Shown here: positions 1 through 64,000 of the stretch, in pieces
How positions within the stretch are numbered: position 1 is the first letter of the stretch
How the letters are laid out: every line of letters begins with the position of its first letter
Assembly (NCBI GenBank): GCA_029944565.1
Contig: GCA_029944565.1_4115.1
DNA from: a phage
Direction: 5' to 3' (one strand)
DNA length: 64,000 bases
Translations under genes and position numbers: made by a program
Notes under the pieces: generated by a model
The model's database searches: none
Seen by the model: the letters and a program-made list of their open reading frames with translations, nothing else
What the model was told of the DNA's origin: nothing

Positions 1-25
1 AATCCTCATAAATTTAGACAAAAAA

Positions 26-157
26 TTAGTCTAGAATAAATCTCGACTTGTGTTTTACTTTACCATTTTTCATTTCTTTTTTACGATCCACATGTGTGTG
101 AGGCTTGTTAAACTCATTCATGTGTTTCTGTACGAAATTGTTTACTTTCTTAGCCAT
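26..157 (-). CDS. small basic hypothetical protein (43 aa)
   Basis: ATG with SD ggag ~8 nt upstream; Lys-rich; below ORF-track cutoff. Confidence 0.35.
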   Translation of the reverse strand: MAKKVNNFVQKHMNEFNKPHTHVDRKKEMKNGKVKHKSRFILD

Positions 158-159
158 AC

Positions 160-633
160 TTACTCCAAACTGGGATCTTTAACTGTTAGACTTTCTATGT
201 CACTCGCATAAAGAACTACATTGGATTGATTTTCAGACACTTTAAAGTCGTGATAACTGTCTTTGACGATAAAATTATCTAATATAAACCCTTTACTACA
301 GCACATCATAATTTTATCATCTTTGATTGTGTAGGTGTTTTTCTTTTTACGTACTTCAGATTGTGGCGTAATACTATCGTTATTACGAATAACACAATCA
401 ATATATTGTTCATTTGTACTCATAGGCATACCCATGATAAACGAGTTTTCAGTACTGATTGTTAGTATAAAAACGTTAGTATTTGGGTTGTGAAAAAAAT
501 CATGCATTGTCTTGCTACACAAAAATAGACATTGAATAATGTCCTTCACATTAAACATTATATCATGAACTTTGAATGCGTCCAACTCTAAAATGTCATC
601 AATTTTCCCATTTTCAACAGTTTTAATCTCCAT
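160..633 (-). CDS. hypothetical protein
   Basis: 157-aa ORF in minus-strand gene chain; no family A module seen. Confidence 0.55.
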   Translation of the reverse strand: MEIKTVENGKIDDILELDAFKVHDIMFNVKDIIQCLFLCSKTMHDFFHNPNTNVFILTISTENSFIMGMPMSTNEQYIDCVIRNNDSITPQSEVRKKKNTYTIKDDKIMMCCSKGFILDNFIVKDSYHDFKVSENQSNVVLYASDIESLTVKDPSLE

Positions 634-675
634 GATCTATCCTTGATCTTCTAATGCACTCCATGTGCGTTTTTA

Positions 676-1173
676 TTAAGTCACTGCATTATACTTCTCT
701 ATAGCATTAGTAATATTTAATATAGCTTCAGGAACCATTTCTTTATTGTATTCACGTTTTAAATTTTCCATTTTCTTAATAATTTCCAAGAAAAATGGCA
801 AAATACATGAAGTATCTGTAAAATTACATGAGTACAAAGTACTCATTTGAAATAATTCACCTGAATCAATATTAAGAGATTTGTATTCCTTAACAATGTT
901 TTCGTTTGTATTGAAAATATGAAATACTGTTCCCATGTGATGAAGATATACACCATTCTCATTTTGAATATTGCATGGTGTGATTACAATAGCAGTGTTG
1001 TCAATATTATTTACTATTGATAAACGTAGACTATGTAAACCTAAAATAACAGTACAATCACTTGAACTGCTTTGAATTTGGTCAGCAGTTTGTGTAACAC
1101 TTGTAATATTTTCCCCATCAAGACAACTCTTGATTTTATCAAATGAATTTTTCATTGATTTAGTTAGATACAT
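676..1173 (-). CDS. hypothetical protein, family A paralog (EE[LY]FQ-S module)
   Basis: motif SGELFQMSTLY; tandem minus-strand array. Confidence 0.6.
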   Translation of the reverse strand: MYLTKSMKNSFDKIKSCLDGENITSVTQTADQIQSSSSDCTVILGLHSLRLSIVNNIDNTAIVITPCNIQNENGVYLHHMGTVFHIFNTNENIVKEYKSLNIDSGELFQMSTLYSCNFTDTSCILPFFLEIIKKMENLKREYNKEMVPEAILNITNAIEKYNAVT

Positions 1174-1577
1174 TTATGAACACCTTCGAAATATTTGATT
1201 AATGATTTTATCATATCGCTACTAATGCCATGTAAGTCAACACCTAAACACTCGTATTGAAAAAAATCAATATCCTCTAGTGTGTTTAGATCAATTTCCA
1301 CCTTATCATGGCCCAACGAATTCATAATAACGTTTTTATCATTAATTGTCAAGAAAGTTTTTTTATCTGAACCTAAAAAGATTTTTACATGTTTTTTTGG
1401 CATTACATCATAAGATAAAGATTGTGAACCATAAATGTATATGCCTTCCATTGAACCAATATCTATAAAATATAGACGAATCCCTTTGTGGTATTTTGAC
1501 TCCTTAGTGATCGCCTCTATTAGTTCATCTGTGGTTGTTAACCTTGTTTCTTTCTTCTCTAAATTGCTCAAATGCAT
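1164..1577 (-). CDS. hypothetical protein, family A-like (divergent)
   Basis: motif DIDFFQYECLG; start uncertain (overlaps neighbour). Confidence 0.5.
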   Translation of the reverse strand: MHLSNLEKKETRLTTTDELIEAITKESKYHKGIRLYFIDIGSMEGIYIYGSQSLSYDVMPKKHVKIFLGSDKKTFLTINDKNVIMNSLGHDKVEIDLNTLEDIDFFQYECLGVDLHGISSDMIKSLIKYFEGVHKCI

Positions 1578-1998
1578 AAAATAATACCTTGATCATTTGT
1601 AATGTTTCTGACATTACATCAGCAGAAAATTGAACATCAGTGTATTTTACCATAGTACTTTGAGTAAAGAAAGTAGCTTCAATATCATCAAGGTCAAATG
1701 GTTCATCAAATAAATTAGTACTGAACATATCAGTTTTTTTCTTATAAGTCAACATAAACTTAGCACTGTATCTCAATACAATTTCATCTTTACTTACTAA
1801 AATTCGTGCAATGTTCTGTCTACCCAGTGTTGTAATGTTAACATTAAACGTATTCTTTCGTGCCTCAACAATATCAACGAAATAACCATCACCTTGGTAA
1901 ACGTTATGACGAACTTCTAATCCTTGTTGAACTGTATTGAACAGTGCGTCCTGGATAAAATAATTTGCAGTATCGATGTTTCCTAAAATATCTAACAT
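1525..1998 (-). CDS. hypothetical protein, family A-like (divergent)
   Basis: motif EATFFTQSTMV. Confidence 0.5.
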   Translation of the reverse strand: MLDILGNIDTANYFIQDALFNTVQQGLEVRHNVYQGDGYFVDIVEARKNTFNVNITTLGRQNIARILVSKDEIVLRYSAKFMLTYKKKTDMFSTNLFDEPFDLDDIEATFFTQSTMVKYTDVQFSADVMSETLQMIKVLFYAFEQFREERNKVNNHR

Positions 1999-2528
1999 AA
2001 CTTCTCCTTTATAGCTGTCATATTTAGAAGAAATTCAGTAAGCAATTCCTCCGTAACATGCTCTGTATACCAGAATATCACAATATCTTTTGAAAGTCGT
2101 GTATTCATAAAAATATCTACTAACTCTTTGTAGAACTCTAGTGTTTCGAGATTTGTTAGAATTAACGAGTACTGAAAGAGTAATTCTTCCGTTAGATTAA
2201 ATTCTGGATAAAGTAAATCATTGAACTCATGTGATGCAGTTTGAACTTTAATTTCTTTGAAGTTATTGGTTATACAACCGGAATAAATATTTCTGTGCAA
2301 CTCTCTGTACAACGCAGCATAATCTATGAATTTTGCTTTAGGGTTAAAATCAAGAACACTTTCACCTTTATATGACAATCGGTGGAACGCCGAGAACATA
2401 GTCACTTCCCACGGTTGCTTAATATCTAGCTCAGTAATATCAATATTATTGGACAGAAGAACCGTAAAAATCTCACCAATCTTTAATAGTAACTTAGTAC
2501 GTGCCAGTGCTACCATCGGGTCAGTCAT
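1992..2528 (-). CDS. hypothetical protein, family A paralog
   Basis: motif EELLFQYSLIL. Confidence 0.6.
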   Translation of the reverse strand: MTDPMVALARTKLLLKIGEIFTVLLSNNIDITELDIKQPWEVTMFSAFHRLSYKGESVLDFNPKAKFIDYAALYRELHRNIYSGCITNNFKEIKVQTASHEFNDLLYPEFNLTEELLFQYSLILTNLETLEFYKELVDIFMNTRLSKDIVIFWYTEHVTEELLTEFLLNMTAIKEKLC

Positions 2529-2941
2529 TATACACCTTCATATTCATCAAGAAAATCTTCGATAATCATTTCAGCTTCATCCATATGCATAGCATCAACT
2601 TCAATGATGCGAACTTTAGATGCATCCCAAATCATATAACTAGGAACATTATCAGGCTCGTAGTCATTTTTGTACTGAACAGCATCATAACCTTGAGTAG
2701 TGCAATTCTCAATAAGTGAACGCCACTCATCATCACTGCCTAAATCTTCACACAGAAGCACGTTATCAACATCAACTTCTAAGGTATGCAAGTATACTGT
2801 ACATGCGTCTACTACGTTCAGTGGGCTTCTCAGCTTGCGTAACGCAGCTTCCAAAGCACTGTGTTTACCTCCCATATGAAGACCACCATACGGGATATAA
2901 AAGTTATCAATTTTTACAGTACTCGCATGATACAGTTTCAT
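2528..2941 (-). CDS. hypothetical protein
   Basis: 137-aa ORF; no family A module. Confidence 0.55.
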   Translation of the reverse strand: MKLYHASTVKIDNFYIPYGGLHMGGKHSALEAALRKLRSPLNVVDACTVYLHTLEVDVDNVLLCEDLGSDDEWRSLIENCTTQGYDAVQYKNDYEPDNVPSYMIWDASKVRIIEVDAMHMDEAEMIIEDFLDEYEGV

Positions 2942-2950
2942 ATTTCATTC

Positions 2951-3535
2951 CTATTTCAGTACTTTAGTCAATGCTTTCACAGCGGTTTCGAGTTGAGCAT
3001 AGTCGTTAATTGTAAGGTAATGAATACCATGTGCCTTCATTTCAGCATCTATTTTACTATATAAATCAAACATGTCAAGGATATGATTGTATGCATATGA
3101 AGTATTTGAAACACACAATTCTTGGAACAAACGTTCTTCCAAGTCATTCACAACTTCTCCATGAATATCAAGTACTACACCATCTTTGTAAGTGTAGTAC
3201 TCTTCACTCCACTCTTCAGAAAGTCGGAACAGTAACGGATTCCCGCCGAACACTTCCATGTCATAGGAATTTATCTCACTAAGTAGTGTTTCACCTGGTT
3301 CTGGTGTGAAGTCAAAATATGCGAGTGTTGTACCATCATAGTCCTTGAGTGATATACCAGTATGATTTAAGGTTACTTCACCATAATTATTATTCTTGAA
3401 CTTGATTTTGATATTAATCTCAATGTATTTTATTGTCTCATCATCACTGAAATTGTAATCAACTTTATACTTTTTCCAAAGAAGTTTGATATCTTTGAAG
3501 TACTTTAATTTACTTTCAATTTCTTTAAAGTCCAT
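2951..3535 (-). CDS. hypothetical protein, family A paralog
   Basis: motif EERLFQELCVS. Confidence 0.6.
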   Translation of the reverse strand: MDFKEIESKLKYFKDIKLLWKKYKVDYNFSDDETIKYIEINIKIKFKNNNYGEVTLNHTGISLKDYDGTTLAYFDFTPEPGETLLSEINSYDMEVFGGNPLLFRLSEEWSEEYYTYKDGVVLDIHGEVVNDLEERLFQELCVSNTSYAYNHILDMFDLYSKIDAEMKAHGIHYLTINDYAQLETAVKALTKVLK

Positions 3536-4127
3536 CTGGAACCACCATTTCTTGAATGTGCTTACATTTTATATTTGCCATATTGGTATGTAATATAATG
3601 CTGTGTTTACGCAATGATTTTACTTTGTAGCACTCATTGAGTACCGAAATAATTCCCCATAACTCTTCTACACTAATAGTGATAGGTTCACTTGTACTCA
3701 GTTGCATCAGTGCTGCTTGAACATCATCTTTGTTATTAATAGTGAACTGGATTCCTCTTTTGAGAATTTTAGTTTTTGGATTGTACTCAGCTAATACATC
3801 ACCTTCTGGATAACCCTCATGAAGTAATAATGTTGTTTCAAAATCACCGCAGTTGAAGTTAATTTCATCATAATCAGGTACACAAATGTTCCCTTCCCCG
3901 TACTCATTAGGTTCAGATTCTAGTGTTAAAATACGCTGAGTCTCATTGCTCAGGATGATAGAATCATTCCAGTACTGGGTAGTGAATGCTCTACGTTTCT
4001 TTTGAAAGCACATACTCGACATTGAACCATACTTCTTGTATATGGACTTCTTGAACTCAATAGCAGCAGGAGCCACCTTGATAACTTCACGAATTAAGTC
4101 AATAGCTTCTTGATAACTTTTTCTCAT
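3525..4127 (-). CDS. hypothetical protein (possibly divergent family A)
   Basis: 200-aa ORF; weak VEELWGIISV. Confidence 0.55.
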   Translation of the reverse strand: MRKSYQEAIDLIREVIKVAPAAIEFKKSIYKKYGSMSSMCFQKKRRAFTTQYWNDSIILSNETQRILTLESEPNEYGEGNICVPDYDEINFNCGDFETTLLLHEGYPEGDVLAEYNPKTKILKRGIQFTINNKDDVQAALMQLSTSEPITISVEELWGIISVLNECYKVKSLRKHSIILHTNMANIKCKHIQEMVVPDGL

Positions 4128-4675
4128 TTATCGTATCCATATAAAATATGATCTAGTGTACTTTGTACTTCTTCATGAAAGAATGAAGGGTAAACTTGTA
4201 TCAATTTATCTTTAAGTTCAAGGGAATGGCATAGTTCTAATGTTTTGTAACAATCCTCGTACTGTGCCAGATCATGTAATGTACTTAACTGAAAATGTTG
4301 TTCTTCGGAGTACAATAAATCATAAACCATATTATCGGATAAAAGATTAGATTTGATTGAAGGATCAAGTACTGTCTGGTGGTGACCAACCCAAAAGATA
4401 GCTTTTGAGTTAATGTTATTACAACCCCATCCTTTCCCCATCTTTTGGTGAATAGCAAATACACAGGAATCATACAAATTAATGCTCAGACGTTCTTCGT
4501 CTGCATGGATAGTTACACCATCAATAGATAGTGTATATTTGAAATCCATAGCCCCCTCACTTCGTGCACGAGAACTAAAGACCAGATATCGATGAATTAT
4601 GGTATTGATTTTATCTGTCCATCCATCAACACATTTGGATGCACATAATGTAAAAAGATCATGATTGTAGTTCAT
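4124..4675 (-). CDS. hypothetical protein, family A paralog
   Basis: motif EEQHFQLSTLH. Confidence 0.6.
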   Translation of the reverse strand: MNYNHDLFTLCASKCVDGWTDKINTIIHRYLVFSSRARSEGAMDFKYTLSIDGVTIHADEERLSINLYDSCVFAIHQKMGKGWGCNNINSKAIFWVGHHQTVLDPSIKSNLLSDNMVYDLLYSEEQHFQLSTLHDLAQYEDCYKTLELCHSLELKDKLIQVYPSFFHEEVQSTLDHILYGYDK

Positions 4676-4736
4676 AAAATTCTCCTTTAGGACAATGTAT
4701 CATACAAAAATACCAGAGTCAACCCCTGGTACGAAT

Positions 4737-5318
4737 TTAATCCATCATAAGTGGGATAATTGCCCATATCTTTTTCATAATCATATCTTCAGTAAAAACA
4801 AATGTTTTAGGAGCAGTATATGATATTGACACACCAAATGGAAGTTTGATTGCATCATCAATTATATTATGAATATCAAACCATGTTTTAACATAATCAT
4901 ACGGTGGAAGTTCATGAATTGTACTTAACTGAAAGTAATTCTCTTCACCAAAATCACTATATTCAATTTCACAAATTTTAGTGAATTGATGATTCCATTT
5001 AGATATAATACTATTTTTATTATTGTACATAGTAGTTCTATGCATAAAACCATTTTTGCTAGTATGATTTGATATTACGTTTTCTTCAATGTCAGTATCT
5101 ATTTTAAAATTCATATCAAAGTTGTAGTACGGACTTGACGATTCTTTGAATTTTAAATGTAAATTGCGATTGTTATTAATTTCAATTTCAATACAAAACA
5201 CATCTGAATCAAAACGATTAAACTTGTAATCGTTATCTTCCGGTAGATTCTGTATTTTTTTCATAATACTAAGCATAGGGTGTACTACACTTTTAATAAA
5301 ATCATTTGTTATTTTCAT
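4737..5318 (-). CDS. hypothetical protein, family A paralog
   Basis: motif EENYFQLSTIH. Confidence 0.6.
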   Translation of the reverse strand: MKITNDFIKSVVHPMLSIMKKIQNLPEDNDYKFNRFDSDVFCIEIEINNNRNLHLKFKESSSPYYNFDMNFKIDTDIEENVISNHTSKNGFMHRTTMYNNKNSIISKWNHQFTKICEIEYSDFGEENYFQLSTIHELPPYDYVKTWFDIHNIIDDAIKLPFGVSISYTAPKTFVFTEDMIMKKIWAIIPLMMD

Positions 5319-5811
5319 AGTATTCCTTTAGAACTTTATATGATTCAACAATACTATCTTGTGTATAATTTGAACTATATACAACAGCACTTGTTTTAGT
5401 TGACCATAGATATGACATAAAGGTTATAACACTACTACATGGACTTAATGTATTGTTTTGAAATTCAATTTCTTCAATGTTATCAGTACTGGTATAGATG
5501 AATTGGAAAGTACCCATTGATTTATTGGACAGCGATACTATAGTAGAATCCGTACCAGGACTATACATGAATGTCTCATTACTAATTGAACTATCATTAG
5601 TATATGATGGTTTGGGAATATAAATCAAACGCATGATATCGCGTTCAAGACCTGACTTATTACTTTCCACCAAAGAAATCATATCTATATTTGATATATG
5701 TTCAACACTGACATGGAACTTTTTGTCGAGAATCACATCTCCATGAGAATTTTTATATGAAGACAAAATCTCATACATCTCAACTAATTCGCGTGCATTT
5801 AATAAACTCAT
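5302..5811 (-). CDS. hypothetical protein, family A paralog
   Basis: motif EEIEFQNNTLS. Confidence 0.55.
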   Translation of the reverse strand: MSLLNARELVEMYEILSSYKNSHGDVILDKKFHVSVEHISNIDMISLVESNKSGLERDIMRLIYIPKPSYTNDSSISNETFMYSPGTDSTIVSLSNKSMGTFQFIYTSTDNIEEIEFQNNTLSPCSSVITFMSYLWSTKTSAVVYSSNYTQDSIVESYKVLKEYYENNK

Positions 5812-6236
5812 GTTTTGTCTCTTAATGAAAGAATATCCTTAGTATAAACTGAAACAGAAATATGATTATATTTCATCATTAATTTATACACATAAGAAGC
5901 TAGTACTAAATCGTAAATTAATTTAGTATTATACAGTACTTGGTATTGTAACGCAAGTGAATCAATATCATCTTTACTTTCAATATCCAGAAATGTACCG
6001 AAAAATGTAGTACCGTAGAGATGAAAAGTGGAATTAATGCAATCAATGCATTCATTGTCCAATAGAGTAGATGCTGATGCCCTCGGTGAATCCCAAATAG
6101 TCACTGCGTGTATGCCCTCAACGAACAAATCTATCCATATTTTGTGTCGTTGTCTTTTTTTTGTTTTATAATTTTCTGGATTTGAAAGTGTAGTTTCAAT
6201 TATATCCCATATGTACAAACAATCATCTCTTGTCAT
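5808..6236 (-). CDS. hypothetical protein (divergent family A?)
   Basis: 142-aa ORF, coupled to neighbours. Confidence 0.5.
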   Translation of the reverse strand: MTRDDCLYIWDIIETTLSNPENYKTKKRQRHKIWIDLFVEGIHAVTIWDSPRASASTLLDNECIDCINSTFHLYGTTFFGTFLDIESKDDIDSLALQYQVLYNTKLIYDLVLASYVYKLMMKYNHISVSVYTKDILSLRDKT

Positions 6237-6814
6237 TGTAGCACCTTATCCATTGCTGCATTTAATGCTTTTAAACGATCAACATTCAAAGTATTGAAGA
6301 TGTACGTTCCTAAAATGTGGAAATCGAATTGGTTCTTTTTGTATGTATGATAAATTAAACTACAAAAAACAACAGTACTAAGAACCTCTTCAGGTATAAC
6401 AGTGCTCATCTGGAACAGTTCTTCTTCAACTGTACTTGAATCTGGATTGATAGCTTTTAACACATACTCTTCATCACCGAATAGTACTTTAATATTATAT
6501 AAAACACCAATAGTACTAATATGGAATGGGTGATGTGAAAAACTTCCATCATCCTTAATTTGTATATCGGTTCTAATCTCACACTCTTCATTACTTTTAC
6601 TTTTATTTTTTACAATACAAATATTTCTGGCCCCAGAAATAGTAAGAATACCGTGGTCGTAATATTCATTTGACCAACATTTAGATGAAATTGATACATC
6701 ACGGATGAGATATTGTTTTTCAATTTCTTTCGCACTACCAACAATTGATAGCATTTTTTTACTGATATCATATAATAACTGATGGCGTTCTGTCATATAA
6801 CTATAAGCGTTCAT
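6233..6814 (-). CDS. hypothetical protein, family A paralog
   Basis: motif EEELFQMSTVI. Confidence 0.6.
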   Translation of the reverse strand: MNAYSYMTERHQLLYDISKKMLSIVGSAKEIEKQYLIRDVSISSKCWSNEYYDHGILTISGARNICIVKNKSKSNEECEIRTDIQIKDDGSFSHHPFHISTIGVLYNIKVLFGDEEYVLKAINPDSSTVEEELFQMSTVIPEEVLSTVVFCSLIYHTYKKNQFDFHILGTYIFNTLNVDRLKALNAAMDKVLQ

Positions 6815-7385
6815 ATTTTTCCTTAACAGATTCTATATTTTGAAGTAGTGTATTCAGAACATCAGTCTTGCAATTGATAAAATCATTGTACATAACTAGT
6901 TCACCACAATCAAGAATTTTTGCAGTATCGTAACAAAGCATTAAGTACTCGAATTCTTTGTAATTGTCCAACAAGGATTTCTGGAAAATGAATGCATCTC
7001 GAATATCTTCACTTTGGTCTAATTCTGGTGGAACATCCAACCCAATAAATCCATCATCTTCACTGAAATTAGATTCTACAATTTTATTCATTTTTTCATG
7101 TAATGCATTCGCAAATACCATATTAGAAGAAATAGAACCAATACGTTCACGATTTCTGGATGTGCGAATGTACATAGTAATCGTATCCCATGAACTTTTA
7201 ATTTTTTTAGAAAATTCATAAGTTTTATATACATCCAACTGAACTGATCCAAAACGATGTTTGGATTTGTTTTCAATTTTCAGTCGATAATCATCAAATT
7301 CAACAATTTCTGTAATGTCATGAATCTCTGAAAGTTCTGCAATGTCATGCATGAGTCTCAAAATTTTAGTTCTGATATGGTTCAT
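6801..7385 (-). CDS. hypothetical protein, family A paralog
   Basis: motif DAFIFQKSLLD. Confidence 0.55.
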   Translation of the reverse strand: MNHIRTKILRLMHDIAELSEIHDITEIVEFDDYRLKIENKSKHRFGSVQLDVYKTYEFSKKIKSSWDTITMYIRTSRNRERIGSISSNMVFANALHEKMNKIVESNFSEDDGFIGLDVPPELDQSEDIRDAFIFQKSLLDNYKEFEYLMLCYDTAKILDCGELVMYNDFINCKTDVLNTLLQNIESVKEKYERL

Positions 7386-7960
7386 TGTGCATCCTCGAAT
7401 TTAACAGGTACATGTTCATTAATGAAATTCTTAAGAGCCTGTACTAAATCCTCTAATTCTTTTGTACTGTATTTTAAAATAGTTTTAAAGTGAATCAAAT
7501 CTTTTCTTTCCATGATCTTTGGAATTTTATATGCTAACTCTAAACAGCGTACAGTACTGGCATCATACAAAAGGTTTGCGTTGAACATTAGAACATTGTA
7601 TTCATCAGATGAAATTTTATAATTATATGTATCAATCACTTCATGTGTGTATAAATTCTTATACACAATTTTATTCTCACTGAAGTTTGAGCAAACACAC
7701 AGATGATCGTTGTAAAATGAAGAACGATAATCTTGTTTACGTTGTACATCTGCTATGATTTGTAATACTGTATATTTTTCTTCAGAATCCAACTCAATGT
7801 TAGCATAACTGCTCGCAGTTTCAGATACAAGGATATTGATGTTATATTTCTCATTAACTTTAATGTACTGGCGTGAGCCAGTATCAGGAATGAACTTAAA
7901 ACAATGCTTCAGAAGTAATGTGACTTCTTTAATTAATTCAGTACTCATAGATTCCTCCAA
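7382..7960 (-). CDS. hypothetical protein (divergent family A?)
   Basis: 192-aa ORF; SD ggagg before ATG. Confidence 0.55.
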   Translation of the reverse strand: MEESMSTELIKEVTLLLKHCFKFIPDTGSRQYIKVNEKYNINILVSETASSYANIELDSEEKYTVLQIIADVQRKQDYRSSFYNDHLCVCSNFSENKIVYKNLYTHEVIDTYNYKISSDEYNVLMFNANLLYDASTVRCLELAYKIPKIMERKDLIHFKTILKYSTKELEDLVQALKNFINEHVPVKFEDAQ

Positions 7961-7975
7961 CTCTAGTTAAAATCA

Positions 7976-8003
7976 AGTATAACACACCTGAATGCTCTTG
8001 TAA
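7976..8003 (-). promoter_or_regulatory. sigma70-like promoter (TTACAA-16-TATACT)
   Basis: -35/-10 hexamers read on minus strand upstream of 7382..7960. Confidence 0.4.
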
Positions 8004-8008
8004 AGCCA

Positions 8009-8036
8009 TAAACACAAAAAGACCCATACGGGTCTT
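8009..8036 (-). terminator. rho-independent terminator
   Basis: hairpin agacccatacgggtct followed by U-run on minus strand, right after stop of 8036..8602. Confidence 0.6.
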
Positions 8037-8602
8037 TATTTTGGTAAAACACTGTCAATGTACGCTAGAACCTCATCTCGAAGGTACGTTCCATCTATAG
8101 TTAGGTAATAGTTCATGGGAATATCACTCCCAACCTTCTCATAAATTTTCATACATGATATCACATCTTCATCACAAATGGTACTCAATTGAAAAAGAAC
8201 TTCATCGGTTAACGGTACGATATCATGTTTAGATAGGGGATTTGTATTTTCATTCAACACAATATTAATCAAGTTAGGAGTATTCTTTGACGAAATATAA
8301 CGATGCTTACTACGAATTACCATTCTCGATAGTGAAATACTGGAACTCCATCTTGGATCAACATCTTCATATGATAACGATATTAACATCTCGTGAAAAT
8401 CTTGAAATTTCATTGACGCATAATATGTTTTATCCTCACCGTACATACCAAATGATTTAAATTCAATATCCCCCACTTTGTATGTATCGACATCATTATT
8501 TGAGAACTTTATTAAACTATTAATTAGTCTAATTAGAATATCATCTTTATCCATTCTTAAATAACTCCAAGTGCATGTCGTATAAATCTCTGAAGTCTTC
8601 AT
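8036..8602 (-). CDS. hypothetical protein, family A paralog
   Basis: motif DEVLFQLSTIC; start may be internal Met (~8554). Confidence 0.6.
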   Translation of the reverse strand: MKTSEIYTTCTWSYLRMDKDDILIRLINSLIKFSNNDVDTYKVGDIEFKSFGMYGEDKTYYASMKFQDFHEMLISLSYEDVDPRWSSSISLSRMVIRSKHRYISSKNTPNLINIVLNENTNPLSKHDIVPLTDEVLFQLSTICDEDVISCMKIYEKVGSDIPMNYYLTIDGTYLRDEVLAYIDSVLPK

Positions 8603-9110
8603 AGAAATCTTTTTCTACCAGAATATCCTTTAAACTAGGAAACTCTTCCATAATTTCTTCTATATCCGATTCTATGAAAAACCCTGATGGTTTATCGTAG
8701 TTTTGTAACAGATAACTGAAAGTAATAATGTAAAGAAGTTCATTAGGATTGTGAATTAAACTTAGCTGGAACATAGCTGATTCTAAATCGGATTCAGTAC
8801 TAAGATCAACCCAACGTGAATTTCTATAATCAATTCGTACTTGACTTGTATTTGGATTCCATGTGAAGCAATGTGTACCAATATGACCTATACAACCAAC
8901 CCTTGTACTGTCTCCGGTATCAACACTGATATCAACAAATAGTTCAACACAGATATCGGATGATGTTACACGACCTTTTTTCAGAAATAAATCATTATCC
9001 TTACGAAATTGTTTGGATGAAAGAGTGTCAATGATGCACATCAATGTTTTTGCAAATGCAACACAATGACGAAATTCAAGCCTATGAAATTGGTAATCAT
9101 TGATATTCAT
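8547..9110 (-). CDS. hypothetical protein, family A paralog
   Basis: motif ESAMFQLSLIH. Confidence 0.6.
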   Translation of the reverse strand: MNINDYQFHRLEFRHCVAFAKTLMCIIDTLSSKQFRKDNDLFLKKGRVTSSDICVELFVDISVDTGDSTRVGCIGHIGTHCFTWNPNTSQVRIDYRNSRWVDLSTESDLESAMFQLSLIHNPNELLYIITFSYLLQNYDKPSGFFIESDIEEIMEEFPSLKDILVEKDFYEDFRDLYDMHLELFKNG

Positions 9111-9649
9111 AATTCAACCCCCAATATTTTATCAGCAATTGATATAACCTTATCATTGAATACATTACCAATCTCAATCCTTATATACATAGCAGGTGGA
9201 ATCTTTCCTTGTAGTGAATAATATGTTTGTATACCTAAGTACTCATTATCTGATAATGAAAATTTGATTCTCTCCATATCAATGTCTGTTACTGGTAAAT
9301 CAATCATTTCATAATGGTAGTCAACGTTTTCAGTGTATATTTTATCGAAGTAATTTGAATAATCACTACTAATATAGATGCTATCATCACGAATAATCAC
9401 TTTATAATCAGAAGGTTCAAATTTATCTTTAGAAGAAAAGAATGCATCATCTATCTTCTCTTCTCTTATACCGAATAACATTTTACCATCATATTTTACA
9501 TCAAGAATACTACCTAGTATATTAATGGTACAATGCTCATCAATATTATGACGTAAAGAACGAGTCTTGTATTTTGGGTTAATGAAAATTTTCATTAATT
9601 TTATACAAATGTCAGTAATGCATTTTACATTCTCATTTTCTATGTACAT
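9107..9649 (-). CDS. hypothetical protein (divergent family A?)
   Basis: 180-aa ORF, ATGA-coupled. Confidence 0.5.
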   Translation of the reverse strand: MYIENENVKCITDICIKLMKIFINPKYKTRSLRHNIDEHCTINILGSILDVKYDGKMLFGIREEKIDDAFFSSKDKFEPSDYKVIIRDDSIYISSDYSNYFDKIYTENVDYHYEMIDLPVTDIDMERIKFSLSDNEYLGIQTYYSLQGKIPPAMYIRIEIGNVFNDKVISIADKILGVEL

Positions 9650-10136
9650 TAAAAGCCCTCTTTAATTCTTTTACATTTTTAATGAATACTTTCATTGCAG
9701 AAATCTCAAAAGATAATGTATTAAATTTGCAGTACTTTTTAAAGTACGACATTATGAATAACATTTTGAGTTCTTTTTCTGTATAAATTAAACTGTTTTG
9801 AAAGTAACTTTCTTCGGAAATGTCCGTAAGAAAAGAATAAAATGTATTTTGCTTGTGCACAATTTTAATACTATCAGACCAAGATTTGTATGAAACGTAA
9901 TCAGTACGTGCAAAATCATATAGTGAATTAGATGTATCTGTGTATGTTTCCGAGAACACAATCTTATATATCTTATCTTGAATTCGAGAACATATGTACC
10001 TATGGTCATCTGTCTCACTGATTGCAATGTATCTATGGAGTAAATCTTTATGAGCATTGATGAACTCAAACACTTCTAAACACTCCTTAGCGAACTTCAT
10101 AGTTTCTCTGTACTTTCGGTTCATTAGTCTCTCCAA
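9633..10136 (-). CDS. hypothetical protein, family A paralog
   Basis: motif EESYFQNSLIY. Confidence 0.6.
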   Translation of the reverse strand: MERLMNRKYRETMKFAKECLEVFEFINAHKDLLHRYIAISETDDHRYICSRIQDKIYKIVFSETYTDTSNSLYDFARTDYVSYKSWSDSIKIVHKQNTFYSFLTDISEESYFQNSLIYTEKELKMLFIMSYFKKYCKFNTLSFEISAMKVFIKNVKELKRAFNVHRK

Positions 10137-10537
10137 ACTTTACCAGGGAAGTGTTTTTCGTAGTACTCATCATCACTTAACATATAATCAGGAGTTTCTA
10201 CTTCTATGGTTTTGAAGATTGTTTCTGGAATGTGTGTGACTTTATTGGGTTGTACTTTATGTTCGCGTAAAACCTTCTGTATCGCTCCTAGACGTTGTAA
10301 ATCGATACATGTAGGAAGAACTAAGCTGTACTGGAATAACTCATCAGGGGTCATTATAGACACATCCTTAGCTTGTTTGATTTTATTGTTGGCATCAATG
10401 AATATATCAAATCCATGTACAGCATTATAGCTTACATAGGTTGTTTTATTTTTGTCAATAGGAGCACTTAAACGATATCCATATACCCCGTGTTGATCAA
10501 CAAGACAGCGTTGCATAATTTTAATCATTTCTAACAT
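10124..10537 (-). CDS. hypothetical protein, family A paralog
   Basis: motif PDELFQYSLVL. Confidence 0.6.
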   Translation of the reverse strand: MLEMIKIMQRCLVDQHGVYGYRLSAPIDKNKTTYVSYNAVHGFDIFIDANNKIKQAKDVSIMTPDELFQYSLVLPTCIDLQRLGAIQKVLREHKVQPNKVTHIPETIFKTIEVETPDYMLSDDEYYEKHFPGKVWRD

Positions 10538-10883
10538 AATTTACCTCATATGTATTGTAACACCACGGTTTAACAATATCTATTTGTATATCATTTGCTT
10601 CATGAAAATGTTTAAGTACCTTCTGGTATTCCATTATTTCGTACACATCTTCAGTACTTATAGTGTTCTCCTGAAACAATTCCTCTTCTGATAAAGTACT
10701 ATAATCAGGGATTTTTATTTCTGAATATATATCATTTATCTTTCCATTATTTTGATAAATCTGAATATAAAATTGATTGTACTCTGGAATATAGGTTACA
10801 TAATGGTTGTAGTTGATTACATATCTTGAAACAAAGTATTCAGAACCATCAGTCATGTACTGAATTGTTTTCTTATTTTGCAT
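10521..10883 (-). CDS. hypothetical protein, family A paralog
   Basis: motif EEELFQENTIS. Confidence 0.6.
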   Translation of the reverse strand: MQNKKTIQYMTDGSEYFVSRYVINYNHYVTYIPEYNQFYIQIYQNNGKINDIYSEIKIPDYSTLSEEELFQENTISTEDVYEIMEYQKVLKHFHEANDIQIDIVKPWCYNTYEVNYVRND

Positions 10884-11358
10884 TCAAATAATCCACGCAT
10901 TTATAGTAGACTGCTAAATCTAAAAAGAATCGTTGATTGTATTTGTAATGATTAAGTAGTGCACCATAAAATAACATAGCATTAAGTACTTTTACATCAT
11001 GAATACAAGAACCCTGAAAGTACATTTCCTCTGACATGAAGACTAAATCATTATACGGAACAAATACTGCTTCTCTAAATGTATCAATATTAATCTTCAA
11101 ATCAGACCCAGGGCAATATGAAATGTATTCGGCTTTGTAATGAAAGTCATTATCATCAAAGTACTCCGCGTAGATTTGATTACCTCTACCATTAGTAAAT
11201 GCTAGTCTTCCTTTAGATGAACTGAACTCATCGTATTGAAACATACCACCAAAAGGCATTCCACCAAAAGGCTTAGGACTTCTGAACTCCTTTGCAATGC
11301 GATAGATATTTTCTGTAAATTCTAAAACACCATAGTAATCATATTCTGTAGTAATCAT
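10873..11358 (-). CDS. hypothetical protein, family A paralog
   Basis: motif EEMYFQGSCIH. Confidence 0.6.
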   Translation of the reverse strand: MITTEYDYYGVLEFTENIYRIAKEFRSPKPFGGMPFGGMFQYDEFSSSKGRLAFTNGRGNQIYAEYFDDNDFHYKAEYISYCPGSDLKINIDTFREAVFVPYNDLVFMSEEMYFQGSCIHDVKVLNAMLFYGALLNHYKYNQRFFLDLAVYYKCVDYLNAK

Positions 11359-11831
11359 AAACCATTTTTCTCCAGGTACTCAATAATACAATCGACATTG
11401 TTCAGGTCCAAGTAGAAATGATCACTATCGGAATTTAGTTCATTTTTAAGGGCTGTTAAAATCACTGAACTGAAAACAATCCTCTCTGGATACACAGTAC
11501 TGTACTGGAAGAACTCTTCTTCATTGTTAATTACAATCGTATCAAAGTATTCTCCTATGAGAATACTATTGTAGTATTTGAAATTATCTGAACTTGGAAA
11601 ATGGTATGAAATAAAATCTCCGTTTGGTACAGTATCAAGTACTCTAATACCACAAGATGATTCATCTGAACTATAGAGTAACCCATCCATAAAGGAAAGG
11701 TATCCATTTCGTTTAATAACTTTATTTTTATCAATTAAAAAATCTTCAGTAACATTCGCAAGGAATTTATAAACCCTGATAATGTCTTTTGCTATTTTTT
11801 GTGCATTGGTGAATGTGAGTTCGTTGGACAT
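11355..11831 (-). CDS. hypothetical protein, family A paralog
   Basis: motif EEEFFQYSTVY. Confidence 0.6.
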   Translation of the reverse strand: MSNELTFTNAQKIAKDIIRVYKFLANVTEDFLIDKNKVIKRNGYLSFMDGLLYSSDESSCGIRVLDTVPNGDFISYHFPSSDNFKYYNSILIGEYFDTIVINNEEEFFQYSTVYPERIVFSSVILTALKNELNSDSDHFYLDLNNVDCIIEYLEKNGL

Positions 11832-11890
11832 TGTGTTATAACCCTTTACAATTAATATAAAGGGATTATATCACAAAGAATCGGTGGGTG

Positions 11891-12445
11891 TCAAGAGGGA
11901 TTGCGAAGTTCTACCATTTCTTTCCAAACTAATTGGTAATCTTCTAAGTCCAGATAGAAGTCTTCATTCCAGTGCTCATGAAAGTACTTATACATGAATA
12001 GAACTCCTAAATCGTATGCAGGAAACAATAATGATAGTTGAAAGTAGTATTCCTGATTTAAAACTATATCAATGAACTCTAATGTACGTATGCCACCTTT
12101 CGATGAACGTATCTCAATGTGTGAGGTATCCTTTATACTGTAACACATGAAACCGCCTCTGAATTCTGGATCATATTCACATTCGAACTGCTCACTGTTG
12201 TTATAGAAATCTCTCCCACTTTCTTGATCTTTCGGTCTACGTACTGATACATGAATATTTTTATCACGGTACATTGAACGATTTAGTATTTTCAAACATT
12301 TGAACTTATTTTCTTTAATGAACTTGATAATATCAATTATATCTTGTGCAGTACTGATAGCTGATTCGAATGTATCCAACTTAAGATGATTATATTGTGT
12401 TCCATTGTTCATTTTTTCATCTAACATATAAACCTCATAATTCAT
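11891..12445 (-). CDS. hypothetical protein, family A paralog
   Basis: motif QEYYFQLSLLF. Confidence 0.6.
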   Translation of the reverse strand: MNYEVYMLDEKMNNGTQYNHLKLDTFESAISTAQDIIDIIKFIKENKFKCLKILNRSMYRDKNIHVSVRRPKDQESGRDFYNNSEQFECEYDPEFRGGFMCYSIKDTSHIEIRSSKGGIRTLEFIDIVLNQEYYFQLSLLFPAYDLGVLFMYKYFHEHWNEDFYLDLEDYQLVWKEMVELRNPS

Positions 12446-12770
12446 ACATTTTTGATTTGAACTGCATATGACCTCCTATTTCACATGGATAACAATTCAT
12501 AATTTTGTTCAATAAAATCTGGTATTTTTTAATAACTTCTATATCAATTTTTATATTACTATTAAAAACTAATGATTCTTGAAATAATTCACCCTCGTCA
12601 AGTGAAGTAAAATCATTTATCTTCAACGGTATATTGTTGCATCGCAAGGAGAATGTATTTTCATCACGAATTAAAGTATAGAAATCATTATGTTTTTTAT
12701 TATAATCAAATTTCACAAGTAGTAGTTTAATATGAGTAGCGTACATTACTTTCACTAATTCAGTCTTCAT
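12435..12770 (-). CDS. hypothetical protein, family A paralog
   Basis: motif EGELFQESLVF. Confidence 0.6.
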   Translation of the reverse strand: MKTELVKVMYATHIKLLLVKFDYNKKHNDFYTLIRDENTFSLRCNNIPLKINDFTSLDEGELFQESLVFNSNIKIDIEVIKKYQILLNKIMNCYPCEIGGHMQFKSKMYEL

Positions 12771-13122
12771 AACGGAATAAAATTCTCCTGTACTGCTCCG
12801 GTCCAGTACTCAATCTCTTCACTGGATAATTATCAAAGATTCTTTTCATTTCTTTCTGGATTAAACATAAGAAATCAAAGTTACAATCGTACTTATTATC
12901 CCATACTAAACTTTCTTGGAATAACTCATCCTCTTGCATTAGTGTAGTGTCAATTACATCTTCACGAACATAGCTATATACTTCATAGCTCTTGAAGCCA
13001 TCTTCTGATAATTCTAATTCATATGCAGCCATATCAAACATATCATCATGGTTTGTCTTCAATGATATTAAACAAGTAACTAATTTTTTAGTTGTATAGT
13101 ATGTAATACTTAATGTGTTCAT
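12760..13122 (-). CDS. hypothetical protein, family A paralog
   Basis: motif EDELFQESLVW. Confidence 0.6.
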   Translation of the reverse strand: MNTLSITYYTTKKLVTCLISLKTNHDDMFDMAAYELELSEDGFKSYEVYSYVREDVIDTTLMQEDELFQESLVWDNKYDCNFDFLCLIQKEMKRIFDNYPVKRLSTGPEQYRRILFRYED

Positions 13123-13127
13123 TTGTT

Positions 13128-13730
13128 TTATACCTCAGTATAAAGCTTACAATAGCTTTCATCAAAATCACAAACACTTCTCAAGTACTGACACAGGTCA
13201 TTGAAAATATTTACATTTGATATATATACATTATCAAATTCTGTTCGTTGAAAGAATGTATGCATAGAATTTGTAATATATCGCATTGCATCTTCACGTC
13301 CCATAGTTATATCATTTGTGAACATTGCATCTTCATCAGTACTGATGTGTTCTATTTTAAATGATTTCATAAATGGAATACTCTTTCCTAGGGCATAACC
13401 ATCACCATATGATGCTTCTACTGCACCTTTAGAATAAAGGAATTGATATAAGTCCGAATCACGATTATAAAAAGTACGACATACGGAGGAACATAATTTA
13501 TTATCTATATGAAATAAAAATCTTTTAGCATTTTTGTCTAATACTATTCGCAATGCATCACTCTCTAGAAATATATCACCATCAAGCATAAATGAGAACT
13601 GTACTAATGCTTTTTCTAAATCCGCTCGTTTGTGATAAATCATTTCCTGCATATATATAATATCATTTGCTAATTTCTTAAAAAACAAATGCACATCTGC
13701 ACTACAACATTTATTTGCATTTATTGACAT
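13128..13730 (-). CDS. hypothetical protein (divergent family A?)
   Basis: 200-aa ORF; variant EDAMFTNDITM. Confidence 0.5.
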   Translation of the reverse strand: MSINANKCCSADVHLFFKKLANDIIYMQEMIYHKRADLEKALVQFSFMLDGDIFLESDALRIVLDKNAKRFLFHIDNKLCSSVCRTFYNRDSDLYQFLYSKGAVEASYGDGYALGKSIPFMKSFKIEHISTDEDAMFTNDITMGREDAMRYITNSMHTFFQRTEFDNVYISNVNIFNDLCQYLRSVCDFDESYCKLYTEV

Positions 13731-14281
13731 AATAGTTCCTTATACATATGATGTACTTTACAAATCTCATTATAGTATTTCATATCAATGTCATTTGTAT
13801 TAAAAACGGAAACAGACAATACTGCTAACTTATCAATTAAGTAATTATTATCGGCGTACTCTTTTAACTTATTGAACATATAGATGCATTTTATACTTAA
13901 TTCATCATGCAACACACTGTTCTGAAAAATATTCTCTTCAGTATTAGGAGATAAGTAATCTTCAATTATATACGATAAACTACTATCGCAATCTTTATAG
14001 ATTGAAATTGATGGATGTAATGTGTCATACATTACACTAAACAGATCACCGTCATATGTGGATATTAAACTATTATTGGAAACAGTAGGATGATAATATT
14101 TCAGTACTGAAAACTTTGAACAATCAGTGCAGTAAAAATGATCCATCCCTCGACGACTTTCGTATGAGAATAGTTTACTTGTATATTCAATCCCTTTGGT
14201 GCGACGGATTGTTTCATGCATTTCTGCACATTGCATTAAAATTACCATACGTTCAAACGCAATATCTAAATCATCGTACAT
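13721..14281 (-). CDS. hypothetical protein, family A paralog
   Basis: motif EENIFQNSVLH. Confidence 0.6.
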   Translation of the reverse strand: MYDDLDIAFERMVILMQCAEMHETIRRTKGIEYTSKLFSYESRRGMDHFYCTDCSKFSVLKYYHPTVSNNSLISTYDGDLFSVMYDTLHPSISIYKDCDSSLSYIIEDYLSPNTEENIFQNSVLHDELSIKCIYMFNKLKEYADNNYLIDKLAVLSVSVFNTNDIDMKYYNEICKVHHMYKELLCQ

Positions 14282-14462
14282 AACGGATATCCTTCTTCAG
14301 CGAATTAATATATTCCAAAATAACTTGTTCCTGATATTGGGTTCCCAAGTACATCAGGACTTTCAACTCTTTGAATTCAGTACTATATGAGTCTGTTTGC
14401 ATCATTCTAGTAGAATATATATTGAATAGTTTAGCAATGTCATTTTGGTCTATTATTTTCAT
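14271..14462 (-). CDS. small hypothetical protein, family B paralog
   Basis: motif YLGTQYQEQ; isolated family B member inside family A array. Confidence 0.5.
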   Translation of the reverse strand: MKIIDQNDIAKLFNIYSTRMMQTDSYSTEFKELKVLMYLGTQYQEQVILEYINSLKKDIRYVR

Positions 14463-14661
14463 ATATTCTCTTCTGGATTAGTTCCTGTAAGTGCTGAATA
14501 TAACCCTTCATTGCAACATCCTGTTTGTTAGAGCCAACGAAGAACAAGAGCTTAAAGTCATGGTAATCCATTTTTGGTTTAGTAGTGAACCATATGTCCC
14601 ACACTGCACTCACAGTTCTCATGTATTCAATTCGATTAAATGTTTTTGAATACTTCATCAA
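14440..14661 (-). CDS. small hypothetical protein, family B-like
   Basis: variant FVGSNKQDV. Confidence 0.45.
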   Translation of the reverse strand: MMKYSKTFNRIEYMRTVSAVWDIWFTTKPKMDYHDFKLLFFVGSNKQDVAMKGYIQHLQELIQKRIYENNRPK

Positions 14662-15172
14662 TGTTAATCGCCAATAAGTTAATATACAAATTACTGTTAA
14701 ATGCTATCTGCAATTCCATATAGAACTGAATAATAGCATAGTCAGGGTCAGTACACGATAGTTGAAAACACTGTTCGTCAAATGCATTGTAATTGTACTT
14801 AGGGATGTGAATTTCACGCTTCAAATCAGGTTGACCCCACTTCATCGCATACACACCAATGTTATTGTTCTTTTTCCTTTTCTTAAATGTTAATTGTTGA
14901 ATATTTCCAGCGTTGTCTAGGAAAATAGTATTATTCGACACAGGTGCACCAATAGAAAACAATGATGTATCAATTACGTGTGTCTCACGCACCTCACACT
15001 TCTGGAATGCCCCAGTACCCTGTAATACATAATGAAAATTGTACTTCTCATTAACAACAGTACTAGGATCGATTAAACCAGTACTGCATTTTTTGAGTAC
15101 TGGTACAATGGTGCGAATCTTTTTTGATAAATCTTGTAATGCATCAAAGTCATTGATGTTAACTTTCATCAC
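14636..15172 (-). CDS. hypothetical protein, family A paralog
   Basis: motif DEQCFQLSCTD. Confidence 0.55.
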   Translation of the reverse strand: MMKVNINDFDALQDLSKKIRTIVPVLKKCSTGLIDPSTVVNEKYNFHYVLQGTGAFQKCEVRETHVIDTSLFSIGAPVSNNTIFLDNAGNIQQLTFKKRKKNNNIGVYAMKWGQPDLKREIHIPKYNYNAFDEQCFQLSCTDPDYAIIQFYMELQIAFNSNLYINLLAINIDEVFKNI

Positions 15173-15618
15173 TCGAATGTAGCCTCTTCAGTAGTAACAA
15201 AATTGGTTAGTGTATCCAGTTCAGCAGTGTCAAGATAAAATACATCTAGTACAGATTTCTGATATATTACACTGAATGTGCATAGATTGTCAAGTGTTCC
15301 TTGTTCATAAACAGTACTACCCTGGAAGTACCCTTCTTCAGTACTCAGGGATAAAATATCTGAAATTTTAAAAGATTCTTCAGTTGCATGTCTTTCTATA
15401 TTAACTATATTGCCGTTTCGGTTCAATGAAATATAATCGTATGCTAACTCAATTAGACTATAATTATCCGCATTAGTGTCAAATAAAGCGACAATTTTTC
15501 GTCTCAATCTCTCATCGTGATCATGGTTTTCATCAGCTAAGTATTCAGGATTTTCTTTGAAGAATTTAACGACGCGTAGAATATCATTTGCTTTCTTGAT
15601 TGCACTTTCGTAACTCAT
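15169..15618 (-). CDS. hypothetical protein, family A paralog
   Basis: motif EEGYFQGSTVY. Confidence 0.6.
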   Translation of the reverse strand: MSYESAIKKANDILRVVKFFKENPEYLADENHDHDERLRRKIVALFDTNADNYSLIELAYDYISLNRNGNIVNIERHATEESFKISDILSLSTEEGYFQGSTVYEQGTLDNLCTFSVIYQKSVLDVFYLDTAELDTLTNFVTTEEATFE

Positions 15619-15923
15619 AATAATTCAACCACTCCATCTCTAAAGTACATATAACTACCACCATTGGATACTGTGAATTCTATTGTCCCCAATAATATAT
15701 TATATTTTTTTATTTCACATGTAGTACTTGTAGTGTAAGGCTCACCATCTCCTAAGTACATTGACATATGACATAGAACTTTTCTACCAGCATATTTCTC
15801 TTCAAACGATTGTTCAAAACTATGCATAATTTGATTTAAAGCTGAAATGTAATTAATAAAGTCAGGTATTTCTGTCAATGAATTATAAACCGTACAAAGT
15901 GAATCAAATTCATTTTTAGTCAT
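15615..15923 (-). CDS. hypothetical protein
   Basis: 102-aa ORF; no module. Confidence 0.5.
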   Translation of the reverse strand: MTKNEFDSLCTVYNSLTEIPDFINYISALNQIMHSFEQSFEEKYAGRKVLCHMSMYLGDGEPYTTSTTCEIKKYNILLGTIEFTVSNGGSYMYFRDGVVELL

Positions 15924-16237
15924 TATATTTCTATCTCAATGTAATCCTGTGTGATTAAATAATCCCAATGATACTTCACCTGCTTTTGTAATTCAATTAA
16001 CGTAAAGAAGTTGATCGATTTATCCCATACGAGAGATTCCTGGAAAATAAATGATTCATGTTCATCGTAATAATCACACTCTAAAAAATCAGGTATATAT
16101 TCACTATCGTGAATGTATTCAACAAACGAACTAGCTTGGCATTTCTTTACTACTAGTAATAATGAATTATCATGATCAAACAGATACAATAAACTAATTT
16201 CACCAGGGACGTACTGAACACTGAATAAGTTTTTCAT
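15923..16237 (-). CDS. hypothetical protein, family A paralog
   Basis: motif ESFIFQESLVW. Confidence 0.6.
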   Translation of the reverse strand: MKNLFSVQYVPGEISLLYLFDHDNSLLLVVKKCQASSFVEYIHDSEYIPDFLECDYYDEHESFIFQESLVWDKSINFFTLIELQKQVKYHWDYLITQDYIEIEI

Positions 16238-16686
16238 TCTATACCTTCTGGATCTTTACGAAGTTCTTCGAAATCCAAATAAAATCGAGGACAGTTAACA
16301 CTCTTTAAGTACCACATAATAACTAATGCTTCAAGTACTTCATCATCGTAAACAGTACTGTTTTGGAAGTAATACTCTTCACTATCCCACGGACCTTCCA
16401 GTACTTCATAATTCAAAATTAATGGTTTTTTGCGATTAATAAAACGAATGCTACCATTTTCAACATAACTAATAAATTCTGCATCTCTATTGTATTCAGA
16501 AAACGATATAGGACTATTGGAATTCAACCCAAGAATAACCCTTACACCAACGGAGTTATTATACATTTCATCCTTGTAGTAGTTGCCGTTCTCGGCTTTG
16601 TACACTTCTTTGAACTTTCCTGCCTTTATATCGTCAAAGTATCCATGTAGTTCTTTTGCTTTTTCAAGAGCACTTTGTAATGACAT
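16234..16686 (-). CDS. hypothetical protein, family A paralog (MSLQSALE subgroup)
   Basis: motif EEYYFQNSTVY; N-term MSLQSALEKAK. Confidence 0.6.
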   Translation of the reverse strand: MSLQSALEKAKELHGYFDDIKAGKFKEVYKAENGNYYKDEMYNNSVGVRVILGLNSNSPISFSEYNRDAEFISYVENGSIRFINRKKPLILNYEVLEGPWDSEEYYFQNSTVYDDEVLEALVIMWYLKSVNCPRFYLDFEELRKDPEGIE

Positions 16687-17152
16687 TACCTTCTCCTACA
16701 GTATTCTCTACATATTCATAATCAAAATAGAAACTACTGGAGTCAATACTTTTGAAATACCACATAATTACAATAACATCTAATTCTTCTTCATTGTACA
16801 ACGTACTATTCTGGAAGTAATATTCTTCACTATCCCACGGTCCTTCCAGTACTGAATAAGGAATGATAGTGTCATCAGCATCACTATCTGTGTTGTAGAT
16901 GGTAATATCTTCATTACGGCAATAACTAATGTACTGATTGTACATATGATATTCACAGTTATCACTGTCACCAGTATCAGTGTGCAGTACTAATGTTTCT
17001 GCACATATCTCGGACTCGTCATAATCGTCACGGTCTTTTACAAAAAATTCAGTATCAGATGTTTTATATACACCTGGTACTGAACCTTCCTGTACCATAA
17101 TCATGTACTCATGAATCTTCTTTGCTTCTTTCAATGCACTTTGTAATGACAT
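16664..17152 (-). CDS. hypothetical protein, family A paralog (MSLQSALE subgroup)
   Basis: motif EEYYFQNSTLY. Confidence 0.6.
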   Translation of the reverse strand: MSLQSALKEAKKIHEYMIMVQEGSVPGVYKTSDTEFFVKDRDDYDESEICAETLVLHTDTGDSDNCEYHMYNQYISYCRNEDITIYNTDSDADDTIIPYSVLEGPWDSEEYYFQNSTLYNEEELDVIVIMWYFKSIDSSSFYFDYEYVENTVGEGNVITKCS

Positions 17153-17596
17153 TACAAATCCCCTGTACTTAAATATTCACATGCTCCCCAGTCAAGAAAG
17201 AATGGTTCAAAATTCAATTCCTTAAAGTACCACAACACAACCAAGGAATCAAGAATTTCTTGGTTAAAAATGAGACTCTGTTGGAAGTAATACTCTTCAG
17301 TACCCCACGGGCCATCAAGTACCCCGAAGTCAACAGGTGTATTTGTTGTGTCAAAAGTAATCTTAGTACCTGGAATATATACAAAAAAAATTAGTATATT
17401 GACTACATGAAGAGTACTGTATAGTATTGTCTTTATCCTGTCCCATAAGTAAAATATCATCAGAGTATGTCTTTATACCTGATAGATAATACTCATTACC
17501 AAATGCACTTACTTTATCACCATAGAAACCACTTTTTATGTTATCGTGGAAGTGATGTATTCTGTGTGCTAGTTCAAGTGCACTTGCTAAACTCAT
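17152..17596 (-). pseudogene. family A paralog split by frameshift
   Basis: N-terminal ORF 17363..17596 (MSLASALE...) and C-terminal ORF 17152..17460 (EEYYFQQSLIF) overlap out of frame at A8/T8 run 17383-17390. Confidence 0.5.
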
Positions 17597-18063
17597 ATAT
17601 CCTCTTTAATAACTCGTAGTAGATCCAAGTCCAAATAGAAGCTAGGACAATCTGTATTATTAAAGTACCACAGAATGACAAGCTTGTCAAGTACATCTTC
17701 CTCGTAGATAGTATTCTGCTGGAAGTAGTACTCTTCACTTCCCCAGTCATTATCCAGTACTGAATACGGAAGATGTTTCTCTGCTGCACCAGATATAATG
17801 TCAGAATCTTGTATTAAAATATCAGCATCACGACAGAAGTACATGTAATTATCTTCCAAATTAACATCACACCCATTGAGTGTTGTTTCAGAAGAATCTA
17901 AGTTTTCTTCATACATGTGAATGTACTCACTACTGTCATCGTATCTCATTCGACAATATGATTTACCTTCCTTGAATAGATATCCATTAAGACAATTTGC
18001 TACAATTTCTTTGCTGCATAAATCAATTAACTTCGCAATCTCTAATGCTCTTTCTAAACTCAT
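17593..18063 (-). CDS. hypothetical protein, family A paralog (MSLQSALE subgroup)
   Basis: motif EEYYFQQNTIY. Confidence 0.6.
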   Translation of the reverse strand: MSLERALEIAKLIDLCSKEIVANCLNGYLFKEGKSYCRMRYDDSSEYIHMYEENLDSSETTLNGCDVNLEDNYMYFCRDADILIQDSDIISGAAEKHLPYSVLDNDWGSEEYYFQQNTIYEEDVLDKLVILWYFNNTDCPSFYLDLDLLRVIKEDI

Positions 18064-18064
18064 T

Positions 18065-18556
18065 TCAACCCCTGTTAATACCGTTATCTACAGTTTTCTT
18101 TACGTATTTGTAATCGAAATAGAAGTTCCCAGAACCAATACTTTTAAAGTACCACATAATTATAATAACATCAAGTACTTCATTATCATATACAGTACTT
18201 TGTTGGAAGTAATACTCTTCACTATCCCACGGACCTTCCAGTACTTCACTCGGAATTATAATGTCATTGGAATCGCTGTCAGTACTGTTGATGGTATCTG
18301 TATCATTAATATAGACCATGTACTCATTATGCATATTAATGAAGCATTCATAATCATTAGGGTCGGTATCTAGTATGCACGTTTCTGTATCCAGTACGCA
18401 CGTTTCTGTATCTGAGCAGTCATTATAAAGGAGGTTATCCGGTACATAATATTGAGTACTTGTGTCTTTGAAAACACCGTAAACTGAACCTTCTTTTGCC
18501 ATATTCATGTACTCATGAATCTTCTTTGCTTTTTCCAATGAACTCTGTAATGTCAT
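18065..18556 (-). CDS. hypothetical protein, family A paralog (MSLQSALE subgroup)
   Basis: motif EEYYFQQSTVY. Confidence 0.6.
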   Translation of the reverse strand: MTLQSSLEKAKKIHEYMNMAKEGSVYGVFKDTSTQYYVPDNLLYNDCSDTETCVLDTETCILDTDPNDYECFINMHNEYMVYINDTDTINSTDSDSNDIIIPSEVLEGPWDSEEYYFQQSTVYDNEVLDVIIIMWYFKSIGSGNFYFDYKYVKKTVDNGINRG

Positions 18557-18565
18557 TTTATAATC

Positions 18566-18925
18566 TCATATATTGAAATAATAATTATTCGTTCTTGATG
18601 GGGATGGATTAAATACGTTTTCTTTTTCAAATCTCTTCATTTCATTTTGCAAAGAAACCATTTCTTCAAATGTACAGGAGTACTTATTCTTATCAAACAC
18701 TAATGCAGCCTGAAATAGTTCACCATCGTCCAGTACTGTATAATCTATAAGACTCTCAGATTCATAGTCATAGTCGTCATGTGATACATGAATAAATTTA
18801 AAACAAGAATCTTTGTAATGCATATATAAACTCAACTCATGTTCCGAGTCGCCCTTAATAAGATTACAGCACAAGTCCCATCCTTTAGGTAACTTATAAT
18901 AGTACATAGAATAATCATATGTCAT
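18566..18925 (-). CDS. hypothetical protein, family A paralog
   Basis: motif DGELFQAALVF. Confidence 0.6.
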   Translation of the reverse strand: MTYDYSMYYYKLPKGWDLCCNLIKGDSEHELSLYMHYKDSCFKFIHVSHDDYDYESESLIDYTVLDDGELFQAALVFDKNKYSCTFEEMVSLQNEMKRFEKENVFNPSPSRTNNYYFNI

Positions 18926-19278
18926 TCTTGAATTCCTAAATTGAATTTGTATTCTTGATTAATACTTGCATTGGGTTTATGCAAAGCAGCATACTCTTTC
19001 ATTTCATTTTGTATTGCAATAACTTCTTCAAATGTACACAAGTACTTCTTATCAAATACTAATGATTCTTGGAATAGTTCTGCGGTATCCATTAATGTAT
19101 AGTCCGGCATATCTTGGTGTGGATACTGTAATGAACTGTAATCAATGAATGTAAATTTACCCTGAGTGTAATGAATATACTCATTTGCACTGTGCATTAA
19201 ATCACCTTTGTTTAAATTACAAAAGTACTGATAACTGTGCTTGAAAGTATGTACTGATATTAAAAAATCAAATTCCAT
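18922..19278 (-). CDS. hypothetical protein, family A paralog
   Basis: motif TAELFQESLVF. Confidence 0.6.
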   Translation of the reverse strand: MEFDFLISVHTFKHSYQYFCNLNKGDLMHSANEYIHYTQGKFTFIDYSSLQYPHQDMPDYTLMDTAELFQESLVFDKKYLCTFEEVIAIQNEMKEYAALHKPNASINQEYKFNLGIQE

Positions 19279-19649
19279 CAGTACTCAACCTCTACATAAA
19301 TAGATTCAGGAAACTTAGTCATATAATCTTCTGGATAGTTCTGCATTACTTTGATCATTTCTGCCTGTGTAGCACGGACGTATTCAATTGGTGCTCCTGG
19401 TAAATTCCAGACAGTACTTTCCTGAAAGAATTCCTCTTCTGACAGTACTGTCAGATTTACAAAATCATTACGGTAATTTTTTGAATCATCATATGTGAAG
19501 ATTTTAAAAGACCCATTTTCATATAGTACAAGAACAAAATGGGAGAATTTTTGTAATGCACCACCAAGGCTTTCCACGACCGCATGATTCAGTGTACAGA
19601 TGACCTCTTTTTTCCTCATACCGAATTGAATTCTAATTTCTTTTTTCAT
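19278..19649 (-). CDS. hypothetical protein, family A paralog
   Basis: motif EEEFFQESTVW. Confidence 0.6.
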   Translation of the reverse strand: MKKEIRIQFGMRKKEVICTLNHAVVESLGGALQKFSHFVLVLYENGSFKIFTYDDSKNYRNDFVNLTVLSEEEFFQESTVWNLPGAPIEYVRATQAEMIKVMQNYPEDYMTKFPESIYVEVEY

Positions 19650-19807
19650 AAAATCTCCTTCAGATTAGTACTGAATTTGTACAGAATATTAGAACTGTAT
19701 ACAGCCTCTGTATCTGTATCCATAATCAAATCACCTTTGTTTAAATTACAAAAGTACTGATAACTGTGCTTAAAAGAATGTACTGATATTAAAAAATCAA
19801 ATTCCAT
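19646..19807 (-). pseudogene. truncated duplicate of the N-terminus of 18922..19278
   Basis: ~85-bp direct repeat of 19195-19280 at 19727-19810 gives a 53-aa ORF MEFDFLISVHSFKHSYQYFCNLNKGDL... lacking the module. Confidence 0.45.
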
Positions 19808-20184
19808 CACACTTCCCCTAGATTGAAATGATTACAAAAATCATCTTCACCAGTACTGCACCAGATATCTATACATTCCCTGTGAATACATTTAATTCTA
19901 CGCTGTAATTCAATCATCTCTTCTAATGTACAGATGTACTTCTTATCAAATACTAATGCCGCCTGAAACAGTGCAGCATCATCAAGTACTGTATAGTCCA
20001 ACATCTCGGTTGCTTTACCCCTAAACCCAGTACTAAAATCCATCAAATAAAAGTCAGCATTCCAGTACTTTAAAATCTTGTCCCTAGCGTAGTTTAAATC
20101 ACCCTTGTATAAGTTAGAGTGCGTAACTAACTCACCAGTGTACATCCATGTCCTTGCACAAAATTCATTATATTTTATTTCCAT
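19807..20184 (-). CDS. hypothetical protein, family A paralog
   Basis: motif DAALFQAALVF; start taken at MEIKYNEF by analogy with paralogs, track ORF extends further. Confidence 0.55.
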   Translation of the reverse strand: MEIKYNEFCARTWMYTGELVTHSNLYKGDLNYARDKILKYWNADFYLMDFSTGFRGKATEMLDYTVLDDAALFQAALVFDKKYICTLEEMIELQRRIKCIHRECIDIWCSTGEDDFCNHFNLGEV

Positions 20185-20383
20185 CTTAATCTCTACTATA
20201 ATTAATAAGGTAAACTCCAATATAAGGAGAACGTTCGCCAGCGGGGTATTTTTTGTTTCAAGAAACATGAACTGTACTCTGAAAAACACAATATAAAACT
20301 TTATATTAAACATATACCTTAGCATGTTTTTCAGCGGAAATTTTTTTGACCCCCCCCCTGCGGCCTGTCAAAATGAAACGTCT

Positions 20384-20608
20384 CTATTTATTCAGCCTAG
20401 AAACCTTGATTTCTTCAATCCTTTTCATTGCACAAAGCCTTCGACTCGTCCTCTCGTATATATTCAATACTCGCTGTAATGCATTATCTGTATTATCTGC
20501 AACTGCAATCTGAACCAAATATGTATCCTTCAAAATAGAATCCATCATGAATTCAAAACCTTTCACACTAAAGCAATATGCCACTTCCGGCTCTTCAAAC
20601 GTAATCAT
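20384..20608 (-). CDS. hypothetical protein
   Basis: 74-aa ORF. Confidence 0.45.
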   Translation of the reverse strand: MITFEEPEVAYCFSVKGFEFMMDSILKDTYLVQIAVADNTDNALQRVLNIYERTSRRLCAMKRIEEIKVSRLNK

Positions 20609-20798
20609 AATTCCAATCCCCTATTCCCTCTAACCTTCTAAGATATCTTGCGTAAATTATTTCGAAATATCTGTGCAACGAAATTACGGATTGCTCATAA
20701 TCATCATTCCTGTACATTGTGCATGTCAGAAAATCATTTAACCCAAAATCTAAACTGCACTTGAACTTCTCCTTAGCAACATCTCTAAAATTATTCAT
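20595..20798 (-). CDS. hypothetical protein
   Basis: 67-aa ORF. Confidence 0.45.
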   Translation of the reverse strand: MNNFRDVAKEKFKCSLDFGLNDFLTCTMYRNDDYEQSVISLHRYFEIIYARYLRRLEGIGDWNYDYV

Positions 20799-20980
20799 AA
20801 TATGTCCTCTGTACAGCGTAGGTGTACTGTGAACTCAGCACCACTAATAGGTAATCTATATTGTAAGCACGATTTCCTCGTTGACTAGCACGGCTGGAAT
20901 AAAGAATATTATCCACATATGTATTGAACTGATCTTCAAATAACTCTTTCATCAGCATTATACCATCACATAATCATACA

Positions 20981-21523
20981 TCATACATTAACAACTTTAT
21001 CGATGTAATCTTCTAACATATCAATATATCTGGTATTGGTTCTAACTAAAAGGTATGCAAATCCAGAAAACTCCTGTGTATAATGCTTTACAGCGTACAT
21101 ACAACGAAGCTTATCATTGTCATACATTGTACTGTACTGAAACAAACTCTCGTCTGATAGCTCTAATAACGCTTGGGCTTCACTTCTCGTGAACTTCATA
21201 GGGTCATGTACTGCATCACAAAAACAAACCTGTGTCTCGCTATTGAAACCCTGTGATAGATATATACCTTCACACTCTGAACGCACCGATACTGCATTAT
21301 AACTATGTGTTGCCCCCATCATATCTGAACTCAAAACTAAAATCAACCCATTTTTATTTTTAATCAACAAATCTGACTTAAGGGATTTGATCTCCGTATG
21401 GGAAATATCACCAAATCTTCCTGGGACTTCAAACTTATCAACGTTGTATACAATCTTTTGTACTTGCTCTTTTAAACGCTTAATTGCACTTCTGTCTTTT
21501 TCTAATGTATCTAATAAACTCAT
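20981..21523 (-). CDS. hypothetical protein, family A paralog
   Basis: motif DESLFQYSTMY; start at MSLLDTLEK (internal Met of track ORF). Confidence 0.55.
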   Translation of the reverse strand: MSLLDTLEKDRSAIKRLKEQVQKIVYNVDKFEVPGRFGDISHTEIKSLKSDLLIKNKNGLILVLSSDMMGATHSYNAVSVRSECEGIYLSQGFNSETQVCFCDAVHDPMKFTRSEAQALLELSDESLFQYSTMYDNDKLRCMYAVKHYTQEFSGFAYLLVRTNTRYIDMLEDYIDKVVNV

Positions 21524-21533
21524 TGTACTTTCC

Positions 21534-21878
21534 TTACATATTTGTACCGAACAAAACGGAACTTTGAATGCCATTAATCGACACTTCATGTACATATATA
21601 TTTTGTCTGAACAAAGGAACTAATTGAACTAAACTCGTTTGCATAATAATATGCATATGTACATTGTCATATGCCGTTTCGTATTGGAATCGTGCAGCTT
21701 CATCTTCTATGAAATTCGGAACTTGGACTGGATTCTCAAAATTTGTCCTTGTACTGAACTGTACATCATTGTCCTGTACCTTAATACCATATGAATTATC
21801 ATTGTTATCAACTACATCAAATTCAATTAAACTACCATCTTTACTGACGTTTACTATATAAACCGAAAATCGACTCAT
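21534..21878 (-). CDS. hypothetical protein, family A-like
   Basis: motif EAARFQYETAY. Confidence 0.5.
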   Translation of the reverse strand: MSRFSVYIVNVSKDGSLIEFDVVDNNDNSYGIKVQDNDVQFSTRTNFENPVQVPNFIEDEAARFQYETAYDNVHMHIIMQTSLVQLVPLFRQNIYVHEVSINGIQSSVLFGTNM

Positions 21879-22423
21879 AAACCTATTTCCTCTAAATCTT
21901 TGACAAATGTATCATAATCCGATAATGACAAAAATATGTCTGTACTGATGTTTTGACGTAATGTATTAAACAAATTATGTACCTGTAATAAATCAGGTGC
22001 ATAAATCAGGGATTGCTGGAAATACGATTCTTCTGTATCTAATATATCCCTGCACTCAATTTCACGAACTCGTTGGTATATTGAATTTAATAATACATTT
22101 TCATCTTTGAGCATTGGAAGGTATCGGATGTACATGTGCTCCATCAACTCATCCTGGATTGAACCCCTGAACTGCAACACGTATTCAAAACACATCACTA
22201 CATCTTGTAGGTAATTGGCACTGTAATTATTGCTGTAAACAATCTTATGACTTCTGAACTCATCATCATTTCTGAACCAATTGTCACCTACTTTGGTGTA
22301 CTTATGACTAAGCTTCCCATCCTCCAACGCTCGAATGAACTTCATAATGTTAATTGCAAAATCATATGAATGATGCTTGTGTTGATGCATTTTTACCTCA
22401 ATTCTGTCCGAAAAAATAACCAA
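21875..22423 (-). CDS. hypothetical protein, family A paralog
   Basis: motif EESYFQQSLIY. Confidence 0.6.
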   Translation of the reverse strand: MVIFSDRIEVKMHQHKHHSYDFAINIMKFIRALEDGKLSHKYTKVGDNWFRNDDEFRSHKIVYSNNYSANYLQDVVMCFEYVLQFRGSIQDELMEHMYIRYLPMLKDENVLLNSIYQRVREIECRDILDTEESYFQQSLIYAPDLLQVHNLFNTLRQNISTDIFLSLSDYDTFVKDLEEIGL

Positions 22424-22592
22424 AATGTTTAAAGCAAGAAATCATTACTATGTTCATCACTCTATCATCAAATTCATCTTGTGTTTCTGCACATAATGTT
22501 TCACAGATATTCAAATGTAATAATTCAAGCTGGAAACTGTCGGTGAACCAATCAAACTTACGGTATTTTTGTTTAACATCAACTGTAAGCAT
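22398..22592 (-). CDS. hypothetical protein
   Basis: 64-aa ORF. Confidence 0.4.
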   Translation of the reverse strand: MLTVDVKQKYRKFDWFTDSFQLELLHLNICETLCAETQDEFDDRVMNIVMISCFKHFGYFFGQN

Positions 22593-22593
22593 A

Positions 22594-23217
22594 CTATATA
22601 TCCAACCCTTTTACAACATCTACGAAATGTTCAAACACTTCTTTTGAAAAATAACCACCTTCACAAAAAAGCATACTAAACGGTGGCAGCATGTCCGATA
22701 ACTCTTTAGCTAAATTGATTTCTGCTCTTAACTCTTGAACATCAATGATATCATGTACTAAAGATAATTGAAACATGAATGCATCTACATCTTCATTCAT
22801 TTCTGAATTGTAATATAACTCTTCAGGGAATTTGTCGGTTTCGTAATAATAAAAAACTTTATTGTTGAACACACCACTAATAGGAACATCATTTTCATCT
22901 TTCTTTGAAATGTTTGTTTCCCATGACTCTATATTATTAGGAACAAAAAAATCATAGGCTGATTTTGAACCCTGTACTGAATCCAACTTTATTCCATAAT
23001 ATTCCGTATCCATGTATTTCTGCTGTAATGTAATACCACGTGTACTGACATTCACTTGGAATATATCATCTTTATCTGGAACACTAAATGGAATACATAA
23101 CACTGAATTCTCAGGGTATTTGGCAATGAATGCATCCAGCACTTTATTAAGCACTGGAATGGCAATTTTACTGTACTGCATCAAATCATACATTTTAATT
23201 CTGGTCATATCATTCAC
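22594..23217 (-). CDS. hypothetical protein, family A paralog
   Basis: motif DAFMFQLSLVH. Confidence 0.6.
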   Translation of the reverse strand: MNDMTRIKMYDLMQYSKIAIPVLNKVLDAFIAKYPENSVLCIPFSVPDKDDIFQVNVSTRGITLQQKYMDTEYYGIKLDSVQGSKSAYDFFVPNNIESWETNISKKDENDVPISGVFNNKVFYYYETDKFPEELYYNSEMNEDVDAFMFQLSLVHDIIDVQELRAEINLAKELSDMLPPFSMLFCEGGYFSKEVFEHFVDVVKGLDI

Positions 23218-23749
23218 CTGTGTATGTTTTCACCCTTAGCGATTCAAAATCCCATACATCACTGATTGTACCATTGTGCCTGTAATCATAATATTCTACT
23301 AATACATTATACAATAACTTCAACGATACAAATTCATGATTCCACGGAGCTTTATTCTCATGAACACATTTGGTGATATAAGGTATAATATATAAACTAA
23401 ACAACACTAATGGTGAATGTATACATTGCATTTGAAAATATTCTTCTTCTTTCATACAATGCTCAGGAATAATCAATTCCGTATGTGACCCTAAGCTATA
23501 CGAACCTGCTGTGTATTTTTTCGTATCACATGCGTACCATATTGTACTATCCGAAATAAATGGAATGATACCATTATTGTTTGCAATGTACATCATATGG
23601 TAAGAGCGATTTGTCTTGTTAAATATCTCGATACTTTCGATATTACTACAAATCATGTATTCAAGGCAATCAATGATCTTATCTTTAAATGTACCAATTT
23701 CATTGAATGACATTGCTTTCTGTACTTTTGATACTGTTGTACTGCTCAT
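23210..23749 (-). CDS. hypothetical protein, family A paralog
   Basis: motif EEEYFQMQCIH. Confidence 0.6.
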   Translation of the reverse strand: MSSTTVSKVQKAMSFNEIGTFKDKIIDCLEYMICSNIESIEIFNKTNRSYHMMYIANNNGIIPFISDSTIWYACDTKKYTAGSYSLGSHTELIIPEHCMKEEEYFQMQCIHSPLVLFSLYIIPYITKCVHENKAPWNHEFVSLKLLYNVLVEYYDYRHNGTISDVWDFESLRVKTYTGE

Positions 23750-24288
23750 ATGTTATCCTTAAAAAAATCCAAATACTCTTCATTGAAAGCATATGTATCA
23801 TCTTTTTTGTTATGCACCACATAATCATAAAGAGCTATGAATGCAGGGATTATGATCTTACATGATTTATTATTGTATTTGTGGTACTCCAAATCAACGG
23901 TGTTCAATTTAGCAATAAGCATAGCAACAAAGATATCTTCATGGCGATGTACTGTACTGTACTGAAAATACTCATCCTCTCCAATATCTGGATGATATAA
24001 CGGTATAACCAAATTATTACGAATTGACATCTTATATTTTTGTAATGCAGCTAAATGTATGAACCACAATCTATCTTCATTGAAATATGGAAAAATAATT
24101 TTGTCTGTGCTAATAAAAATTTCTTCATTTCGATTATTTGTCACAAGAGGTGCATACATTTTAATTTTTGCAGATCTAATAATTAAATTAAAAATATAAT
24201 GAATCTTATGAACTGCACTTGATGCATCTTCGTATGTACTTGGGATTATGAAACTCACTATATGTTCTCCTTTAAAATGATTACACAT
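23746..24288 (-). CDS. hypothetical protein, family A paralog
   Basis: motif EDEYFQYSTVH; start at internal Met MCNHFKGEH. Confidence 0.55.
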   Translation of the reverse strand: MCNHFKGEHIVSFIIPSTYEDASSAVHKIHYIFNLIIRSAKIKMYAPLVTNNRNEEIFISTDKIIFPYFNEDRLWFIHLAALQKYKMSIRNNLVIPLYHPDIGEDEYFQYSTVHRHEDIFVAMLIAKLNTVDLEYHKYNNKSCKIIIPAFIALYDYVVHNKKDDTYAFNEEYLDFFKDNI

Positions 24289-24311
24289 GATAACAGCTTT
24301 GCACTTCTTTG

Positions 24312-24352
24312 TCAATACCAAAACGAAAAAAGCCCATATCTTACGATACAGG
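24312..24352 (-). terminator. candidate rho-independent terminator
   Basis: hairpin gccca-N21-tgggc followed by UUUUUUCGUUUU on minus strand, overlapping end of 24341..24847. Confidence 0.35.
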
Positions 24353-24847
24353 CGTGCTGGGCATGTTGATTTGAATTTCATTGTACAAATCATCAATATA
24401 TAGACATGAAAAAAACACACTATCTTGTACTATATTGTTGTGATAAAGCATTTTAAATACTACATAAAAAAATAAATCAATATCATCGTGGACTAAATTC
24501 TGCTGGAACCACCACTCGTCTGTTAAATCTTGTGCATTAAAATCATCAGGAACTTCAATGAACGACATATCACAATCTTCTTTGTACTCAAACCACATGT
24601 CGTCATTCGGATAACGTTCATGCTTCTCTGGGTAACAATTGCTGGGATTAAATGTTAAAATATTAAACCCCGTAGAGCAACGTTCTTTATTTAAAAATGT
24701 ATTATTCCATACCTGATATTTTTCACCAACATCAAGCTCTTCTGTTACTGATTTTATTGCACATAATGTACTGTATATTGTTTCTATCTTGTGAACATAT
24801 TTAAATGCAGCATCTAAGCTGAACTCTAAATCATACATGTACTGCAT
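24341..24847 (-). CDS. hypothetical protein, family A paralog
   Basis: motif DEWWFQQNLVH. Confidence 0.6.
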   Translation of the reverse strand: MQYMYDLEFSLDAAFKYVHKIETIYSTLCAIKSVTEELDVGEKYQVWNNTFLNKERCSTGFNILTFNPSNCYPEKHERYPNDDMWFEYKEDCDMSFIEVPDDFNAQDLTDEWWFQQNLVHDDIDLFFYVVFKMLYHNNIVQDSVFFSCLYIDDLYNEIQINMPSTPVS

Positions 24848-25167
24848 AAAATTACCTCAACTAAAGCAAGGACTGTATTGAATTCCACTATACTTGTAAT
24901 TCCTTGAAGGTACATGTACTTTGCTACTACATATTTCTGTACTAAATTATAATTTTTAAATTCCTCAAAATTGTAATTTAGAACAAAATCTGTACTCAAA
25001 AATAACTTATGCATCTCTAATGCACTTTGATAATACGCGTACAACTCACTGATATCAATACTGGTTAAATTATATTGTTCATATCTATGATACGGGATGG
25101 CTTCAATTTCAATACTATAAAACCATTCTCTTAACTTATTAATATCAAATGTATTATTCAGCTTCAT
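24826..25167 (-). CDS. hypothetical protein
   Basis: 113-aa ORF; no module. Confidence 0.5.
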   Translation of the reverse strand: MKLNNTFDINKLREWFYSIEIEAIPYHRYEQYNLTSIDISELYAYYQSALEMHKLFLSTDFVLNYNFEEFKNYNLVQKYVVAKYMYLQGITSIVEFNTVLALVEVILCSTCMI

Positions 25168-25720
25168 AACTCAATACCTCCATTAAACACTCATACACAC
25201 CATCAATCGCATAAGCACAAAAATTGAAATTAATTTTGTGATTCTTGTGTAATGGACTATTGTGTACTGTACTCATTATGACATTATAAAATAACAAACG
25301 CACTGGTACAAGCATTGAACCTTGGAAAAATTCTTCCTCTGATTTATATGTATTGTACTCTATTGTTTTGTTCGTTTCTTTATCATATGTTACCATTACT
25401 AATGGGGCATTTTTATTATACCATGCGTACTCTAAATCATTCTTTCCAATAACAGCACCAGGTGCGAAATCCAAAAGACCAATAACACTACGGGAATTTG
25501 GGGTATCAGGTGTATTGAATCGTTTATCAAAATGACTCGTGCACGCAATATATGTATTGTACTTCGATGGAATAATACCAATACATTTGTGGAAATGACG
25601 CTTGTGATATTTCTGGGCATTATATAAGGCTGCAACAATACAAGCTAACTTTTGTCCCATAAGGATTGCATTAGCGTAGGTGTACTGAATTTCATTGCTG
25701 GTACGGTACTTCGAGGTCAT
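25154..25720 (-). CDS. hypothetical protein, family A paralog
   Basis: motif EEEFFQGSMLV. Confidence 0.6.
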   Translation of the reverse strand: MTSKYRTSNEIQYTYANAILMGQKLACIVAALYNAQKYHKRHFHKCIGIIPSKYNTYIACTSHFDKRFNTPDTPNSRSVIGLLDFAPGAVIGKNDLEYAWYNKNAPLVMVTYDKETNKTIEYNTYKSEEEFFQGSMLVPVRLLFYNVIMSTVHNSPLHKNHKINFNFCAYAIDGVYECLMEVLSYEAE

Positions 25721-26003
25721 AATATTTCCTTTGCCATATCATGGGCTTAAAATCAATAACAGCTTTCTGTATCTTTTTTAATAATAAGACATCATAACCA
25801 CCCGTGTCAATCACTAATTGCTGTTGGAACAATTCTTCATCGGATAATGTATTGAAATCTACAAAATAATCTGTAACTATCGAATCATTTAAATGTGCCA
25901 TGTACCAACCTGAACTTCTTGAATAAATCAAATTCCACCCATCGTCATCATCTTCTAATTCAACATAAATCATATCTGGGGTATACATCATTTTATACTT
26001 CAT
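25692..26003 (-). CDS. hypothetical protein, family A paralog
   Basis: motif DEELFQQQLVI. Confidence 0.6.
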   Translation of the reverse strand: MKYKMMYTPDMIYVELEDDDDGWNLIYSRSSGWYMAHLNDSIVTDYFVDFNTLSDEELFQQQLVIDTGGYDVLLLKKIQKAVIDFKPMIWQRKYYDLEVPYQQ

Positions 26004-26541
26004 AACTATATCCTTGCATTAATAAATCATAAACTACATGGACTAAATTTAATTGAATATAAAATTTTAAACCTTTAATTAATGGATTCAAATGCATTGT
26101 ACTGAATAACATTAGATACATCATCTCATGCGGTTTTGTGATTAATGATTGTTGGAATACGCCAGCTTCATCATAAGGGTCTATGAACTGAAATTTGTCT
26201 TCATCATAATTTGTATTGGAATGCTGATATATAAAATAATCATCATTGGTATTGTACCACAAATATCCTTCGAATCCTGTACTAACATCTTTGGTCAATG
26301 GGGATGCTGATACTGGATTTGAACTGATTAATGCACCTACATCAACAATCCCCGTTGTATCATATTCGATTTCAACATCAATATCAATGTATTTCCTTGC
26401 GATATCTGCGTTTATGGACAAATATAAACTACCACCTGTCCTCTGACTCAGGATTCCATCTATATGCGATATAGGATGGTTGTTATTGAGGATAAGCATT
26501 ATTGTACTTATCTTGTGTGCTAATAACTCTATCTCATTCAT
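25993..26541 (-). CDS. hypothetical protein, family A paralog
   Basis: motif EAGVFQQSLIT. Confidence 0.6.
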   Translation of the reverse strand: MNEIELLAHKISTIMLILNNNHPISHIDGILSQRTGGSLYLSINADIARKYIDIDVEIEYDTTGIVDVGALISSNPVSASPLTKDVSTGFEGYLWYNTNDDYFIYQHSNTNYDEDKFQFIDPYDEAGVFQQSLITKPHEMMYLMLFSTMHLNPLIKGLKFYIQLNLVHVVYDLLMQGYSYEV

Positions 26542-26741
26542 AATTTACCTATCGATGGATACCTAGGATTTGTAGGATGTAAAATCCTGTCCTGTACTGA
26601 AAGGTGCTCAAATGTAATTAAACTCAAATAATAATCGTAATTATCAATACCACCCTTCAAATGTATATTGTAATACATCTTAATACTATCTAATAATGAA
26701 TCCTGTAATGCATTTAATGTTATCGTATTAATCTTTTGCAT
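26538..26741 (-). CDS. hypothetical protein
   Basis: 67-aa ORF. Confidence 0.4.
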   Translation of the reverse strand: MQKINTITLNALQDSLLDSIKMYYNIHLKGGIDNYDYYLSLITFEHLSVQDRILHPTNPRYPSIGKL

Positions 26742-26889
26742 TAATGTTCTTCTCTTAAAAATCGTTTGATAGCATAATCTAAATAAAATTCATAACACAT
26801 GCTATCTCTGTTCTTTATCCATATTTTGTAATCGGATTTTATATTACGCAACAAATAATTTGTATTAATTGTGTAATAATCTAATCGCC

Positions 26890-27282
26890 CTAATCTTTCC
26901 ATTTAATAGGATACTCCTTTCCTTGTACTATATATGACAAAATCCATCCGTAATGAATAGGATGATTTTTGTCTGAATCAGGAATAAAATATAAAGCTGT
27001 ACTTGGATTATGACTGAATAAATCTTTATTGTCAAATGTAAAATGTGATAATATAATTTTCCTTGCACTTGGACGAATAACATTCTTAACACTGAACTCT
27101 GAACCTTTGTATTTCTCCGATAATTCAAATAATGCATCTGTAATTAAATCACTGATCTCTTGGATTACAAAATTCTGATAAAATGCATTAATCTCTTTTA
27201 ACTCTGTATACAATTCACTTCTGGTATTCAAAAGAAATATTACTTTTTTAAGATCCTGAACTATTTCTGGATTCATATTCAT
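26890..27282 (-). CDS. hypothetical protein
   Basis: 130-aa ORF. Confidence 0.5.
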   Translation of the reverse strand: MNMNPEIVQDLKKVIFLLNTRSELYTELKEINAFYQNFVIQEISDLITDALFELSEKYKGSEFSVKNVIRPSARKIILSHFTFDNKDLFSHNPSTALYFIPDSDKNHPIHYGWILSYIVQGKEYPIKWKD

Positions 27283-27514
27283 TTATCTCATTCTGTAACT
27301 TAAGCATCAAAATTTGCATATTAATTTTTTGTAAAAGGTGCTTGATAAATTTCTGTGCCATTTCTTCTTGTTCTTTTGTACCAAGATAAAATAACAGATT
27401 AAATTCTGATAATCGCAAAGAAAAATCTTCATCACCACCCTTTAAACAAAAATCCCTGTACTTTGTAGCGTACAAATATTGGTTTACCTTTTTATAATAC
27501 CCTGTGTTTTGCAT
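27248..27514 (-). CDS. small hypothetical protein, family B paralog
   Basis: motif YLGTKEQEE. Confidence 0.5.
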   Translation of the reverse strand: MQNTGYYKKVNQYLYATKYRDFCLKGGDEDFSLRLSEFNLLFYLGTKEQEEMAQKFIKHLLQKINMQILMLKLQNEINEYESRNSSGS

Positions 27515-27702
27515 ACTATCTCCGTTCGCAACGAATTTATATAATAATGAACAAATTGTTCTTGTGAACGTGTTCCAAGAAAAATAAACATATCAAACTC
27601 TGTTGTTTTTAAATTCAATGCATCTTTTGTAAAACTCCTGTTGAATTCCCTGTACTTTTGGGTCTTCCATTCTTGATTAATTGTCTTGTATATCGATTTC
27701 AA
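27484..27702 (-). CDS. small hypothetical protein, family B paralog
   Basis: motif FLGTRSQEQ. Confidence 0.5.
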   Translation of the reverse strand: MKSIYKTINQEWKTQKYREFNRSFTKDALNLKTTEFDMFIFLGTRSQEQFVHYYINSLRTEIVCKTQGIIKR

Positions 27703-28003
27703 TGATTCTCCCTGATGTACCTTGTATTAGCTTATCATACATATCGAGCATCACTTTTTGAATACTAATTAGTACTGGCATCGTGCAAATATCAATGTCG
27801 TATATTAAGCTGTACTGGAATAATTCATCTTCCTGCATTTGTACTAAATTAGGTAAAGGATAATTGTCTGCCTCTTCATCCTGGTACTTGAAATGCATAA
27901 CACCATCCTTTTTGTACAAAAGAATGTCAATATCACCTAACTCTTCTGCATAACCAAAAATACATATACTCGATGTTTTTGCTATATTAAATTTCATCTC
28001 CAC
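27677..28003 (-). CDS. hypothetical protein, family A paralog
   Basis: motif EDELFQYSLIY. Confidence 0.6.
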   Translation of the reverse strand: MEMKFNIAKTSSICIFGYAEELGDIDILLYKKDGVMHFKYQDEEADNYPLPNLVQMQEDELFQYSLIYDIDICTMPVLISIQKVMLDMYDKLIQGTSGRIIEIDIQDN

Positions 28004-28239
28004 CTCTCTCCGTCAGCACAAGAGTACTGGTACGTTGTCGTTAGGGTAGGGACCATGTTTGTAATGGGCATGTTGTTAACAATAACCGTAACAGGCATAA
28101 GAATCGTCTCTTCTCTACTCTGTCCTGTCCTTGTGCAATTCATCTTCTGCATTTCATCTGAATCCATGAAATACAATACAAATGGTGCAATCCCAAGAAC
28201 AATACACAAAACGATAAGGAAATTTAAAAAATTTAACAT
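27994..28239 (-). CDS. small membrane protein (predicted)
   Basis: N-terminal hydrophobic stretch LNFLNFLIVLCIVLGIAPFVLYF. Confidence 0.45.
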   Translation of the reverse strand: MLNFLNFLIVLCIVLGIAPFVLYFMDSDEMQKMNCTRTGQSREETILMPVTVIVNNMPITNMVPTLTTTYQYSCADGERWR

Positions 28240-28268
28240 AATTTTTACCCTATGATTAACGTTAGTGT

Positions 28269-28297
28269 ACTATATCAGTAATGAAAAGTACTGTCAA
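28269..28297 (-). promoter_or_regulatory. sigma70-like promoter (TTGACA-17-TATAGT)
   Basis: hexamers on minus strand in the gap upstream of 27994..28239. Confidence 0.45.
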
Positions 28298-28298
28298 G

Positions 28299-28703
28299 CT
28301 AGTATTGCACTGTTCTAATGAAAGTACCTGAACTCATGGATTTAAGCTTATGAACCTCTTCCTGCATACCCTTGATTAACCCTAAAGGTATAGGTACATC
28401 ATGTACTAAGCTGTACTGAAAGTATTCTTCTTCAGATAAAGTACTAACATCTGGAACGCCAATTTTAGTTATATAATCTTGATGTGTTGACCAATAAATT
28501 ATATCTTCAGTACTATTGTACTCCCCATATACTGAACAATATTGATGAATATCTTTCCTGTACCCTTGAGCAATAAAGAACTTATCTACTGCATTACCAG
28601 CATTAATAGAATTCACTTCGATTGTCACAGTACTTGAGCTTGTATAACTCTTAGTATTATCAGTACTTTTAATACTCAACTGTGTGTTCTTCATAATCAC
28701 CAT
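28299..28703 (-). CDS. hypothetical protein, family A paralog
   Basis: motif EEEYFQYSLVH. Confidence 0.6.
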   Translation of the reverse strand: MVIMKNTQLSIKSTDNTKSYTSSSTVTIEVNSINAGNAVDKFFIAQGYRKDIHQYCSVYGEYNSTEDIIYWSTHQDYITKIGVPDVSTLSEEEYFQYSLVHDVPIPLGLIKGMQEEVHKLKSMSSGTFIRTVQY

Positions 28704-29013
28704 TAGGCTCCTGTTTAGATTCTTTCATTAGTACTATCATCTTATGTACTAATGGCATAGGAAACTCTAAATCCCATACTAATGATTCCTGAAAGTATTC
28801 CTCTGGTGATAAAGTACTTAAATCTTTAATATCAACGTGCTTGTATATTTTATTTTCGTAATTAACAAATGATATATATAAATCACTAACATAAGAATCA
28901 TAGGTAATTGTGAATGGCTTACCCTTGTAATCCATTACATCTCTACATAGACTACTTTTGATATATGTATGTTCAAATGATTTATATACCTTGAGTTGTA
29001 TATTAGTTTTCAT
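28669..29013 (-). CDS. hypothetical protein, family A paralog
   Basis: motif PEEYFQESLVW. Confidence 0.6.
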   Translation of the reverse strand: MKTNIQLKVYKSFEHTYIKSSLCRDVMDYKGKPFTITYDSYVSDLYISFVNYENKIYKHVDIKDLSTLSPEEYFQESLVWDLEFPMPLVHKMIVLMKESKQEPNGDYEEHTVEY

Positions 29014-29278
29014 ATTTCTCTTTATTAGCTTGTTTGGTTTTATAGTGAATTAAATCTATTAATGTAATCAAGTACAACGTCAAATAGTACTCTTGTTGAT
29101 CTGTACCTAATGATACAAAGAACTTGTGCTCATAGATTAAAACCTGTTTCTCTTCAAATGGACATTTAATCCTCTGTATAGGCTTAAGTAAATGATAGTA
29201 CTTATTAAATCTATGATACATTTCTAGTTCTGTCAGTACTTTCATATTAAACACATACTCCATTAGCAGTAGCATCAC
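29003..29278 (-). CDS. small hypothetical protein, family B paralog
   Basis: motif SLGTDQQEY. Confidence 0.5.
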   Translation of the reverse strand: MMLLLMEYVFNMKVLTELEMYHRFNKYYHLLKPIQRIKCPFEEKQVLIYEHKFFVSLGTDQQEYYLTLYLITLIDLIHYKTKQANKEKYEN

Positions 29279-29468
29279 GTAAAGCTGTCAAATACTTCTG
29301 TACGGCTTGCTCTTGCTTATTTGTACCTAAAAGTATATACATCCATAATTCACTGTAATGTACATCTTGTGTATAAGGGTCATTGTAACTTTTTGATAAT
29401 ATAGCATCAAATTCAGATGCATAATCCCTTGTGAACTTAAACATATCTTGTTGTGTTATGATTCTCAT
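29247..29468 (-). CDS. small hypothetical protein, family B paralog
   Basis: motif LLGTNKQEQ. Confidence 0.5.
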   Translation of the reverse strand: MRIITQQDMFKFTRDYASEFDAILSKSYNDPYTQDVHYSELWMYILLGTNKQEQAVQKYLTALRDATANGVCV

Positions 29469-29680
29469 AACTTTTCCTGTATAAGCTTCTTAAGTATTTC
29501 TATGTGTGAATTAACAGTTCTTTCTTGATGCTGTGTTCCTAAGAGTGTCAGTACTATCATCTCTGAACGCAAAAGATTTTTTTCAAGTTCACTTATATCA
29601 GTTCTTGAATCAAGTGCCATATATTTGTGATTATTCTTCCTGAATAGTGCCAAGTACTCTTGGTTTGATATTATCTTCAT
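29465..29680 (-). CDS. small hypothetical protein, family B paralog
   Basis: motif LLGTQHQER. Confidence 0.5.
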   Translation of the reverse strand: MKIISNQEYLALFRKNNHKYMALDSRTDISELEKNLLRSEMIVLTLLGTQHQERTVNSHIEILKKLIQEKL

Positions 29681-29892
29681 AGTTTACTTTTAATTTCCAT
29701 TAAAAGTGCTCTAATGTGCTCATTGACAAAACGCTCTTGGGAATCTGTGTCTAGGGTGAGAAGCATTCTTAAATCTGAACCTCTGATGGTATATTCTAAA
29801 TCATTCTTTGATTCTCGCATAAGTTTCTGAAAGGATGAGAAGTGTAATCCCATGAGTTCAATGTATTCTGCTGTTCCTAGTGGTTTTGGCAT
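29677..29892 (-). CDS. small hypothetical protein, family B paralog
   Basis: motif TLDTDSQER. Confidence 0.5.
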   Translation of the reverse strand: MPKPLGTAEYIELMGLHFSSFQKLMRESKNDLEYTIRGSDLRMLLTLDTDSQERFVNEHIRALLMEIKSKL

Positions 29893-30104
29893 TTTAGTTC
29901 AATCGCTCGTTTAAGTGTATTAATATAATCATTAATATCGTATTCTTGATAGTTAGTTCCCAGGGTAGCTAGAACATAGATTTCATTTCTCTTAATAATT
30001 TTATCCATATCTGGTATATCTGATGTGTTAATAACAAACAACTTCAAAAACAATCCATTTATAATTGTTAGGTATTCTTCGTCGGTAATCATTCGCATTT
30101 GCAT
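29877..30104 (-). CDS. small hypothetical protein, family B paralog
   Basis: motif TLGTNYQEY. Confidence 0.5.
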   Translation of the reverse strand: MQMRMITDEEYLTIINGLFLKLFVINTSDIPDMDKIIKRNEIYVLATLGTNYQEYDINDYINTLKRAIELKCQNH

Positions 30105-30310
30105 CTTCTCAGTACTGATTCTTTAAGTTCATTGATGTAGCACTCTACATATTCTTCTTGTAGGTTTGTTCCGATATGTAACAGTACTCTTAAATCTGCT
30201 CTCAGTACTTCTTTATCATCTTCATCTATATCAGACAGTGTTATGTTTAAGAATTTACTTGAACTCTCTATAAGTAATATTACTGAATCACCTTTGCTTA
30301 AAATTTTCAT
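30089..30310 (-). CDS. small hypothetical protein, family B paralog
   Basis: motif HIGTNLQEE. Confidence 0.5.
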   Translation of the reverse strand: MKILSKGDSVILLIESSSKFLNITLSDIDEDDKEVLRADLRVLLHIGTNLQEEYVECYINELKESVLRRCKCE

Positions 30311-30518
30311 AATCTCTTTTTGCTTTCCTCGCCAAAAGGTACATATACGATTCTTCGTATTGTGCTTGGTAGTTTGTGTTTAAGAGTCGAAACAACTTCT
30401 GTTCTGCTAGAACGAGTTGCTTATCTTCATAACAACGATAGCGTATCAACTTTTTGTATTCGATGTTGATTACATCCATTACTATAAGCCCATGTTCATC
30501 ATCTGTCAAGTGTTTCAT
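30288..30518 (-). CDS. small hypothetical protein, family B paralog
   Basis: motif LLNTNYQAQ. Confidence 0.5.
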   Translation of the reverse strand: MKHLTDDEHGLIVMDVINIEYKKLIRYRCYEDKQLVLAEQKLFRLLNTNYQAQYEESYMYLLARKAKRDYENFKQR

Positions 30519-30757
30519 GCATTTTTTCTTTTTCTTATATGTTTAGTTAAAAGGTATATTAGTTTTCTATTGTATTCTTCCTGATAGTTTGTTCCTAATA
30601 GTGCAAGAAGTTTTGCTTCAACTAAAGCTAATTGACGTTCTTCAAATGTGTGTTCCAGTATGTACTTTGGGTTTGATTTTTTAGCGTAAGCACTATTAGT
30701 CTTCATTACAATCTTATGATATTCATTAGCAGTTAGGATTTTTAAATACTTGATCAT
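30515..30757 (-). CDS. small hypothetical protein, family B paralog
   Basis: motif LLGTNYQEE. Confidence 0.5.
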   Translation of the reverse strand: MIKYLKILTANEYHKIVMKTNSAYAKKSNPKYILEHTFEERQLALVEAKLLALLGTNYQEEYNRKLIYLLTKHIRKRKNA

Positions 30758-30977
30758 GTATCTTTTCCTTTATAGAGAATTTAAGATATCGAAGCATACT
30801 TTCAATGTAATACTCTTGTCTGTCAGTGCCAAGAAAGTACATGAGTTGAATGTATAAAACTTCTGCACTCCTTTCCGCTGGAGACTTGTTTGTGTCGTTT
30901 TGAAGTTGATTTGTATGTTTTCTTGATTTAATTAGTCGTTCTTTTAACTCATCGTCTGTTAAGTATTTCATTTGCAT
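30726..30977 (-). CDS. small hypothetical protein, family B paralog
   Basis: motif FLGTDRQEY. Confidence 0.5.
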   Translation of the reverse strand: MQMKYLTDDELKERLIKSRKHTNQLQNDTNKSPAERSAEVLYIQLMYFLGTDRQEYYIESMLRYLKFSIKEKIHDQVFKNPNC

Positions 30978-31203
30978 TTACTTTTTCCTTAATAGTGATT
31001 TTAAGATATCTAATCATACGTGCAACATATTCCTCTTGTCTATCAGTTCCCAGAAGATATGGTAGTGATTGGAATAATACTTCTGCACTCCTTTCTGCTG
31101 GGGTTTGGTTTAGGTCAATTGGACGTTTATTGGTATATCTCTTGGCACGAACTAATCTCTCGACGTATTCATTATAGGTTAAGTATATCATTTCATTTTG
31201 CAT
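30949..31203 (-). CDS. small hypothetical protein, family B paralog
   Basis: motif LLGTDRQEE. Confidence 0.5.
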   Translation of the reverse strand: MQNEMIYLTYNEYVERLVRAKRYTNKRPIDLNQTPAERSAEVLFQSLPYLLGTDRQEEYVARMIRYLKITIKEKVNANEILNRR

Positions 31204-31439
31204 TTAATGTTCCTTACATGAATTGTCTGGATTAAACAATCAATCCAAGTTTGAACATATCTTGTTTGATATTGTGTTCCTAAGAGACTCTGCATTTTAA
31301 ACTCTGTTTCCAGTTCATATCTCTTTTCTATAGAAAAGCTTAAATGACCATATTCCTTTTCGTATCTTTTCAGAGCTTCCCCCATTCTGGCAAAACTTTC
31401 TGCTAAGTCGATTTTATTAATTTTATTCATAGTATTCAT
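31188..31439 (-). CDS. small hypothetical protein, family B paralog
   Basis: motif LLGTQYQTR. Confidence 0.5.
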   Translation of the reverse strand: MNTMNKINKIDLAESFARMGEALKRYEKEYGHLSFSIEKRYELETEFKMQSLLGTQYQTRYVQTWIDCLIQTIHVRNIKCKMK

Positions 31440-31726
31440 CGATCAGTACACCTTAGTGGTTGGGTCATTTGATAAAAGTACAGCTTACCTTTGATTTCCA
31501 GTAGTAACTCCGCGATTAAGCGATTTACTTCTGTATCTTGATAGTTTGTTCCTAAGAATACACCCATCTTTAACTCACGCATCATAATCATTTTCTTACT
31601 GTGTTGAATTTCTGGGTTGTGATAGATTGTATTACGTTTGTGCGTAATTTTTGTCATACGCTCGGTATATTCATCTTTACTTAAATTGATCATTTGCATG
31701 TTCATCAACCTCACATTTATTTTCAA
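31436..31726 (-). CDS. small hypothetical protein, family B paralog
   Basis: motif FLGTNYQDT. Confidence 0.5.
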   Translation of the reverse strand: MKINVRLMNMQMINLSKDEYTERMTKITHKRNTIYHNPEIQHSKKMIMMRELKMGVFLGTNYQDTEVNRLIAELLLEIKGKLYFYQMTQPLRCTDR

Positions 31727-31728
31727 TA

Positions 31729-31995
31729 CTATTCTTTAGTTTGTAGATATAGTTTTCTTCCAATGTATCTCTTAAGTGCGATTATGTATTCATCTACATA
31801 ATACTCCTGATAGTTTGTTCCTATGAATGCACCCACCTTTAACTCAAGTTTCATAATCATCTTATTTCCGTGTTTAATGACTTCTCCGTGATGGATTTCA
31901 TTAAGTCCAGGTGCAATTTTCACCAGGCGTTCTTTATATTTTGCTTGAGATAATTTAATCATTTTCATGTTAATTACCCTTACATTTATTTTCAA
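31729..31995 (-). CDS. small hypothetical protein, family B paralog
   Basis: motif FIGTNYQEY. Confidence 0.5.
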   Translation of the reverse strand: MKINVRVINMKMIKLSQAKYKERLVKIAPGLNEIHHGEVIKHGNKMIMKLELKVGAFIGTNYQEYYVDEYIIALKRYIGRKLYLQTKE

Positions 31996-32200
31996 TACTA
32001 TTCATGAGTTCTATAAGATAGTTTTCTACCTTACCTTCCTGATAGTTAGTCCCTAGGAAGTTGCACAACACGGCTTCTATGATTTTGATTTTCCTGATAT
32101 CAGGCTTCAATCTTTTGTTATTGAATATTTGAATCCTTATATCTCTGGATGCATTTAAACGTTTTTGATATTCATGGTAAGTTAAATGAATCATTTTCAT
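31970..32200 (-). CDS. small hypothetical protein, family B paralog
   Basis: motif FLGTNYQEG. Confidence 0.5.
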   Translation of the reverse strand: MKMIHLTYHEYQKRLNASRDIRIQIFNNKRLKPDIRKIKIIEAVLCNFLGTNYQEGKVENYLIELMNSIENKCKGN

Positions 32201-32415
32201 TTACGTTTAACCTCTCGCTGGAGGGCATCAATTAACATCAGTACAGCATTCTCTTGATAGTTTGTTCCTAAGACTGAAAGCATCTTTATCTCATTTACTA
32301 AAATCAACTTCTTTGAGGGTTCAATAATGTGACTATCATAAACGGCCTTACGTGCTGGATAAGTTTTCGCCAGTATAACATAAAATTCGTCTTTACTTAA
32401 ATTAATCATTTGCAT
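32197..32415 (-). CDS. small hypothetical protein, family B paralog
   Basis: motif VLGTNYQEN. Confidence 0.5.
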   Translation of the reverse strand: MQMINLSKDEFYVILAKTYPARKAVYDSHIIEPSKKLILVNEIKMLSVLGTNYQENAVLMLIDALQREVKRK

Positions 32416-32624
32416 TTACTTTTAACCTCTTTCTGTAGAGCGTCAATCCATAGATCTACATACATTTGTTGATAGTTTGTGCCTAAGAGTGCACCTACAT
32501 AGAGTTCAGTTACTAGTGCGTGCTTAAGGTTAGCTTGGATGCTCTTATCGCTTGATATCATTCTCCTTCTGCTTCCACATGTTTTCAGGAGTCTGATGTA
32601 TTCAAAGCCTTGTAAATTTCTCAT
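32406..32624 (-). CDS. small hypothetical protein, family B paralog
   Basis: motif LLGTNYQQM. Confidence 0.5.
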   Translation of the reverse strand: MRNLQGFEYIRLLKTCGSRRRMISSDKSIQANLKHALVTELYVGALLGTNYQQMYVDLWIDALQKEVKSKCK

Positions 32625-32836
32625 ATTTTGGATACTACCTTGTTACGTAAGGAACTTAATAATACGTCAGTGTAGATGTTTTGATAGTTTGTCCCTACGA
32701 ATACACCCAACTTCATTTCAGCTATTATAACACATTTGTCCTCTTGTGCAATAGATTTGTTTAACACAATACTATACACTTTTGATTTGATAGTTTGTAA
32801 CCTCCAATGATACTGATACTCATTAAGGATTATCAT
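32621..32836 (-). CDS. small hypothetical protein, family B paralog
   Basis: motif FVGTNYQNI. Confidence 0.5.
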   Translation of the reverse strand: MIILNEYQYHWRLQTIKSKVYSIVLNKSIAQEDKCVIIAEMKLGVFVGTNYQNIYTDVLLSSLRNKVVSKI

Positions 32837-33071
32837 TCTCTTTCCTCCAGATTTCGGTTCTCATGTGTTGGCAGTGTGCATCAATATATTGCTCTATCGA
32901 TCTGGCGATTGCTGTTTTATCAGTGCCTGTCATCAGTACAAGCATCTCGGCCTCACAGTGAAGTAAACGCATGATATCATAGGGTAATATTTCAGATACC
33001 GTGTCATAGTGTTTCTGTGCCAGTGTCTGCAATAGTTTACAATACATTTTGTGATTTAGTCTTTGTCGCAT
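32823..33071 (-). CDS. small hypothetical protein, family B-like
   Basis: variant MTGTDKTAI. Confidence 0.45.
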   Translation of the reverse strand: MRQRLNHKMYCKLLQTLAQKHYDTVSEILPYDIMRLLHCEAEMLVLMTGTDKTAIARSIEQYIDAHCQHMRTEIWRKENDNP

Positions 33072-33328
33072 TGTTTATTCCATTCTTTTTTGGCTCTCTG
33101 GGTTTTATATTGGATTTGGTTTCTTAATGATGCCAAGTATCGTTGAATGAACAGATCTTGATAGTTTGTTCCAATGAATTTCATAAGATAAACATCACCG
33201 TTGATAACATCCACTTCAGGTGCACCATGTAATACATTGTTTTTTCTAAGGGTGTTAATAAGAGAGAAGAGGGCAGTTTGATACTCAACTCCTGATAAAG
33301 TCTTCATGTTTTGCGAGCCAATATTCAT
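33056..33328 (-). CDS. small hypothetical protein, family B paralog
   Basis: motif FIGTNYQDL. Confidence 0.5.
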   Translation of the reverse strand: MNIGSQNMKTLSGVEYQTALFSLINTLRKNNVLHGAPEVDVINGDVYLMKFIGTNYQDLFIQRYLASLRNQIQYKTQRAKKEWNKQCDKD

Positions 33329-33548
33329 CTAGTTTATCCTGTATAACATTCATTAATTGATCGACAAATTCTTTGCAAAACTTATCTTGATATTGAGTCC
33401 CCATAAAGTACAGCAACCATAGCTCATTAACTTTAGCTCGCATTTGGTTCCATGTAAGGGTGGGGTCATCGTAGATTACTCTTGCTTCTGGGGTGAGCTT
33501 TCGAATTCTAAGTGAATATTCATCTTGTGTTAAGTATTTCATTTGCAT
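33285..33548 (-). CDS. small hypothetical protein, family B paralog
   Basis: motif FMGTQYQDK. Confidence 0.5.
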   Translation of the reverse strand: MQMKYLTQDEYSLRIRKLTPEARVIYDDPTLTWNQMRAKVNELWLLYFMGTQYQDKFCKEFVDQLMNVIQDKLDEYWLAKHEDFIRS

Positions 33549-33697
33549 TTGTCCATAATGTAATTCTTGAGTGCAACTATGTGTTCATGGATATAAAAAT
33601 TCTGATGAGAAGTTCCAAGAAAGTACAGCATCCATCCCTCACTCTGCTCGACTTCTAGTTTAGTATCGAGTTGGTCAGATATGTTAATGAAAACCAT
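33539..33697 (-). CDS. short family B member (52 aa), possibly truncated
   Basis: motif FLGTSHQNF; below ORF-track cutoff; start shares duplicated 45-bp block with neighbour. Confidence 0.4.
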   Translation of the reverse strand: MVFINISDQLDTKLEVEQSEGWMLYFLGTSHQNFYIHEHIVALKNYIMDKCK

Positions 33698-33954
33698 TAG
33701 TTCTTTTCCTTTCTTTCTATTTGTTTCATAAGAACATTGATATACTCACCCGCAAACCTATTCTGATACTGCGTCCCCATGAATTCCAACATCCATACTT
33801 CAGCAACCTTTTCTTCAATTTCAGTCCATTGTAAGTACATCATAGTGAAGTAAATGGTGTTCTCTTTTTTTCTGGCACTCTTAGCACGGGCCTCGTATTC
33901 AAAGTTATTAATGATGTTCATTACATTTGTCCATAATGTAATTCTTGAGTGCAA
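33697..33954 (-). CDS. small hypothetical protein, family B paralog
   Basis: motif FMGTQYQNR. Confidence 0.5.
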   Translation of the reverse strand: MHSRITLWTNVMNIINNFEYEARAKSARKKENTIYFTMMYLQWTEIEEKVAEVWMLEFMGTQYQNRFAGEYINVLMKQIERKEKN

Positions 33955-34135
33955 CTATGTGTGCAATAACATACTCTTCCTGGAAGTTCGTCCCCAGTAC
34001 AGCCATCATGCGTTTATCGGTGGTGTTTATCCTGTGTTCCCTTACACATAAACCTTCTTTGTGAGGAAGTGTAAAATATTTGTTTATTGCAGCTATGATA
34101 ATTTTATTCTTCTCTATATTACTTAAATGTTTCAT
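33908..34135 (-). CDS. small hypothetical protein, family B paralog
   Basis: motif VLGTNFQEE. Confidence 0.5.
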   Translation of the reverse strand: MKHLSNIEKNKIIIAAINKYFTLPHKEGLCVREHRINTTDKRMMAVLGTNFQEEYVIAHIVALKNYIMDKCNEHH

Positions 34136-34344
34136 AGTTTACTCTTAATGTAGTTCTGAAGTTCAATTAAGTATTTCCCTACATAATACTCCTGAAAGTC
34201 TGTATCCAAAAATGCACCCATAAGTAAATCCTTCTCCATTGCCCTTGATAAGTTAAGGTCTGCATTTGAAAGGTATATAAGTAATATTTCAGTCTGGACA
34301 GAATTAAAACGTTTCTTATATTCTTCAGGTGTTAATATAATCAT
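34132..34344 (-). CDS. small hypothetical protein, family B paralog
   Basis: motif FLDTDFQEY. Confidence 0.5.
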   Translation of the reverse strand: MIILTPEEYKKRFNSVQTEILLIYLSNADLNLSRAMEKDLLMGAFLDTDFQEYYVGKYLIELQNYIKSKL

Positions 34345-34556
34345 AATTTGCTCCTGATGTATTTCTCAAGAGATGACAAATACTTTTCCTCATAATACTC
34401 CTGATAGTCTGTTCCCAAGAATGCACCCAAAAGTATTTCATTTTCCAATACCTCGGCTAAGTTTAAATCAGACGTCTCTTCGTATATTATGAGGATTTCA
34501 AGTTGTCTGGCAGCGATGCGTTCAGTATATTGATATGAGTTTTCTATAATAATCAT
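34341..34556 (-). CDS. small hypothetical protein, family B paralog
   Basis: motif FLGTDYQEY. Confidence 0.5.
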   Translation of the reverse strand: MIIIENSYQYTERIAARQLEILIIYEETSDLNLAEVLENEILLGAFLGTDYQEYYEEKYLSSLEKYIRSKL

Positions 34557-34762
34557 ATTTTACTCTTAATATCTTCTATTAAAAATCGAATCCATTCTTC
34601 AACATAATCTTCCTGATGGTTTGTGTTCAGTACAGCCAACATGCGGATCTCTGCTCTTGCAACTTCAATTTCAGTTTTAGGCAGGTCTTTGCTGATATCC
34701 ACCATTAAGTCCATGTATTTCAAGATAAGACCGTATGATTGGGTTCGTGTTATAGTTTTCAT
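34553..34762 (-). CDS. small hypothetical protein, family B paralog
   Basis: motif VLNTNHQED. Confidence 0.5.
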   Translation of the reverse strand: MKTITRTQSYGLILKYMDLMVDISKDLPKTEIEVARAEIRMLAVLNTNHQEDYVEEWIRFLIEDIKSKI

Positions 34763-34959
34763 TGTTTCCTCGTGGACAATATTTTATTTTTCAATGTATC
34801 CATATATTGCCACACCCATCTACCCTGATAGTTTGTTCCCAATGTAATCAAAAGGTATAACTCCATTCGTTCTACGTGTGTGTCTGTGTTGTAAATCTTT
34901 ACGTAGTTTTTACGTAACAGTGATTGATATTCTTCTTTATTTAAAATACGCATTTTCAT
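34759..34959 (-). CDS. small hypothetical protein, family B paralog
   Basis: motif TLGTNYQGR. Confidence 0.5.
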   Translation of the reverse strand: MKMRILNKEEYQSLLRKNYVKIYNTDTHVERMELYLLITLGTNYQGRWVWQYMDTLKNKILSTRKQ

Positions 34960-35153
34960 AGTTTACTCGTTATATCTTCAATTAAATACCAAATCCAATC
35001 GTTGACATACCTTTCCTGAAAGTTAGTTCCAATGAATAGTGCCATAATTAATTCACGCTTATAGGCAATACCACGGTCATGGGACTTATACATTATCATA
35101 GCCATGTTATTGATAAGTCTTTCGTGGTGCTGTTCTTTAGTTAAAATACGCAT
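34956..35153 (-). CDS. small hypothetical protein, family B paralog (first gene of array)
   Basis: motif FIGTNFQER; start at MRILTKEQ with SD aagggag, track ORF extends 10 codons further. Confidence 0.5.
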   Translation of the reverse strand: MRILTKEQHHERLINNMAMIMYKSHDRGIAYKRELIMALFIGTNFQERYVNDWIWYLIEDITSKL

Positions 35154-35183
35154 AGGGACTCCCTTAAAATTAATATCAATCAT

Positions 35184-35211
35184 ATTTTATACGATTCATA
35201 TAAAAAGTCAA
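35184..35211 (-). promoter_or_regulatory. sigma70-like promoter of the family B array (TTGACT-16-TAAAAT)
   Basis: hexamers on minus strand upstream of 34956..35153. Confidence 0.5.
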
Positions 35212-35402
35212 TAACATTTTATTCGTAATACCCCTTTATCGAAGTCGCTAAGGTTACCCGCCCTTTAGCCCCCTACGCATTTTGCCATAGTCCAATCCCT
35301 TTTATTTCAAAAAAGTCAAGGGATTACCTATGCATTTTTTTAACGCATAATTTTAAAAACGCCTTGACTTTTTTCTGAATCAGTACTAGATCCCTTTACG
35401 CA
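35212..35402. promoter_or_regulatory. repeat-rich upstream region of the family B array
   Basis: four ACGCAT-type repeats (ctacgcatttt, ctatgcatttt, aacgcataatttt, ttacgcattaat), inverted repeat TATGC-N11-GCATA, 8-bp stem aatccctt/aagggatt. Confidence 0.4.
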
Positions 35403-35612
35403 TTAATCCTTCGTTACGCTAACGATTATCTGTGTATCCCCGTAGTCCTGCCATACTTCCACGCCATCGGTCGCCCTGGTTAGTCGTGCTGTCATCTGCT
35501 TAATGGTCTTAGGCTTTAGTGGAACCTGTTGCAGTACTGTACGCATAGCATCATTGACGTTATCATGTACGCCTGCAATAGTGCCTAGGACGCTGTATAC
35601 TGTATAGAACAT
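35403..35612 (-). CDS. hypothetical protein
   Basis: 69-aa ORF; SD aggag 8 nt upstream. Confidence 0.55.
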   Translation of the reverse strand: MFYTVYSVLGTIAGVHDNVNDAMRTVLQQVPLKPKTIKQMTARLTRATDGVEVWQDYGDTQIIVSVTKD

Positions 35613-35624
35613 ATGTATGTACTC

Positions 35625-35657
35625 CTGATATAGTTAAGGCCGCTACAAGGCGGCCTA
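35625..35657 (-). terminator. candidate terminator hairpin
   Basis: ggccgc-tacaag-gcggcc stem-loop followed by U-rich tract on minus strand. Confidence 0.35.
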
Positions 35658-35680
35658 TGATGTTTGGTGATGTGTAACGC

Positions 35681-36082
35681 TTACAGTCCTAAGATAGTGC
35701 GTGCTTCGTTACGTTCCGTACACAGCTGCATGATGTGAGCAAGTAAGTCCTTGCTAATGTATCCGGTGTTCATAGCTTCACGAATAGATACATCATAAGC
35801 ACCGAACCCCGTGCGAACGATACGCACATCATTCAGGTTAGTATTATAGATACCGCCGAGATCAACGGCTTCGAATACTACATCAACAGAATATTCATTG
35901 TTGCCATCGTGGAAGTTTTCCAGTGCAATAGTATTGGATACCGCCCAACGTTTGCAGTTTCCAATGATGCGGCACTGTTCCGGTTGGATAGTACCATTAC
36001 TTACAGCGTACTCCAGTGCATCTTTACCAAAAGTCCGAGCCAGTACTAAAACGTCAGCGAAGGAATTGATTGAGAAGGTCAT
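35681..36082 (-). CDS. hypothetical protein
   Basis: start MTFSINSF with SD aaggag; track ORF extended through leader hairpin. Confidence 0.6.
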   Translation of the reverse strand: MTFSINSFADVLVLARTFGKDALEYAVSNGTIQPEQCRIIGNCKRWAVSNTIALENFHDGNNEYSVDVVFEAVDLGGIYNTNLNDVRIVRTGFGAYDVSIREAMNTGYISKDLLAHIMQLCTERNEARTILGL

Positions 36083-36103
36083 GATAAAACTCCTTAATTT
36101 AGG

Positions 36104-36165
36104 AGGGAGAACCATTTCCCCCTCTCTATGTAAAACATTATACTTGATTCTAAGTACTATGCAAG
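36104..36165 (-). promoter_or_regulatory. early promoter (TTGCAT-16-TATAAT) plus 5' leader hairpin
   Basis: plus-strand cattatac at 36136-36143 and atgcaa at 36159-36164; GC hairpin gggagaaccatttccccctc between TSS and SD. Confidence 0.65.
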
Positions 36166-36171
36166 TACTTT

Positions 36172-36504
36172 TTACATTTTAATACCTGGATTCAGGTAGC
36201 GGTGAGATCCATATTCTGGATCGGTTTCGGTCCAGTACTGTAAATCGATAGTACCTTTCGCGTTAATCTTGTCTACCAGCTTATTCATCTTAGCGTATAC
36301 TACGTCAGCATCGATGCGTTTAAAGCCAGTAGCTTTAGTGAAGTAGTAGTGATTTGCTTCACTATCATTAAGGATATACCGAGCACCGTTTGCAGTCTGT
36401 GCGATAATGATTGAGTATTCTACTTCCCGATCCAGACCGTCGATGAATACAGATGAAACATTGGTACGGATGAAAGCTTTAACGATAGCGATTGAAGTAC
36501 TCAT
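36172..36504 (-). CDS. hypothetical protein
   Basis: 110-aa ORF; SD aggag. Confidence 0.6.
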   Translation of the reverse strand: MSTSIAIVKAFIRTNVSSVFIDGLDREVEYSIIIAQTANGARYILNDSEANHYYFTKATGFKRIDADVVYAKMNKLVDKINAKGTIDLQYWTETDPEYGSHRYLNPGIKM

Positions 36505-36557
36505 TTTGAATCTCCTAACTTTGTGGGCCGTCGCACCATTGCCGCCCTACGAGATAC

Positions 36558-36586
36558 ATTATCGCAGTACTGATATACTTTGTCAA
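36558..36586 (-). promoter_or_regulatory. early promoter (TTGACA-17-GATAAT)
   Basis: hexamers on minus strand upstream of 36172..36504. Confidence 0.6.
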
Positions 36587-36612
36587 TACTTTTTTTATTA
36601 ATAGTTTTAGTT

Positions 36613-36620
36613 CCACCAGC
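36613..36620. other. Chi octamer (CCACCAGC, complement of GCTGGTGG)
   Basis: exact 8-mer in intergenic DNA. Confidence 0.5.
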
Positions 36621-36652
36621 AGATAGTTACTCACCGTTATTAACTATATATT

Positions 36653-36732
36653 TTAGATACACCTATGCACCCTGTGGGCTAGTTTTTGTCTATGCGTATA
36701 TAGTACTAAAGGAGCGGACCGAAGTCAACTCC
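36653..36732 (-). promoter_or_regulatory. conserved intergenic element, copy 1 (promoter TTGACT-17-TACTAT inside UUCG hairpin, then conserved core)
   Basis: core ...tgcaccctgtgggct... at 36653-36681; hairpin ggagcggac-cgaa-gtcaactcc at 36711-36732. Confidence 0.5.
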
Positions 36733-36751
36733 TTTTTTTATTCTTTTTTTG

Positions 36752-36952
36752 TTAGATGATTCTCCAATCATCAACGATCATGGTAAGATACCGAACCAGT
36801 GATTCGAGTGATTCGTGTTCTCGATAGTCTGCCGCTCCACCAGCGGTACAAGTACAGCCGATTAAGCCGTTTTGTAGTTCCTGGATCTTTACGTCGATCT
36901 GGTTGGCTTTAGCTTCTTTCAGTACTTCAACCAGGGCGATAGCGATAGACAT
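36752..36952 (-). CDS. hypothetical protein
   Basis: 66-aa ORF; SD ggag. Confidence 0.55.
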   Translation of the reverse strand: MSIAIALVEVLKEAKANQIDVKIQELQNGLIGCTCTAGGAADYREHESLESLVRYLTMIVDDWRII

Positions 36953-36974
36953 AATGTTTTACTCCAAACTATTG

Positions 36975-37035
36975 GCGGGAGAACTATTCCCCCGCTCTAT
37001 GTAAAACATTATACATTACTGGTTAGTACTGTCAA
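36975..37035 (-). promoter_or_regulatory. early promoter (TTGACA-16-TATAAT) plus leader hairpin
   Basis: perfect hexamers; hairpin gcgggagaactattcccccgc. Confidence 0.7.
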
Positions 37036-37041
37036 ATAGTT

Positions 37042-37299
37042 TTATGAAATATCTTCGATGTAGTCGGCCCATTTCATTTTTTCAGTACTGTCAATGGCTA
37101 CCGGATTATTTGGATCAAACCATTCACCATTCCCGCAATACATACCCACGCCAGCGGTAGTATATCCATCCTGGGCCGTATTCCATGACATTGCACGATA
37201 GATATGGCCTTTAATTGGTGTTAGTACTGGTAACGTTTTATGGTCTTCTACGTAGGCCATAGCTTGAGGATTTACCCGATATTGTGTGAACTGTTCCAT
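37042..37299 (-). CDS. hypothetical protein
   Basis: 85-aa ORF. Confidence 0.55.
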   Translation of the reverse strand: MEQFTQYRVNPQAMAYVEDHKTLPVLTPIKGHIYRAMSWNTAQDGYTTAGVGMYCGNGEWFDPNNPVAIDSTEKMKWADYIEDIS

Positions 37300-37327
37300 T
37301 ATGTTTCCCCTTGTAGTTAGTAAAGTT

Positions 37328-37356
37328 ATTACATCAGTACTATCAAGCTATGTCAA
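37328..37356 (-). promoter_or_regulatory. early promoter (TTGACA-17-TGTAAT)
   Basis: hexamers on minus strand. Confidence 0.45.
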
Positions 37357-37375
37357 TAGTACTGAAATAAAACTT

Positions 37376-37600
37376 TTAGATTAGATTATTGATGCCGTTG
37401 ATGGTAGACTCGCTTTCTTCTTTCTCCCATTGGCGGTAGTACTTCCATGCTTCATGATATGTGGCGATTAGTTCATCTTTTTGATCCTGAGTACATGCCA
37501 GTACTGAATCACGGTGAGCGGTGTTATAGATAGAATCGAATGATTTCTTCTCTTCTGCCAGGTTAGCTACTTCCCGCATCAGTTCATCAAAGTTAGCCAT
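37376..37600 (-). CDS. hypothetical protein
   Basis: 74-aa ORF; SD aaggag. Confidence 0.6.
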   Translation of the reverse strand: MANFDELMREVANLAEEKKSFDSIYNTAHRDSVLACTQDQKDELIATYHEAWKYYRQWEKEESESTINGINNLI

Positions 37601-37618
37601 TTTATTACTCCTTTTAGT

Positions 37619-37675
37619 GGGGGAGGATATCTCCCCCTATGCAAAACATTATACTTTGTTTTAGTTATTATGCAA
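37619..37675 (-). promoter_or_regulatory. early promoter (TTGCAT-16-TATAAT) plus leader hairpin
   Basis: hairpin gggggag-gatat-ctccccc. Confidence 0.65.
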
Positions 37676-37931
37676 GTACTTTTTTCATATAAAGATTATA
37701 TTCTACACCGCCGTAACCTTCTACGATGATATGTTTTGCGTTATCACGTTTGCACATAGTGAAACCGTTGTTGATGTGTTCTGCATTTTCCAGGGCGACA
37801 TCACCGATAGCGGCACATACGGCACTAATAACAGTATTCCGCAAAGTACTGGTATCATTAGCGGTCATAGTAGTTTGCAGTACTACGTTGTCGTATACGT
37901 GTGCATTGATAGTGATTTCGATAGTGTTCAT
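37668..37931 (-). CDS. hypothetical protein
   Basis: 87-aa ORF; SD aggag. Confidence 0.6.
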   Translation of the reverse strand: MNTIEITINAHVYDNVVLQTTMTANDTSTLRNTVISAVCAAIGDVALENAEHINNGFTMCKRDNAKHIIVEGYGGVEYNLYMKKVLA

Positions 37932-37949
37932 GGTGTATCTCCTGGACTG

Positions 37950-38010
37950 GCGGGAGAACTATTCCCCCGCTCTATGTAAAACATTATACGTTAATCTAAC
38001 TACAATGCAA
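37950..38010 (-). promoter_or_regulatory. early promoter (TTGCAT-16-TATAAT) plus leader hairpin
   Basis: same architecture as 36975..37035. Confidence 0.65.
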
Positions 38011-38017
38011 GTACTTT

Positions 38018-38209
38018 TTAAATTTTATTTCCGATATAGTCCGGTCTATTCTTTTCGGTCATACGCTTTGCTAATGTTTGCATATGGCTTATTGCGTTTA
38101 ATGTGTCTTCCTCCAGGGATGAATCAACATAATCAGGATCATTCTTCACCTTGCAATGATTATGATAGCGTAGTACTGCCAGTACTTTTTTAACTTCTTC
38201 TACTGTCAT
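38018..38209 (-). CDS. hypothetical protein
   Basis: 63-aa ORF, ATGA-coupled to upstream gene. Confidence 0.5.
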   Translation of the reverse strand: MTVEEVKKVLAVLRYHNHCKVKNDPDYVDSSLEEDTLNAISHMQTLAKRMTEKNRPDYIGNKI

Positions 38210-38478
38210 AATAAGTACCCCACTTCGTTAGCTTTCAGGTTAGTATCAATCATCAGTGGATTTTTGTAGTTCACAAAACGATTAGTTTTCTCGATAGCGA
38301 ATCCCATATAATCCAGCTTACTAACAGTACATTCATTCTTAAAAACTTCTTTCGCTGCATCGATGGCTGATTGCATGGATAACCGACCATCTAAATTAAT
38401 GTTTCCAAATGATCCACCAGCAGAAGTAGGATTACCGTTCATATCTTTAATGATCATAGTAGCGGAGTAGCTGGACAT
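38206..38478 (-). CDS. hypothetical protein
   Basis: 90-aa ORF. Confidence 0.6.
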   Translation of the reverse strand: MSSYSATMIIKDMNGNPTSAGGSFGNINLDGRLSMQSAIDAAKEVFKNECTVSKLDYMGFAIEKTNRFVNYKNPLMIDTNLKANEVGYLL

Positions 38479-38500
38479 AATTTTGTTTCCTTTTAGTATC

Positions 38501-38559
38501 GGGGAGAACTATTCTCCCCTTGATGTAAACTATTATACAGTACTGATATACTTTGTCAA
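38501..38559 (-). promoter_or_regulatory. early promoter (TTGACA-16-TATAAT) plus leader hairpin
   Basis: hairpin ggggagaa-ctat-tctcccc. Confidence 0.7.
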
Positions 38560-38565
38560 ATACTT

Positions 38566-38973
38566 TTATTCGCCCATATAGATTAAGTTATCATCGCCTA
38601 CATAGGGATCGCAAACGTTGATTTCTTCGCAGTACTTCGTGAATACATCGCCATAGTGACCTAAACCACGATCCCAAAAACCAGTTCCGTGACCTTCGCG
38701 GGTAAGGAACAGATCATGACCAGCTTGCTCATAACCGTAATCAATAAACATACCGCGAACTACTTCCAGATCATTACCGTGTTTCTCAATGAAGCGAGAA
38801 CATGCAATCACCGCCGCTTGACGTGCTTCATCAGATAACTCATAATCTTCCAGGTAATCGCCGTTATCATTATGTACAGTACTGAATTGCATAGCTTCAA
38901 TGTAAGCTACAACCATTGCAGCATGATTTTTATCGTTAGTGATGTTCCGAGCGAGATTAGTAGTAGTAGACAT
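38566..38973 (-). CDS. hypothetical protein
   Basis: 135-aa ORF. Confidence 0.6.
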   Translation of the reverse strand: MSTTTNLARNITNDKNHAAMVVAYIEAMQFSTVHNDNGDYLEDYELSDEARQAAVIACSRFIEKHGNDLEVVRGMFIDYGYEQAGHDLFLTREGHGTGFWDRGLGHYGDVFTKYCEEINVCDPYVGDDNLIYMGE

Positions 38974-38994
38974 GATTTTATTCCTTATTGTATT

Positions 38995-39053
38995 GGGGAG
39001 AACTATTCTCCCCTTGATGTAAACTATTATACAGTACTGATATACTTTGTCAA
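38995..39053 (-). promoter_or_regulatory. early promoter (TTGACA-16-TATAAT) plus leader hairpin
   Basis: near-identical copy of 38501..38559. Confidence 0.7.
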
Positions 39054-39056
39054 TAC

Positions 39057-39278
39057 TTAATTACGTTTAAAATGATATGTGCCTTTATCATCCTGTACGC
39101 CCCACACTGATTTACCATCAACACCAGTGAAACCGGATTGTAATTCAATATGGAAACCATTATTATCAACTACAAAAACTTTTTTATTTTCATCCCGATA
39201 ACATTGATATTCTGAATCAACATTAAAGGCCGCATCATTCAGAAGATTGGAAGCGTAAATGCAAGTCATTGTAGTCAT
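39057..39278 (-). CDS. hypothetical protein
   Basis: start MTTMTCIYAS; track ORF extended through leader hairpin. Confidence 0.55.
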   Translation of the reverse strand: MTTMTCIYASNLLNDAAFNVDSEYQCYRDENKKVFVVDNNGFHIELQSGFTGVDGKSVWGVQDDKGTYHFKRN

Positions 39279-39301
39279 GATTTTATTCCTTATTCTTTGA
39301 G

Positions 39302-39360
39302 GGAGAACCATTTCCCCCTCTCGATATAAAACATTATACTTGATTCTAAGTACAATGCAA
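39302..39360 (-). promoter_or_regulatory. early promoter (TTGCAT-16-TATAAT) plus leader hairpin
   Basis: hexamers and hairpin gggagaaccatttccccctc. Confidence 0.65.
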
Positions 39361-39402
39361 GTACTTTTTTAAAAATAGTTTTCAGTACTGAATACTTATA
39401 TA

Positions 39403-39487
39403 ATAGATACATTTATGCACCCTGTGGGTCAGTGAGCTATCTCTCAATGAATATATAATAGCAAAGGGACTGACCGAAGTCAATCCC
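39403..39487 (-). promoter_or_regulatory. conserved intergenic element, copy 2 (promoter TTGACT-17-TATTAT inside UUCG hairpin, then conserved core)
   Basis: core at 39403-39432; hairpin gggactgac-cgaa-gtcaatccc at 39465-39487. Confidence 0.5.
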
Positions 39488-39501
39488 TTTTTTAATCTTT
39501 T

Positions 39502-40086
39502 TTATCGTGTTATAGTTACGGCTTTTACATCCCGCTTTTTATAGTACTGATTCCAGATATTGCGGGTTAAACCGTAATCAAGTACTTTAATAAGGCCGTT
39601 GCGATCCTGGCCGATATTCTGTTTTCTGATATCTCTTATCGTTAGTGTTGACAGTGTATCATCAACGTGTTGTAGTGCATCAGCAAAGCGGTGCTGGCGT
39701 TCAATTGCATTACGTTTAATATTGTACTTTAATTCGTTGCACGCGTTAACGTGCTTTACACTGCCTTTGCTTGCAGTACTCAACCGATCCATAACGATAA
39801 ACATATTATCAGGATCGCTTAAATGCATATGCACTTTAGCAAAGTACTGTTTCAATTGAGGGCGGTCATAGTCTAAAAAATTCCATACCTTACATTCAGT
39901 TTCATTTTGTTCTACACCCGCATCACAATTGGCGACCTTAATCACTAACCGATCATTTAAAGCGAAAACTATACGGGAAGATCCCGCCCCGATGATCTCC
40001 AGGCCAGCTAACCGACAAGCTGAAAGGATCTCTTTGTTGGTTTCCATTTCTGACAGTGTACGGATGAATTTAGTATAATTACGCAT
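39502..40086 (-). CDS. protein kinase-like protein (putative)
   Basis: glycine-rich loop IGAGSSRIVF then VIKV; catalytic-loop-like NIGQDRNGLIKVLDYG; start MRNYTKF with SD aaggag. Confidence 0.4.
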   Translation of the reverse strand: MRNYTKFIRTLSEMETNKEILSACRLAGLEIIGAGSSRIVFALNDRLVIKVANCDAGVEQNETECKVWNFLDYDRPQLKQYFAKVHMHLSDPDNMFIVMDRLSTASKGSVKHVNACNELKYNIKRNAIERQHRFADALQHVDDTLSTLTIRDIRKQNIGQDRNGLIKVLDYGLTRNIWNQYYKKRDVKAVTITR

Positions 40087-40114
40087 TGCATGTTCTCCTT
40101 GAGTTAATGAAACT

Positions 40115-40143
40115 ATATTACAGTACTTTACTATCAATTGCAA
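40115..40143 (-). promoter_or_regulatory. early promoter (TTGCAA-17-TAATAT)
   Basis: hexamers on minus strand. Confidence 0.5.
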
Positions 40144-40360
40144 CTACTTTTTTAACATTAACGGCGTGGATCACTTCCTTAGTGTTTTTAGTACTGAATA
40201 CTTTCGCCGCTCCTTGTTCGACCGTGATACGATAGCGACCATTAACATCAACCATATTAATAAAGTCCGGCGTGCTGAATGGTGTTGTTTTACATTTCAG
40301 TACTGTTAACAATTCCACCAGCGATGTAGTTTCTTTGATACGTTTTTCTAAAGTAATCAT
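40118..40360 (-). CDS. hypothetical protein
   Basis: 80-aa ORF. Confidence 0.55.
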   Translation of the reverse strand: MITLEKRIKETTSLVELLTVLKCKTTPFSTPDFINMVDVNGRYRITVEQGAAKVFSTKNTKEVIHAVNVKKVVAIDSKVL

Positions 40361-40389
40361 TTTGTTTTTCCCCGTGTTGGTATGTACAT

Positions 40390-40418
40390 ATAGTACTAAA
40401 ACATTTGAGTACTGTCAA
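40390..40418 (-). promoter_or_regulatory. early promoter (TTGACA-17-TACTAT)
   Basis: ~60-bp block duplicated at 40640-40694. Confidence 0.55.
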
Positions 40419-40637
40419 TTAGATAATTGCATATTTCTTTAAAGATAATGCGTCTTGGGTTGGCTGATACTCAATGCCGTTACCGTTATCTACTTTAACT
40501 AATAAACCTTTGTCAATTAGTTTTTTAATAGTCCTTTGGCCTTGTTGAAAATTGGTAAAATGTGAATCATTACGAAAGGTATAACCGTGCTTAACTGCTT
40601 CATCAATAGTTTTCTTTTCGATTTTAGATAATTTCAT
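40419..40637 (-). CDS. hypothetical protein
   Basis: start MKLSKIEKK; track ORF extended upstream. Confidence 0.55.
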   Translation of the reverse strand: MKLSKIEKKTIDEAVKHGYTFRNDSHFTNFQQGQRTIKKLIDKGLLVKVDNGNGIEYQPTQDALSLKKYAII

Positions 40638-40665
40638 TTTGTTTCTCCCGTGTTGGTATGTGTAC

Positions 40666-40694
40666 ATAATACTAAAACAATTGAGTACTGTCAA
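40666..40694 (-). promoter_or_regulatory. early promoter (TTGACA-17-TATTAT)
   Basis: duplicate of 40390..40418 block. Confidence 0.55.
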
Positions 40695-40945
40695 CGTGAT
40701 ATTAGTTTTATTTTCTTATTATATTGTTGGTGTTCATATAGGTTTATCTTTCCTGTGTTCTCAATTACTATTCTGTTGTTAGTGTCTACATCGATTACAC
40801 GCAGTTTTCCGTTGCTTAACTTCCTTGGTAATAGGTTACCATTAATAAACTCATTAGCAAGCTGTACGGCCTTTGTGATGATTCTCTGTGGTGCTTTATA
40901 GTGTACCCGCAAGATATTATCTTTAGATAGTTGTACCTTAATCAT
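40691..40945 (-). CDS. hypothetical protein
   Basis: 84-aa ORF. Confidence 0.55.
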   Translation of the reverse strand: MIKVQLSKDNILRVHYKAPQRIITKAVQLANEFINGNLLPRKLSNGKLRVIDVDTNNRIVIENTGKINLYEHQQYNKKIKLISR

Positions 40946-40959
40946 TTTAGTTTATCCTA

Positions 40960-40986
40960 TAAAAAAGGCGGGAACTGATCCCGCCG
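40960..40986 (-). terminator. rho-independent terminator
   Basis: hairpin ggcggga-actga-tcccgcc followed by UUUUUU on minus strand. Confidence 0.55.
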
Positions 40987-41007
40987 TGTTGTTAGTACTG
41001 CAAGTTA

Positions 41008-41403
41008 TTAGATAACCTGGCGGCGTTTACTGTATACTGTTACACGATTACCCTTACGGTCGTGTCGGATCTCTTTCTGGTTGCGTACCAGTTCACTTGG
41101 ACGCTTAAGGTTTGCCAGGTGATCCGCGTGAGTCCAAGCGGTATGGTTTGTCTGTACTTTGATATCAGAATCAGCGATAAATTCATCTTGTGCGTTAAGT
41201 ACTGCCGCCAGTAAATCCGCTCGTTTTAGTTCTGCTGCTGTTAGTACTGGCTCCGGTGAATTCACGATATCAGAGATTTCTTTGAACTGTACGGCCCAGC
41301 GTTGACCTTTCGGTGCATCTTTGCCCATGTCTTTAAATGCTGCTCCTTCCTCGCGTGCAACAATACGGGCAGCTTCACGGGTAGCGTAGAATTTAGTAAT
41401 CAT
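41008..41403 (-). CDS. hypothetical protein (paralog of 52725..52991)
   Basis: shared YATREAARIAAR, FKDMG, DRKGNRVTVY; start MITKFYATRE. Confidence 0.6.
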   Translation of the reverse strand: MITKFYATREAARIVAREEGAAFKDMGKDAPKGQRWAVQFKEISDIVNSPEPVLTAAELKRADLLAAVLNAQDEFIADSDIKVQTNHTAWTHADHLANLKRPSELVRNQKEIRHDRKGNRVTVYSKRRQVI

Positions 41404-41447
41404 GGTATACATCCTATTAGTTGAGTTAGTACTACAAGTTAGAGTCT

Positions 41448-41476
41448 ATTATAAAGTACTATCTGGGCAATGTCAA
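41448..41476 (-). promoter_or_regulatory. early promoter (TTGACA-17-TATAAT)
   Basis: perfect hexamers. Confidence 0.65.
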
Positions 41477-41498
41477 ATAGTACTTTAAATGGATTCTA

Positions 41499-41822
41499 TT
41501 ACATGTCTTTCTTACGTTTTACATCGTTGTATCGAACTGTTATTTCTTTGTTAATCTCTTTTTCGATGCGGTGAATAACTTTTTCTTTCGGGTTGAAACC
41601 TATAACGGTTTCTTTAATGATCTCCAAGCCCGTGTATTCGCCTTGTGTGCCGTAACCGTATGTAAAGGTTTCATGTCCCAGGTCTTCCCAACGATCACCA
41701 ATTAACGCAGACACGTAGCAAGAGTGGTAAGTATTGCCGTGTGAATCAGTCCACCGATTAACTTTAATGTCAAAGGAGGTTACAATTTTCAGTTCTACTT
41801 TCTGGGCAAGGATCATAGCCAT
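41499..41822 (-). CDS. hypothetical protein (paralog of 48459..48782)
   Basis: shared RWTDSxGNTYHSC, FTYGY, DVKRKKD; start MAMILAQ. Confidence 0.6.
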   Translation of the reverse strand: MAMILAQKVELKIVTSFDIKVNRWTDSHGNTYHSCYVSALIGDRWEDLGHETFTYGYGTQGEYTGLEIIKETVIGFNPKEKVIHRIEKEINKEITVRYNDVKRKKDM

Positions 41823-41844
41823 TTTTATTTCTCTCTCTTTGTTA

Positions 41845-41907
41845 GGAGGGGAACCGTTTCCCCTCACTTGATGTAAACTATTATACAGTACTAAGATACT
41901 TTGTCAA
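41845..41907 (-). promoter_or_regulatory. early promoter (TTGACA-16-TATAAT) plus leader hairpin
   Basis: hairpin gaggggaaccgtttcccctc. Confidence 0.7.
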
Positions 41908-41910
41908 TAC

Positions 41911-42093
41911 TTATTTTTTGGAAAGTTTACGCATTAATTCTACGCTTTCTTGTGAACGTTTTGCTACCTGGCAAGCTGCATGGACAGTAAACATTTTTGT
42001 ATAGTCTGACGGTTTGCCACCGAACCGAGCGGCACGTTCACGGGCACTTGGAACTAATACGATTTCTTTCTTACAGATAGTGCATTTAGCCAT
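41911..42093 (-). CDS. small Cys-containing hypothetical protein
   Basis: 60-aa ORF MAKCTICKK... Confidence 0.5.
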   Translation of the reverse strand: MAKCTICKKEIVLVPSARERAARFGGKPSDYTKMFTVHAACQVAKRSQESVELMRKLSKK

Positions 42094-42113
42094 TTTTATT
42101 TCTCTCTCTTTGT

Positions 42114-42176
42114 TAGGAGGGGAACCATTCCCCCTCTCGATGTAAACTATTATACAGTACTAAGATACTTTGTCAA
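42114..42176 (-). promoter_or_regulatory. early promoter (TTGACA-16-TATAAT) plus leader hairpin
   Basis: near-identical copy of 41845..41907. Confidence 0.7.
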
Positions 42177-42179
42177 TAC

Positions 42180-42455
42180 TTAATTATTGTAAATGTCGTG
42201 AATAGTGATAAAGTTTTTACGACCGTAAACCTGCAAATCAATATCAATGTAGTGCTTATCTAGTACATCCTCGACGCTTAACGCGGTGTCGTGGATATCT
42301 TCGTAGAATTGAGGATCTACAATCTTGCTTAAGTCATCCGGCGTTAACTCATCGTTAAGCCGTTGAACCGCCTGGATATCTGCTTCACGTTTCCAGTCTT
42401 CCAGGTTAGTAGTCAGTACTTGTTCGATTTCGTTAGCTGTCAGTAGAATCCGCAT
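42180..42455 (-). CDS. hypothetical protein
   Basis: 91-aa acidic ORF. Confidence 0.6.
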   Translation of the reverse strand: MRILLTANEIEQVLTTNLEDWKREADIQAVQRLNDELTPDDLSKIVDPQFYEDIHDTALSVEDVLDKHYIDIDLQVYGRKNFITIHDIYNN

Positions 42456-42488
42456 TTTAATGTTTCCTTATCAGTGGTTGATGTAAGT

Positions 42489-42516
42489 ATTATACTCGTT
42501 TACTTTCTATTGTCAA
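42489..42516 (-). promoter_or_regulatory. early promoter (TTGACA-16-TATAAT)
   Basis: proximal of three tandem promoters. Confidence 0.6.
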
Positions 42517-42604
42517 ACTATTTTATCAGGGGAGGTTTTCTTATGTCTTACTCCTGGACTACTTAACGGGGTTACTTGTTTCGTTCCCCGTCCTGATGTA
42601 AAAT

Positions 42605-42632
42605 ATTATACTTGATTCTAAGTACAATGCAA
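42605..42632 (-). promoter_or_regulatory. early promoter (TTGCAT-16-TATAAT)
   Basis: second tandem promoter; 70-nt leader with hairpin acgggg-N14-ccccgt. Confidence 0.55.
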
Positions 42633-42662
42633 GTACTTTTTAAAAATAGTTTTCAGTACTAG

Positions 42663-42670
42663 CCACCAGC
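42663..42670. other. Chi octamer (CCACCAGC)
   Basis: exact 8-mer next to conserved element. Confidence 0.5.
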
Positions 42671-42675
42671 AAACA

Positions 42676-42755
42676 ATAGATACATTTATGCACCCTGTGG
42701 GCTGATTTGTTTCTATGCGTATATAATAGCAAAGGGACTGACCGGAGTCAATCCC
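42676..42755 (-). promoter_or_regulatory. conserved intergenic element, copy 3 (promoter TTGACT-17-TATTAT inside hairpin, then core)
   Basis: core at 42676-42704; hairpin gggactgac-cgga-gtcaatccc. Confidence 0.5.
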
Positions 42756-42769
42756 TTTTTCAATTATTT

Positions 42770-42919
42770 TTAAACTTGTTTCGGGTTGCGATAGGTGATA
42801 GCGTTCGGGTACATTTGTTTAATGTTATTCCATGCCTGGTTAACATTGTAACCACTTGAGCGAATCAGTTGGTTGCTACCGACACCTTGAAACACTACTT
42901 CGAATAAGAATTCTTTCAT
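42770..42919 (-). CDS. small hypothetical protein (~49 aa)
   Basis: ATGA-coupled to upstream small ORF; below ORF-track cutoff. Confidence 0.35.
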   Translation of the reverse strand: MKEFLFEVVFQGVGSNQLIRSSGYNVNQAWNNIKQMYPNAITYRNPKQV

Positions 42920-43092
42920 GCTTTCACCTCGCTATCTTCTTTACCTTTACGCCAGGACATTACTAATTGTTCGCGTTGCCATAAGTCGAGTGATACAAAA
43001 AGTTTTGCGGTATCACTTTTAGGATACTCGCCATTAGTACCTAACCGATAAAACAGATCTTTCAGTACTGATAATTCTACTTGGATCATTTT
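42916..43092 (-). CDS. small hypothetical protein (~58 aa)
   Basis: ATGA-coupled on both sides. Confidence 0.35.
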   Translation of the reverse strand, partial: KMIQVELSVLKDLFYRLGTNGEYPKSDTAKLFVSLDLWQREQLVMSWRKGKEDSEVKA

Positions 43093-43178
43093 ATTACTCC
43101 TGATTGCGTTAATACTTCTACTATTGCATGAATGATCATAAGTACAGCTAAAACAATAATCATCGGATTCATTTGCAT
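43089..43178 (-). CDS. hydrophobic micro-protein (29 aa, MQMNPMIIVLAVLMIIHAIVEVL...)
   Basis: SD aaggag 8 nt upstream; single predicted TM helix. Confidence 0.35.
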
Positions 43179-43195
43179 AAGCTGTACTCCTTATA

Positions 43196-43408
43196 TTAAT
43201 CTTTCAGCCAATGATCTTGAATGAATTTTTCACAGAATCCCTGTTTCATGGATTCTAACAGGCGTTCGCGGTGAGCGTTGGCAAATTGCTCAGTACTATG
43301 CGTTACGCCAGGCTGATAACGTGATACCCCATCCGGTCCGATGTATTGAACATCCCACGGTTTTTCATTAGTATCAGACCATTTACGAACGATTAGTTGA
43401 CCTTGCAT
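43196..43408 (-). CDS. hypothetical protein
   Basis: 70-aa ORF. Confidence 0.6.
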   Translation of the reverse strand: MQGQLIVRKWSDTNEKPWDVQYIGPDGVSRYQPGVTHSTEQFANAHRERLLESMKQGFCEKFIQDHWLKD

Positions 43409-43425
43409 TTTTCTTTCCTCTCAGT

Positions 43426-43485
43426 GGGGAGAATCATTTCTCCCCTTCATGTAACTTATTATACAGTACTAGATTACATTGTCAA
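43426..43485 (-). promoter_or_regulatory. early promoter (TTGACA-16-TATAAT) plus leader hairpin
   Basis: hairpin ggggagaa-tcat-ttctcccc. Confidence 0.7.
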
Positions 43486-43491
43486 TAGTTT

Positions 43492-43815
43492 TTATTCACC
43501 TTGTTTGAATTTAGTTTTCTCCATTGATTCCATGATTGCAACCAATACGCCGTGGATCTCGCTTAACGTGGAATCACTAAAAGCATTAATGAATAGTCGA
43601 TCATTCTCACGAATATTTTTAATGTACTTTTCAGCAGTAGTTGCGAATTCATTCAACGGTAGATCAAATGCTTTATCCCATGATGGATGGCGTAATTGTA
43701 ACAGTACTGGATTATCACGATCACCAGGGGAAAACGTACCAGTGATGAAACATACGCCCGGAATACTTTCGAACTGGCAACGGACTTCCTTTGTGATAGT
43801 AGTATGAATGTACAT
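43492..43815 (-). CDS. hypothetical protein
   Basis: 107-aa ORF. Confidence 0.6.
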   Translation of the reverse strand: MYIHTTITKEVRCQFESIPGVCFITGTFSPGDRDNPVLLQLRHPSWDKAFDLPLNEFATTAEKYIKNIRENDRLFINAFSDSTLSEIHGVLVAIMESMEKTKFKQGE

Positions 43816-43842
43816 TTATTGTTATCCTCTATTAAATTAATA

Positions 43843-44031
43843 TTACAGTTTATGAATCAATTCTTTATCTAAGCGATAGCGTACATTATTAATAGTAACG
43901 GCATTGTTTTTAATGCTACGCTGTACAGGTCCACCAGCAATAACAAACGTTGCTTTATTACCCCGAACAATGATAGCACTTCCAGGATTACCGAAATCAT
44001 CTTGTACTAAAATACTTGATAAGTTTTCCAT
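43843..44031 (-). CDS. hypothetical protein
   Basis: 62-aa ORF. Confidence 0.55.
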   Translation of the reverse strand: MENLSSILVQDDFGNPGSAIIVRGNKATFVIAGGPVQRSIKNNAVTINNVRYRLDKELIHKL

Positions 44032-44050
44032 TTTTTATTTCCTCTTAGTA

Positions 44051-44107
44051 GGGGAAGATGTTTCCCCTTGATGTAAGTATTATAACAGTACTGAAAACTA
44101 AATGCAA
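44051..44107 (-). promoter_or_regulatory. early promoter (TTGCAT-17-TATAAT) plus leader hairpin
   Basis: hairpin ggggaa-gatgt-ttcccc. Confidence 0.6.
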
Positions 44108-44110
44108 GTA

Positions 44111-44467
44111 CTATGATAAAATCATGATAGGATATTCACTATCGATCAGTACCTCGAATCCGAAACCTTCGTACCATTCTTTAAGATTGAAGGCGTTATC
44201 TTCTCCTGTATCGCATTCTAAAATGATACAATCTGAATCATCGGCGGCATCAATAAAGGCATTCATTAATTCGTTACCTTCACCATTGCCCCGACTATCA
44301 GGATCAACATAAAGAGAATCAATAAACGCTACACGGTCATAATCAAGATCCGGTGCAATGATTCCACGTTTAACAAACCAGTACTGCAATTGTGCTACTT
44401 TGCCCTGTACTTGATAGCCAGTGATCTCGCCATTGTCAGTAGTACGCGTGATATGTTGTATTCCCAT
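44111..44467 (-). CDS. GNAT-like N-acetyltransferase (tentative)
   Basis: LYVDPDSRGNGEGNELMNAFIDAA resembles GNAT motif A; by eye only. Confidence 0.3.
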   Translation of the reverse strand: MGIQHITRTTDNGEITGYQVQGKVAQLQYWFVKRGIIAPDLDYDRVAFIDSLYVDPDSRGNGEGNELMNAFIDAADDSDCIILECDTGEDNAFNLKEWYEGFGFEVLIDSEYPIMILS

Positions 44468-44496
44468 GATTTCAATCCTCAGTTAAGATATAAAAT

Positions 44497-44524
44497 ATTA
44501 TACACTATCTTTCAGTACTGTCAA
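44497..44524 (-). promoter_or_regulatory. early promoter (TTGACA-16-TATAAT)
   Basis: perfect hexamers, no leader hairpin. Confidence 0.65.
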
Positions 44525-44530
44525 TACTTT

Positions 44531-44788
44531 TTATCTCATAGATCTATGCCAACAATTACGCGGGGGACGTTTAAAAGTACTATCATGATCCTCCTGGCAA
44601 GTTATGCAGTACTTACATCCCTTAACGGCCTGGCGTCGATTCTCAGGGATTATATCGCCGCAGTCGAGGCAATGTATCAGTGATTCTATTTGTGCGTTAA
44701 TTTGCTTTCTAGCGTGGTTAACGGCGGCCTGAATCACTGCGTTAATCTCGTCTTGTTCGGCCCCATCTTTCGCGAATCCTACAGCCAT
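44531..44788 (-). CDS. TraR/DksA-family C4 zinc-finger protein (putative)
   Basis: CLDCG-N17-CKYCITC spacing (CxxC-N17-CxxC). Confidence 0.5.
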   Translation of the reverse strand: MAVGFAKDGAEQDEINAVIQAAVNHARKQINAQIESLIHCLDCGDIIPENRRQAVKGCKYCITCQEDHDSTFKRPPRNCWHRSMR

Positions 44789-45039
44789 TATTTTAACCTC
44801 ATTATAAAAATACTATAGTACTGTAATGCGACAATAATATTACTTGTTCTTACTTTTTCCAATCCACATGATACCACATATTCATCCCCATATGTGCGAA
44901 ACGATACACCATGAAAATTTTTATACACTTGCACTACTAATCATAACCTTTCGTCTAACCAACTGCATAGAATTATACTACTTTACGCAAATTGATCAAG
45001 TATTGATCAGATCATTTTTTGATCAATATTATACAGTTA

Positions 45040-45115
45040 CATTTGTGCACCCTATGGGTTAGTGACGTTCTCGTCTTGATGTAAGTATTATGCCAGTACT
45101 TGATGATATTGTCAA
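45040..45115 (-). promoter_or_regulatory. orphan promoter (TTGACA-17-CATAAT) with conserved transcribed core, no ORF downstream
   Basis: hexamers at 45087-45115; transcript begins acttacatcaagacgagaacgtcactaacccatagggtgc. Confidence 0.5.
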
Positions 45116-45119
45116 TAGT

Positions 45120-45317
45120 TTATTTTAATTTTTTTCTGTCATTGATTAATGCTTTCAGTACTATACTAATGATTTGCAATGATTCATCAATGACTATAAA
45201 ATTATTCTCTTTCATTAGATGATAGTTACCATTGATTGTATATTCTAAGGAGTACTGTTTACGTTTAATTTTTGATAATGTTTCTATTTGTTTTTGTACT
45301 GATTTCATGCTAATCAT
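45120..45317 (-). CDS. hypothetical protein
   Basis: 65-aa ORF. Confidence 0.5.
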   Translation of the reverse strand: MISMKSVQKQIETLSKIKRKQYSLEYTINGNYHLMKENNFIVIDESLQIISIVLKALINDRKKLK

Positions 45318-45393
45318 TGTTAAACGTCCTGTAACGCATTCTAACGAGATAAACGGTTTAGTACTGGCATTGTATAGGGTAATGAATTAAAGC

Positions 45394-45401
45394 CCACCAG
45401 C
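45394..45401. other. Chi octamer (CCACCAGC)
   Basis: exact 8-mer within hairpin agcccaccagcg... Confidence 0.45.
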
Positions 45402-45422
45402 GTTAACCAGTGGGCTATAATC

Positions 45423-45557
45423 TTACATCTTGCGGATAATCTTAACAGTATCTTTCACCGATTTACCGTCTTGCTGGCATTGCTCGATCATTGCGTATTG
45501 TTCTGCTGTAAGATCCTCGCCAGTTTTTGCCAGTACTGCGTCGATGAATGAATCCAG
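45423..45557 (-). CDS. small hypothetical protein (~44 aa)
   Basis: downstream of promoter 45602..45629; below ORF-track cutoff. Confidence 0.4.
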   Translation of the reverse strand: MDSFIDAVLAKTGEDLTAEQYAMIEQCQQDGKSVKDTVKIIRKM

Positions 45558-45601
45558 TGCGATCATTTTGTTTCTCTCTTAGGTTAAGTTAACTACTGTT
45601 T

Positions 45602-45629
45602 ATAAAACTTATTATACAGTACTATCAAA
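45602..45629 (-). promoter_or_regulatory. early promoter (TTGACA-16-TATAAT)
   Basis: perfect hexamers. Confidence 0.65.
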
Positions 45630-45665
45630 CGTTGTCAATATCTTTAATAGTACTGGTAATATATT

Positions 45666-45845
45666 TTAGCGGTAATCGTCGTATGCTTTATTCACCTGGC
45701 GAATGTAACTTTCAAAGGCTTCGTCTACCGTTTCATACTCCCGAACATAATCACCATAGGAAACTACATACATACCTTTTTGATCTTCAAACGACATGAT
45801 GATAGAATCCAGGCCGATGATTTCAGTTTTTGCGATGATAGCCAT
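45666..45845 (-). CDS. hypothetical protein
   Basis: start MAIIAKTEI with SD aaggaa; track ORF extends upstream. Confidence 0.55.
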   Translation of the reverse strand: MAIIAKTEIIGLDSIIMSFEDQKGMYVVSYGDYVREYETVDEAFESYIRQVNKAYDDYR

Positions 45846-45879
45846 TTTTAATTCCTTAGTAGTGTAGTTGATAAAAGTT

Positions 45880-45908
45880 ATTATGCCAGTACTATCAATC
45901 AGTGTCAA
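45880..45908 (-). promoter_or_regulatory. early promoter (TTGACA-17-CATAAT)
   Basis: same subtype as 45087..45115 and 48826..48854. Confidence 0.55.
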
Positions 45909-45928
45909 TAGTACTGTGATAATATTTT

Positions 45929-46141
45929 TTAGTTAATAATAGTCAGTGTAAAATTGTAATCCCCTGCCTGGTATAGTACTTTATCGCCGAACGTTCCAAC
46001 ACGTTTCATATTGCAATAGATACCCATAACACTTTTTACATCTTTGATATTCCGAACGCCAGTAATATCCTTGTTTAAATGATCGTGATCAGAAAATAAA
46101 ACTTGTTTTGCATTTTTCAGTACAGTGCAGATATTAGCCAT
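45929..46141 (-). CDS. hypothetical protein
   Basis: 70-aa ORF. Confidence 0.6.
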   Translation of the reverse strand: MANICTVLKNAKQVLFSDHDHLNKDITGVRNIKDVKSVMGIYCNMKRVGTFGDKVLYQAGDYNFTLTIIN

Positions 46142-46161
46142 TTTGTTTTCTCTCTGTTAGT

Positions 46162-46221
46162 GGGGAGAATCATTTCTCCCCTTCATGTAACTTATTATAC
46201 AGTACTATAATCTATTGTCAA
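46162..46221 (-). promoter_or_regulatory. early promoter (TTGACA-16-TATAAT) plus leader hairpin
   Basis: hairpin ggggagaa-tcat-ttctcccc. Confidence 0.7.
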
Positions 46222-46235
46222 ACTATTTTTTTATA

Positions 46236-46577
46236 TTATTCGAAATCTTCTGGACCGGACTGATAATCATCTTCACCGTATGCACTTTCTAACTTCTCGC
46301 CAGTGTGATCATCAGTTAGTGAATCATCCTCATAATTCACGTCTACGCCTACAATGTAAAACTGGCTATCGTCTGGATCATTGAAATTAATTTTCTGAAT
46401 GTTTACAATAACTGTATTGATGCCCAGGACACAGCCATCAGCCGTTACAAAGTACTGATAGTTTTCACAACCGCCTGAATTGAAACCGTAATTGATTTCG
46501 GCCCGACCATCATTTAAACGCAGTGCCTGGGCGATGATTTCGTTTTCAAAGTTAGATTGAGCAATTGAGATAGTCAT
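46236..46577 (-). CDS. hypothetical acidic protein
   Basis: 113-aa ORF, Asp/Glu-rich C-terminus. Confidence 0.6.
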   Translation of the reverse strand: MTISIAQSNFENEIIAQALRLNDGRAEINYGFNSGGCENYQYFVTADGCVLGINTVIVNIQKINFNDPDDSQFYIVGVDVNYEDDSLTDDHTGEKLESAYGEDDYQSGPEDFE

Positions 46578-46597
46578 GATTCGTTTCCTTATTACTA

Positions 46598-46656
46598 GGG
46601 GAAACCGTTTCCCCTTTCGATGTAAAACATTATACGCTTATTGAGATAGTTTGCAA
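46598..46656 (-). promoter_or_regulatory. early promoter (TTGCAA-16-TATAAT) plus leader hairpin
   Basis: hairpin ggggaaa-ccg-tttcccc. Confidence 0.65.
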
Positions 46657-46709
46657 GTACTTTTTATCAAATACTTTAAAATAGTTTTCAGTACTCAAAC
46701 ATTATACAA

Positions 46710-46792
46710 TAGATACACTCCTGCACCCTGTGGGCTAGTGAGCTATCTCTCAATGATTATATAATAACAAAATGGCTGACCGAAGTCAACCA
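46710..46792 (-). promoter_or_regulatory. conserved intergenic element, copy 4 (promoter TTGACT-17-TATTAT inside UUCG hairpin, then core)
   Basis: core at 46710-46755; hairpin tggctgac-cgaa-gtcaacca. Confidence 0.5.
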
Positions 46793-46802
46793 CTTTTTTC
46801 AT

Positions 46803-46937
46803 TTATTTTTTAGCTTTAAGTACTGCGGCCTTTCGTGTCATGCCTTGCTTGATGTATTCCTGTACTTTCGCTTTACGTGCTTTAGCTTTATCTGCTTTAG
46901 TTTTAGGAGTACTGTAAACTATACCGTTAGGATTCAT
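46803..46937 (-). CDS. small basic hypothetical protein (44 aa)
   Basis: Lys/Ala-rich; follows stop of upstream micro-ORF directly. Confidence 0.35.
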   Translation of the reverse strand: MNPNGIVYSTPKTKADKAKARKAKVQEYIKQGMTRKAAVLKAKK

Positions 46938-47027
46938 TTAAATCACCATAAAGAATAGATAGGTTACTAACAACGCCGCGATCAATGCACCGACCAGGGC
47001 CGAACTGTAATAAGCTAAGGATCTCAT
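46938..47027 (-). CDS. hydrophobic micro-protein (29 aa, MRSLAYYSSALVGALIAALLV...)
   Basis: ATGA overlap with 47024..47176; single predicted TM helix. Confidence 0.35.
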   Translation of the reverse strand: MRSLAYYSSALVGALIAALLVTYLFFMVI

Positions 47028-47176
47028 TTTTTAGCCTGAAAATAATGTTTAATTTGTGCGGCGGTCAGTGCACAATTACGCAGGAAGTTTTCTGTATAAC
47101 TGCGGCGAGTATTAAAAGAGAATTGACCTTTACCGTTACCGATAGTTACATCCATCCGAGCGTTGTATTGTTTCAT
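47024..47176 (-). CDS. small hypothetical protein (50 aa)
   Basis: start MKQYNARMDV with SD aggag; track ORF extended through leader hairpin. Confidence 0.5.
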   Translation of the reverse strand: MKQYNARMDVTIGNGKGQFSFNTRRSYTENFLRNCALTAAQIKHYFQAKK

Positions 47177-47194
47177 TTTGTATCTCCTGTTATC

Positions 47195-47254
47195 GGGGAG
47201 AATCATTTCTCCCCTTCATGTAAAACATTATACAGTACTAAAAACTAATTGCAA
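47195..47254 (-). promoter_or_regulatory. early promoter (TTGCAA-16-TATAAT) plus leader hairpin
   Basis: hairpin ggggagaa-tcat-ttctcccc. Confidence 0.65.
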
Positions 47255-47257
47255 GTA

Positions 47258-47500
47258 TTATTTTAAACTTTGTGCGACTAATTTCGCACGGTCAATCATA
47301 TACTGCCATTTTTGGATCTCTTCTGGCAGAAAACGATATTCACCAATAACAATAGTGATACACTTTTCAGCTTGGTCAATGTATGTAGTATCAATCTCGA
47401 CTTGAACGGGTACACGTTCGCCGTATTCAGTCCCTGGGATAATGCAATCATTATCATAAGTTACAGTAGTAGTAGTGTCTTTGATTAAAATTGTTTCCAT
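47258..47500 (-). CDS. hypothetical protein
   Basis: 80-aa ORF. Confidence 0.6.
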   Translation of the reverse strand: METILIKDTTTTVTYDNDCIIPGTEYGERVPVQVEIDTTYIDQAEKCITIVIGEYRFLPEEIQKWQYMIDRAKLVAQSLK

Positions 47501-47523
47501 TATACTTTCCTCGTTAGGTGTAA

Positions 47524-47579
47524 GGGGAACGTTTTCCCCTTCATGTAAAACATTATACAGTACTGAAAACTAATTGCAA
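47524..47579 (-). promoter_or_regulatory. early promoter (TTGCAA-16-TATAAT) plus leader hairpin
   Basis: hairpin ggggaa-cgtt-ttcccc. Confidence 0.65.
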
Positions 47580-47779
47580 GTACTTTCCGAAAGTAAATGC
47601 TCATACGCTGCATTAACTACATTTTCAATAACCGACTGTACAGAAAGATCCCCCACGTCCTGGCTATAGTAGAAATTGCTTACAGTGGTGTCATCGTATG
47701 CAAATACTTTACCAGGTACTGCATCAATCACATACATATTAACCTTTAAGATGTCGATCTTATCCTGTACAGTAAGCAT
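47570..47779 (-). CDS. hypothetical protein
   Basis: 69-aa ORF. Confidence 0.5.
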   Translation of the reverse strand: MLTVQDKIDILKVNMYVIDAVPGKVFAYDDTTVSNFYYSQDVGDLSVQSVIENVVNAAYEHLLSESTCN

Positions 47780-47784
47780 ATTAA

Positions 47785-48057
47785 TTAACCTTTTAAGTAC
47801 TGGCTTAAGTAGTCTTTTTGATCTTCGGTGATTGCAGTCATCTTCCCTAGTACTGGATTGATGATATAATCCCCTGTAACGTCCTGTAACGCATTCTCAG
47901 GCGGTTTAACGGCTGGGGTAGCCATAGCCATTGCCTGGACTTGTTCGACGCTGTAACGCTCATAAAGGCGGCATTCTTCCGGTGTTAACATAGCATCAGT
48001 ACGCTTCATCGGTTTAATGATGCTTTCGATCTCATTCAGTACTTGATTAACGTTCAT
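47785..48057 (-). CDS. hypothetical protein
   Basis: 90-aa ORF. Confidence 0.55.
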   Translation of the reverse strand: MNVNQVLNEIESIIKPMKRTDAMLTPEECRLYERYSVEQVQAMAMATPAVKPPENALQDVTGDYIINPVLGKMTAITEDQKDYLSQYLKG

Positions 48058-48108
48058 GGTATAATCCCCAATATAAGCGGCCTAAATCGACCGCTAACGA
48101 TGTTTTGA

Positions 48109-48378
48109 TTAATAGGTGTAAGGTTGACGCTCAAACAATGATTGTACGCTGTACGCCCCGCTAATGGGCTTCGCTGGCAAATCAATTTTATATTGTTCAC
48201 GCTTAAAGATAATAAAACGGCAATTGTTTTTAACATCAAAATTGATTGAACGTTCCAGGAGTTTTCCATCGTGCACAAATACAAGATAACCGCTTGGTAC
48301 TTGTTTTGTAGAACTGGTTGCAACCATAGACCGACGAACATGTGTACCTGCATCGATTAAAGTACTGATATTTTTCAT
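48109..48378 (-). CDS. hypothetical protein
   Basis: 89-aa ORF with SD gagga; preferred over overlapping ORF 48054..48353. Confidence 0.5.
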   Translation of the reverse strand: MKNISTLIDAGTHVRRSMVATSSTKQVPSGYLVFVHDGKLLERSINFDVKNNCRFIIFKREQYKIDLPAKPISGAYSVQSLFERQPYTY

Positions 48379-48458
48379 TTTACTATCCTCTTAAGTTGAT
48401 TTAATTTCTTTCCCCTATGCAGACACTGTATCAAAGTATCTGCATAAAGTAAAGCTAA

Positions 48459-48782
48459 TTAAAGATCTTTTTTACGTTTTACATCCTGTACAGTACAATG
48501 CAACGGGATAGACAAATCATTACACAAACGAGTAAGGGAGGTTTCAACAGTATCAAGCCCGTCTACTGATTCCTTTAAGAGATCAAACGCCGTTTGTTGA
48601 TATGCATCTTCATAGCCATAAGTAAATGATTCAACCGCCAGATCATTCAAACCGTTATCCAGTTCAACGCTTACATGACAAGAATGATAAGTATTGCCAT
48701 ATGAATCAGTCCAACGTTTACCGTCAACATTGATTGCATGGATTGCAGCCAGGGAAACGGTATTGATGATAGTTTTAGCCAT
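48459..48782 (-). CDS. hypothetical protein (paralog of 41499..41822)
   Basis: shared RWTDSYGNTYHSC, FTYGY, DVKRKKD. Confidence 0.6.
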   Translation of the reverse strand: MAKTIINTVSLAAIHAINVDGKRWTDSYGNTYHSCHVSVELDNGLNDLAVESFTYGYEDAYQQTAFDLLKESVDGLDTVETSLTRLCNDLSIPLHCTVQDVKRKKDL

Positions 48783-48825
48783 TTTAGTATTCCTTAAATT
48801 AATATGTGTCGTCTTGATAAAATCT

Positions 48826-48854
48826 ATTATGCCAGTACTATCAAACTATGTCAA
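48826..48854 (-). promoter_or_regulatory. early promoter (TTGACA-17-CATAAT)
   Basis: hexamers on minus strand. Confidence 0.55.
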
Positions 48855-48873
48855 TAGTACTGTGATAATATTT

Positions 48874-49086
48874 TTACTTACTTTCTTTCGCTGCTTTATA
48901 TGTTGCCACTGCCATAACCACATCAGCACGAACAAAGTTTTTAACCGTGTCACTGTAATAATTGATCGCATCATCTATATCTGCGAACGTCCGATACATA
49001 CCGCACCAAGATACTTTATAACCTTCTTTCACTTCTGCCAGTTTAACGATAGTCTTGTTAACTTTGATTTTAGTAATGATAGCCAT
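48874..49086 (-). CDS. hypothetical protein
   Basis: start MAIITKIKV; track ORF extended through leader. Confidence 0.55.
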   Translation of the reverse strand: MAIITKIKVNKTIVKLAEVKEGYKVSWCGMYRTFADIDDAINYYSDTVKNFVRADVVMAVATYKAAKESK

Positions 49087-49105
49087 TTTAGTTTCCTCAT
49101 TATCA

Positions 49106-49164
49106 GGGAGAACCATTTCTCCCCTTGATGTAATGTATTATACTTTATTCGATTTACTTTGCAA
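49106..49164 (-). promoter_or_regulatory. early promoter (TTGCAA-16-TATAAT) plus leader hairpin
   Basis: hairpin gggagaaccatttctcccc. Confidence 0.65.
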
Positions 49165-49173
49165 GTACTTTTT

Positions 49174-49401
49174 TTAATTTAATTCATCCAGGCAAAGGAT
49201 ACGCTCAACGCCCAAATCAGTTAAACTAATCGACGGCACTTGATAGGTTTCAATGTATGCTACACTTGCCCACTGACCGAACTCATTAACGGCCCAGGTA
49301 TTCATTGCATTTTGCAATTCCGCACCTGCCTTGTTAGTAATGACTGCAACTACTTGTTCGTTGCCAGTAGTACCAGATACGCGAGTAATGATAATAGCCA
49401 T
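49174..49401 (-). CDS. hypothetical protein
   Basis: start MAIIITRVSG. Confidence 0.55.
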   Translation of the reverse strand: MAIIITRVSGTTGNEQVVAVITNKAGAELQNAMNTWAVNEFGQWASVAYIETYQVPSISLTDLGVERILCLDELN

Positions 49402-49421
49402 TGTTTTGATTCCTTTGATTT

Positions 49422-49484
49422 GGAAGGAGAACCGTTTCCCCCTCTCGATGTAAAACATTATACGCTAATCTCTTAATCGTGCAA
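49422..49484 (-). promoter_or_regulatory. early promoter (TTGCAC-16-TATAAT) plus leader hairpin
   Basis: hexamers and hairpin ggagaaccgtttcccc. Confidence 0.6.
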
Positions 49485-49549
49485 GTACTTTTTATTACTT
49501 TTTGCAAAATACTTTAAACGCTCTCAATCGCATTCTAACGACCTTAACG

Positions 49550-49557
49550 CCACCAGC
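49550..49557. other. Chi octamer (CCACCAGC)
   Basis: exact 8-mer; partner in opposite orientation at 49612. Confidence 0.5.
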
Positions 49558-49611
49558 TAGGGCGATGTATCAGATAATCAGTTTAATGCGTTAGAATCGA
49601 TTCTAGGCGGT

Positions 49612-49619
49612 GCTGGTGG
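49612..49619. other. Chi octamer (GCTGGTGG)
   Basis: exact 8-mer. Confidence 0.5.
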
Positions 49620-49635
49620 ACTGGAATACTACAGA

Positions 49636-49666
49636 CACAAAAAAGCCCACTGTTTAAGGTGGGCTA
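49636..49666 (-). terminator. rho-independent terminator
   Basis: hairpin agcccac-tgtttaag-gtgggct followed by UUUUUUGUGU on minus strand. Confidence 0.65.
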
Positions 49667-49686
49667 GTGATTCAGTACTTTAATTG

Positions 49687-50169
49687 TTATGCTTCAACTT
49701 TGCGATGAGCTTCGATCCATTCCTCGCGAGTCATACCGCTTTCTTTGATAGCGTCCAGTACTACCGCAATGCAGTTACCGCGTACAGGAATCATATGTTC
49801 TTCCCCGTTATCAAGTACTACAGTAACACGTTCTTGAATCCATTTTTTAGGTTTAGATTCTGGCTTATCTTCACCATACTTAACCGCCAGGGCTTTATGT
49901 GCCATTTCTACAACTACTTCCAGATCCAATCCAGCCACCGCCGCCTGGATACTTTCGATTGTTGCTTGCAGTTCGGCTTCACGGGCTTTTTTCTGTTCTT
50001 CCAGTTCTGCTACCTTTTTGGCTTGCAGTTCTTTAGCTTCACTGTACGCAATGTTAAAATTGTTGCGTACTGCTTTCATGGTATCGTTATCCAGGTCAGC
50101 CAACAATTCAGCAGCAATAACAGTATCGTTTGAAATCAGTGCTTTCAGGAATGATTTTACATTAGCCAT
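49687..50169 (-). CDS. hypothetical protein with central coiled-coil-like segment
   Basis: start MANVKSFLKAL with SD gagga; Ala/Glu/Lys-rich heptad-like middle. Confidence 0.6.
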   Translation of the reverse strand: MANVKSFLKALISNDTVIAAELLADLDNDTMKAVRNNFNIAYSEAKELQAKKVAELEEQKKAREAELQATIESIQAAVAGLDLEVVVEMAHKALAVKYGEDKPESKPKKWIQERVTVVLDNGEEHMIPVRGNCIAVVLDAIKESGMTREEWIEAHRKVEA

Positions 50170-50292
50170 TTTATAAATCCTCAATTAAAGTTTAGTTTAC
50201 GTTTATTAGTGTATCAAAGTTTTATCGACGTGTCCAGTTTTTCGTTCGACTTACTGGCGGTCTACTTAGTGCTCCCCGTCTTGATGTAATAC

Positions 50293-50320
50293 ATTCTACG
50301 CCTTTTTGTGGTAATGTCAA
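50293..50320 (-). promoter_or_regulatory. promoter (TTGACA-16-TAGAAT) with ~110-nt leader
   Basis: leader starts ...catcaagacgg... like other conserved-core transcripts. Confidence 0.5.
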
Positions 50321-50369
50321 CTACTATTTTAAAACTATTTTTAAAGTATGCAGTACTACGATAATACAA

Positions 50370-50401
50370 AAACAAAAAAGCCCACTGTTTAAGGTGGGCT
50401 A
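50370..50401 (-). terminator. rho-independent terminator (identical copy of 49636..49666)
   Basis: same hairpin agcccactgtttaaggtgggct plus U-run. Confidence 0.65.
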
Positions 50402-50417
50402 GTGATTCAGTACTATA

Positions 50418-50717
50418 TTATAAACAGTTAATTACTCCGGTGTGCGTTACTTTCTCAGTATCCATAACCGTGACCGATCCACGCTTAGTACTTACATCGT
50501 AATAAATTGTCGTGCTACCTTTTTCGTCTTCTTCATGGAACGGGCCGCTTTTAAATGCTTCTGGCTGGATCTCTAAATCCTTTAAAACAATCTCGCCAGT
50601 ACTTTCATCTGTCATCGCAACAGTGCACTGAATGAATTTTTCACTACTTACATCTAACGACGCATTAACAGCGAAAGAGGAAACAGATAAAGCCAGGGCG
50701 ATGATTGCAATTTTCAT
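50418..50717 (-). CDS. secreted/periplasmic protein (predicted signal peptide)
   Basis: N-terminus MKIAIIALALSVSSFAVNA with AxA-type cleavage site. Confidence 0.55.
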   Translation of the reverse strand: MKIAIIALALSVSSFAVNASLDVSSEKFIQCTVAMTDESTGEIVLKDLEIQPEAFKSGPFHEEDEKGSTTIYYDVSTKRGSVTVMDTEKVTHTGVINCL

Positions 50718-50728
50718 TTGATTATCCT

Positions 50729-50796
50729 TAGTTACCAGGGGGAACCGCTCCCCCGTGCGATGTAAAATATTGTACAGTACTAAAAACTAATTGCAA
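50729..50796 (-). promoter_or_regulatory. early promoter (TTGCAA-16-TACAAT) plus leader hairpin
   Basis: hairpin ggggga-accgc-tccccc. Confidence 0.6.
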
Positions 50797-50801
50797 GTAC
50801 T

Positions 50802-51038
50802 TTATGATTTTTTATAAAACATTTCGGCAGTAATATTTTTACCCGTTGGTTGTACTTTATCCAGAATTTTTTGATGCCCTGGCCGTCCAAATGAATATGA
50901 TCCGTAAACCGTAAACCAGTAGTTACCCTCAGTGTTTACATGTACAGCACAATAGGGAACGCCCCGCGATTCATCACCAATAAAGTGTGATACCGTTCCC
51001 GTTACATTAGCAGACGTTGATTTGATTTGTTCAAGCAT
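50802..51038 (-). CDS. hypothetical protein
   Basis: 78-aa ORF. Confidence 0.55.
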   Translation of the reverse strand: MLEQIKSTSANVTGTVSHFIGDESRGVPYCAVHVNTEGNYWFTVYGSYSFGRPGHQKILDKVQPTGKNITAEMFYKKS

Positions 51039-51058
51039 TTTCTTATTCCTTAGTTACC

Positions 51059-51114
51059 AGGGGGAACCGCTCCCCCTATGCAAAACATTATACGCGTTTA
51101 AAAACTAATAGCAA
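51059..51114 (-). promoter_or_regulatory. early promoter (TTGCTA-16-TATAAT) plus leader hairpin
   Basis: duplicate of the 50729..50796 block. Confidence 0.6.
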
Positions 51115-51147
51115 GTATTTTAATAAAAAGTATTTGAAAAATAATTG

Positions 51148-51176
51148 TTGACAACTGCATCCAGTACTGGCATAAT
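51148..51176 (+). promoter_or_regulatory. plus-strand promoter (TTGACA-17-CATAAT)
   Basis: hexamers read on plus strand; drives conserved-core transcript. Confidence 0.55.
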
Positions 51177-51182
51177 TACTAC

Positions 51183-51275
51183 ATCAAGACGAAACAGTCA
51201 CTAACCCACCGGGTGCCGAGATCCGTCTATTAAATGATTCAGTACTTAACAATAAAGGGGATCAATCGATCCCCT
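51183..51275 (+). ncRNA. candidate small RNA carrying the conserved promoter-proximal core
   Basis: no ORF; GAC-gaaaca-GTC hairpin then ACTAACCCACCGGGTGC; ends at hairpin ggggatc-aatc-gatcccc. Confidence 0.35.
51248..51275 (-). terminator. candidate rho-independent terminator
   Basis: same hairpin read on minus strand is followed by UUUAUUGUU after stop of 51281..51502. Confidence 0.45.
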
Positions 51276-51280
51276 ATGTA

Positions 51281-51502
51281 TTACTTAGTAAGGTATAAAC
51301 AGAAGTCACCTTTATTTGCTACGCCGCCAGTGTAACGCGATGAATAGTTAGAAACGTCCTGGACTTCTGCTATTACCAGTGTATCATCATTCAATTCGTC
51401 GCAGAAGCAAACGGCTGGATCTTTTACGCCGATCTTGTCGGCATGTTCCCGCATAGATTTAACCAGTGCTTCCAGTTGAGAAAGAGTAGTGATATTAGCC
51501 AT
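51281..51502 (-). CDS. hypothetical protein
   Basis: start MANITTLSQ; track ORF extended through leader. Confidence 0.55.
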   Translation of the reverse strand: MANITTLSQLEALVKSMREHADKIGVKDPAVCFCDELNDDTLVIAEVQDVSNYSSRYTGGVANKGDFCLYLTK

Positions 51503-51521
51503 TGTATTTTCCTCATTACCA

Positions 51522-51580
51522 GGGAGAACCATTTCTCCCCTCTATGTAAACTATTATACAGTACTGAAAACTAATTGCAA
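51522..51580 (-). promoter_or_regulatory. early promoter (TTGCAA-16-TATAAT) plus leader hairpin
   Basis: hairpin gggagaaccatttctcccc. Confidence 0.65.
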
Positions 51581-51586
51581 GTACTT

Positions 51587-51775
51587 TTAATTAAATTCCA
51601 TAAAATCATTCTCAACGTGCACAACAATTTGATTGTTTTTAAAGTCCGCAGCGAACTCGATGCAATCATAAACCGCTTTTTGTGTTACAATGCTATGAGT
51701 ACCAATCGGATTAATAGGGGATTGAATTGTTTCAATCTCGTTCCCTTGCTCATTAACAATTAAAATATTAAACAT
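51587..51775 (-). CDS. hypothetical protein
   Basis: 62-aa ORF; SD aggag. Confidence 0.5.
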   Translation of the reverse strand: MFNILIVNEQGNEIETIQSPINPIGTHSIVTQKAVYDCIEFAADFKNNQIVVHVENDFMEFN

Positions 51776-51813
51776 CGCTGTTACTCCTGGGTAGTGTTAA
51801 CTCGATATAAAGT

Positions 51814-51841
51814 ATTATACGCCTTTATTGCTTAGTGTCCA
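51814..51841 (-). promoter_or_regulatory. early promoter (TGGACA-16-TATAAT)
   Basis: hexamers on minus strand. Confidence 0.5.
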
Positions 51842-52038
51842 GTACTTTTTAAAACATATTCATAAACACTACGCACATCATTGATCATCGCCTGGCGGTT
51901 AGCAGGTAACGCACCAGGATCGCCACTATCCCAGGCATTGATAAAACTCCCCAAATCATGAAAGATTTTATTCTGTAAGCCGATTAACTGCAATTCTTTT
52001 TCTTCAAGCTCTTTGATACGGTCAATTAAAAGACTCAT
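51832..52038 (-). CDS. hypothetical protein
   Basis: start MSLLIDRIKE with RBS ctgaggattatcta identical to next gene. Confidence 0.5.
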   Translation of the reverse strand: MSLLIDRIKELEEKELQLIGLQNKIFHDLGSFINAWDSGDPGALPANRQAMINDVRSVYEYVLKSTGH

Positions 52039-52055
52039 TAGATAATCCTCAGTAC

Positions 52056-52337
52056 TTAATTGTAAGATCCGCAACGGTTACAATAGTGCCCGTCTTCCTC
52101 GTCAACGAATTGACCGACGAAATTATCTACTTTCTCTTTGAGATTCTGATAATTGTTTTCAACTTCCTTTAGACGTTCCTGGTAGTATTCCAGGGCTTGC
52201 ACATACGCCGCCTCAGCCGTTTTCGCTCTTAAGGCTAAATTCATGCCACGCGTTTCATCGTACATCCAAAAGCCATCGGTGCACTCACTGATTGACAATG
52301 ATTTGGTTAACACTTTATAGTCAATTACTTTGCTCAT
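52056..52337 (-). CDS. hypothetical protein
   Basis: start MSKVIDYKV; C-terminal CNRCGSYN. Confidence 0.5.
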   Translation of the reverse strand: MSKVIDYKVLTKSLSISECTDGFWMYDETRGMNLALRAKTAEAAYVQALEYYQERLKEVENNYQNLKEKVDNFVGQFVDEEDGHYCNRCGSYN

Positions 52338-52393
52338 TAGATAATCCTCAGTAAAGGCGGGAACCACACCCGCCATTGATTCAGTACTGAATG

Positions 52394-52633
52394 TTACATT
52401 CCAACCATTGCAGCACGGATCGCCGTAGTGCTATACTTGAATCCGTCCGGTGTTGTAGTAGTACCGTTGGCTTTTAATCTGCGGTACATACATTGGGCCG
52501 CAATATCTTTAGTTTTACATTGTGCGATGCAACTTTGAGCAAGCCGATATAATGACTCACCGTTATTAATCCACAATGAAACATTCCAATGAGTTTTGTT
52601 TTTGTGCCCGTTGTAAGTTTTAGTAGTAGCCAT
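52394..52633 (-). CDS. hypothetical protein (paralog of 53077..53316)
   Basis: shared GHKNKTxWNVSLWINN and TPDGFKYSTTAIRAAMVGM. Confidence 0.6.
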   Translation of the reverse strand: MATTKTYNGHKNKTHWNVSLWINNGESLYRLAQSCIAQCKTKDIAAQCMYRRLKANGTTTTPDGFKYSTTAIRAAMVGM

Positions 52634-52655
52634 TTTTAAATCCTCGTTTAATTGA

Positions 52656-52717
52656 GCGGGAGAACCATTCCCCCGCCTCGATATAAAGTATTATACGCTT
52701 TTAAACTTAGTTTGCAA
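52656..52717 (-). promoter_or_regulatory. early promoter (TTGCAA-16-TATAAT) plus leader hairpin
   Basis: hairpin gcgggagaaccattcccccgc. Confidence 0.65.
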
Positions 52718-52724
52718 GTACTTT

Positions 52725-52991
52725 TTATTCAAGTACTGCGATCTTTTTAATACGGTACACGGTCACGCGGTTGCCCTTTCGGTCGAGCTTTATTTCTACC
52801 ACTCGACGCGATACACTATCAGGACTTTTCAACGCCGCTAACCAGTACTGTAATGATCTGGCGGTACTACGCTTTACAATGGCCCAACGTTTACCACGTT
52901 CCGATTGTACGCCCATATCTTTAAACGTTGCCCCGTCCTGGCGTGCGGCGATCCGAGCTTGTTCACGCGTCGCAAAATACTTAATATTCAT
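52725..52991 (-). CDS. hypothetical protein (paralog of 41008..41403)
   Basis: shared FATREQARIAAR and DRKGNRVTVY; start MNIKYFATRE. Confidence 0.6.
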   Translation of the reverse strand: MNIKYFATREQARIAARQDGATFKDMGVQSERGKRWAIVKRSTARSLQYWLAALKSPDSVSRRVVEIKLDRKGNRVTVYRIKKIAVLE

Positions 52992-53022
52992 GCTGTTGCC
53001 CTTATCGTTGGTGTATGAATAA

Positions 53023-53060
53023 AACACTATTATAAAGTACTATCGCAAAAAATGATAGTA
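53023..53060. promoter_or_regulatory. perfect palindrome AGTACTATC-N9-GATAGTACT next to a -10-like TATAAT
   Basis: 9-bp inverted arms upstream of 52725..52991; candidate operator. Confidence 0.35.
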
Positions 53061-53076
53061 CTTTAAATCTATTCTA

Positions 53077-53316
53077 TTACATTCCAACCATTGCAGCACG
53101 GATCGCCGTAGTACTGTACTTGAATCCGTCCGGCGTTTTATCTTGTCCAGTCTGTTCTAAAAATAGCATCATATGACGGGCCGCATCATTGCGATTAGTG
53201 TTAGCGGCAATAAAGTCCTGGGCCAACCGGTATAATGATTCATCGTTATTAATCCAAAGGCTTACATTCCATTGAGTTTTGTTTTTGTGACCTAAGAACA
53301 TTTTTGATTTAGCCAT
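53077..53316 (-). CDS. hypothetical protein (paralog of 52394..52633)
   Basis: identical C-terminal 19 aa. Confidence 0.6.
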   Translation of the reverse strand: MAKSKMFLGHKNKTQWNVSLWINNDESLYRLAQDFIAANTNRNDAARHMMLFLEQTGQDKTPDGFKYSTTAIRAAMVGM

Positions 53317-53337
53317 TTTTAAATCCTCTTAATTATA

Positions 53338-53396
53338 GTGGGGAACTATTCCCCACCTGATGTAAAACATTATACGCTTTTAAACTTAGTTTGCAA
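53338..53396 (-). promoter_or_regulatory. early promoter (TTGCAA-16-TATAAT) plus leader hairpin
   Basis: hairpin gtgggga-actat-tccccac. Confidence 0.65.
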
Positions 53397-53410
53397 GTAC
53401 TTTTTAAAAC

Positions 53411-53773
53411 TTATTCGTAAATCTTGCCACTGTCAGCCCATACCAGGAAACGAGGCATATTATCCCATGCATCTTGCTTTAAATTTAAACCGTGTAATAC
53501 TTCTGTACTTTCCATTCCTGGTACTGGTTTACTATACACCGCAAATAGTTCACCCATATACTGATAAGCCATCGTTAAATCACTGGCGATCATCTTATGG
53601 ATCATCGCATCAAGCATCACGGTAGCGGCGTATTGTTCACGCTTAAGCGGTAACATTGCAATAAGTTCCCGATAAGCTGAAATGTGAATTTTTACCGTTT
53701 CAGCCGGAAGACCTTTCATCTCTTCACGGAAGTTAACCAGGTTAGCAATAATTTTATTGATTTGAGTCGCCAT
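53411..53773 (-). CDS. hypothetical protein
   Basis: start MATQINKII; track ORF extended through leader. Confidence 0.6.
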   Translation of the reverse strand: MATQINKIIANLVNFREEMKGLPAETVKIHISAYRELIAMLPLKREQYAATVMLDAMIHKMIASDLTMAYQYMGELFAVYSKPVPGMESTEVLHGLNLKQDAWDNMPRFLVWADSGKIYE

Positions 53774-53797
53774 CGTTTTCATCTCTCTTACAGTGTA

Positions 53798-53856
53798 GCG
53801 GGAAGTGTTCCCGCTCTCGATGTAAAACATTATACGCTTTTAAACATAGTTTGCAA
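53798..53856 (-). promoter_or_regulatory. early promoter (TTGCAA-16-TATAAT) plus leader hairpin
   Basis: hairpin agcggga-agtgt-tcccgct. Confidence 0.65.
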
Positions 53857-53886
53857 GTACTTTCTACATGTACTTTTAAAATAGTT

Positions 53887-53975
53887 TTCTTTCTATATAG
53901 GAGTACTATTATTCAGTACTGCAACCATCCAGGGGAACTATCTTTCTATATAGGAGTACTATGATTCAGTACTGA
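53887..53975. repeat. two ~33-bp direct repeats (tctttctatataggagtactatNattcagtactg)
   Basis: copies at ~53889-53920 and ~53942-53975. Confidence 0.6.
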
Positions 53976-54136
53976 ATCAATCCACCAAATCATCCCGATA
54001 CCCCGTAAAACGGCCTCAGACGCATTCTAACGCATTAATACACCTAAGCTATACATTTGCACCATTCCAATCATTCCAGGGCTTTACGGGCCGTTTAAAC
54101 GCGTTAAATTATTTTCAATTATTTTGTTTTTAGCTA

Positions 54137-54164
54137 TTGACTCAGTACTGAAAAAGCGTATAAT
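54137..54164 (+). promoter_or_regulatory. plus-strand promoter (TTGACT-16-TATAAT)
   Basis: hexamers on plus strand; followed by conserved-core transcript. Confidence 0.55.
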
Positions 54165-54351
54165 TACTATATAGACGCGAGAAAGCGGATACCCCAGGGG
54201 GTGGGAAGATCCGTCCAAAATTCAAGATATAAAAAAAGGATAGACTCCCGCACCCTAGCAGGTTAACGCACTTTCTCAGTACTGAATTATAGTACCATAG
54301 TCCGGCCCAGGATGGCAAGCAAATTAATTAAAACTTTTTTCATCCAGGGTA

Positions 54352-54380
54352 TTGCTTTATTTTTCCAGTACTGCTATAAT
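54352..54380 (+). promoter_or_regulatory. plus-strand promoter (TTGCTT-17-TATAAT)
   Basis: followed by GTC-gagaaa-GAC hairpin and CCCACCGGGTGCATAGTTGTATCTA core. Confidence 0.5.
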
Positions 54381-54477
54381 ATTTTTATCAAGTCGAGAAA
54401 GACTCTAGCCCACCGGGTGCATAGTTGTATCTAAAATTCAGTACTAGATTATTTTTTAAAATTATTCATCCAAGCGG

Positions 54478-54506
54478 TTGACATACCAGGCGAAAACGGG
54501 GATAAT
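54478..54506 (+). promoter_or_regulatory. plus-strand promoter (TTGACA-17-GATAAT)
   Basis: hexamers on plus strand, no ORF downstream. Confidence 0.5.
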
Positions 54507-54599
54507 GATTCCAGATTCAGAAAAATCTAACTCCAGATACTGCGGGGAAACCATCCCCACGCGGTAGGGGAACTATTGGAAAAAATAAAATAAAAATTT

Positions 54600-54770
54600 T
54601 GATTTAGCCGTCTATACATCCAGACGTGTAACCATCTAGCCGTTTAGCCGTCCAAACGTCTAGCAGTACAGCCATCTAGAAATCTAGCCATCCAGCCGCC
54701 TAGAGGGATAGCCATCTTTACTTCCAGCCATCTGGAGGTCTAGACATCTCTACGTCTAAATTTAACCTAG
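54600..54770. repeat. iteron-like cluster of short GC-rich repeats (CCATCTAG / CGTCTA / TCTAGC)
   Basis: at least 10 degenerate units with CTAG cores in 170 bp, GC-rich against AT-rich background. Confidence 0.6.
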
Positions 54771-54914
54771 GGTTACTACACCCAAAATCCGTCAGTACTA
54801 TACCATAGATCTATCTTTTGAAAGGGAGTATTCAGTACTGCCATCATAGCCCTCACTATGTTACCCTAGGAGGATGAAGACTATCATGTAGTACTGAATA
54901 CTGTTAGGGGGAAT

Positions 54915-54934
54915 CCACCAGCACAAGCTGGTGG
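54915..54934. other. back-to-back Chi octamers CCACCAGC-acaa-GCTGGTGG
   Basis: perfect 8-bp inverted pair, Chi in both orientations. Confidence 0.55.
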
Positions 54935-55570
54935 CATAATGCTTTAGATTAAAATCAGTACTGACACCATTCTGTTAATATCAGTACTGTTATTACGATT
55001 TTCATATGAGGTTCAAAAAGATGTACCACCACAGGAGGAACTATCTTTTCTGTACTGTCTCACGACAGGAGGTAGAGTAAATGAATTGTTCGCAGCAACT
55101 CATCACCCTATGTAGAACATTATACAGTACTGAATCATAATGTCAATAACTTTCTTTCACCATTCAGTACTGATATTCTTGAGAACTACCCGACTACAAA
55201 CATCATTATATCCCACAAATCATAAACGTCCCAACGTAAATTTCAACTTTCGAAGATCCAACTTTTATTTCATAGGTACTCCAAAATTTTTAGGATCGAG
55301 ATTTAGAATGGAGTACTAACCAACTTTTTGCTGGAGCCTCAAGGGGTAATGGAATTTTACCCCGAAGGGTAAAAGGGTAATTGTAATTAAGGTGAAAGTA
55401 ATAATTCAGTACTAATCATTGCGTGATTACTTTTGATTACATTTGATGTAATTTGCAAAATGGAAAAGGAGCTTGGAAACTACAAAGTACGGCAGACTTC
55501 CTCTGCCTACTTAGTGGCATATCAGTACTGCTACGTTCTTGATTAAACGTGAACATTCCTGTACTCTAGT

Positions 55571-55610
55571 ACTCACTACTGTTCACTACTGTTCACTACT
55601 GATCACTACA
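55571..55610. repeat. four tandem 10-bp repeats (CTCACTACT/GTTCACTACT/GTTCACTACT/GATCACTACA)
   Basis: helical-pitch spacing, followed by ATGATTAC-type repeats at 55619-55670. Confidence 0.65.
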
Positions 55611-55721
55611 GTGATTATAAATGATTACTTAAATGTTTATATATGATTACTTATGACTACCTATGATTACGGGGTTTAGCCTGGGGAGAATCCTAGTGAT
55701 CGCATTTGTCCAGGCTGAATT

Positions 55722-55756
55722 TTAACATATGCAACATATGTTAAAGCCTGTATAAT
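55722..55756 (+). promoter_or_regulatory. perfect palindrome TTAACATATG-caa-CATATGTTAA next to -10 TATAAT
   Basis: 10-bp inverted arms at 55722-55744; TATAAT at 55751-55756 preceded by TG. Confidence 0.45.
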
Positions 55757-55786
55757 GCTTCCACTACGGAGCTTCCCCTAGCTATA

Positions 55787-55978
55787 TTACTTCCTATATA
55801 TAAGCATTAAGATATAGTAGTACTGATTATACTGTACATTCTCTTTAATATTATAAGGGTCTATAGCAATCTCGGTACATCTGTTAAATGCATATCTATT
55901 AAATGCCAGTGGAATTATAGATCTAATCCATACTTGTTCATTTTCTTTTAGTTTACTTATATAGAAGTTTTTATACAT
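55787..55978 (-). CDS. small hypothetical protein, family C paralog
   Basis: ends LMLIYRK; tandem array. Confidence 0.45.
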   Translation of the reverse strand: MYKNFYISKLKENEQVWIRSIIPLAFNRYAFNRCTEIAIDPYNIKENVQYNQYYYILMLIYRK

Positions 55979-55993
55979 AGTATTCTCTATTAA

Positions 55994-56176
55994 TTAATAT
56001 GGTAGTACTAGTGTTAGTACTGAGCACAATTGTTCTTTGTAGTTCTTAGGGTATATAGAATCTTTTATGCACTCATTGAAGTGCCATAGGTATAATCTTG
56101 GGTCGCATTCTTTATATATTCTTACGGGGACGAATGTTAGTTTTCGTATATAGAATTCTTTATGTTCTTTATTCAT
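55994..56176 (-). CDS. small hypothetical protein, family C paralog
   Basis: MNKEHKEFY start. Confidence 0.45.
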   Translation of the reverse strand: MNKEHKEFYIRKLTFVPVRIYKECDPRLYLWHFNECIKDSIYPKNYKEQLCSVLTLVLPY

Positions 56177-56177
56177 A

Positions 56178-56366
56178 TTAGTACCTGAATATAAGTAGGA
56201 TTATGTTATAGTACTGGTTAGTACTGCAATGATTCTCTATACATCGATTAACAGTTATGGAATAGCTATATCTGGCGTAAGCATTATCCAGCGGGATTTT
56301 ACATTGAGCACTTAGAGAAAGTACAGTAGGTAGTGTATTCAAATAGAAGTCTTTGTAATTATTCAT
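56178..56366 (-). CDS. small hypothetical protein, family C paralog
   Basis: ends ILLIFRY. Confidence 0.45.
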   Translation of the reverse strand: MNNYKDFYLNTLPTVLSLSAQCKIPLDNAYARYSYSITVNRCIENHCSTNQYYNIILLIFRY

Positions 56367-56568
56367 ACAGGAATAGTATACCTATGATACCTGAGTACAG
56401 GTTAGTACTGTTACCATCTTCGTTTGCGTTTAAAGTCATTTGAATACAATTATTGTAGCATACTCTGCCGAAAAATGTATTAGTACTTAAAGGTGGAGTA
56501 GTCCTTAGAAACATTTGTTCTGAGGGGCTTATGTATTTGGAGTAGAATTCTTTATGTTCTTTATTCAT
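56359..56568 (-). CDS. small hypothetical protein, family C paralog
   Basis: MNKEHKEFY start. Confidence 0.45.
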   Translation of the reverse strand: MNKEHKEFYSKYISPSEQMFLRTTPPLSTNTFFGRVCYNNCIQMTLNANEDGNSTNLYSGIIGILFLYE

Positions 56569-56573
56569 ATTAG

Positions 56574-56759
56574 TTAGTGTCTGTATATAAGTAATAGTAA
56601 GAATACGTACTGCACATCTTCATCTTTAGTATTGAGTACTGTACGTATTGCGTCATTAAACAAGAATATAGTACTTGGGTCATGAGAATTTAAAGGGGTT
56701 CTGGGTACGGCATGTTTGTAGTTCCCTTTAACAAATTGTGTGTAGTATTCTCTATGCAT
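56574..56759 (-). CDS. small hypothetical protein, family C paralog
   Basis: MHREYY start, ends LLLIYRH. Confidence 0.45.
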   Translation of the reverse strand: MHREYYTQFVKGNYKHAVPRTPLNSHDPSTIFLFNDAIRTVLNTKDEDVQYVFLLLLIYRH

Positions 56760-56760
56760 A

Positions 56761-56946
56761 TTAGTACCTATATATTAGGGCGAGAATGTAGTACAATTCA
56801 TATGGAATGTAATTTGGGGTGATCGCACACTGTGTATGGTAAATGAATTGTTCGGTATTTTTCTTATCCTTGATATCTATTGGGATTTGTGGTATAAGCA
56901 TTTGGGAGTTTAGATCGAGATGGCTTAAGTAGAATTCTTTATGCAT
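56761..56946 (-). CDS. small hypothetical protein, family C paralog
   Basis: MHKEFY start, ends LALIYRY. Confidence 0.45.
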   Translation of the reverse strand: MHKEFYLSHLDLNSQMLIPQIPIDIKDKKNTEQFIYHTQCAITPNYIPYELYYILALIYRY

Positions 56947-56955
56947 ATTGTTCTC

Positions 56956-57144
56956 TTAGAATACGAAAGCTAGGTACAGGGTATGATACAGTACTTGATT
57001 ATAGTTGTAATAATTTATCACGCATTTAGTGCACGTAATGAAGTAGTCTTTTTTGTAGTTTATTTCTATACCGCTAGGTTCATCTTCTAACAGATTACCT
57101 TGAAGGTGCGGAGGTAAATCTTTTATGTAGTATTCTTTATGCAT
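56956..57144 (-). CDS. small hypothetical protein, family C paralog
   Basis: start at internal MHKEYYIKDL of track ORF. Confidence 0.45.
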   Translation of the reverse strand: MHKEYYIKDLPPHLQGNLLEDEPSGIEINYKKDYFITCTKCVINYYNYNQVLYHTLYLAFVF

Positions 57145-57145
57145 G

Positions 57146-57328
57146 TTAGTACCTGAATATAAGTAGGATAGTGTTATATAGCTGGTCATAACTACTACTA
57201 TTTTCTATACTTCGTTCTATGCAGTTATTGAATCCCAGTACTGCCAAATCGTTATCCATAGGGACTTTATATCTGGCGTAGTGTTCAAAAATGCTGGGGA
57301 GAAATTGTGTGTAGTATTCTTTGTGCAT
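57146..57328 (-). CDS. small hypothetical protein, family C paralog
   Basis: MHKEYY start, ends ILLIFRY. Confidence 0.45.
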   Translation of the reverse strand: MHKEYYTQFLPSIFEHYARYKVPMDNDLAVLGFNNCIERSIENSSSYDQLYNTILLIFRY

Positions 57329-57329
57329 A

Positions 57330-57521
57330 TTAGTACCTATATATTAGTAAAAGGATGTGATACAGTACTCGATTATAGTCGTCAATATATATCGAGGATT
57401 TAGTGCACTGAATGAAGTAGTCTTTTTCGTAGTTTTTTTCTATACCCAATGCAACGTTTGGTACAAGGTGTTGGAGATACATTGGGAGTTTCTCTATGTA
57501 GTATTCTTTGTGGTTATTCAT
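57330..57521 (-). CDS. small hypothetical protein, family C paralog
   Basis: MNNHKEYY start, ends LLLIYRY. Confidence 0.45.
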   Translation of the reverse strand: MNNHKEYYIEKLPMYLQHLVPNVALGIEKNYEKDYFIQCTKSSIYIDDYNRVLYHILLLIYRY

Positions 57522-57529
57522 ATTATGTG

Positions 57530-57709
57530 TTATTTCGTGAAAACAAGGGTTAGTACTGCATAGTACAAGTCATACGTATCTTTAGGGTTAATAGCACCTT
57601 TAATACATTCTTTTATTAATTCATTATAGATAATTTTAGTACTGAAGGTATTGGATGTTACTATATCGGAATTAAGGTACGAGAGGTAGAATTCTTTATG
57701 TTTGTGCAT
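57530..57709 (-). CDS. small hypothetical protein, family C paralog (59 aa)
   Basis: MHKHKEFY start; below ORF-track cutoff. Confidence 0.4.
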   Translation of the reverse strand: MHKHKEFYLSYLNSDIVTSNTFSTKIIYNELIKECIKGAINPKDTYDLYYAVLTLVFTK

Positions 57710-57710
57710 A

Positions 57711-57893
57711 TTAGTACCTGAATGTTAGCATTACTACGTAGTACAGCATATATGGATTATCATCGTATATGAGCGTGTACTTAGTACATTGTTGGAACAT
57801 TATTTTTGCGTGATCTTTTATTCCTATTGGTTCTTTTGGTATATGGTGCTGGAGATGCATTGGGAGATGTTCCCTGTAGTATTCTTTATACAT
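57711..57893 (-). CDS. small hypothetical protein, family C paralog
   Basis: start at internal MYKEYYREHL, ends VMLTFRY. Confidence 0.45.
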   Translation of the reverse strand: MYKEYYREHLPMHLQHHIPKEPIGIKDHAKIMFQQCTKYTLIYDDNPYMLYYVVMLTFRY

Positions 57894-58557
57894 AGTTTGT
57901 AATATACGTAATGAGGTGATGCATTTTCTTATTAGTACTGATAAGTTCCTGTACATGTTTTGTCAGATTGTACGCGTTTTTATAGAGTACTGGATTATCG
58001 ATTACAGTACTGTACATGAATAGTTCTTCTTCCTGTAGTTCTTTGTGTTCTAGTTCTTTGAGGAATTGTAGTACTGTATCAGTTTCTTCTGTACGTTGTG
58101 CTTGCCAGAAGTGCATATTCTCGTGTACTTTTTCTGCATCAGTAGAGTATATGCCACCCATTTGGAATTGTGCTGTATTGACATCGTGGGAGGTGTTACA
58201 ATTCCCGAAGAAGTATGTATTCCCGAAGTATAGCATTAAAGTGCACGGGGTATTATCCAACTGCATATTGATGATGAAGGATGCGTTCTTTAGTACCTTT
58301 GTGCTCGTATTAGTACTCAATACTTTTAAATCAGTATTATAGATATTCATATAATGAACAGCTATATTATTTTTCTTCATGTACAATTCAAGGTTCTTTG
58401 ATACGTTAACTCCATTTGTACTGGATTTTTCCTTTTTATTTCGTTTCTTTAGTACATTCGGGTGATACGTATATGCAGATGTAACTGATTCTGCCTGAAT
58501 ACTATTGAGGTACTTAAAGTGCTTAAGGTATTGTTTGCTGTGTGCATTAAGTTTCAT
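57886..58557 (-). CDS. hypothetical protein with family A module, embedded in family C array
   Basis: 223 aa; C-terminal LQEEELFMYSTVIDNPVLY. Confidence 0.6.
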   Translation of the reverse strand: MKLNAHSKQYLKHFKYLNSIQAESVTSAYTYHPNVLKKRNKKEKSSTNGVNVSKNLELYMKKNNIAVHYMNIYNTDLKVLSTNTSTKVLKNASFIINMQLDNTPCTLMLYFGNTYFFGNCNTSHDVNTAQFQMGGIYSTDAEKVHENMHFWQAQRTEETDTVLQFLKELEHKELQEEELFMYSTVIDNPVLYKNAYNLTKHVQELISTNKKMHHLITYITNYV

Positions 58558-58567
58558 TTGGTTTCCT

Positions 58568-58747
58568 TTATATAGATGCCAGGGCGAGGATTTCCCTGTA
58601 GGGATTATCTTGTGTTAGTACAGCATAAATGCAGTTATTGAGATTAATATTTTTAGTACTTTTTGTTCCTAGTTTGTAGTACTTCACGAAGGTGTCGTAC
58701 ATGAAACGGTCTTTTATGGTTATACGTTCTCTATAGAATTGTTGCAT
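58568..58747 (-). CDS. small hypothetical protein, family C-like (59 aa)
   Basis: MQQFYRERI start; below ORF-track cutoff. Confidence 0.35.
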   Translation of the reverse strand: MQQFYRERITIKDRFMYDTFVKYYKLGTKSTKNINLNNCIYAVLTQDNPYREILALASI

Positions 58748-58755
58748 AGTATTCC

Positions 58756-58938
58756 TTATATAGAGATTAGTTTCATTACTTCTCTGTATGTGTACTTTTC
58801 GTTTTGTGCATCTCTTGTGACGACATATAGGAAGGTGTGTTTATCTTTTTTGTTCCCGCAATTGTAGAAAATATTGAACTTATTGAAGTTGAATCTTTCG
58901 GCGTGTTGTAGTTTAGTTAAATAGAATTCTATGTTCAT
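58756..58938 (-). CDS. small hypothetical protein, family C-like
   Basis: 60-aa ORF ending MKLISI. Confidence 0.4.
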   Translation of the reverse strand: MNIEFYLTKLQHAERFNFNKFNIFYNCGNKKDKHTFLYVVTRDAQNEKYTYREVMKLISI

Positions 58939-58946
58939 TTTCTTCC

Positions 58947-59132
58947 TTACATTTCAATAAGTTTCAGTACTGCTCGGTACGTGTACTTAGTTGTCAGTGC
59001 TTCTTTAATAGAAATACAGAAGTAATGTTGTTTGTCTCTTATACTGCCGCGTTTGTAGTACCACACATGGGAGTTGTGACTGTACTTGTCTCTGTCGGAT
59101 AGTTGTTGGTAGTAGTAGCTTATATGATTCAT
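58947..59132 (-). CDS. small hypothetical protein, family C-like
   Basis: 61-aa ORF ending LKLIEM. Confidence 0.4.
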   Translation of the reverse strand: MNHISYYYQQLSDRDKYSHNSHVWYYKRGSIRDKQHYFCISIKEALTTKYTYRAVLKLIEM

Positions 59133-59341
59133 TATAATGTAATTAGCCTTACTATATTAAAGTACTCGGTCCCTGGTGTACCTTGTAGTATATTACGCAC
59201 GACATTTTTTTGGTGCTGGATGATTGCTGAAGGTGCGGTTCTTTTTAGTTTTTTTAAAGTACTGAATTCTTGTTTAAGTATGAACTGTACATCTTTAGGG
59301 AGAATATCTATGTAGTACTGATGAATGTTTGTAGTTTTCAT
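59132..59341 (-). CDS. small hypothetical protein, family C paralog
   Basis: QYYIDILP start region, ends VRLITL. Confidence 0.45.
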   Translation of the reverse strand: MKTTNIHQYYIDILPKDVQFILKQEFSTLKKLKRTAPSAIIQHQKNVVRNILQGTPGTEYFNIVRLITL

Positions 59342-59351
59342 ATAGCACCTT

Positions 59352-59546
59352 TTAGAACTTAAAGATGAGGTTCAGGATAGAGCGGTACTTAGTTTCAGGG
59401 AACTGATGTTCTATTGCATAACGTGTCGCCATCCTGAAATCGTAATTGTAATATAGATTATCCTTTCTCATAGGTGGTGCTAAAGAGAATGATAGCTGGT
59501 CTTGCTTGTGTAGTTTACTACCATAGAAATCTTTATGATTATTCAT
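59352..59546 (-). CDS. small hypothetical protein, family C paralog
   Basis: MNNHKDFY start, ends LNLIFKF. Confidence 0.45.
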   Translation of the reverse strand: MNNHKDFYGSKLHKQDQLSFSLAPPMRKDNLYYNYDFRMATRYAIEHQFPETKYRSILNLIFKF

Positions 59547-59748
59547 AGAAGTAGATTAGTCCTATTAAACCTGAGTACATAATATTTTTGTTATTGCATT
59601 CGATTGCTTCTAGAGTACTACGTATACAATTATTAAAGCAATCTCTACCGAAGTGAGTATTGGTACTTACAGGTGATACACTCCTTAGAAACAATTGTTC
59701 TTCGTTGCTAAGGTATTTGGTGTAGAATTCTTTATGTTCAGTATTCAT
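59539..59748 (-). CDS. small hypothetical protein, family C paralog
   Basis: MNTEHKEFY start. Confidence 0.45.
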   Translation of the reverse strand: MNTEHKEFYTKYLSNEEQLFLRSVSPVSTNTHFGRDCFNNCIRSTLEAIECNNKNIMYSGLIGLIYFYE

Positions 59749-59749
59749 A

Positions 59750-59953
59750 TTAGTACTCGATTAAAAGGGCAAGGATATAATAGTATTGCATACTTTCTGC
59801 CCCTTGTAAAGCATTTCTTATGATATTACTCCTGTACGAGTTCAGGAGTTTAGGACAACGTTTGTAGTGTATAAAAGTATTTTGTGTATACAGTAGGCTT
59901 TCTCGTAGACCTTTTGTTGGTAGTGCATCGATGTAGTACTGTTCAATGTTCAT
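59750..59953 (-). CDS. small hypothetical protein, family C paralog
   Basis: MNIEQYYIDALP start, ends LALLIEY. Confidence 0.45.
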   Translation of the reverse strand: MNIEQYYIDALPTKGLRESLLYTQNTFIHYKRCPKLLNSYRSNIIRNALQGAESMQYYYILALLIEY

Positions 59954-60177
59954 ATAGATAGCAGTACTAAGATTTTTGATAATTGTTTATTGCTATCCCC
60001 GCAGATGTTGCTGTGTAAAATACTCACAATGAGGGTATCAATTGCATTGTTCATCATAAGGGTGCATCCTGGACTATTATAATTTTTTAGCTCAATTAGC
60101 CACGAACTATCCGAGAGAAATTCCCCGTACTCTAGTTCATTTAGAGTATTGAGGTAGTACTTAAGAGTATTTGTCAT
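59950..60177 (-). CDS. small hypothetical protein (first gene of family C operon)
   Basis: 75-aa ORF with SD aaggag. Confidence 0.45.
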   Translation of the reverse strand: MTNTLKYYLNTLNELEYGEFLSDSSWLIELKNYNSPGCTLMMNNAIDTLIVSILHSNICGDSNKQLSKILVLLSI

Positions 60178-60202
60178 GTGTAGTTCTCCTTATATTCCTT
60201 CT

Positions 60203-60231
60203 ATAGTACACCAGTACTGAAAGGATGTCAA
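60203..60231 (-). promoter_or_regulatory. promoter of family C array (TTGACA-17-TACTAT)
   Basis: hexamers on minus strand upstream of 59950..60177. Confidence 0.55.
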
Positions 60232-60249
60232 GGGTTTTCTTTATGGGGT

Positions 60250-60279
60250 AAATATGATATAATGAATAAGGAGGGAAAT
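60250..60279 (+). promoter_or_regulatory. -10-only promoter-like element and RBS for first RCC1-like gene
   Basis: TGATATAAT then aaggaggg; box aaatatagtataatgaataaggagg repeats before each family D gene. Confidence 0.4.
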
Positions 60280-61428
60280 ATGTTACCTTTTGTTAGAATG
60301 ATTAAGTACGGGAATATTGCCCCTGGTGATGATGGACGTTTTAAAATATATTCCAGTGATTCCATGTATCTTCATGATACTTATACTGATAAGTTGTATG
60401 CATCTTCTGCGACGAATTGGGGTACTGGAACAGGTGTTTCGTCGAGTAAATTTATTCTTAGTGCGGAGAATGTTAAACGAGTTCTATTGGAAAATAACAG
60501 TAGTGATTGTCAATTGTATGAAGAGAAAGGTACTGGAAAAGTTTTTATCACTGGTAACACGAAGGCATTCACTGGTGTAACTGATAGAAAAACTTTGTGG
60601 ACGGAATGTACTACGTGGATAACATCAGGTGGTATTAATGTTTCTGATATAAAATACATGAGTAGTTTTAATGATATGAAGGTAAATTTGATAACAAACG
60701 ATGGTACATTGTATTGTTGTGGAGCTAACAATAACTCTAACCTATCATCATTTGGTGATGGTACAAACATTAATTCTTTTAACACATTCAAAAGGGTAGA
60801 TACTATAACTTCGGTTAAAAAGGCAGTTGGTAACATATACCTAAAAGAAGATAATACTTTATGGGGTTGTGGTTTTAACTATTACTATCAGTTAGGTACA
60901 GGTAATCAAACTTCTATTACTGGGGTGACGATGATTGCTTCGGATGTTATAGATTTTGATGTAAGTTATCAGAGTACATTTTTTATTAAATCAGATAATA
61001 ATTTGTACGCATGTGGTAAACAGTTCGGTGCACAATACGGGAACGAATTTGGCACAGGTGGTACTTCTTCATCTACAGATATACAATACAAAACTCCAAC
61101 ATTATTGAGTCCAGGAGTTTATAGTTTATATACTTGTGTTGGTAACATGGCGTCACATATAGTTAAAGGTGATGAAGTACTTTATGCATCTGGAAGCAAC
61201 TCGTCTGGTCAATTAGGTGTTGGTAATAATATTAATCAGTACTCTTATACCCCTTCATATACTTCGTTTAATACTTCGTGTAATTTGGTACGCACCCCAT
61301 CTGGTTCACTTATACTTACTGACACTTCGAAGTTATATTATTGTGGGGCTTCAATTGTAGTAATGGGAGGTATTGCTGGACAGAACGTTCTTAATTATAC
61401 CGAAGTCGATATGTCATTTTTGCAGTGA
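60280..61428 (+). CDS. RCC1-like repeat (beta-propeller) protein, family D copy 1
   Basis: repeated Gx(N)xxGQLGxG units (LWGCGFNYYYQLGTGN, LYASGSNSSGQLGVGN); start MLPFVRM after SD. Confidence 0.55.
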   Translation: MLPFVRMIKYGNIAPGDDGRFKIYSSDSMYLHDTYTDKLYASSATNWGTGTGVSSSKFILSAENVKRVLLENNSSDCQLYEEKGTGKVFITGNTKAFTGVTDRKTLWTECTTWITSGGINVSDIKYMSSFNDMKVNLITNDGTLYCCGANNNSNLSSFGDGTNINSFNTFKRVDTITSVKKAVGNIYLKEDNTLWGCGFNYYYQLGTGNQTSITGVTMIASDVIDFDVSYQSTFFIKSDNNLYACGKQFGAQYGNEFGTGGTSSSTDIQYKTPTLLSPGVYSLYTCVGNMASHIVKGDEVLYASGSNSSGQLGVGNNINQYSYTPSYTSFNTSCNLVRTPSGSLILTDTSKLYYCGASIVVMGGIAGQNVLNYTEVDMSFLQ

Positions 61429-61435
61429 TTTGATA

Positions 61436-61466
61436 TGCCAGTACTTGATGCTGGCTTTTCTTTTTT
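61436..61466 (+). terminator. rho-independent terminator
   Basis: hairpin gccag-N9-ctggc followed by T-run. Confidence 0.6.
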
Positions 61467-61501
61467 GTATTAAATATAGTATAATGAATAAGGAGGGATT
61501 T

Positions 61502-62611
61502 ATGTTACCTTTTGGAAGAATGGTTAAGTACGGAAATATTGTACCTGGTCCTAAAAATATAATTAAAGTTGGTGCTTCTACACAAGGTCAATTCTTATTG
61601 ACTGATTCACATGATTTATATTACATAGGTAGAAATCAAGGTGGTGAATCTGGAAATGGTAATACCAACACGGTATCTTCATGGATATTAGTAAGTGCAG
61701 ATGTTTCTAATTTTTTCGTGGGTGATCGTACACTTGTTATTATTAAAAATGATAATACGATATGGACATCAGGTCAAACGTACTGGTTCTCATCTTCTAC
61801 AACTACTTCTTACAGTACTGTATTAGTTGAAAGGACTAGTTGGTTTACCACGGCTATACCAGTAAGTGAGATTGCTAATATTGTATGTACAAATGGTTTA
61901 ATATTTGTACTTAGCACTAATTCAGTACTCTATGGTGCAGGAGATAATGGATATCGTGGTTCTTTGGGTATTGGTTCATCATCAATTTATACATTAACTC
62001 AATGTGCTACGAACGTTCGTAAAGTAATGACCAATGCGAATGATAGTATGTATCTTACATTAGATAATAAGCTATATAGTTCTGGATGGAATAGTAGTGG
62101 GCAGCATGGTACGGGGAACCAAACACAAATTAACACTTGGGGATTGCGTAGTTCTGGTGTAATCGATGCAGCCATTGGTGGTAATGCATTAAATTACTAT
62201 AATGGTACATCATATTTCGTATGTGGTCAAACTCCAAACTTTCTTAGTTCAGGTACGACTACATTCCGTGCAGTTCCTGTAAGTACTTTGCCTAATAGTT
62301 CTCCGTTGTTTATGACGAATTCACCTGCATTAAATACTGCTACACAAATGGTAATTACTAGTACATATCAAAAGGGTGTTGGGGCGAACCGTGGTTTGGG
62401 ATTAAACAATTCTCAAACTGGTGCTATATATAGTGCTACCAATTTACAATTACCCGTTGAAGTTAGTGAGATTAGGGATGTTCTTTTTAGTGATGGTTTG
62501 ACATCGATATTAACCAAAAATGGAGATGTGTATAGTACTGGATCGTATTACGCCATTCCAGGTGCAATCGAGGATGTTGCAGTCTTTACTAAAATTGATT
62601 TACCAAAATAA
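61502..62611 (+). CDS. RCC1-like repeat protein, family D copy 2
   Basis: motifs LYGAGDNGYRGSLGIG and LYSSGWNSSGQHGTGN; start MLPFGRM. Confidence 0.55.
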   Translation: MLPFGRMVKYGNIVPGPKNIIKVGASTQGQFLLTDSHDLYYIGRNQGGESGNGNTNTVSSWILVSADVSNFFVGDRTLVIIKNDNTIWTSGQTYWFSSSTTTSYSTVLVERTSWFTTAIPVSEIANIVCTNGLIFVLSTNSVLYGAGDNGYRGSLGIGSSSIYTLTQCATNVRKVMTNANDSMYLTLDNKLYSSGWNSSGQHGTGNQTQINTWGLRSSGVIDAAIGGNALNYYNGTSYFVCGQTPNFLSSGTTTFRAVPVSTLPNSSPLFMTNSPALNTATQMVITSTYQKGVGANRGLGLNNSQTGAIYSATNLQLPVEVSEIRDVLFSDGLTSILTKNGDVYSTGSYYAIPGAIEDVAVFTKIDLPK

Positions 62612-62615
62612 CATA

Positions 62616-62647
62616 ATGCCAGTGCTTGATACTGGCATTCTTATTTG
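62616..62647 (+). terminator. rho-independent terminator
   Basis: hairpin atgccagt-gcttgat-actggcat followed by T-rich tract. Confidence 0.6.
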
Positions 62648-62681
62648 TATTAAATATAGTATAATGAATAAGGAGGGAAAT

Positions 62682-63830
62682 ATGTTACCTTTTGGAAGAA
62701 TGATTAAGTACGGAAATATTGCACCTAACCCGCCTGATCCTAGTACACGTTTTAAAATATATTCCGGCGGTAGTGCTATGTATTTTCATGATACATACAC
62801 GAAAAATTTGTATGCATCAGCGGCAGTCAGTCAGGGTACTGGAACTGGTGTAGCGTCGAGTAAATTTATTCTTAGTGCGACTAATGTTAAAAGAGTCCTT
62901 TTGGAAAATAACAGTAGTGGTTGTCAATTATATGAAGAAGACGGTACTGGAAAAGTGTTTATAACTGGAAGTCCGAGTGCGTTTTCTGGTTCAGGTGCAT
63001 ATTATAACACGTGGACAGATTGTACTTCATGGATAACATCCAGTGGTATTAATGTTTCTGATATAAAATACATGAGTAGTTACAGTGATCTTAAAGTGAA
63101 TTTGATAACAACTGATGGTACTTTATATTGCTGCGGAACAAACAGCACATCAACCAGATCATCTTTTGGTAATGGCACAAATACAAATTCATTTAACGCC
63201 TTTGTTAAGATTGAAGCCATATCATCGGTAAAAAAAGCTGTTGGTAACATATACCTAAAAGAAGATAATACATTATGGGGTTGTGGTATTAACACTTACT
63301 ATCAGTTAGGGACAGGCAATCAAACTGCTAGTACTGGTGTTGTTAGAATACAGACTAATGTTATAGATGTCGATGTAAGTTATCAGAGTACATTTTTTAT
63401 TAAAGATGATAATAAATTGTACGCTTGTGGTACACAATATGGAGTATCATATGGTAATGAATTCGGCACAGGCACAACACTTAAGCAATACACAACACCA
63501 ACTTTATTGAATTCGGATGTACAGAATATATACTGTTGTGTTGGTAATATGGCTTCACATATTCTCAGATTTGGGACTACAATATTTGCATCTGGGGTTA
63601 ACACTGGTGGGCAATTGGGTGTTGGTAATCTTACAAATCAGTTCTATTATACCAAGTCTTATGAAAATTTTAATAGTTCTTACAGTTTAGTACTGAATAA
63701 CATCGGTAGTTTGATTCTCACAGATGAAGGGAAGTTATTTTATACTGGTTTTTCCAATCTAGTAATGGGTGGAAGTTCTGGGCAGTACACTACAAGATAT
63801 ACCGAAGTTGATATGTCATTTATACAATGA
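62682..63830 (+). CDS. RCC1-like repeat protein, family D copy 3
   Basis: close paralog of copy 1 (LWGCGINTYYQLGTGN, IFASGVNTGGQLGVGN). Confidence 0.55.
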   Translation: MLPFGRMIKYGNIAPNPPDPSTRFKIYSGGSAMYFHDTYTKNLYASAAVSQGTGTGVASSKFILSATNVKRVLLENNSSGCQLYEEDGTGKVFITGSPSAFSGSGAYYNTWTDCTSWITSSGINVSDIKYMSSYSDLKVNLITTDGTLYCCGTNSTSTRSSFGNGTNTNSFNAFVKIEAISSVKKAVGNIYLKEDNTLWGCGINTYYQLGTGNQTASTGVVRIQTNVIDVDVSYQSTFFIKDDNKLYACGTQYGVSYGNEFGTGTTLKQYTTPTLLNSDVQNIYCCVGNMASHILRFGTTIFASGVNTGGQLGVGNLTNQFYYTKSYENFNSSYSLVLNNIGSLILTDEGKLFYTGFSNLVMGGSSGQYTTRYTEVDMSFIQ

Positions 63831-63833
63831 ATT

Positions 63834-63866
63834 AAAGCCAGTACTTGATACTGGCTTTTATTTTTT
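63834..63866 (+). terminator. rho-independent terminator
   Basis: hairpin aaagccagta-cttga-tactggcttt followed by T-run. Confidence 0.65.
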
Positions 63867-63900
63867 GATTAAATATAGTATAATGAATAAAGGAGGAATT

Positions 63901-64000
63901 ATGTTACCTTTTACAAGAATGGTTAAGTACGGGAATAAAGTCATTCCATATGTTCCCAATTTTACTAAATTAGTCACCCCAGCAGTTGGTTATTCATTTA
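63901..64000 (+). CDS. RCC1-like repeat protein, family D copy 4 (3' truncated by window)
   Basis: same promoter/RBS box and N-terminus MLPFTRMVKYGN. Confidence 0.5.
   Translation, partial: MLPFTRMVKYGNKVIPYVPNFTKLVTPAVGYSF

Follow-up and report, generated by a model that had tools for sequence, protein, structure and literature searches.

Introduction

T4-like phages carry promoter-early stem-loop (PeSL) cassettes, in which a sigma70 promoter, a polyG/polyC stem-loop and a Shine-Dalgarno (SD) sequence occur together with ORFans and indel joints (PMC2839356, PMC4122927). Termination of transcription was proposed as the function of the stem-loops, and one of them, from phage RB49, cut lacZ expression about as far as the rrnB T1 terminator did (PMC2839356). 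In PA5oct, a relative of the phage studied here, the genes of the direct terminal repeat (DTR) are early and highly transcribed, and infection needs the host RNA polymerase (PMC7318152).

We analyzed a stretch of 64,000 nucleotides (contig GCA_029944565.1_4115.1; hereafter the window) whose source is an Asteriusvirus, a jumbo coliphage of the 121Q/PBECO4/G17 type. Its ~20-kb DTR is very probably tiled with modular, PeSL-like early-expression cassettes, each standing before a single small gene. These units match PeSL cassettes in kind, but their stem-loop invariably lies 3' of the start site and therefore within the gene's own 5' leader. Only tentatively do we regard the stem-loop as a stability or boundary element of the mRNA; for the whole statement, cassette identity plus this mechanism, we estimate a probability of about 0.55.

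The early-gene region and its promoters

Record alignment places window position 55511 at position 1 of the close relative vB_Ec-M-J, in whose record a 21,525-bp feature named "Direct Terminal Repeats" begins at position 1. The record of G17 starts near window position 35.25 kb, and the lower DTR boundary (~35.2 kb) is an extrapolation from these two records rather than a direct alignment. At ~35 kb the GC content steps up to 38% from 32%, and at ~56 kb the GC skew changes sign. Beside the vB_Ec-M-J annotation, the DTR of Klebsiella phage Muenster can be cited as a second one. The direct terminal repeat had not figured in the first-pass annotation of this DNA, nor had PeSL-like modularity at recombination joints or sharing across phage families.

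Promoter scans of the minus strand between 35.2 and 55.2 kb found ~43 plausible sigma70 promoters, in good agreement with the ~40 near-consensus ones noted earlier. Twelve match the consensus at 12/12 positions (TTGACA-N16/17-TATAAT), where base composition predicts an estimated ~0.01; TTGACA, TTGCAA and TTGCAT are the -35 variants of the region. The promoters do occupy the stretch first assigned to them (35400-53860), but the first of them, at 55146, lies past its end. A start region, (A/G)C-A(+1)T, is conserved among the cassettes, and the transcript start was predicted as the 8th nucleotide after the -10 element by analogy with the annotated starts of T7 A1 and A3. Several units begin with ATCGAGAGGG, the first 10 transcribed nucleotides of T7 A1, and others with ATGAA, as T7 A3 does; on folding, the T7 A1 leader likewise forms a 5' stem-loop (z=-4.2).

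A GC-rich stem-loop in the leader

A GC-rich leader hairpin follows 23 promoters (~55% of ~43). The hairpins reported in the first-pass annotation are real, but "most" promoters becomes just over half, and the stems that it quoted are plus-strand readings of features that all lie on the minus strand. The promoter at 55146 has a 24th hairpin, unrelated in sequence to the other 23. Stems are 7-10 bp long and loops 3-5 nt, with dG values from -9.6 to -15.0 kcal/mol (mean -12.0) for the 23. Each unit of ~80 bp runs from promoter through start region, stem-loop, A-rich spacer and SD to the ATG in a tight geometry: the hairpin begins 11-14 nt past the -10 hexamer, not ~7 nt as first stated, and its 3' end lies 17-23 nt from the ATG. 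In the predicted transcript it would span ~+6 to +25 behind an unpaired tail of 5 nt (mode; range 1-7, from the T7-like start assignment), only a short way from the predicted 5' end, where it had been placed before. The 5' arm is purine-rich in all units, the apex GAA-loop-TTC is kept within Asteriusvirus, and the stem core in this phage reads GG(G/A)GAA...TTC(C/T)CC.

Among in-region promoters with at most two mismatches, 16 of 36 are followed by such a hairpin, against a mean of 0.07 for shuffled downstream sequence; none follows 30 promoter-like minus-strand sites elsewhere in the window or 20 such sites on the plus strand. A U-tract follows none of the 23 leader hairpins (1-3 T per 8 nt 3' of the stem), whereas the real terminators of the same region have 5-7 T there. 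An Rfam search with the hairpin returned no match, and boxA/boxB-like motifs are absent. GC hairpins resembling the leader type, without a promoter, also lie 18-24 nt 5' of the ATGs at 52337, 40945 and 35612; a true terminator is among them, at 40945.

Table 1 The early-gene region, its hairpin-bearing cassettes and its other promoters (window positions; promoters as -35, spacer length and -10).
Feature	Position	Strand	Promoter	Leader hairpin	ATG	Remarks
Early-gene region, ~DTR	35200..55511	minus				~50 small genes, all on minus strand
First promoter of region	55073..55146	minus	TTGACA-16-TATAAT	~55073-55110, dG -13.5		~365 bp from DTR end; no ORF after; unit conserved in 121Q
Cassette	53774..53856	minus	TTGCAA-16-TATAAT	53797-53815 AGCGGGAAcacTTCCCGCT	53773
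Cassette	53317..53396	minus	TTGCAA-16-TATAAT	53337-53357 GGTGGGGAAtagTTCCCCACT	53316
Cassette	52634..52717	minus	TTGCAA-16-TATAAT	52655-52677 GGCGGGGGAAtggTTCTCCCGCT, 2 G.U	52633
Promoter without leader hairpin	51814..51841	minus	TGGACA-16-TATAAT
Cassette	51503..51580	minus	TTGCAA-16-TATAAT	51521-51540 GGGGAGAAatggTTCTCCCT	51502
Cassette	51039..51114	minus	TTGCTA-16-TATAAT	51059-51077 AGGGGGAGcggTTCCCCCT	51038	First promoter past terminator 51256-51275
Cassette	50718..50796	minus	TTGCAA-16-TACAAT	50738-50754 GGGGGAGcggTTCCCCC	50717
Promoter without clean leader hairpin	50293..50320	minus	TTGACA-16-TAGAAT
Cassette	49402..49484	minus	TTGCAC-16-TATAAT	49423-49444 GAGGGGGAAacggTTCTCCTTC, 2 G.U	49401	Transcript start ATCGAGAGGG, the 10 nt of T7 A1
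Cassette	49087..49164	minus	TTGCAA-16-TATAAT	49105-49124 GGGGAGAAatggTTCTCCCT	49086	121Q orthologue of gene preceded by hairless cassette
Hairless promoter	48826..48854	minus	TTGACA-17-CATAAT			Extended -10; -35 within 12-bp inverted repeat CAGTACTATTGA-N6-TTGATAGTACTG
Cassette	47501..47579	minus	TTGCAA-16-TATAAT	47522-47541 AAGGGGAAaacgTTCCCCTT	47500
Cassette	47177..47254	minus	TTGCAA-16-TATAAT	47195-47214 GGGGAGAAatgaTTCTCCCC	47176
Cassette	46578..46656	minus	TTGCAA-16-TATAAT	46597-46615 AGGGGAAAcggTTTCCCCT	46577
Cassette	46142..46221	minus	TTGACA-16-TATAAT	46162-46181 GGGGAGAAatgaTTCTCCCC	46141
Hairless promoter	45880..45908	minus				Family of 48854
Hairless promoter, perfect	45611..45638	minus	TTGACA-16-TATAAT
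Promoter without GC leader hairpin	44972..44999	minus	TTGATC-16-TATAAT
Hairless promoter, perfect	44497..44524	minus				22-nt leader; drives acetyltransferase gene 44111-44467
Cassette	44032..44107	minus	TTGCAT-17-TATAAT	44050-44068 AGGGGAAacatcTTCCCCT	44031
Cassette	43409..43485	minus	TTGACA-16-TATAAT	43426-43445 GGGGAGAAatgaTTCTCCCC	43408
Hairless promoter, perfect	42489..42516	minus				121Q orthologue of gene has hairpin cassette (GTGGGGAAtagTTCCCCAC) in front
Cassette	42094..42176	minus	TTGACA-16-TATAAT	42117-42136 GAGGGGGAatggTTCCCCTC	42093
Cassette	41823..41907	minus	TTGACA-16-TATAAT	41846-41865 GAGGGGAAacggTTCCCCTC	41822
Hairless promoter, perfect	41448..41476	minus	TTGACA-17-TATAAT
Hairless promoter	40666..40694	minus	TTGACA-17-TATTAT			21-nt leader
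Hairless promoter	40390..40418	minus	TTGACA-17-TACTAT			22-nt leader
Cassette	39279..39360	minus	TTGCAT-16-TATAAT	39299-39320 GAGGGGGAAatggTTCTCCCTC, G.U	39278
Cassette	38974..39053	minus	TTGACA-16-TATAAT	38995-39013 GGGGAGAAtagTTCTCCCC	38973
Cassette	38479..38559	minus	TTGACA-16-TATAAT	38501-38519 GGGGAGAAtagTTCTCCCC	38478
Cassette	37932..38010	minus	TTGCAT-16-TATAAT	37950-37970 GCGGGGGAAtagTTCTCCCGC, G.U	37931
Cassette	37601..37675	minus	TTGCAT-16-TATAAT	37619-37637 GGGGGAGatatcCTCCCCC	37600
Hairless promoter	37328..37356	minus	TTGACA-17-TGTAAT			Within inverted repeat
Cassette	36953..37035	minus	TTGACA-16-TATAAT	36975-36995 GCGGGGGAAtagTTCTCCCGC, G.U	36952
Promoter	36558..36586	minus	TTGACA-17-GATAAT	GC structure divergent and imperfect
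Cassette	36083..36164	minus	TTGCAT-16-TATAAT	36103-36124 GAGGGGGAAatggTTCTCCCTC, G.U	36082

Covariation of the stem

Double changes affect 6 of 10 stem pairs among the 23 units of the window, and 0 of 500 shuffles reached their covariation scores; with other phages included (52 units, five phages), 9 of 10 pairs show them. Such shuffle tests overstate significance because paralogues and orthologues share kinship. Orthologous units of 121Q and EC22.5-2 carry compensatory changes, including paired indels. The most variable pair in the 23 units is GC in 10, AT (AU) in 7, GT (GU) in 6 and AC in none. Likewise, the non-Watson-Crick pairs inside the stems of 48 distinct hairpins are exclusively sense-strand G.T, with five of these and no A.C pair (p=0.06), a small tally. 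A covariance-model scan, proposed in the first-pass annotation as a check, gave matches confined to this strand and region. The earlier idea that the stem varies while still pairing is upheld by paralogues, orthologues and other genera; the comparisons support selection of the stem for pairing and its assignment to the sense transcript, and on sequence grounds it is best read as a selected leader RNA structure that would be independent of sequence.

Occurrence in other phages and recombination

The same cassette design was found in Klebsiella and Erwinia Rak2-like phages, Vequintavirinae and Justusliebigvirus, and in Vequintavirinae A73 and Justusliebigvirus muut it accompanies homologous early genes; a search of 5,426 E. 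coli genomes found no cassette. In Klebsiella phage Muenster, the stems that follow an identical TATAAT-N5-ACAT in the corresponding place are AU-richer and unrelated (e.g. AGAGATTCCAgtacTGGAATCTCT, GGGAATGAAtaaTTCATTCCC, GGGGATACAtagTGTATCCCC). Many units of the window are close paralogues. Ends of homology blocks with G17 and EC22.5-2 fall within cassettes, which make up 24% of the region, in 29 of 38 cases (p ~1e-11); since cassettes account for almost all of the intergenic DNA here, these are inseparable from intergenic breakpoints generally. One gene is deleted between two cassettes: in G17 and EC22.5-2, the hairpin of cassette 44032..44107 is joined to the promoter of unit 44524, and gene 44111-44467 is missing. 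Hairpin and hairless leaders are also swapped before orthologous genes.

Possible functions of the stem-loop

We hypothesize that host RNA polymerase initiates at every cassette early in infection. Canonical terminators are few (~9 for ~50 genes), and transcripts would therefore be nested and polycistronic. The stem-loop would work as RNA, by structure rather than sequence: in its own mRNA as a stable structure close to the 5' end, and in read-through or RNase E-processed upstream transcripts as a barrier to 3'-exonucleases. It would neither terminate transcription nor mask the ribosome-binding site. A leader hairpin is kept at several first promoters past canonical terminators (51114, 49484, 46656 and 39360) and at 55146, the very first of the repeat, which points to an action within the transcript of its own gene. 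Predicted accessibility of the ribosome-binding site is equal whether the hairpin is present (0.656) or absent (0.653) and thus gives no sign of a translational benefit. Given ~45% hairless promoters and orthologues that accept either type, the hairpin is not essential for expression.

The proposed protection from 5'-end-dependent decay fits the position of the hairpin near the predicted 5' end, but is weakened in its details. Stabilizers of the ompA type reportedly need their stem-loop to lie at most 2-4 nt from the end (Emory et al. 1992), and the predicted tail of ~5 nt exceeds this limit, which disfavors the simplest form of the model. Moreover, RNase E easily gets past simple stem-loops while it scans (PMC9943677).

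Alternatively, a phage or host protein could bind the hairpin as a tag of early mRNAs, timing translation or decay or modifying RNA polymerase in a nut/put-like manner. The fixed distance from the start site in many early transcripts and the conserved apex are consistent with such a tag, and T4 has dedicated regulators of early mRNA, e.g. RegB (PMC3014915). We nevertheless consider it unlikely, as stem and loop sequences differ greatly both inside a single genome and from genus to genus, neither a boxA/boxB-like motif nor an Rfam match is present, and hairpin and hairless cassettes are exchanged before the same gene. The regulator binding site suggested earlier is improbable as a sequence-specific site, because a single Klebsiella phage, Muenster, has several unrelated stems at one position.

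A terminator or attenuator of the PeSL type, which would halt or damp upstream transcription and prevent its pile-up on downstream genes, is also improbable. The function proposed for PeSL stem-loops, the RB49 result and the promoter-less hairpins, one of them a true terminator, speak for it. The leader hairpins, however, lack the U-tract of the region's real terminators and persist right after canonical terminators, where nothing is left to stop; lying 3' of its own start, an efficient terminator would also silence its own gene.

It is likewise improbable that the element assists transcription itself, with a purine-rich initial region easing escape and the nascent hairpin blocking backtracking at strong promoters before a ribosome arrives. 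Promoters of consensus strength, the ever purine-rich 5' arm and the T7 A1- and A3-like starts, with the T7 A1 stem-loop, agree with this purely inferential proposal, but 10 promoters of equal strength have no hairpin and the purine-rich arm may be inherited from a common ancestor. A double-stranded DNA operator at +6 to +25, where a dimeric repressor would bind to silence the early promoters, is very unlikely: the palindrome looks like an operator in its length, its symmetry (2 x 8 bp with a spacer of 3-4 bp) and its conserved core, but the half-sites vary complementarily and never independently, stem length and spacer vary, and the Klebsiella phage has unrelated palindromes at the same position. 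That the hairpin is a functionless passenger of a duplicating promoter cassette, as the close paralogy of many units might suggest, is hardly credible given compensatory substitutions and paired indels in paralogues and orthologues, and structure and position conserved across genera while sequence varies.

Separately from the action of the stem-loop as RNA in the preferred reading, the conserved cassettes would supply homology for recombination, which may delete, insert or swap early genes and their leaders, both among members of the genus and in exchange with large phages of enterobacteria outside it.

Early region and terminal repeat

Over 38-46 kb the window matches Escherichia jumbo phages of the 121Q/PBECO4/G17 group at 90-97% identity and, judged by its sequence, the phage belongs to the genus Asteriusvirus (Rak2-like); Rak2-like phages are only distant relatives within the T4 superfamily (PMC5259590). 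From about 35.2 to 55.2 kb every gene lies on the minus strand. A 21,525-bp feature labelled "Direct Terminal Repeats" begins at position 1 of the vB_Ec-M-J record, which aligns with window 55511, and the G17 record starts near window 35.25 kb; in addition, GC content passes from ~32% to ~38% at 35 kb and the sign of the GC skew switches near 56 kb. Because of these record starts and compositional shifts, we identify the region singled out by the first-pass annotation as the phage's direct terminal repeat (DTR), with a lower boundary near 35.2 kb that is extrapolated rather than taken from an alignment. In PA5oct, a related jumbo phage, the DTR genes are strongly transcribed early, and host RNA polymerase is needed for infection (PMC7318152).

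Below ~35 kb the sequence, at ~32% GC, has tightly packed or overlapping ORFs, consensus promoters are few, and leader hairpins are absent, a change of gene style that fits the extrapolated boundary. At the other side, the ORF-poor stretch adjoining the DTR end may encode ncRNAs, which have been reported from the DTR of PA5oct (PMC7318152), or hold end-related signals. The early region aligns in both orientations with the EC22.5-2 record OR845138.1 (marked 'UNVERIFIED'), which points to the terminal repeat being duplicated in inverted orientation or misassembled there.

Coordinates of features in the window
Feature	Window coordinates	Strand	Remarks
Stretch below the DTR	1-35000		
Acetyltransferase gene	44111-44467		
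ORF-poor stretch adjoining the DTR end	53880-55511		several hairpins
Promoters in this stretch	54137, 54478	plus	
Direct repeat, ~30 bp	53890-53980		ctttctatataggagtactat.attcagtactg, two copies
Class-B units	36640-36745, 39400-39495, 42670-42760, 46700-46800	minus	ORF-less
Class-B related copy	45040-45115	minus	
Class-B related copies	51148-51235, about 54340-54440	plus	
ORF-less unit	42520-42632	minus	TTGCAT-16-TATAAT
Hairless-promoter family	48826-48880, 45880-45935, 37328-37385		
Variant of this family	41448-41500		
Promoterless GC hairpins	52356-52380, 35637-35656	minus	
Promoterless GC hairpin	40967-40985	minus	canonical terminator with T6

Promoters and leader hairpins

In two independent scans the minus strand showed ~43 plausible sigma70 promoters, which bears out the figure of about 40 in the first-pass annotation. 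Twelve are perfect (TTGACA-N16/17-TATAAT), and the ~30 others are near-consensus, with TTGCAA, TTGCAT, or TTGACT as their -35 element. A GC-rich hairpin follows 23 promoters, with a stem of 7-10 bp (5' arm G-rich, 3' arm C-rich), a loop of 3-5 nt, and a dG of -9.6 to -15.0 kcal/mol. The annotation was right about the hairpin, which follows just over half of the promoters, but not about its distance from the promoter, given as ~7 nt: the stem starts 11-14 nt past the -10 hexamer, after a conserved N5-(A/G)CAT-N1-5. Between its end and the ATG lie 17-23 nt that include the SD. The loops vary (TAG, ATGG, ATGA, CGG, and others) and a conserved flanking box is absent. Promoter, hairpin, SD, and ATG together form a cassette of ~80 bp.

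Such hairpins were present after 16 of the 36 region promoters with at most two mismatches, and after no promoter-like site in the rest of that strand (0/30) or on the other strand (0/20); shuffling the downstream sequences gave a mean of 0.07 hairpins expected. A scan with a covariance model trained on these 23 units, a check that the annotation had proposed, yielded window hits at E<0.1 on the minus strand only and between 36.1 and 53.8 kb only. Three GC hairpins without a promoter are followed by an ATG 18-24 nt on, a distance like that of the leader hairpins.

Selection on the stem

When the units were aligned with plain MAFFT, the structural register was lost and only 6 weak pairs emerged; a loop-anchored, N-padded alignment was used instead. 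In this alignment, every cell of the 23 units pairs and 6 of 10 pairs vary on both sides; the outer pairs are paired by construction, and the inner seven were found in 23/23 units. The covariation scores were matched by no shuffle and no slid register, and once units of four other phages were added, compensatory changes appeared in 9 of the 10 pairs. These results uphold the earlier proposal of a selected RNA structure whose stem sequence shifts while pairing is kept.

Comparison with other phages points the same way. Orthologous units of 121Q and EC22.5-2 carry compensated substitutions, A-to-G changes that yield G.U, and paired deletions of one base pair. Most tellingly, Klebsiella phage Muenster (Alcyoneusvirus) has unrelated, AU-richer hairpins (e.g. 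AGAGATTCCAgtacTGGAATCTCT, GGGAATGAAtaaTTCATTCCC, and GGGGATACAtagTGTATCCCC) at the same position after TATAAT-N5-ACAT, and Erwinia phage Hallingskeid provides further variants. These comparisons indicate that structure and position are conserved and sequence is not. Among 48 distinct hairpins, the internal non-Watson-Crick pairs comprise 5 sense-strand G.T and 0 A.C (p=0.06); in the 23 units of the window, the most variable pair is GC in 10 cases, AU in 7, GU in 6, and AC in 0. Since the wobbles are only sense-strand G.T, an RNA structure in the sense transcript is favored over a DNA palindrome, although the independent events are few.

Predicted transcript 5' end

A literature search found no transcription start site mapping for Rak2-like, rV5-like, or PA5oct phages. 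The T7 RefSeq record places the A1 and A3 starts on the 8th nucleotide past the -10, within a C-A context, and the window units share this context (TATAAT-N5-AC-A). The predicted start of three of them, named 49484, 42176, and 39360 after their upstream window coordinates, is ATCGAGAGGG, a 10-nt identity to the T7 A1 transcript; other units would start with ATGAA, as T7 A3 does. With starts taken from T7 A1/A3, the hairpin would lie at about +6 to +25 behind an unpaired 5' tail with a mode of 5 nt and a range of 1-7 nt (5 nt in 14 of the 23 units, 1-4 nt in 5 units).

The likeness to T7 extends to strong early promoters for host RNA polymerase at a genome end and to the A1 leader, which also folds into a 5' stem-loop. 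However, in T7 three promoters stand ahead of a single long operon that RNase III processes, whereas the window has one promoter per gene, and no homology between T7 and the window units was shown beyond the start region.

Possible functions of the hairpin

Several promoters that come first after a canonical terminator retain the hairpin, and the opening promoter of the whole repeat (unit 55146) also has a leader hairpin, of unrelated sequence; these cases suggest a role in the gene's own transcript. The first-pass annotation had proposed protection from decay. Known 5'-terminal stem-loops that stabilize mRNA include those of the E. coli ompA 5' UTR and the T7 phi10 leader. Like the window units, these are simple, sequence-independent hairpins near the 5' end followed by an RBS, but they leave at most 2-4 unpaired 5' nucleotides, whereas the predicted tail in the window is mostly 5 nt. 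Emory, Bouvet and Belasco are said to have shown in 1992 that a 5' stabilizer needs this limit of 2-4 nt. Protection through blocked RNase E scanning is also disfavored, as scanning RNase E passes over simple stem-loops (PMC9943677). Because of the predicted tail and this bypass, the leader hairpins are only weakly compatible with the classic model of 5'-end protection; the selected leader RNA in the earlier proposal stands, and 5'-end protection is no clean fit.

The other role suggested by the annotation was a regulator binding site; stems so diverse within single genomes make a sequence-specific protein site or a double-stranded DNA operator unlikely. The hairpins resemble lambda nut boxB and HK022 put in being RNA hairpins transcribed shortly past an early promoter, but boxA, the conserved pentaloop, and the two-stem put fold are absent, and there are ~23 copies of diverse sequence rather than 2. 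They also resemble intrinsic and promoter-coupled terminators as intergenic GC-rich hairpins beside promoters (bioRxiv 10.64898/2026.08.19.745784); however, they come after the start site rather than before it. They are rejected as intrinsic terminators because they have no T-tract, with 1-3 T in the 8 nt past each of the 23 stems versus 5-7 at the true terminators of the region. Insulation of the RBS is not supported by the predicted unpaired probability from the SD to +12 (0.656, versus 0.653 with the hairpin deleted; not significant). Across the whole window Rfam gave 0 hits at the gathering score, a tRNA search gave no hit, and a host origin is rejected, since a search of 5,426 E. coli genomes found nothing that matched the cassette.

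We infer that the stem-loop would be a structure-only RNA element, most likely acting on transcript stability or boundaries. It is rather improbable that it represents a distinct, previously undescribed class of cis-acting RNA that marks immediate-early leaders across several large virulent enterobacterial phage lineages, travels between them on mobile promoter-leader cassettes, and is no generic stabilizer but works through one particular pathway of host or phage. The lineages that such a class would doubtfully unite are Asteriusvirus, Alcyoneusvirus, Erwinia Rak2-likes, Vequintavirinae, and Justusliebigvirus; evading an RNA-decay or defence step of the host, or shutting off early mRNAs at a set time, would be unlikely but conceivable examples of the pathway.

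Cassettes as probable recombination modules

When the window is compared with G17 and EC22.5-2, 29 of the 38 ends of homology blocks fall within cassettes, which make up 24% of the region, a preference inseparable from one for intergenic DNA because nearly all local intergenic DNA is cassette. In G17 and EC22.5-2 the acetyltransferase gene is absent, and the promoter of unit 44524 is fused to the hairpin of unit 44107. From the window to 121Q, the 49086 gene changes from a hairpin cassette to one without the hairpin (hairless), the 42455 gene from a hairless cassette to one with the hairpin, and the 44031 gene to a different hairpin type. Vequintavirinae phage A73 shares cassettes and homologous small early genes with the window in eight segments of 74-86% identity, and Justusliebigvirus muut does so over 532 bp at 92%; an identical GGGGAGAAtagTTCTCCCC is found in the cassettes shared with them. 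The gene products are small proteins, with a Pfam match (a DUF) in 1 of 10 tested, and their PHROG matches are to families of unknown function except for one weak 'DNA ligase' hit. These units are best explained as modular cassettes for early expression and recombination, an identity that is well supported.

The cassettes behave as the promoter-early stem-loops (PeSLs) described in the T4-like phages RB49/phi1, PST/T4, and nt-1/KVP40 (Arbiol et al. 2010, PMC2839356; Comeau et al. 2014, PMC4122927). Shared features are a near-consensus sigma70-like early promoter and an adjacent stable polyG-loop-polyC stem-loop, closed at the 3' end by an SD with its start codon, the whole occurring in many copies before small ORFans in plastic regions, with indels or replacements between close relatives (here the breakpoints, one deletion, and the cassette swaps). 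The position of the stem-loop differs: in PeSLs it precedes the promoter, overlaps it, or sits within it and is read, and partly tested, as a terminator of upstream transcription, whereas in the window it always follows the -10, within the leader of the gene itself, and lacks a U-tract. Effective termination by the stem-loop and mini-circles arising by recombination between PeSLs are experimental features of that system (PMC2839356). PeSLs are described from T4-like myoviruses; the window cassettes fill the DTR of a Rak2-like jumbo phage and are also shared with Vequintavirinae and Justusliebigvirus. Reports on rV5 (PMC3606486), CBB (PMC5259590), and PA5oct (PMC7318152) list sigma70-type promoters but not leader hairpins; we found no description of these hairpins in this literature on Rak2-like, rV5-like, and PA5oct phages, and the GenBank annotation of G17 marks true terminators only.

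Other repeated elements

A second repeated, ORF-less unit (class-B) combines a bidirectional terminator hairpin (AAAGGGATTGACTTCGGTCAGTCCCTTT), a TTGACT -35 within the stem, and a T-tract followed by a TATTAT -10, an overlap that matches promoter-coupled terminators, whose stem holds the -35, followed by T-tract and -10 (bioRxiv 10.64898/2026.08.19.745784). About 20 nt past the -10 lie a conserved AGCCCACAGGGTGCA hairpin and TGTATCTA; this hairpin may belong to a small RNA. Another ORF-less unit has a promoter followed by a ~76-nt self-folding sequence (ATCAGGACGGGG...CCCCGTT...CCCCTGAT) that runs up to the next promoter; it is conserved in A73 and muut at 88-92% identity and is a candidate early small RNA.

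One family of hairless promoters has its -35 within a sequence-conserved 12-bp inverted repeat (CAGTACTATTGA-N6-TTGATAGTACTG) that looks operator-like. The palindrome AGTACT occurs 259 times in the whole window versus ~21 expected, and CAGTACTG 54 times versus ~0.6; AGTACT sites lie in coding and non-coding DNA and in promoter spacers, and overlap -35 elements (AGTACTTGCAA).

Implications

For expression in E. coli, the cassettes are strong and compact parts that are ready to use. Large and jumbo coliphages carry tens of kilobases of small early genes of unknown function whose expression and exchange are poorly described, and a testable regulatory module is now defined for them, one that joins a consensus promoter to a T7-A1-like start and to a leader hairpin conserved in structure only. 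Because the hairpin lies in the transcript of its own gene and does not fit the terminator explanation offered for PeSLs, a post- or co-transcriptional role is called for. The idea of the PeSL as a "mobile regulatory cassette" is thereby widened from T4-like phages to Rak2-like jumbo and rV5/phi92-like phages.

Follow-up and report, generated by a model that had tools for sequence, protein, structure and literature searches.

Exact host Chi octamers concentrated in the putative direct terminal repeat of an Asteriusvirus jumbo phage are probably selected Chi sites

The window analyzed here, a 64-kb stretch of phage DNA, contains an array of small early genes between positions 35251 and 55511, in which every gene has a near-consensus sigma-70 promoter of its own. 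On the − strand of this region, 38 promoter-like sites score ≥10 of 12, with 12 perfect matches to TTGACA-N16/17-TATAAT; AGTACT is another conserved word in these promoters. Based on nucleotide identity (92–99%) and matching gene order to vB_Ec-M-J, fEgEco12, PBECO4 and G17, the source of the window is an Asteriusvirus, a PBECO4/121Q/G17-like E. coli jumbo phage. The enterobacterial host that the first-pass annotation had proposed agrees with this identity, the Asteriusvirus relatives having been isolated on E. coli.

The phage orientation is the reverse complement of the window, with the left genome end at 55511 and the right boundary of the direct terminal repeat (DTR) at 35251. Position 1 of fEgEco12 maps to 55511, and fEgEco12 position 20993, vB_Ec-M-J position 21525 and position 1 of the G17 record all map to 35251; the first two are the ends of annotated or reported DTRs. 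The fEgEco12 termini were confirmed with PhageTerm and restriction digests (PMC13070987), and the two DTR copies in its record are identical. Region 35251–55511 corresponds base-for-base to the ∼21-kb DTR of the relatives, and its status as a DTR is assigned by homology because the present record holds one collapsed copy.

The exact Chi octamer (GCTGGTGG, both strands) occurs 11 times in the window, always inside 35251–55511 and never in the remaining 43.7 kb (Table 1). Nine copies lie on the − strand and two (49612 and 54927) on the + strand; seven are intergenic and four fall inside small ORFs. The first-pass annotation had listed seven sites, all of which are present where it placed them, but it overlooked 36837, 38414, 40315 and 43931 (all −). 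Its statement that the octamers are confined to non-coding DNA holds for those seven and fails for the other four. Both inverted pairs that it described are real. The ∼33% G+C that it assumed is too low locally (37–40%, with flanks of 30–35%), and its placing of Chi in intergenic elements was not borne out, since a dispersed repeat family carrying Chi was found for none of the 11 sites.

Table 1. Chi octamers and the DTR equivalent in the 64-kb window (window coordinates and strands)
Feature	Position	Strand	Remarks
Putative DTR equivalent, one collapsed copy	35251–55511 (20,261 bp)	−	Boundaries mapped from relatives
Chi, intergenic	36613–36620	−	27 bp upstream of the −35 of promoter 36586–36558
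Chi in ORF 36752–36952, Ala-Gly-Gly codons	36837–36844	−	ORF matches phrog_14244
Chi in ORF 38206–38478, Ala-Gly-Gly codons	38414–38421	−	ORF matches phrog_8099
Chi in ORF 40118–40360, Leu-Val codons	40315–40322	−	
Chi, intergenic	42663–42670	−	Flanked by a terminator-like module and the next early promoter
Chi in ORF 43843–44031, Ala-Gly-Gly codons	43931–43938	−	ORF matches phrog_33079
Chi, 3′ arm of intrinsic-terminator-like hairpin	45394–45401	−	Hairpin at 45391–45416
Chi, intergenic, partner of 49612 (54 bp apart)	49550–49557	−	Early promoter ∼70 nt downstream
Chi, intergenic	49612–49619	+	5.9 kb from the left end, active for left-end entry
Back-to-back Chi pair, CCACCAGC-acaa-GCTGGTGG (+ strand reading)	54915–54934	both	578–597 bp from the left end, non-coding leader

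An excess over shuffled sequence, as the first-pass annotation presumed, was confirmed. Against the 11 observed, 100 shuffles that preserved the dinucleotides of the window gave 0.32 expected copies (maximum 2), and shuffling the 20.3-kb region by itself 1000 times gave 0.24 (maximum 4). Strand-specific Markov models predicted 0.2–0.5 copies at orders 0–4 and 1.6 at order 5, with Poisson P(≥11) of 1e-11 to 2e-15 and 9e-7, respectively; the excess in the ∼20-kb repeat is thus ∼30-fold over chance. Chi is the commonest octamer with ≥6 G/C in the window DTR (11 copies, with the runner-up at 5). Under an order-2 model, Chi ranks first in over-representation among octamers with ≥4 copies.

The bias between strands is less informative. 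Markov models predict a top:bottom ratio of ∼1.4:1 to 8:1 at orders 0–4 (2–4:1 at orders 1–3), and 9:2 was observed. The G-over-C skew of the coding strand therefore roughly accounts for the bias, which is not independent evidence, and orientation adds little. Each orientation is over-represented separately, the bottom-strand sites numbering 2 vs. 0.04–0.11 expected.

These counts bear on whether the octamers are a by-product of composition and codon usage, with a G+C-richer DTR and a G-rich coding strand raising the frequency of a G-rich octamer together with favoured codons (GCT, GGT, CTG). The DTR of fEgEco12 has 38.5% G+C vs. 35.5% in its unique DNA, the strand bias is accounted for by skew, and three of the four coding sites read GCT-GGT-GGx (Ala-Gly-Gly) in favoured codons, the fourth being xxG-CTG-GTG-Gxx (Leu-Val). 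In addition, Chi in the unique part of fEgEco12 is in only 2- to 4-fold excess under Markov orders 2–4, rising to ∼11-fold at order 0. Against a compositional origin, local models up to order 4 expect ≤0.6 copies vs. 11, 7 of the 11 sites are non-coding, the 24 one-mismatch variants of Chi total 2 matches in the window DTR with none enriched, and no other octamer with ≥6 G/C exceeds 5 copies. The Markov expectations and the octamer and variant counts come close to refuting this explanation, and we regard it as very improbable.

The local contexts of the sites are varied (promoter-upstream, terminator stem, leader, ORFs). The pair at 54915–54934 consists of perfectly palindromic 8-bp arms around a 4-nt loop (predicted hairpin −16.3 kcal/mol); it is kept in fEgEco12, vB_Ec-M-J and 121Q, and a back-to-back pair with a different loop is present at 484–503 of fENko-Kae01, a Klebsiella phage of another genus. 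The terminator-like hairpin at 45391–45416 folds with −21.7 kcal/mol (z-score −5.0), and its 'ctggttaacGCTGGTGG' terminator recurs at position 19354 of fENko-Kae01 with the stem bases changed. Individual sites differ in their fate: Chi 40315 is kept in 121Q despite flanks just 85% identical, Chi 36837 is absent from 121Q, and the position equivalent to Chi 49612 reads CCGTCAGC there. Within the genus, conservation of the octamers (9 of 88 columns variable) was not distinguishable from that of their flanks (173 of 1320; p = 0.5).

The octamer might instead be the site of another factor (a phage early-transcription regulator, or a packaging or host protein), its identity with Chi being coincidental. 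The DTR is promoter-dense and carries the AGTACT word as well, two copies of the octamer belong to hairpins, and promoter spacers contain four of the fENko-Kae01 copies, three of which stop 2 nt short of the −10. In the window, however, there is no fixed promoter spacing (27, ∼33 and ∼70 nt 5′ of −35 elements), and other copies occupy a terminator stem, a leader and four ORFs. The prior for a chance match between the most over-represented GC-rich octamer and host Chi is ∼1 in 33,000 strand-symmetric octamers, and other phages that use RecBCD are marked by this octamer as well. We consider binding of another factor quite unlikely.

Concentration of Chi in the terminal repeat was also observed in relatives. 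The complete fEgEco12 genome has 0.57 Chi per kb in the DTR (12 per copy) vs. 0.072 per kb in unique DNA (24 in 332.7 kb), an 8-fold difference, and any 21-kb segment of the unique DNA has at most 6. Likewise, CTGGTG hexamers extend to full Chi in 10 of 14 cases in the DTR vs. 14 of 172 in unique DNA. Three further RaK2-like lineages show DTR-confined enrichment, mostly in different local contexts (promoter spacers, terminator stems, codons): fENko-Kae01 has 14 Chi in a 19.7-kb DTR vs. 2 in the following 30 kb, Muenster (Alcyoneusvirus) has 8 in a 20.0-kb DTR vs. 0 in the following 30 kb, and XbC2 (Mimasvirus) has 9 in the first 17.5 kb vs. 3 in the following 32.5 kb. These sequences directly gave the identity, number and statistics of Chi, its orientation and position with respect to the mapped termini, and its recurrence across genera.

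A recent acquisition of host-like DNA, with the Chi sites carried along, would agree with a DTR G+C above that of the flanking DNA in all four lineages compared. The G+C of E. coli is roughly 51%, and the DTR at 38% is far below it. Chi is 2.5 times as dense in the DTR as in the host, the DTR ORFs match PHROG families confined to phages, and the Chi sites are embedded in a phage promoter/terminator architecture. All four observations contradict an acquired host segment, which we hold to be extremely improbable.

These data suggest that (i) the octamers are selected Chi sites, a reading well supported by over-representation, exact-octamer specificity and recurrence in other genera; and (ii) genuine host Chi sites have accumulated by selection in the ∼20-kb DTR of an Asteriusvirus jumbo phage, to which we assign a probability of roughly 0.72. 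The first-pass annotation had taken the octamers for Chi with a protective role in an enterobacterial host; the host and the selected-Chi reading stand, and the context, a direct terminal repeat, had been overlooked.

Use of host Chi at phage DNA ends is already known for P1, T5 and some lambda relatives. The DTR has 1 Chi per 1.84 kb (11 in 20,261 bp), equal to the densities reported for two RecBCD-dependent phages, P1 (1 per 1.90 kb) and LLS (1 per 1.86 kb), and 2.5 times the E. coli K-12 figure; all tested enteric species recognise the same octamer (PMC12315714). P1 resembles the present phage in carrying exact Chi at ∼1 per 1.9 kb, concentrated in or near terminally repeated DNA, and in a proposed RecBCD-RecA recombination of injected terminal repeats (PMC12315714, citing Subramaniam and Smith 2022). 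In contrast, P1 is a temperate phage of 95 kb that packages by headfuls, and its terminal redundancy is therefore permuted, whereas the present phage is a virulent jumbo phage of about 350–380 kb with an exact 20-kb DTR. Density at or above the host level is here confined to the DTR; the genome-wide figure is ∼1 per 10 kb (36 Chi in 353.7 kb of fEgEco12, one DTR copy counted).

LLS-type lambdoids, without a Rec module, have many terminally clustered Chi (Zheng et al. 2025), and Rec-minus lambdoids have also been described (Bobay et al. 2013). As in the present group, host Chi is in strong excess and clustered toward the RecBCD-open DNA end, and individual sites turn over while their number is maintained. 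The terminal clustering found here recurs in the three other lineages. The lambdoids differ in an active-orientation bias of roughly 7:1 or higher beyond composition, whereas here the bias is explained by skew and both Chi orientations are present at the ends. They also lack recombinases, and published lambdoid surveys tie high Chi content mainly to recombinase-lacking phages. Relatives of the present phage are annotated with such genes: the fEgEco12 annotation names a RecA/UvsX-like protein (g372), SbcCD-like proteins (g337/g338) and, as g373, an ssDNA-binding recombination protein, all outside the window. Going by these annotations, the lack of a phage recombinase is not shared here. The 47 DTR ORFs included no match to the Gam, Abc2 or gp5.9 families; as negative evidence this is weak.

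In T5-like phages Chi is over-represented (Bobay et al. 2013). T5 is likewise virulent, with a long exact DTR (10.2 kb, pre-early genes) and strong sigma-70 early promoters. Our count gave 2 Chi in the 10.2-kb DTR vs. 4 in 101 kb elsewhere; Chi is thus denser in the DTR of T5 as well, with its DTR sites oriented for right-end entry, but they number two when compared to 11–14 in the present group. We found no published statement on Chi concentration in the T5 DTR, and no published description of Chi-rich terminal repeats in jumbo phages.

Most likely, the DTR Chi sites tame RecBCD, switching degradation to RecA loading at the genome ends. We infer all RecBCD and RecA steps, and the choice of the exposed end, from established RecBCD–Chi biology. 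The virion DNA is linear, so one DTR copy would lie at each end, each a potential RecBCD entry point. An enzyme entering at the right end, against early transcription, would meet nine correctly oriented Chi sites, the first (36613) 1.36 kb in and the others across the whole repeat. Left-end entry would encounter correctly oriented Chi at 0.58 kb (54927–54934, +) and 5.9 kb. Both sites of each pair face outward, so that RecBCD from either side would first meet an active-orientation Chi; the pair geometry is compatible with the protection from either direction that the first-pass annotation envisaged. On recognizing Chi, RecBCD would cease degrading the 3′-ended strand and load RecA, and the early-gene repeat would therefore be spared. 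The surviving 3′ tail, still repeat sequence, could invade the other DTR copy and, through recombination-dependent replication, yield circles or concatemers.

The benefit of real Chi sites could instead lie in limiting CRISPR spacer acquisition, or other RecBCD-fed immunity, from injected ends. Levy et al. reportedly found in 2015 that in E. coli Chi sites delimit RecBCD-dependent spacer acquisition, and the geometry, with Chi near both ends within the first 20 kb, is the same as for RecBCD taming. No sequence feature separates the two benefits, and CRISPR systems are silent in many E. coli strains. We judge a primarily immune-evading benefit unlikely.

Beyond RecBCD taming in this phage, we tentatively propose, at somewhat less than even odds, that loading of the terminal repeats with Chi is an undescribed hallmark common to RaK2-like jumbo phages, spanning at least four lineages, despite their own recombinases. 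During the first minutes of infection, ahead of any phage recombination proteins, host RecBCD-RecA would deliberately be recruited to the genome ends to save the early-gene repeat and start DTR-by-DTR recombination-dependent replication. If so, the site geometry would mark the right end as the one exposed to RecBCD and perhaps the first into the cell; early transcription runs toward this end.

If true, host-Chi use at DNA ends would reach beyond temperate and lambdoid phages to virulent jumbo phages, which are under development for therapy, and the published rule linking many Chi to the lack of a phage recombinase would not be absolute. A local Chi cluster may serve as a sequence-only marker for terminal repeats in collapsed jumbo-phage assemblies, and also hints at an enterobacterial host. 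The Chi-rich DTR would offer a testable handle on RecBCD survival and concatemer formation of a 350-kb linear genome.

The E. coli recombination signal Chi (GCTGGTGG; reverse complement CCACCAGC) was found 11 times in the window when both strands were counted, nine times on the - strand and twice on the + strand, compared with 0.32 in dinucleotide-preserving shuffles of the window. The first-pass annotation had listed seven sites, all as non-coding. Its seven sites are real and lie outside genes, but four had been missed, so that overall 7/11 Chi are intergenic and 4/11 lie inside small ORFs (three as Ala-Gly-Gly codons and one as Leu-Val). The sites span 36.6-54.9 kb, a stretch with a G+C content of 37-40% flanked by 30-35% on either side; shuffling this stretch alone (1000 trials) gave a mean of 0.24 Chi and a maximum of 4. 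The Chi cluster is real, with overwhelming statistical support.

The window shares 92-99% identity with the Asteriusvirus jumbo phages PBECO4, 121Q, G17, vB_Ec-M-J and fEgEco12, all of E. coli. In the vB_Ec-M-J record, the region matching the Chi stretch is annotated as a 21,525-bp direct terminal repeat (DTR). Terminal redundancies of about 20 kb are described for G17 (PMC6563267), and a 20,993-bp DTR was determined for fEgEco12 by PhageTerm and backed by restriction digests (PMC13070987); in the complete fEgEco12 genome, the two copies proved identical. Window position 55511 is the counterpart of fEgEco12 position 1, and 35251 that of the DTR end in fEgEco12 and vB_Ec-M-J and of position 1 in the G17 record. 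From this mapping of termini in relatives, the window carries one collapsed DTR copy, 35251-55511 (20,261 bp), with the phage orientation being the reverse complement of the window. All 11 Chi fall inside the DTR equivalent, and the remaining 43.7 kb of the window has none. In the unique DNA adjoining the right DTR copy, the GC skew of the + strand flips at about 56 kb (-0.1 to +0.2), and the tandemly arranged small ORFs there (window about 55800-64000; about 60-80 aa each) are still on the - strand despite this flip.

Chi sites and associated features in the window, in phage coordinates and in other phages
Genome	Feature	Position or extent	Strand	Detail
Window	Left-side unique DNA	1-35250		
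Window	Right-end unique DNA	55512-64000		
Window	Chi	36613, 36837, 38414, 40315, 42663, 43931, 45394, 49550, 54915	-	Exact octamer
Window	Chi	49612, 54927	+	Exact octamer
Phage coordinates	Chi	578, 5893	Bottom	
Phage coordinates	Chi	590, 5955, 10111, 11574, 12842, 15190, 17091, 18668, 18892	Top	
Window	Terminator hairpin, Chi in 3' arm	45391-45416		-21.7 kcal/mol
Window	Palindromic hairpin with Chi	1.6-kb non-coding leader		-16.3 kcal/mol
Window	Repeated module, about 95 nt	36654-36748, 42677-42771		
Window	Hairpins related to the module	39463-39490, 46769-46796		
vB_Ec-M-J (Asteriusvirus)	Chi	DTR, 21.5 kb	9 top + 2 bottom	Adjacent 8.5 kb: 0
121Q (Asteriusvirus)	Chi	About 20 kb	9 top + 1 bottom	
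fENko-Kae01 (Klebsiella phage)	Chi	DTR, 19.7 kb	12 top + 2 bottom	Adjacent 30 kb: 2
Muenster (Alcyoneusvirus)	Chi	DTR, 20.0 kb	7 top + 1 bottom	Adjacent 30 kb: 0
XbC2 (Mimasvirus)	Chi	First 17.5 kb, high G+C	7 top + 2 bottom	Adjacent 32.5 kb: 3
T5	Chi in DTR	8127, 8689	Top	Both oriented for right-end entry

A very unlikely alternative explanation is that Chi enrichment is a by-product of composition. Strand-specific Markov models of order 0-4 predicted 0.1-0.5 top-strand and 0.04-0.08 bottom-strand sites, compared with the 9 and 2 seen. In the window DTR, exact Chi occurred 11 times vs. twice for its 24 one-mismatch variants pooled, and among octamers with at least six G/C it was the most frequent (the runner-up had 5 copies). 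In the fEgEco12 DTR, Chi topped over-representation under an order-2 model among octamers with at least four copies, and 10/14 CTGGTG hexamers were extended to full Chi vs. 14/172 in unique DNA. The strand bias was rejected as a sign of orientation selection, because composition alone predicts about 2-4:1 (strand-specific Markov, orders 1-3); the bias of Chi is roughly what skew predicts. Within Asteriusvirus, 9/11 window Chi are conserved, with lineage-specific gains and losses, and as a test of selection this conservation (4-5 genomes, p = 0.5) was powerless because the flanks are 87% invariant too. A dispersed repeat or mobile element as carrier of Chi was likewise rejected: the octamer was present in 0/19 direct-repeat families of the DTR, which are promoter plus 5'-UTR hairpin cassettes.

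In fEgEco12 we counted 12 Chi per DTR copy (0.57 per kb) vs. 24 in the 332.7-kb unique part (0.072 per kb), where Chi exceeds Markov expectation 2- to 4-fold for orders 2-4 and by more for lower orders; for E. coli itself, Bobay et al. give a Chi observed/expected ratio of 2.3. Outside the DTR of this phage, six top-strand Chi lie in a replication and recombination gene block (211.9-234.0 kb) and six bottom-strand Chi within an array of RCC1-like paralogues (333.8-347.3 kb), the latter probably duplicated together with the paralogues.

Chi was also counted in relatives outside Asteriusvirus. In the Klebsiella phage fENko-Kae01, with about 29% ANI to fEgEco12 (PMC13070987), the same inverted Chi pair occurs 0.48 kb in from the left end, promoter spacers contain four Chi, and one is in the corresponding terminator stem. 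That Chi recurs across lineages, for the most part in differing surroundings as judged by eye from flanking sequence with the repeats unaligned to the window, provides the strongest evidence that the octamer itself is probably under selection in the DTR. XbC2, whose recorded host is Xanthomonas, has an excess of E. coli-type Chi at its DTR-like left end (1-17500), suggesting either a recent host jump or a host RecBCD that reads a similar signal; with that Chi type, and with nearest relatives that are Enterobacterales phages without exception, it could not serve as a host-switch control. The Chi of Pseudomonas (GCTGGCGC) differs from that of E. coli. An IMG/VR scan for the inverted pair CCACCAGC-N4-GCTGGTGG was uninformative: it returned 46 contigs, nearly all of 5-90 kb and unrelated, with 121Q as the sole jumbo phage.

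In phage orientation, some 47 small ORFs make up the DTR, almost none of which has a known function. PHROGs named functions only for a DksA-like zinc finger and a GNAT acetyltransferase, plus a single weak secondary hit on a family with the label DNA ligase; 8/47 ORFs had no match, the other matches were to unknown-function families, and no RecBCD inhibitor was found among the 47 ORFs with PHROGs. The early-promoter array is unusually dense. About 38 near-consensus sigma-70 promoters occupy 20 kb of the - strand (window 35600-55200), and nearly every small gene has its own; all 38 sites scoring at least 10/12 are rightward in phage orientation, and 12 are perfect TTGACA-N16/17-TATAAT. A conserved 5'-UTR hairpin, GGGGAGAA-N4-TTCTCCCC, lies between many promoters and the ribosome-binding site (repeat families D1-D6, 10-18 copies per family). 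AGTACT, above all as the palindrome CAGTACTG, occurs in the DTR in huge excess (e.g., window 36565-36572 and 55127-55134), with 40 copies of CAGTACTG vs. 0.24 expected in the fEgEco12 DTR, and 142 AGTACT in the vB_Ec-M-J DTR vs. 14 in the adjoining 8.5 kb. Early promoters incorporate this word either at the -35 element (AGTAC-TTGCAA) or in the spacer (TTGACA-N8-CAGTACTG-TATAAT); an early-transcription regulator may use it as its operator.

The leftmost 1.6 kb of the DTR (window about 53900-55511) is non-coding; it has a single perfect promoter at 55146-55119 and, at about 54610-54760, a series of degenerate repeats resembling GGCTAGAT/GGCTGGAT. Blocks of this left end, which may serve for terminase recognition or as an origin, are conserved in those jumbo phages of Erwinia, Serratia, Klebsiella and 'Xanthomonas' that have records beginning at this position. 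The repeated module, which may be a terminator, a promoter or a small RNA, contains a hairpin of 12 bp that is looped by UUCG or UCCG and embeds TTGACT; TATTAT and a conserved AGCCCACAGGGTGCAT box come after it. Two of the copies are directly upstream of Chi sites, and an Rfam scan of the whole window matched neither the module nor any other segment.

Among the local contexts of Chi in the window, which differ from site to site, are positions that precede a -35 element by 27, about 33 or about 70 nt. Chi is established to be read by RecBCD from its 3' side (restated in PMC12315714). It follows that (i) the two bottom-strand sites would be active for left-end entry, at 0.58 and 5.9 kb; and (ii) the nine top-strand sites would be active for right-end entry, in the right DTR copy, with the nearest site in active orientation 1.36 kb in and the others distributed across the whole DTR. 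Since Chi faces outward in both inverted pairs recognized in the first-pass annotation, an enzyme from either side would meet an active site first.

The DTR Chi cluster belongs with already known Chi-rich phages. Its density, 1 per 1.84 kb, matches both P1 and LLS, and LLS-type lambdoids have terminally clustered Chi without a Rec module. Unlike LLS and P1, the phage here is a virulent jumbo phage with Chi enrichment restricted to the exact 20-kb DTR and, unlike the LLS type, Asteriusvirus relatives have annotated RecA-like and SbcCD-like genes of their own. T5-like phages are reported as Chi-over-represented (Bobay et al., 2013), and the rightward promoter array resembles the T5 pre-early DTR. 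By our own count T5 has six distinct Chi, two in the 10.2-kb DTR vs. four in 101 kb of unique DNA, a 5-fold density. Chi and RecBCD are unmentioned in the Asteriusvirus genome papers (PMC13070987, PMC6563267), and full-text searches for jumbo phage with Chi and DTR with Chi found no earlier description.

On sequence grounds, the DTR octamers most likely act as Chi, a proposed function that is well supported. Unlikely alternatives are that the octamer is the site of another binding factor, or that the benefit of Chi is anti-CRISPR-adaptation; that the DTR is host-derived DNA is very unlikely. Acting as Chi, the octamers would switch RecBCD entering a blunt genome end, inside the DTR, from DNA degradation to RecA loading, and multiple sites in series would give a greater chance of the switch before the DTR is lost. 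The early-gene DTR would thereby be protected, and the 3' tail left behind, homologous to the other DTR copy, could prime circle or concatemer formation.
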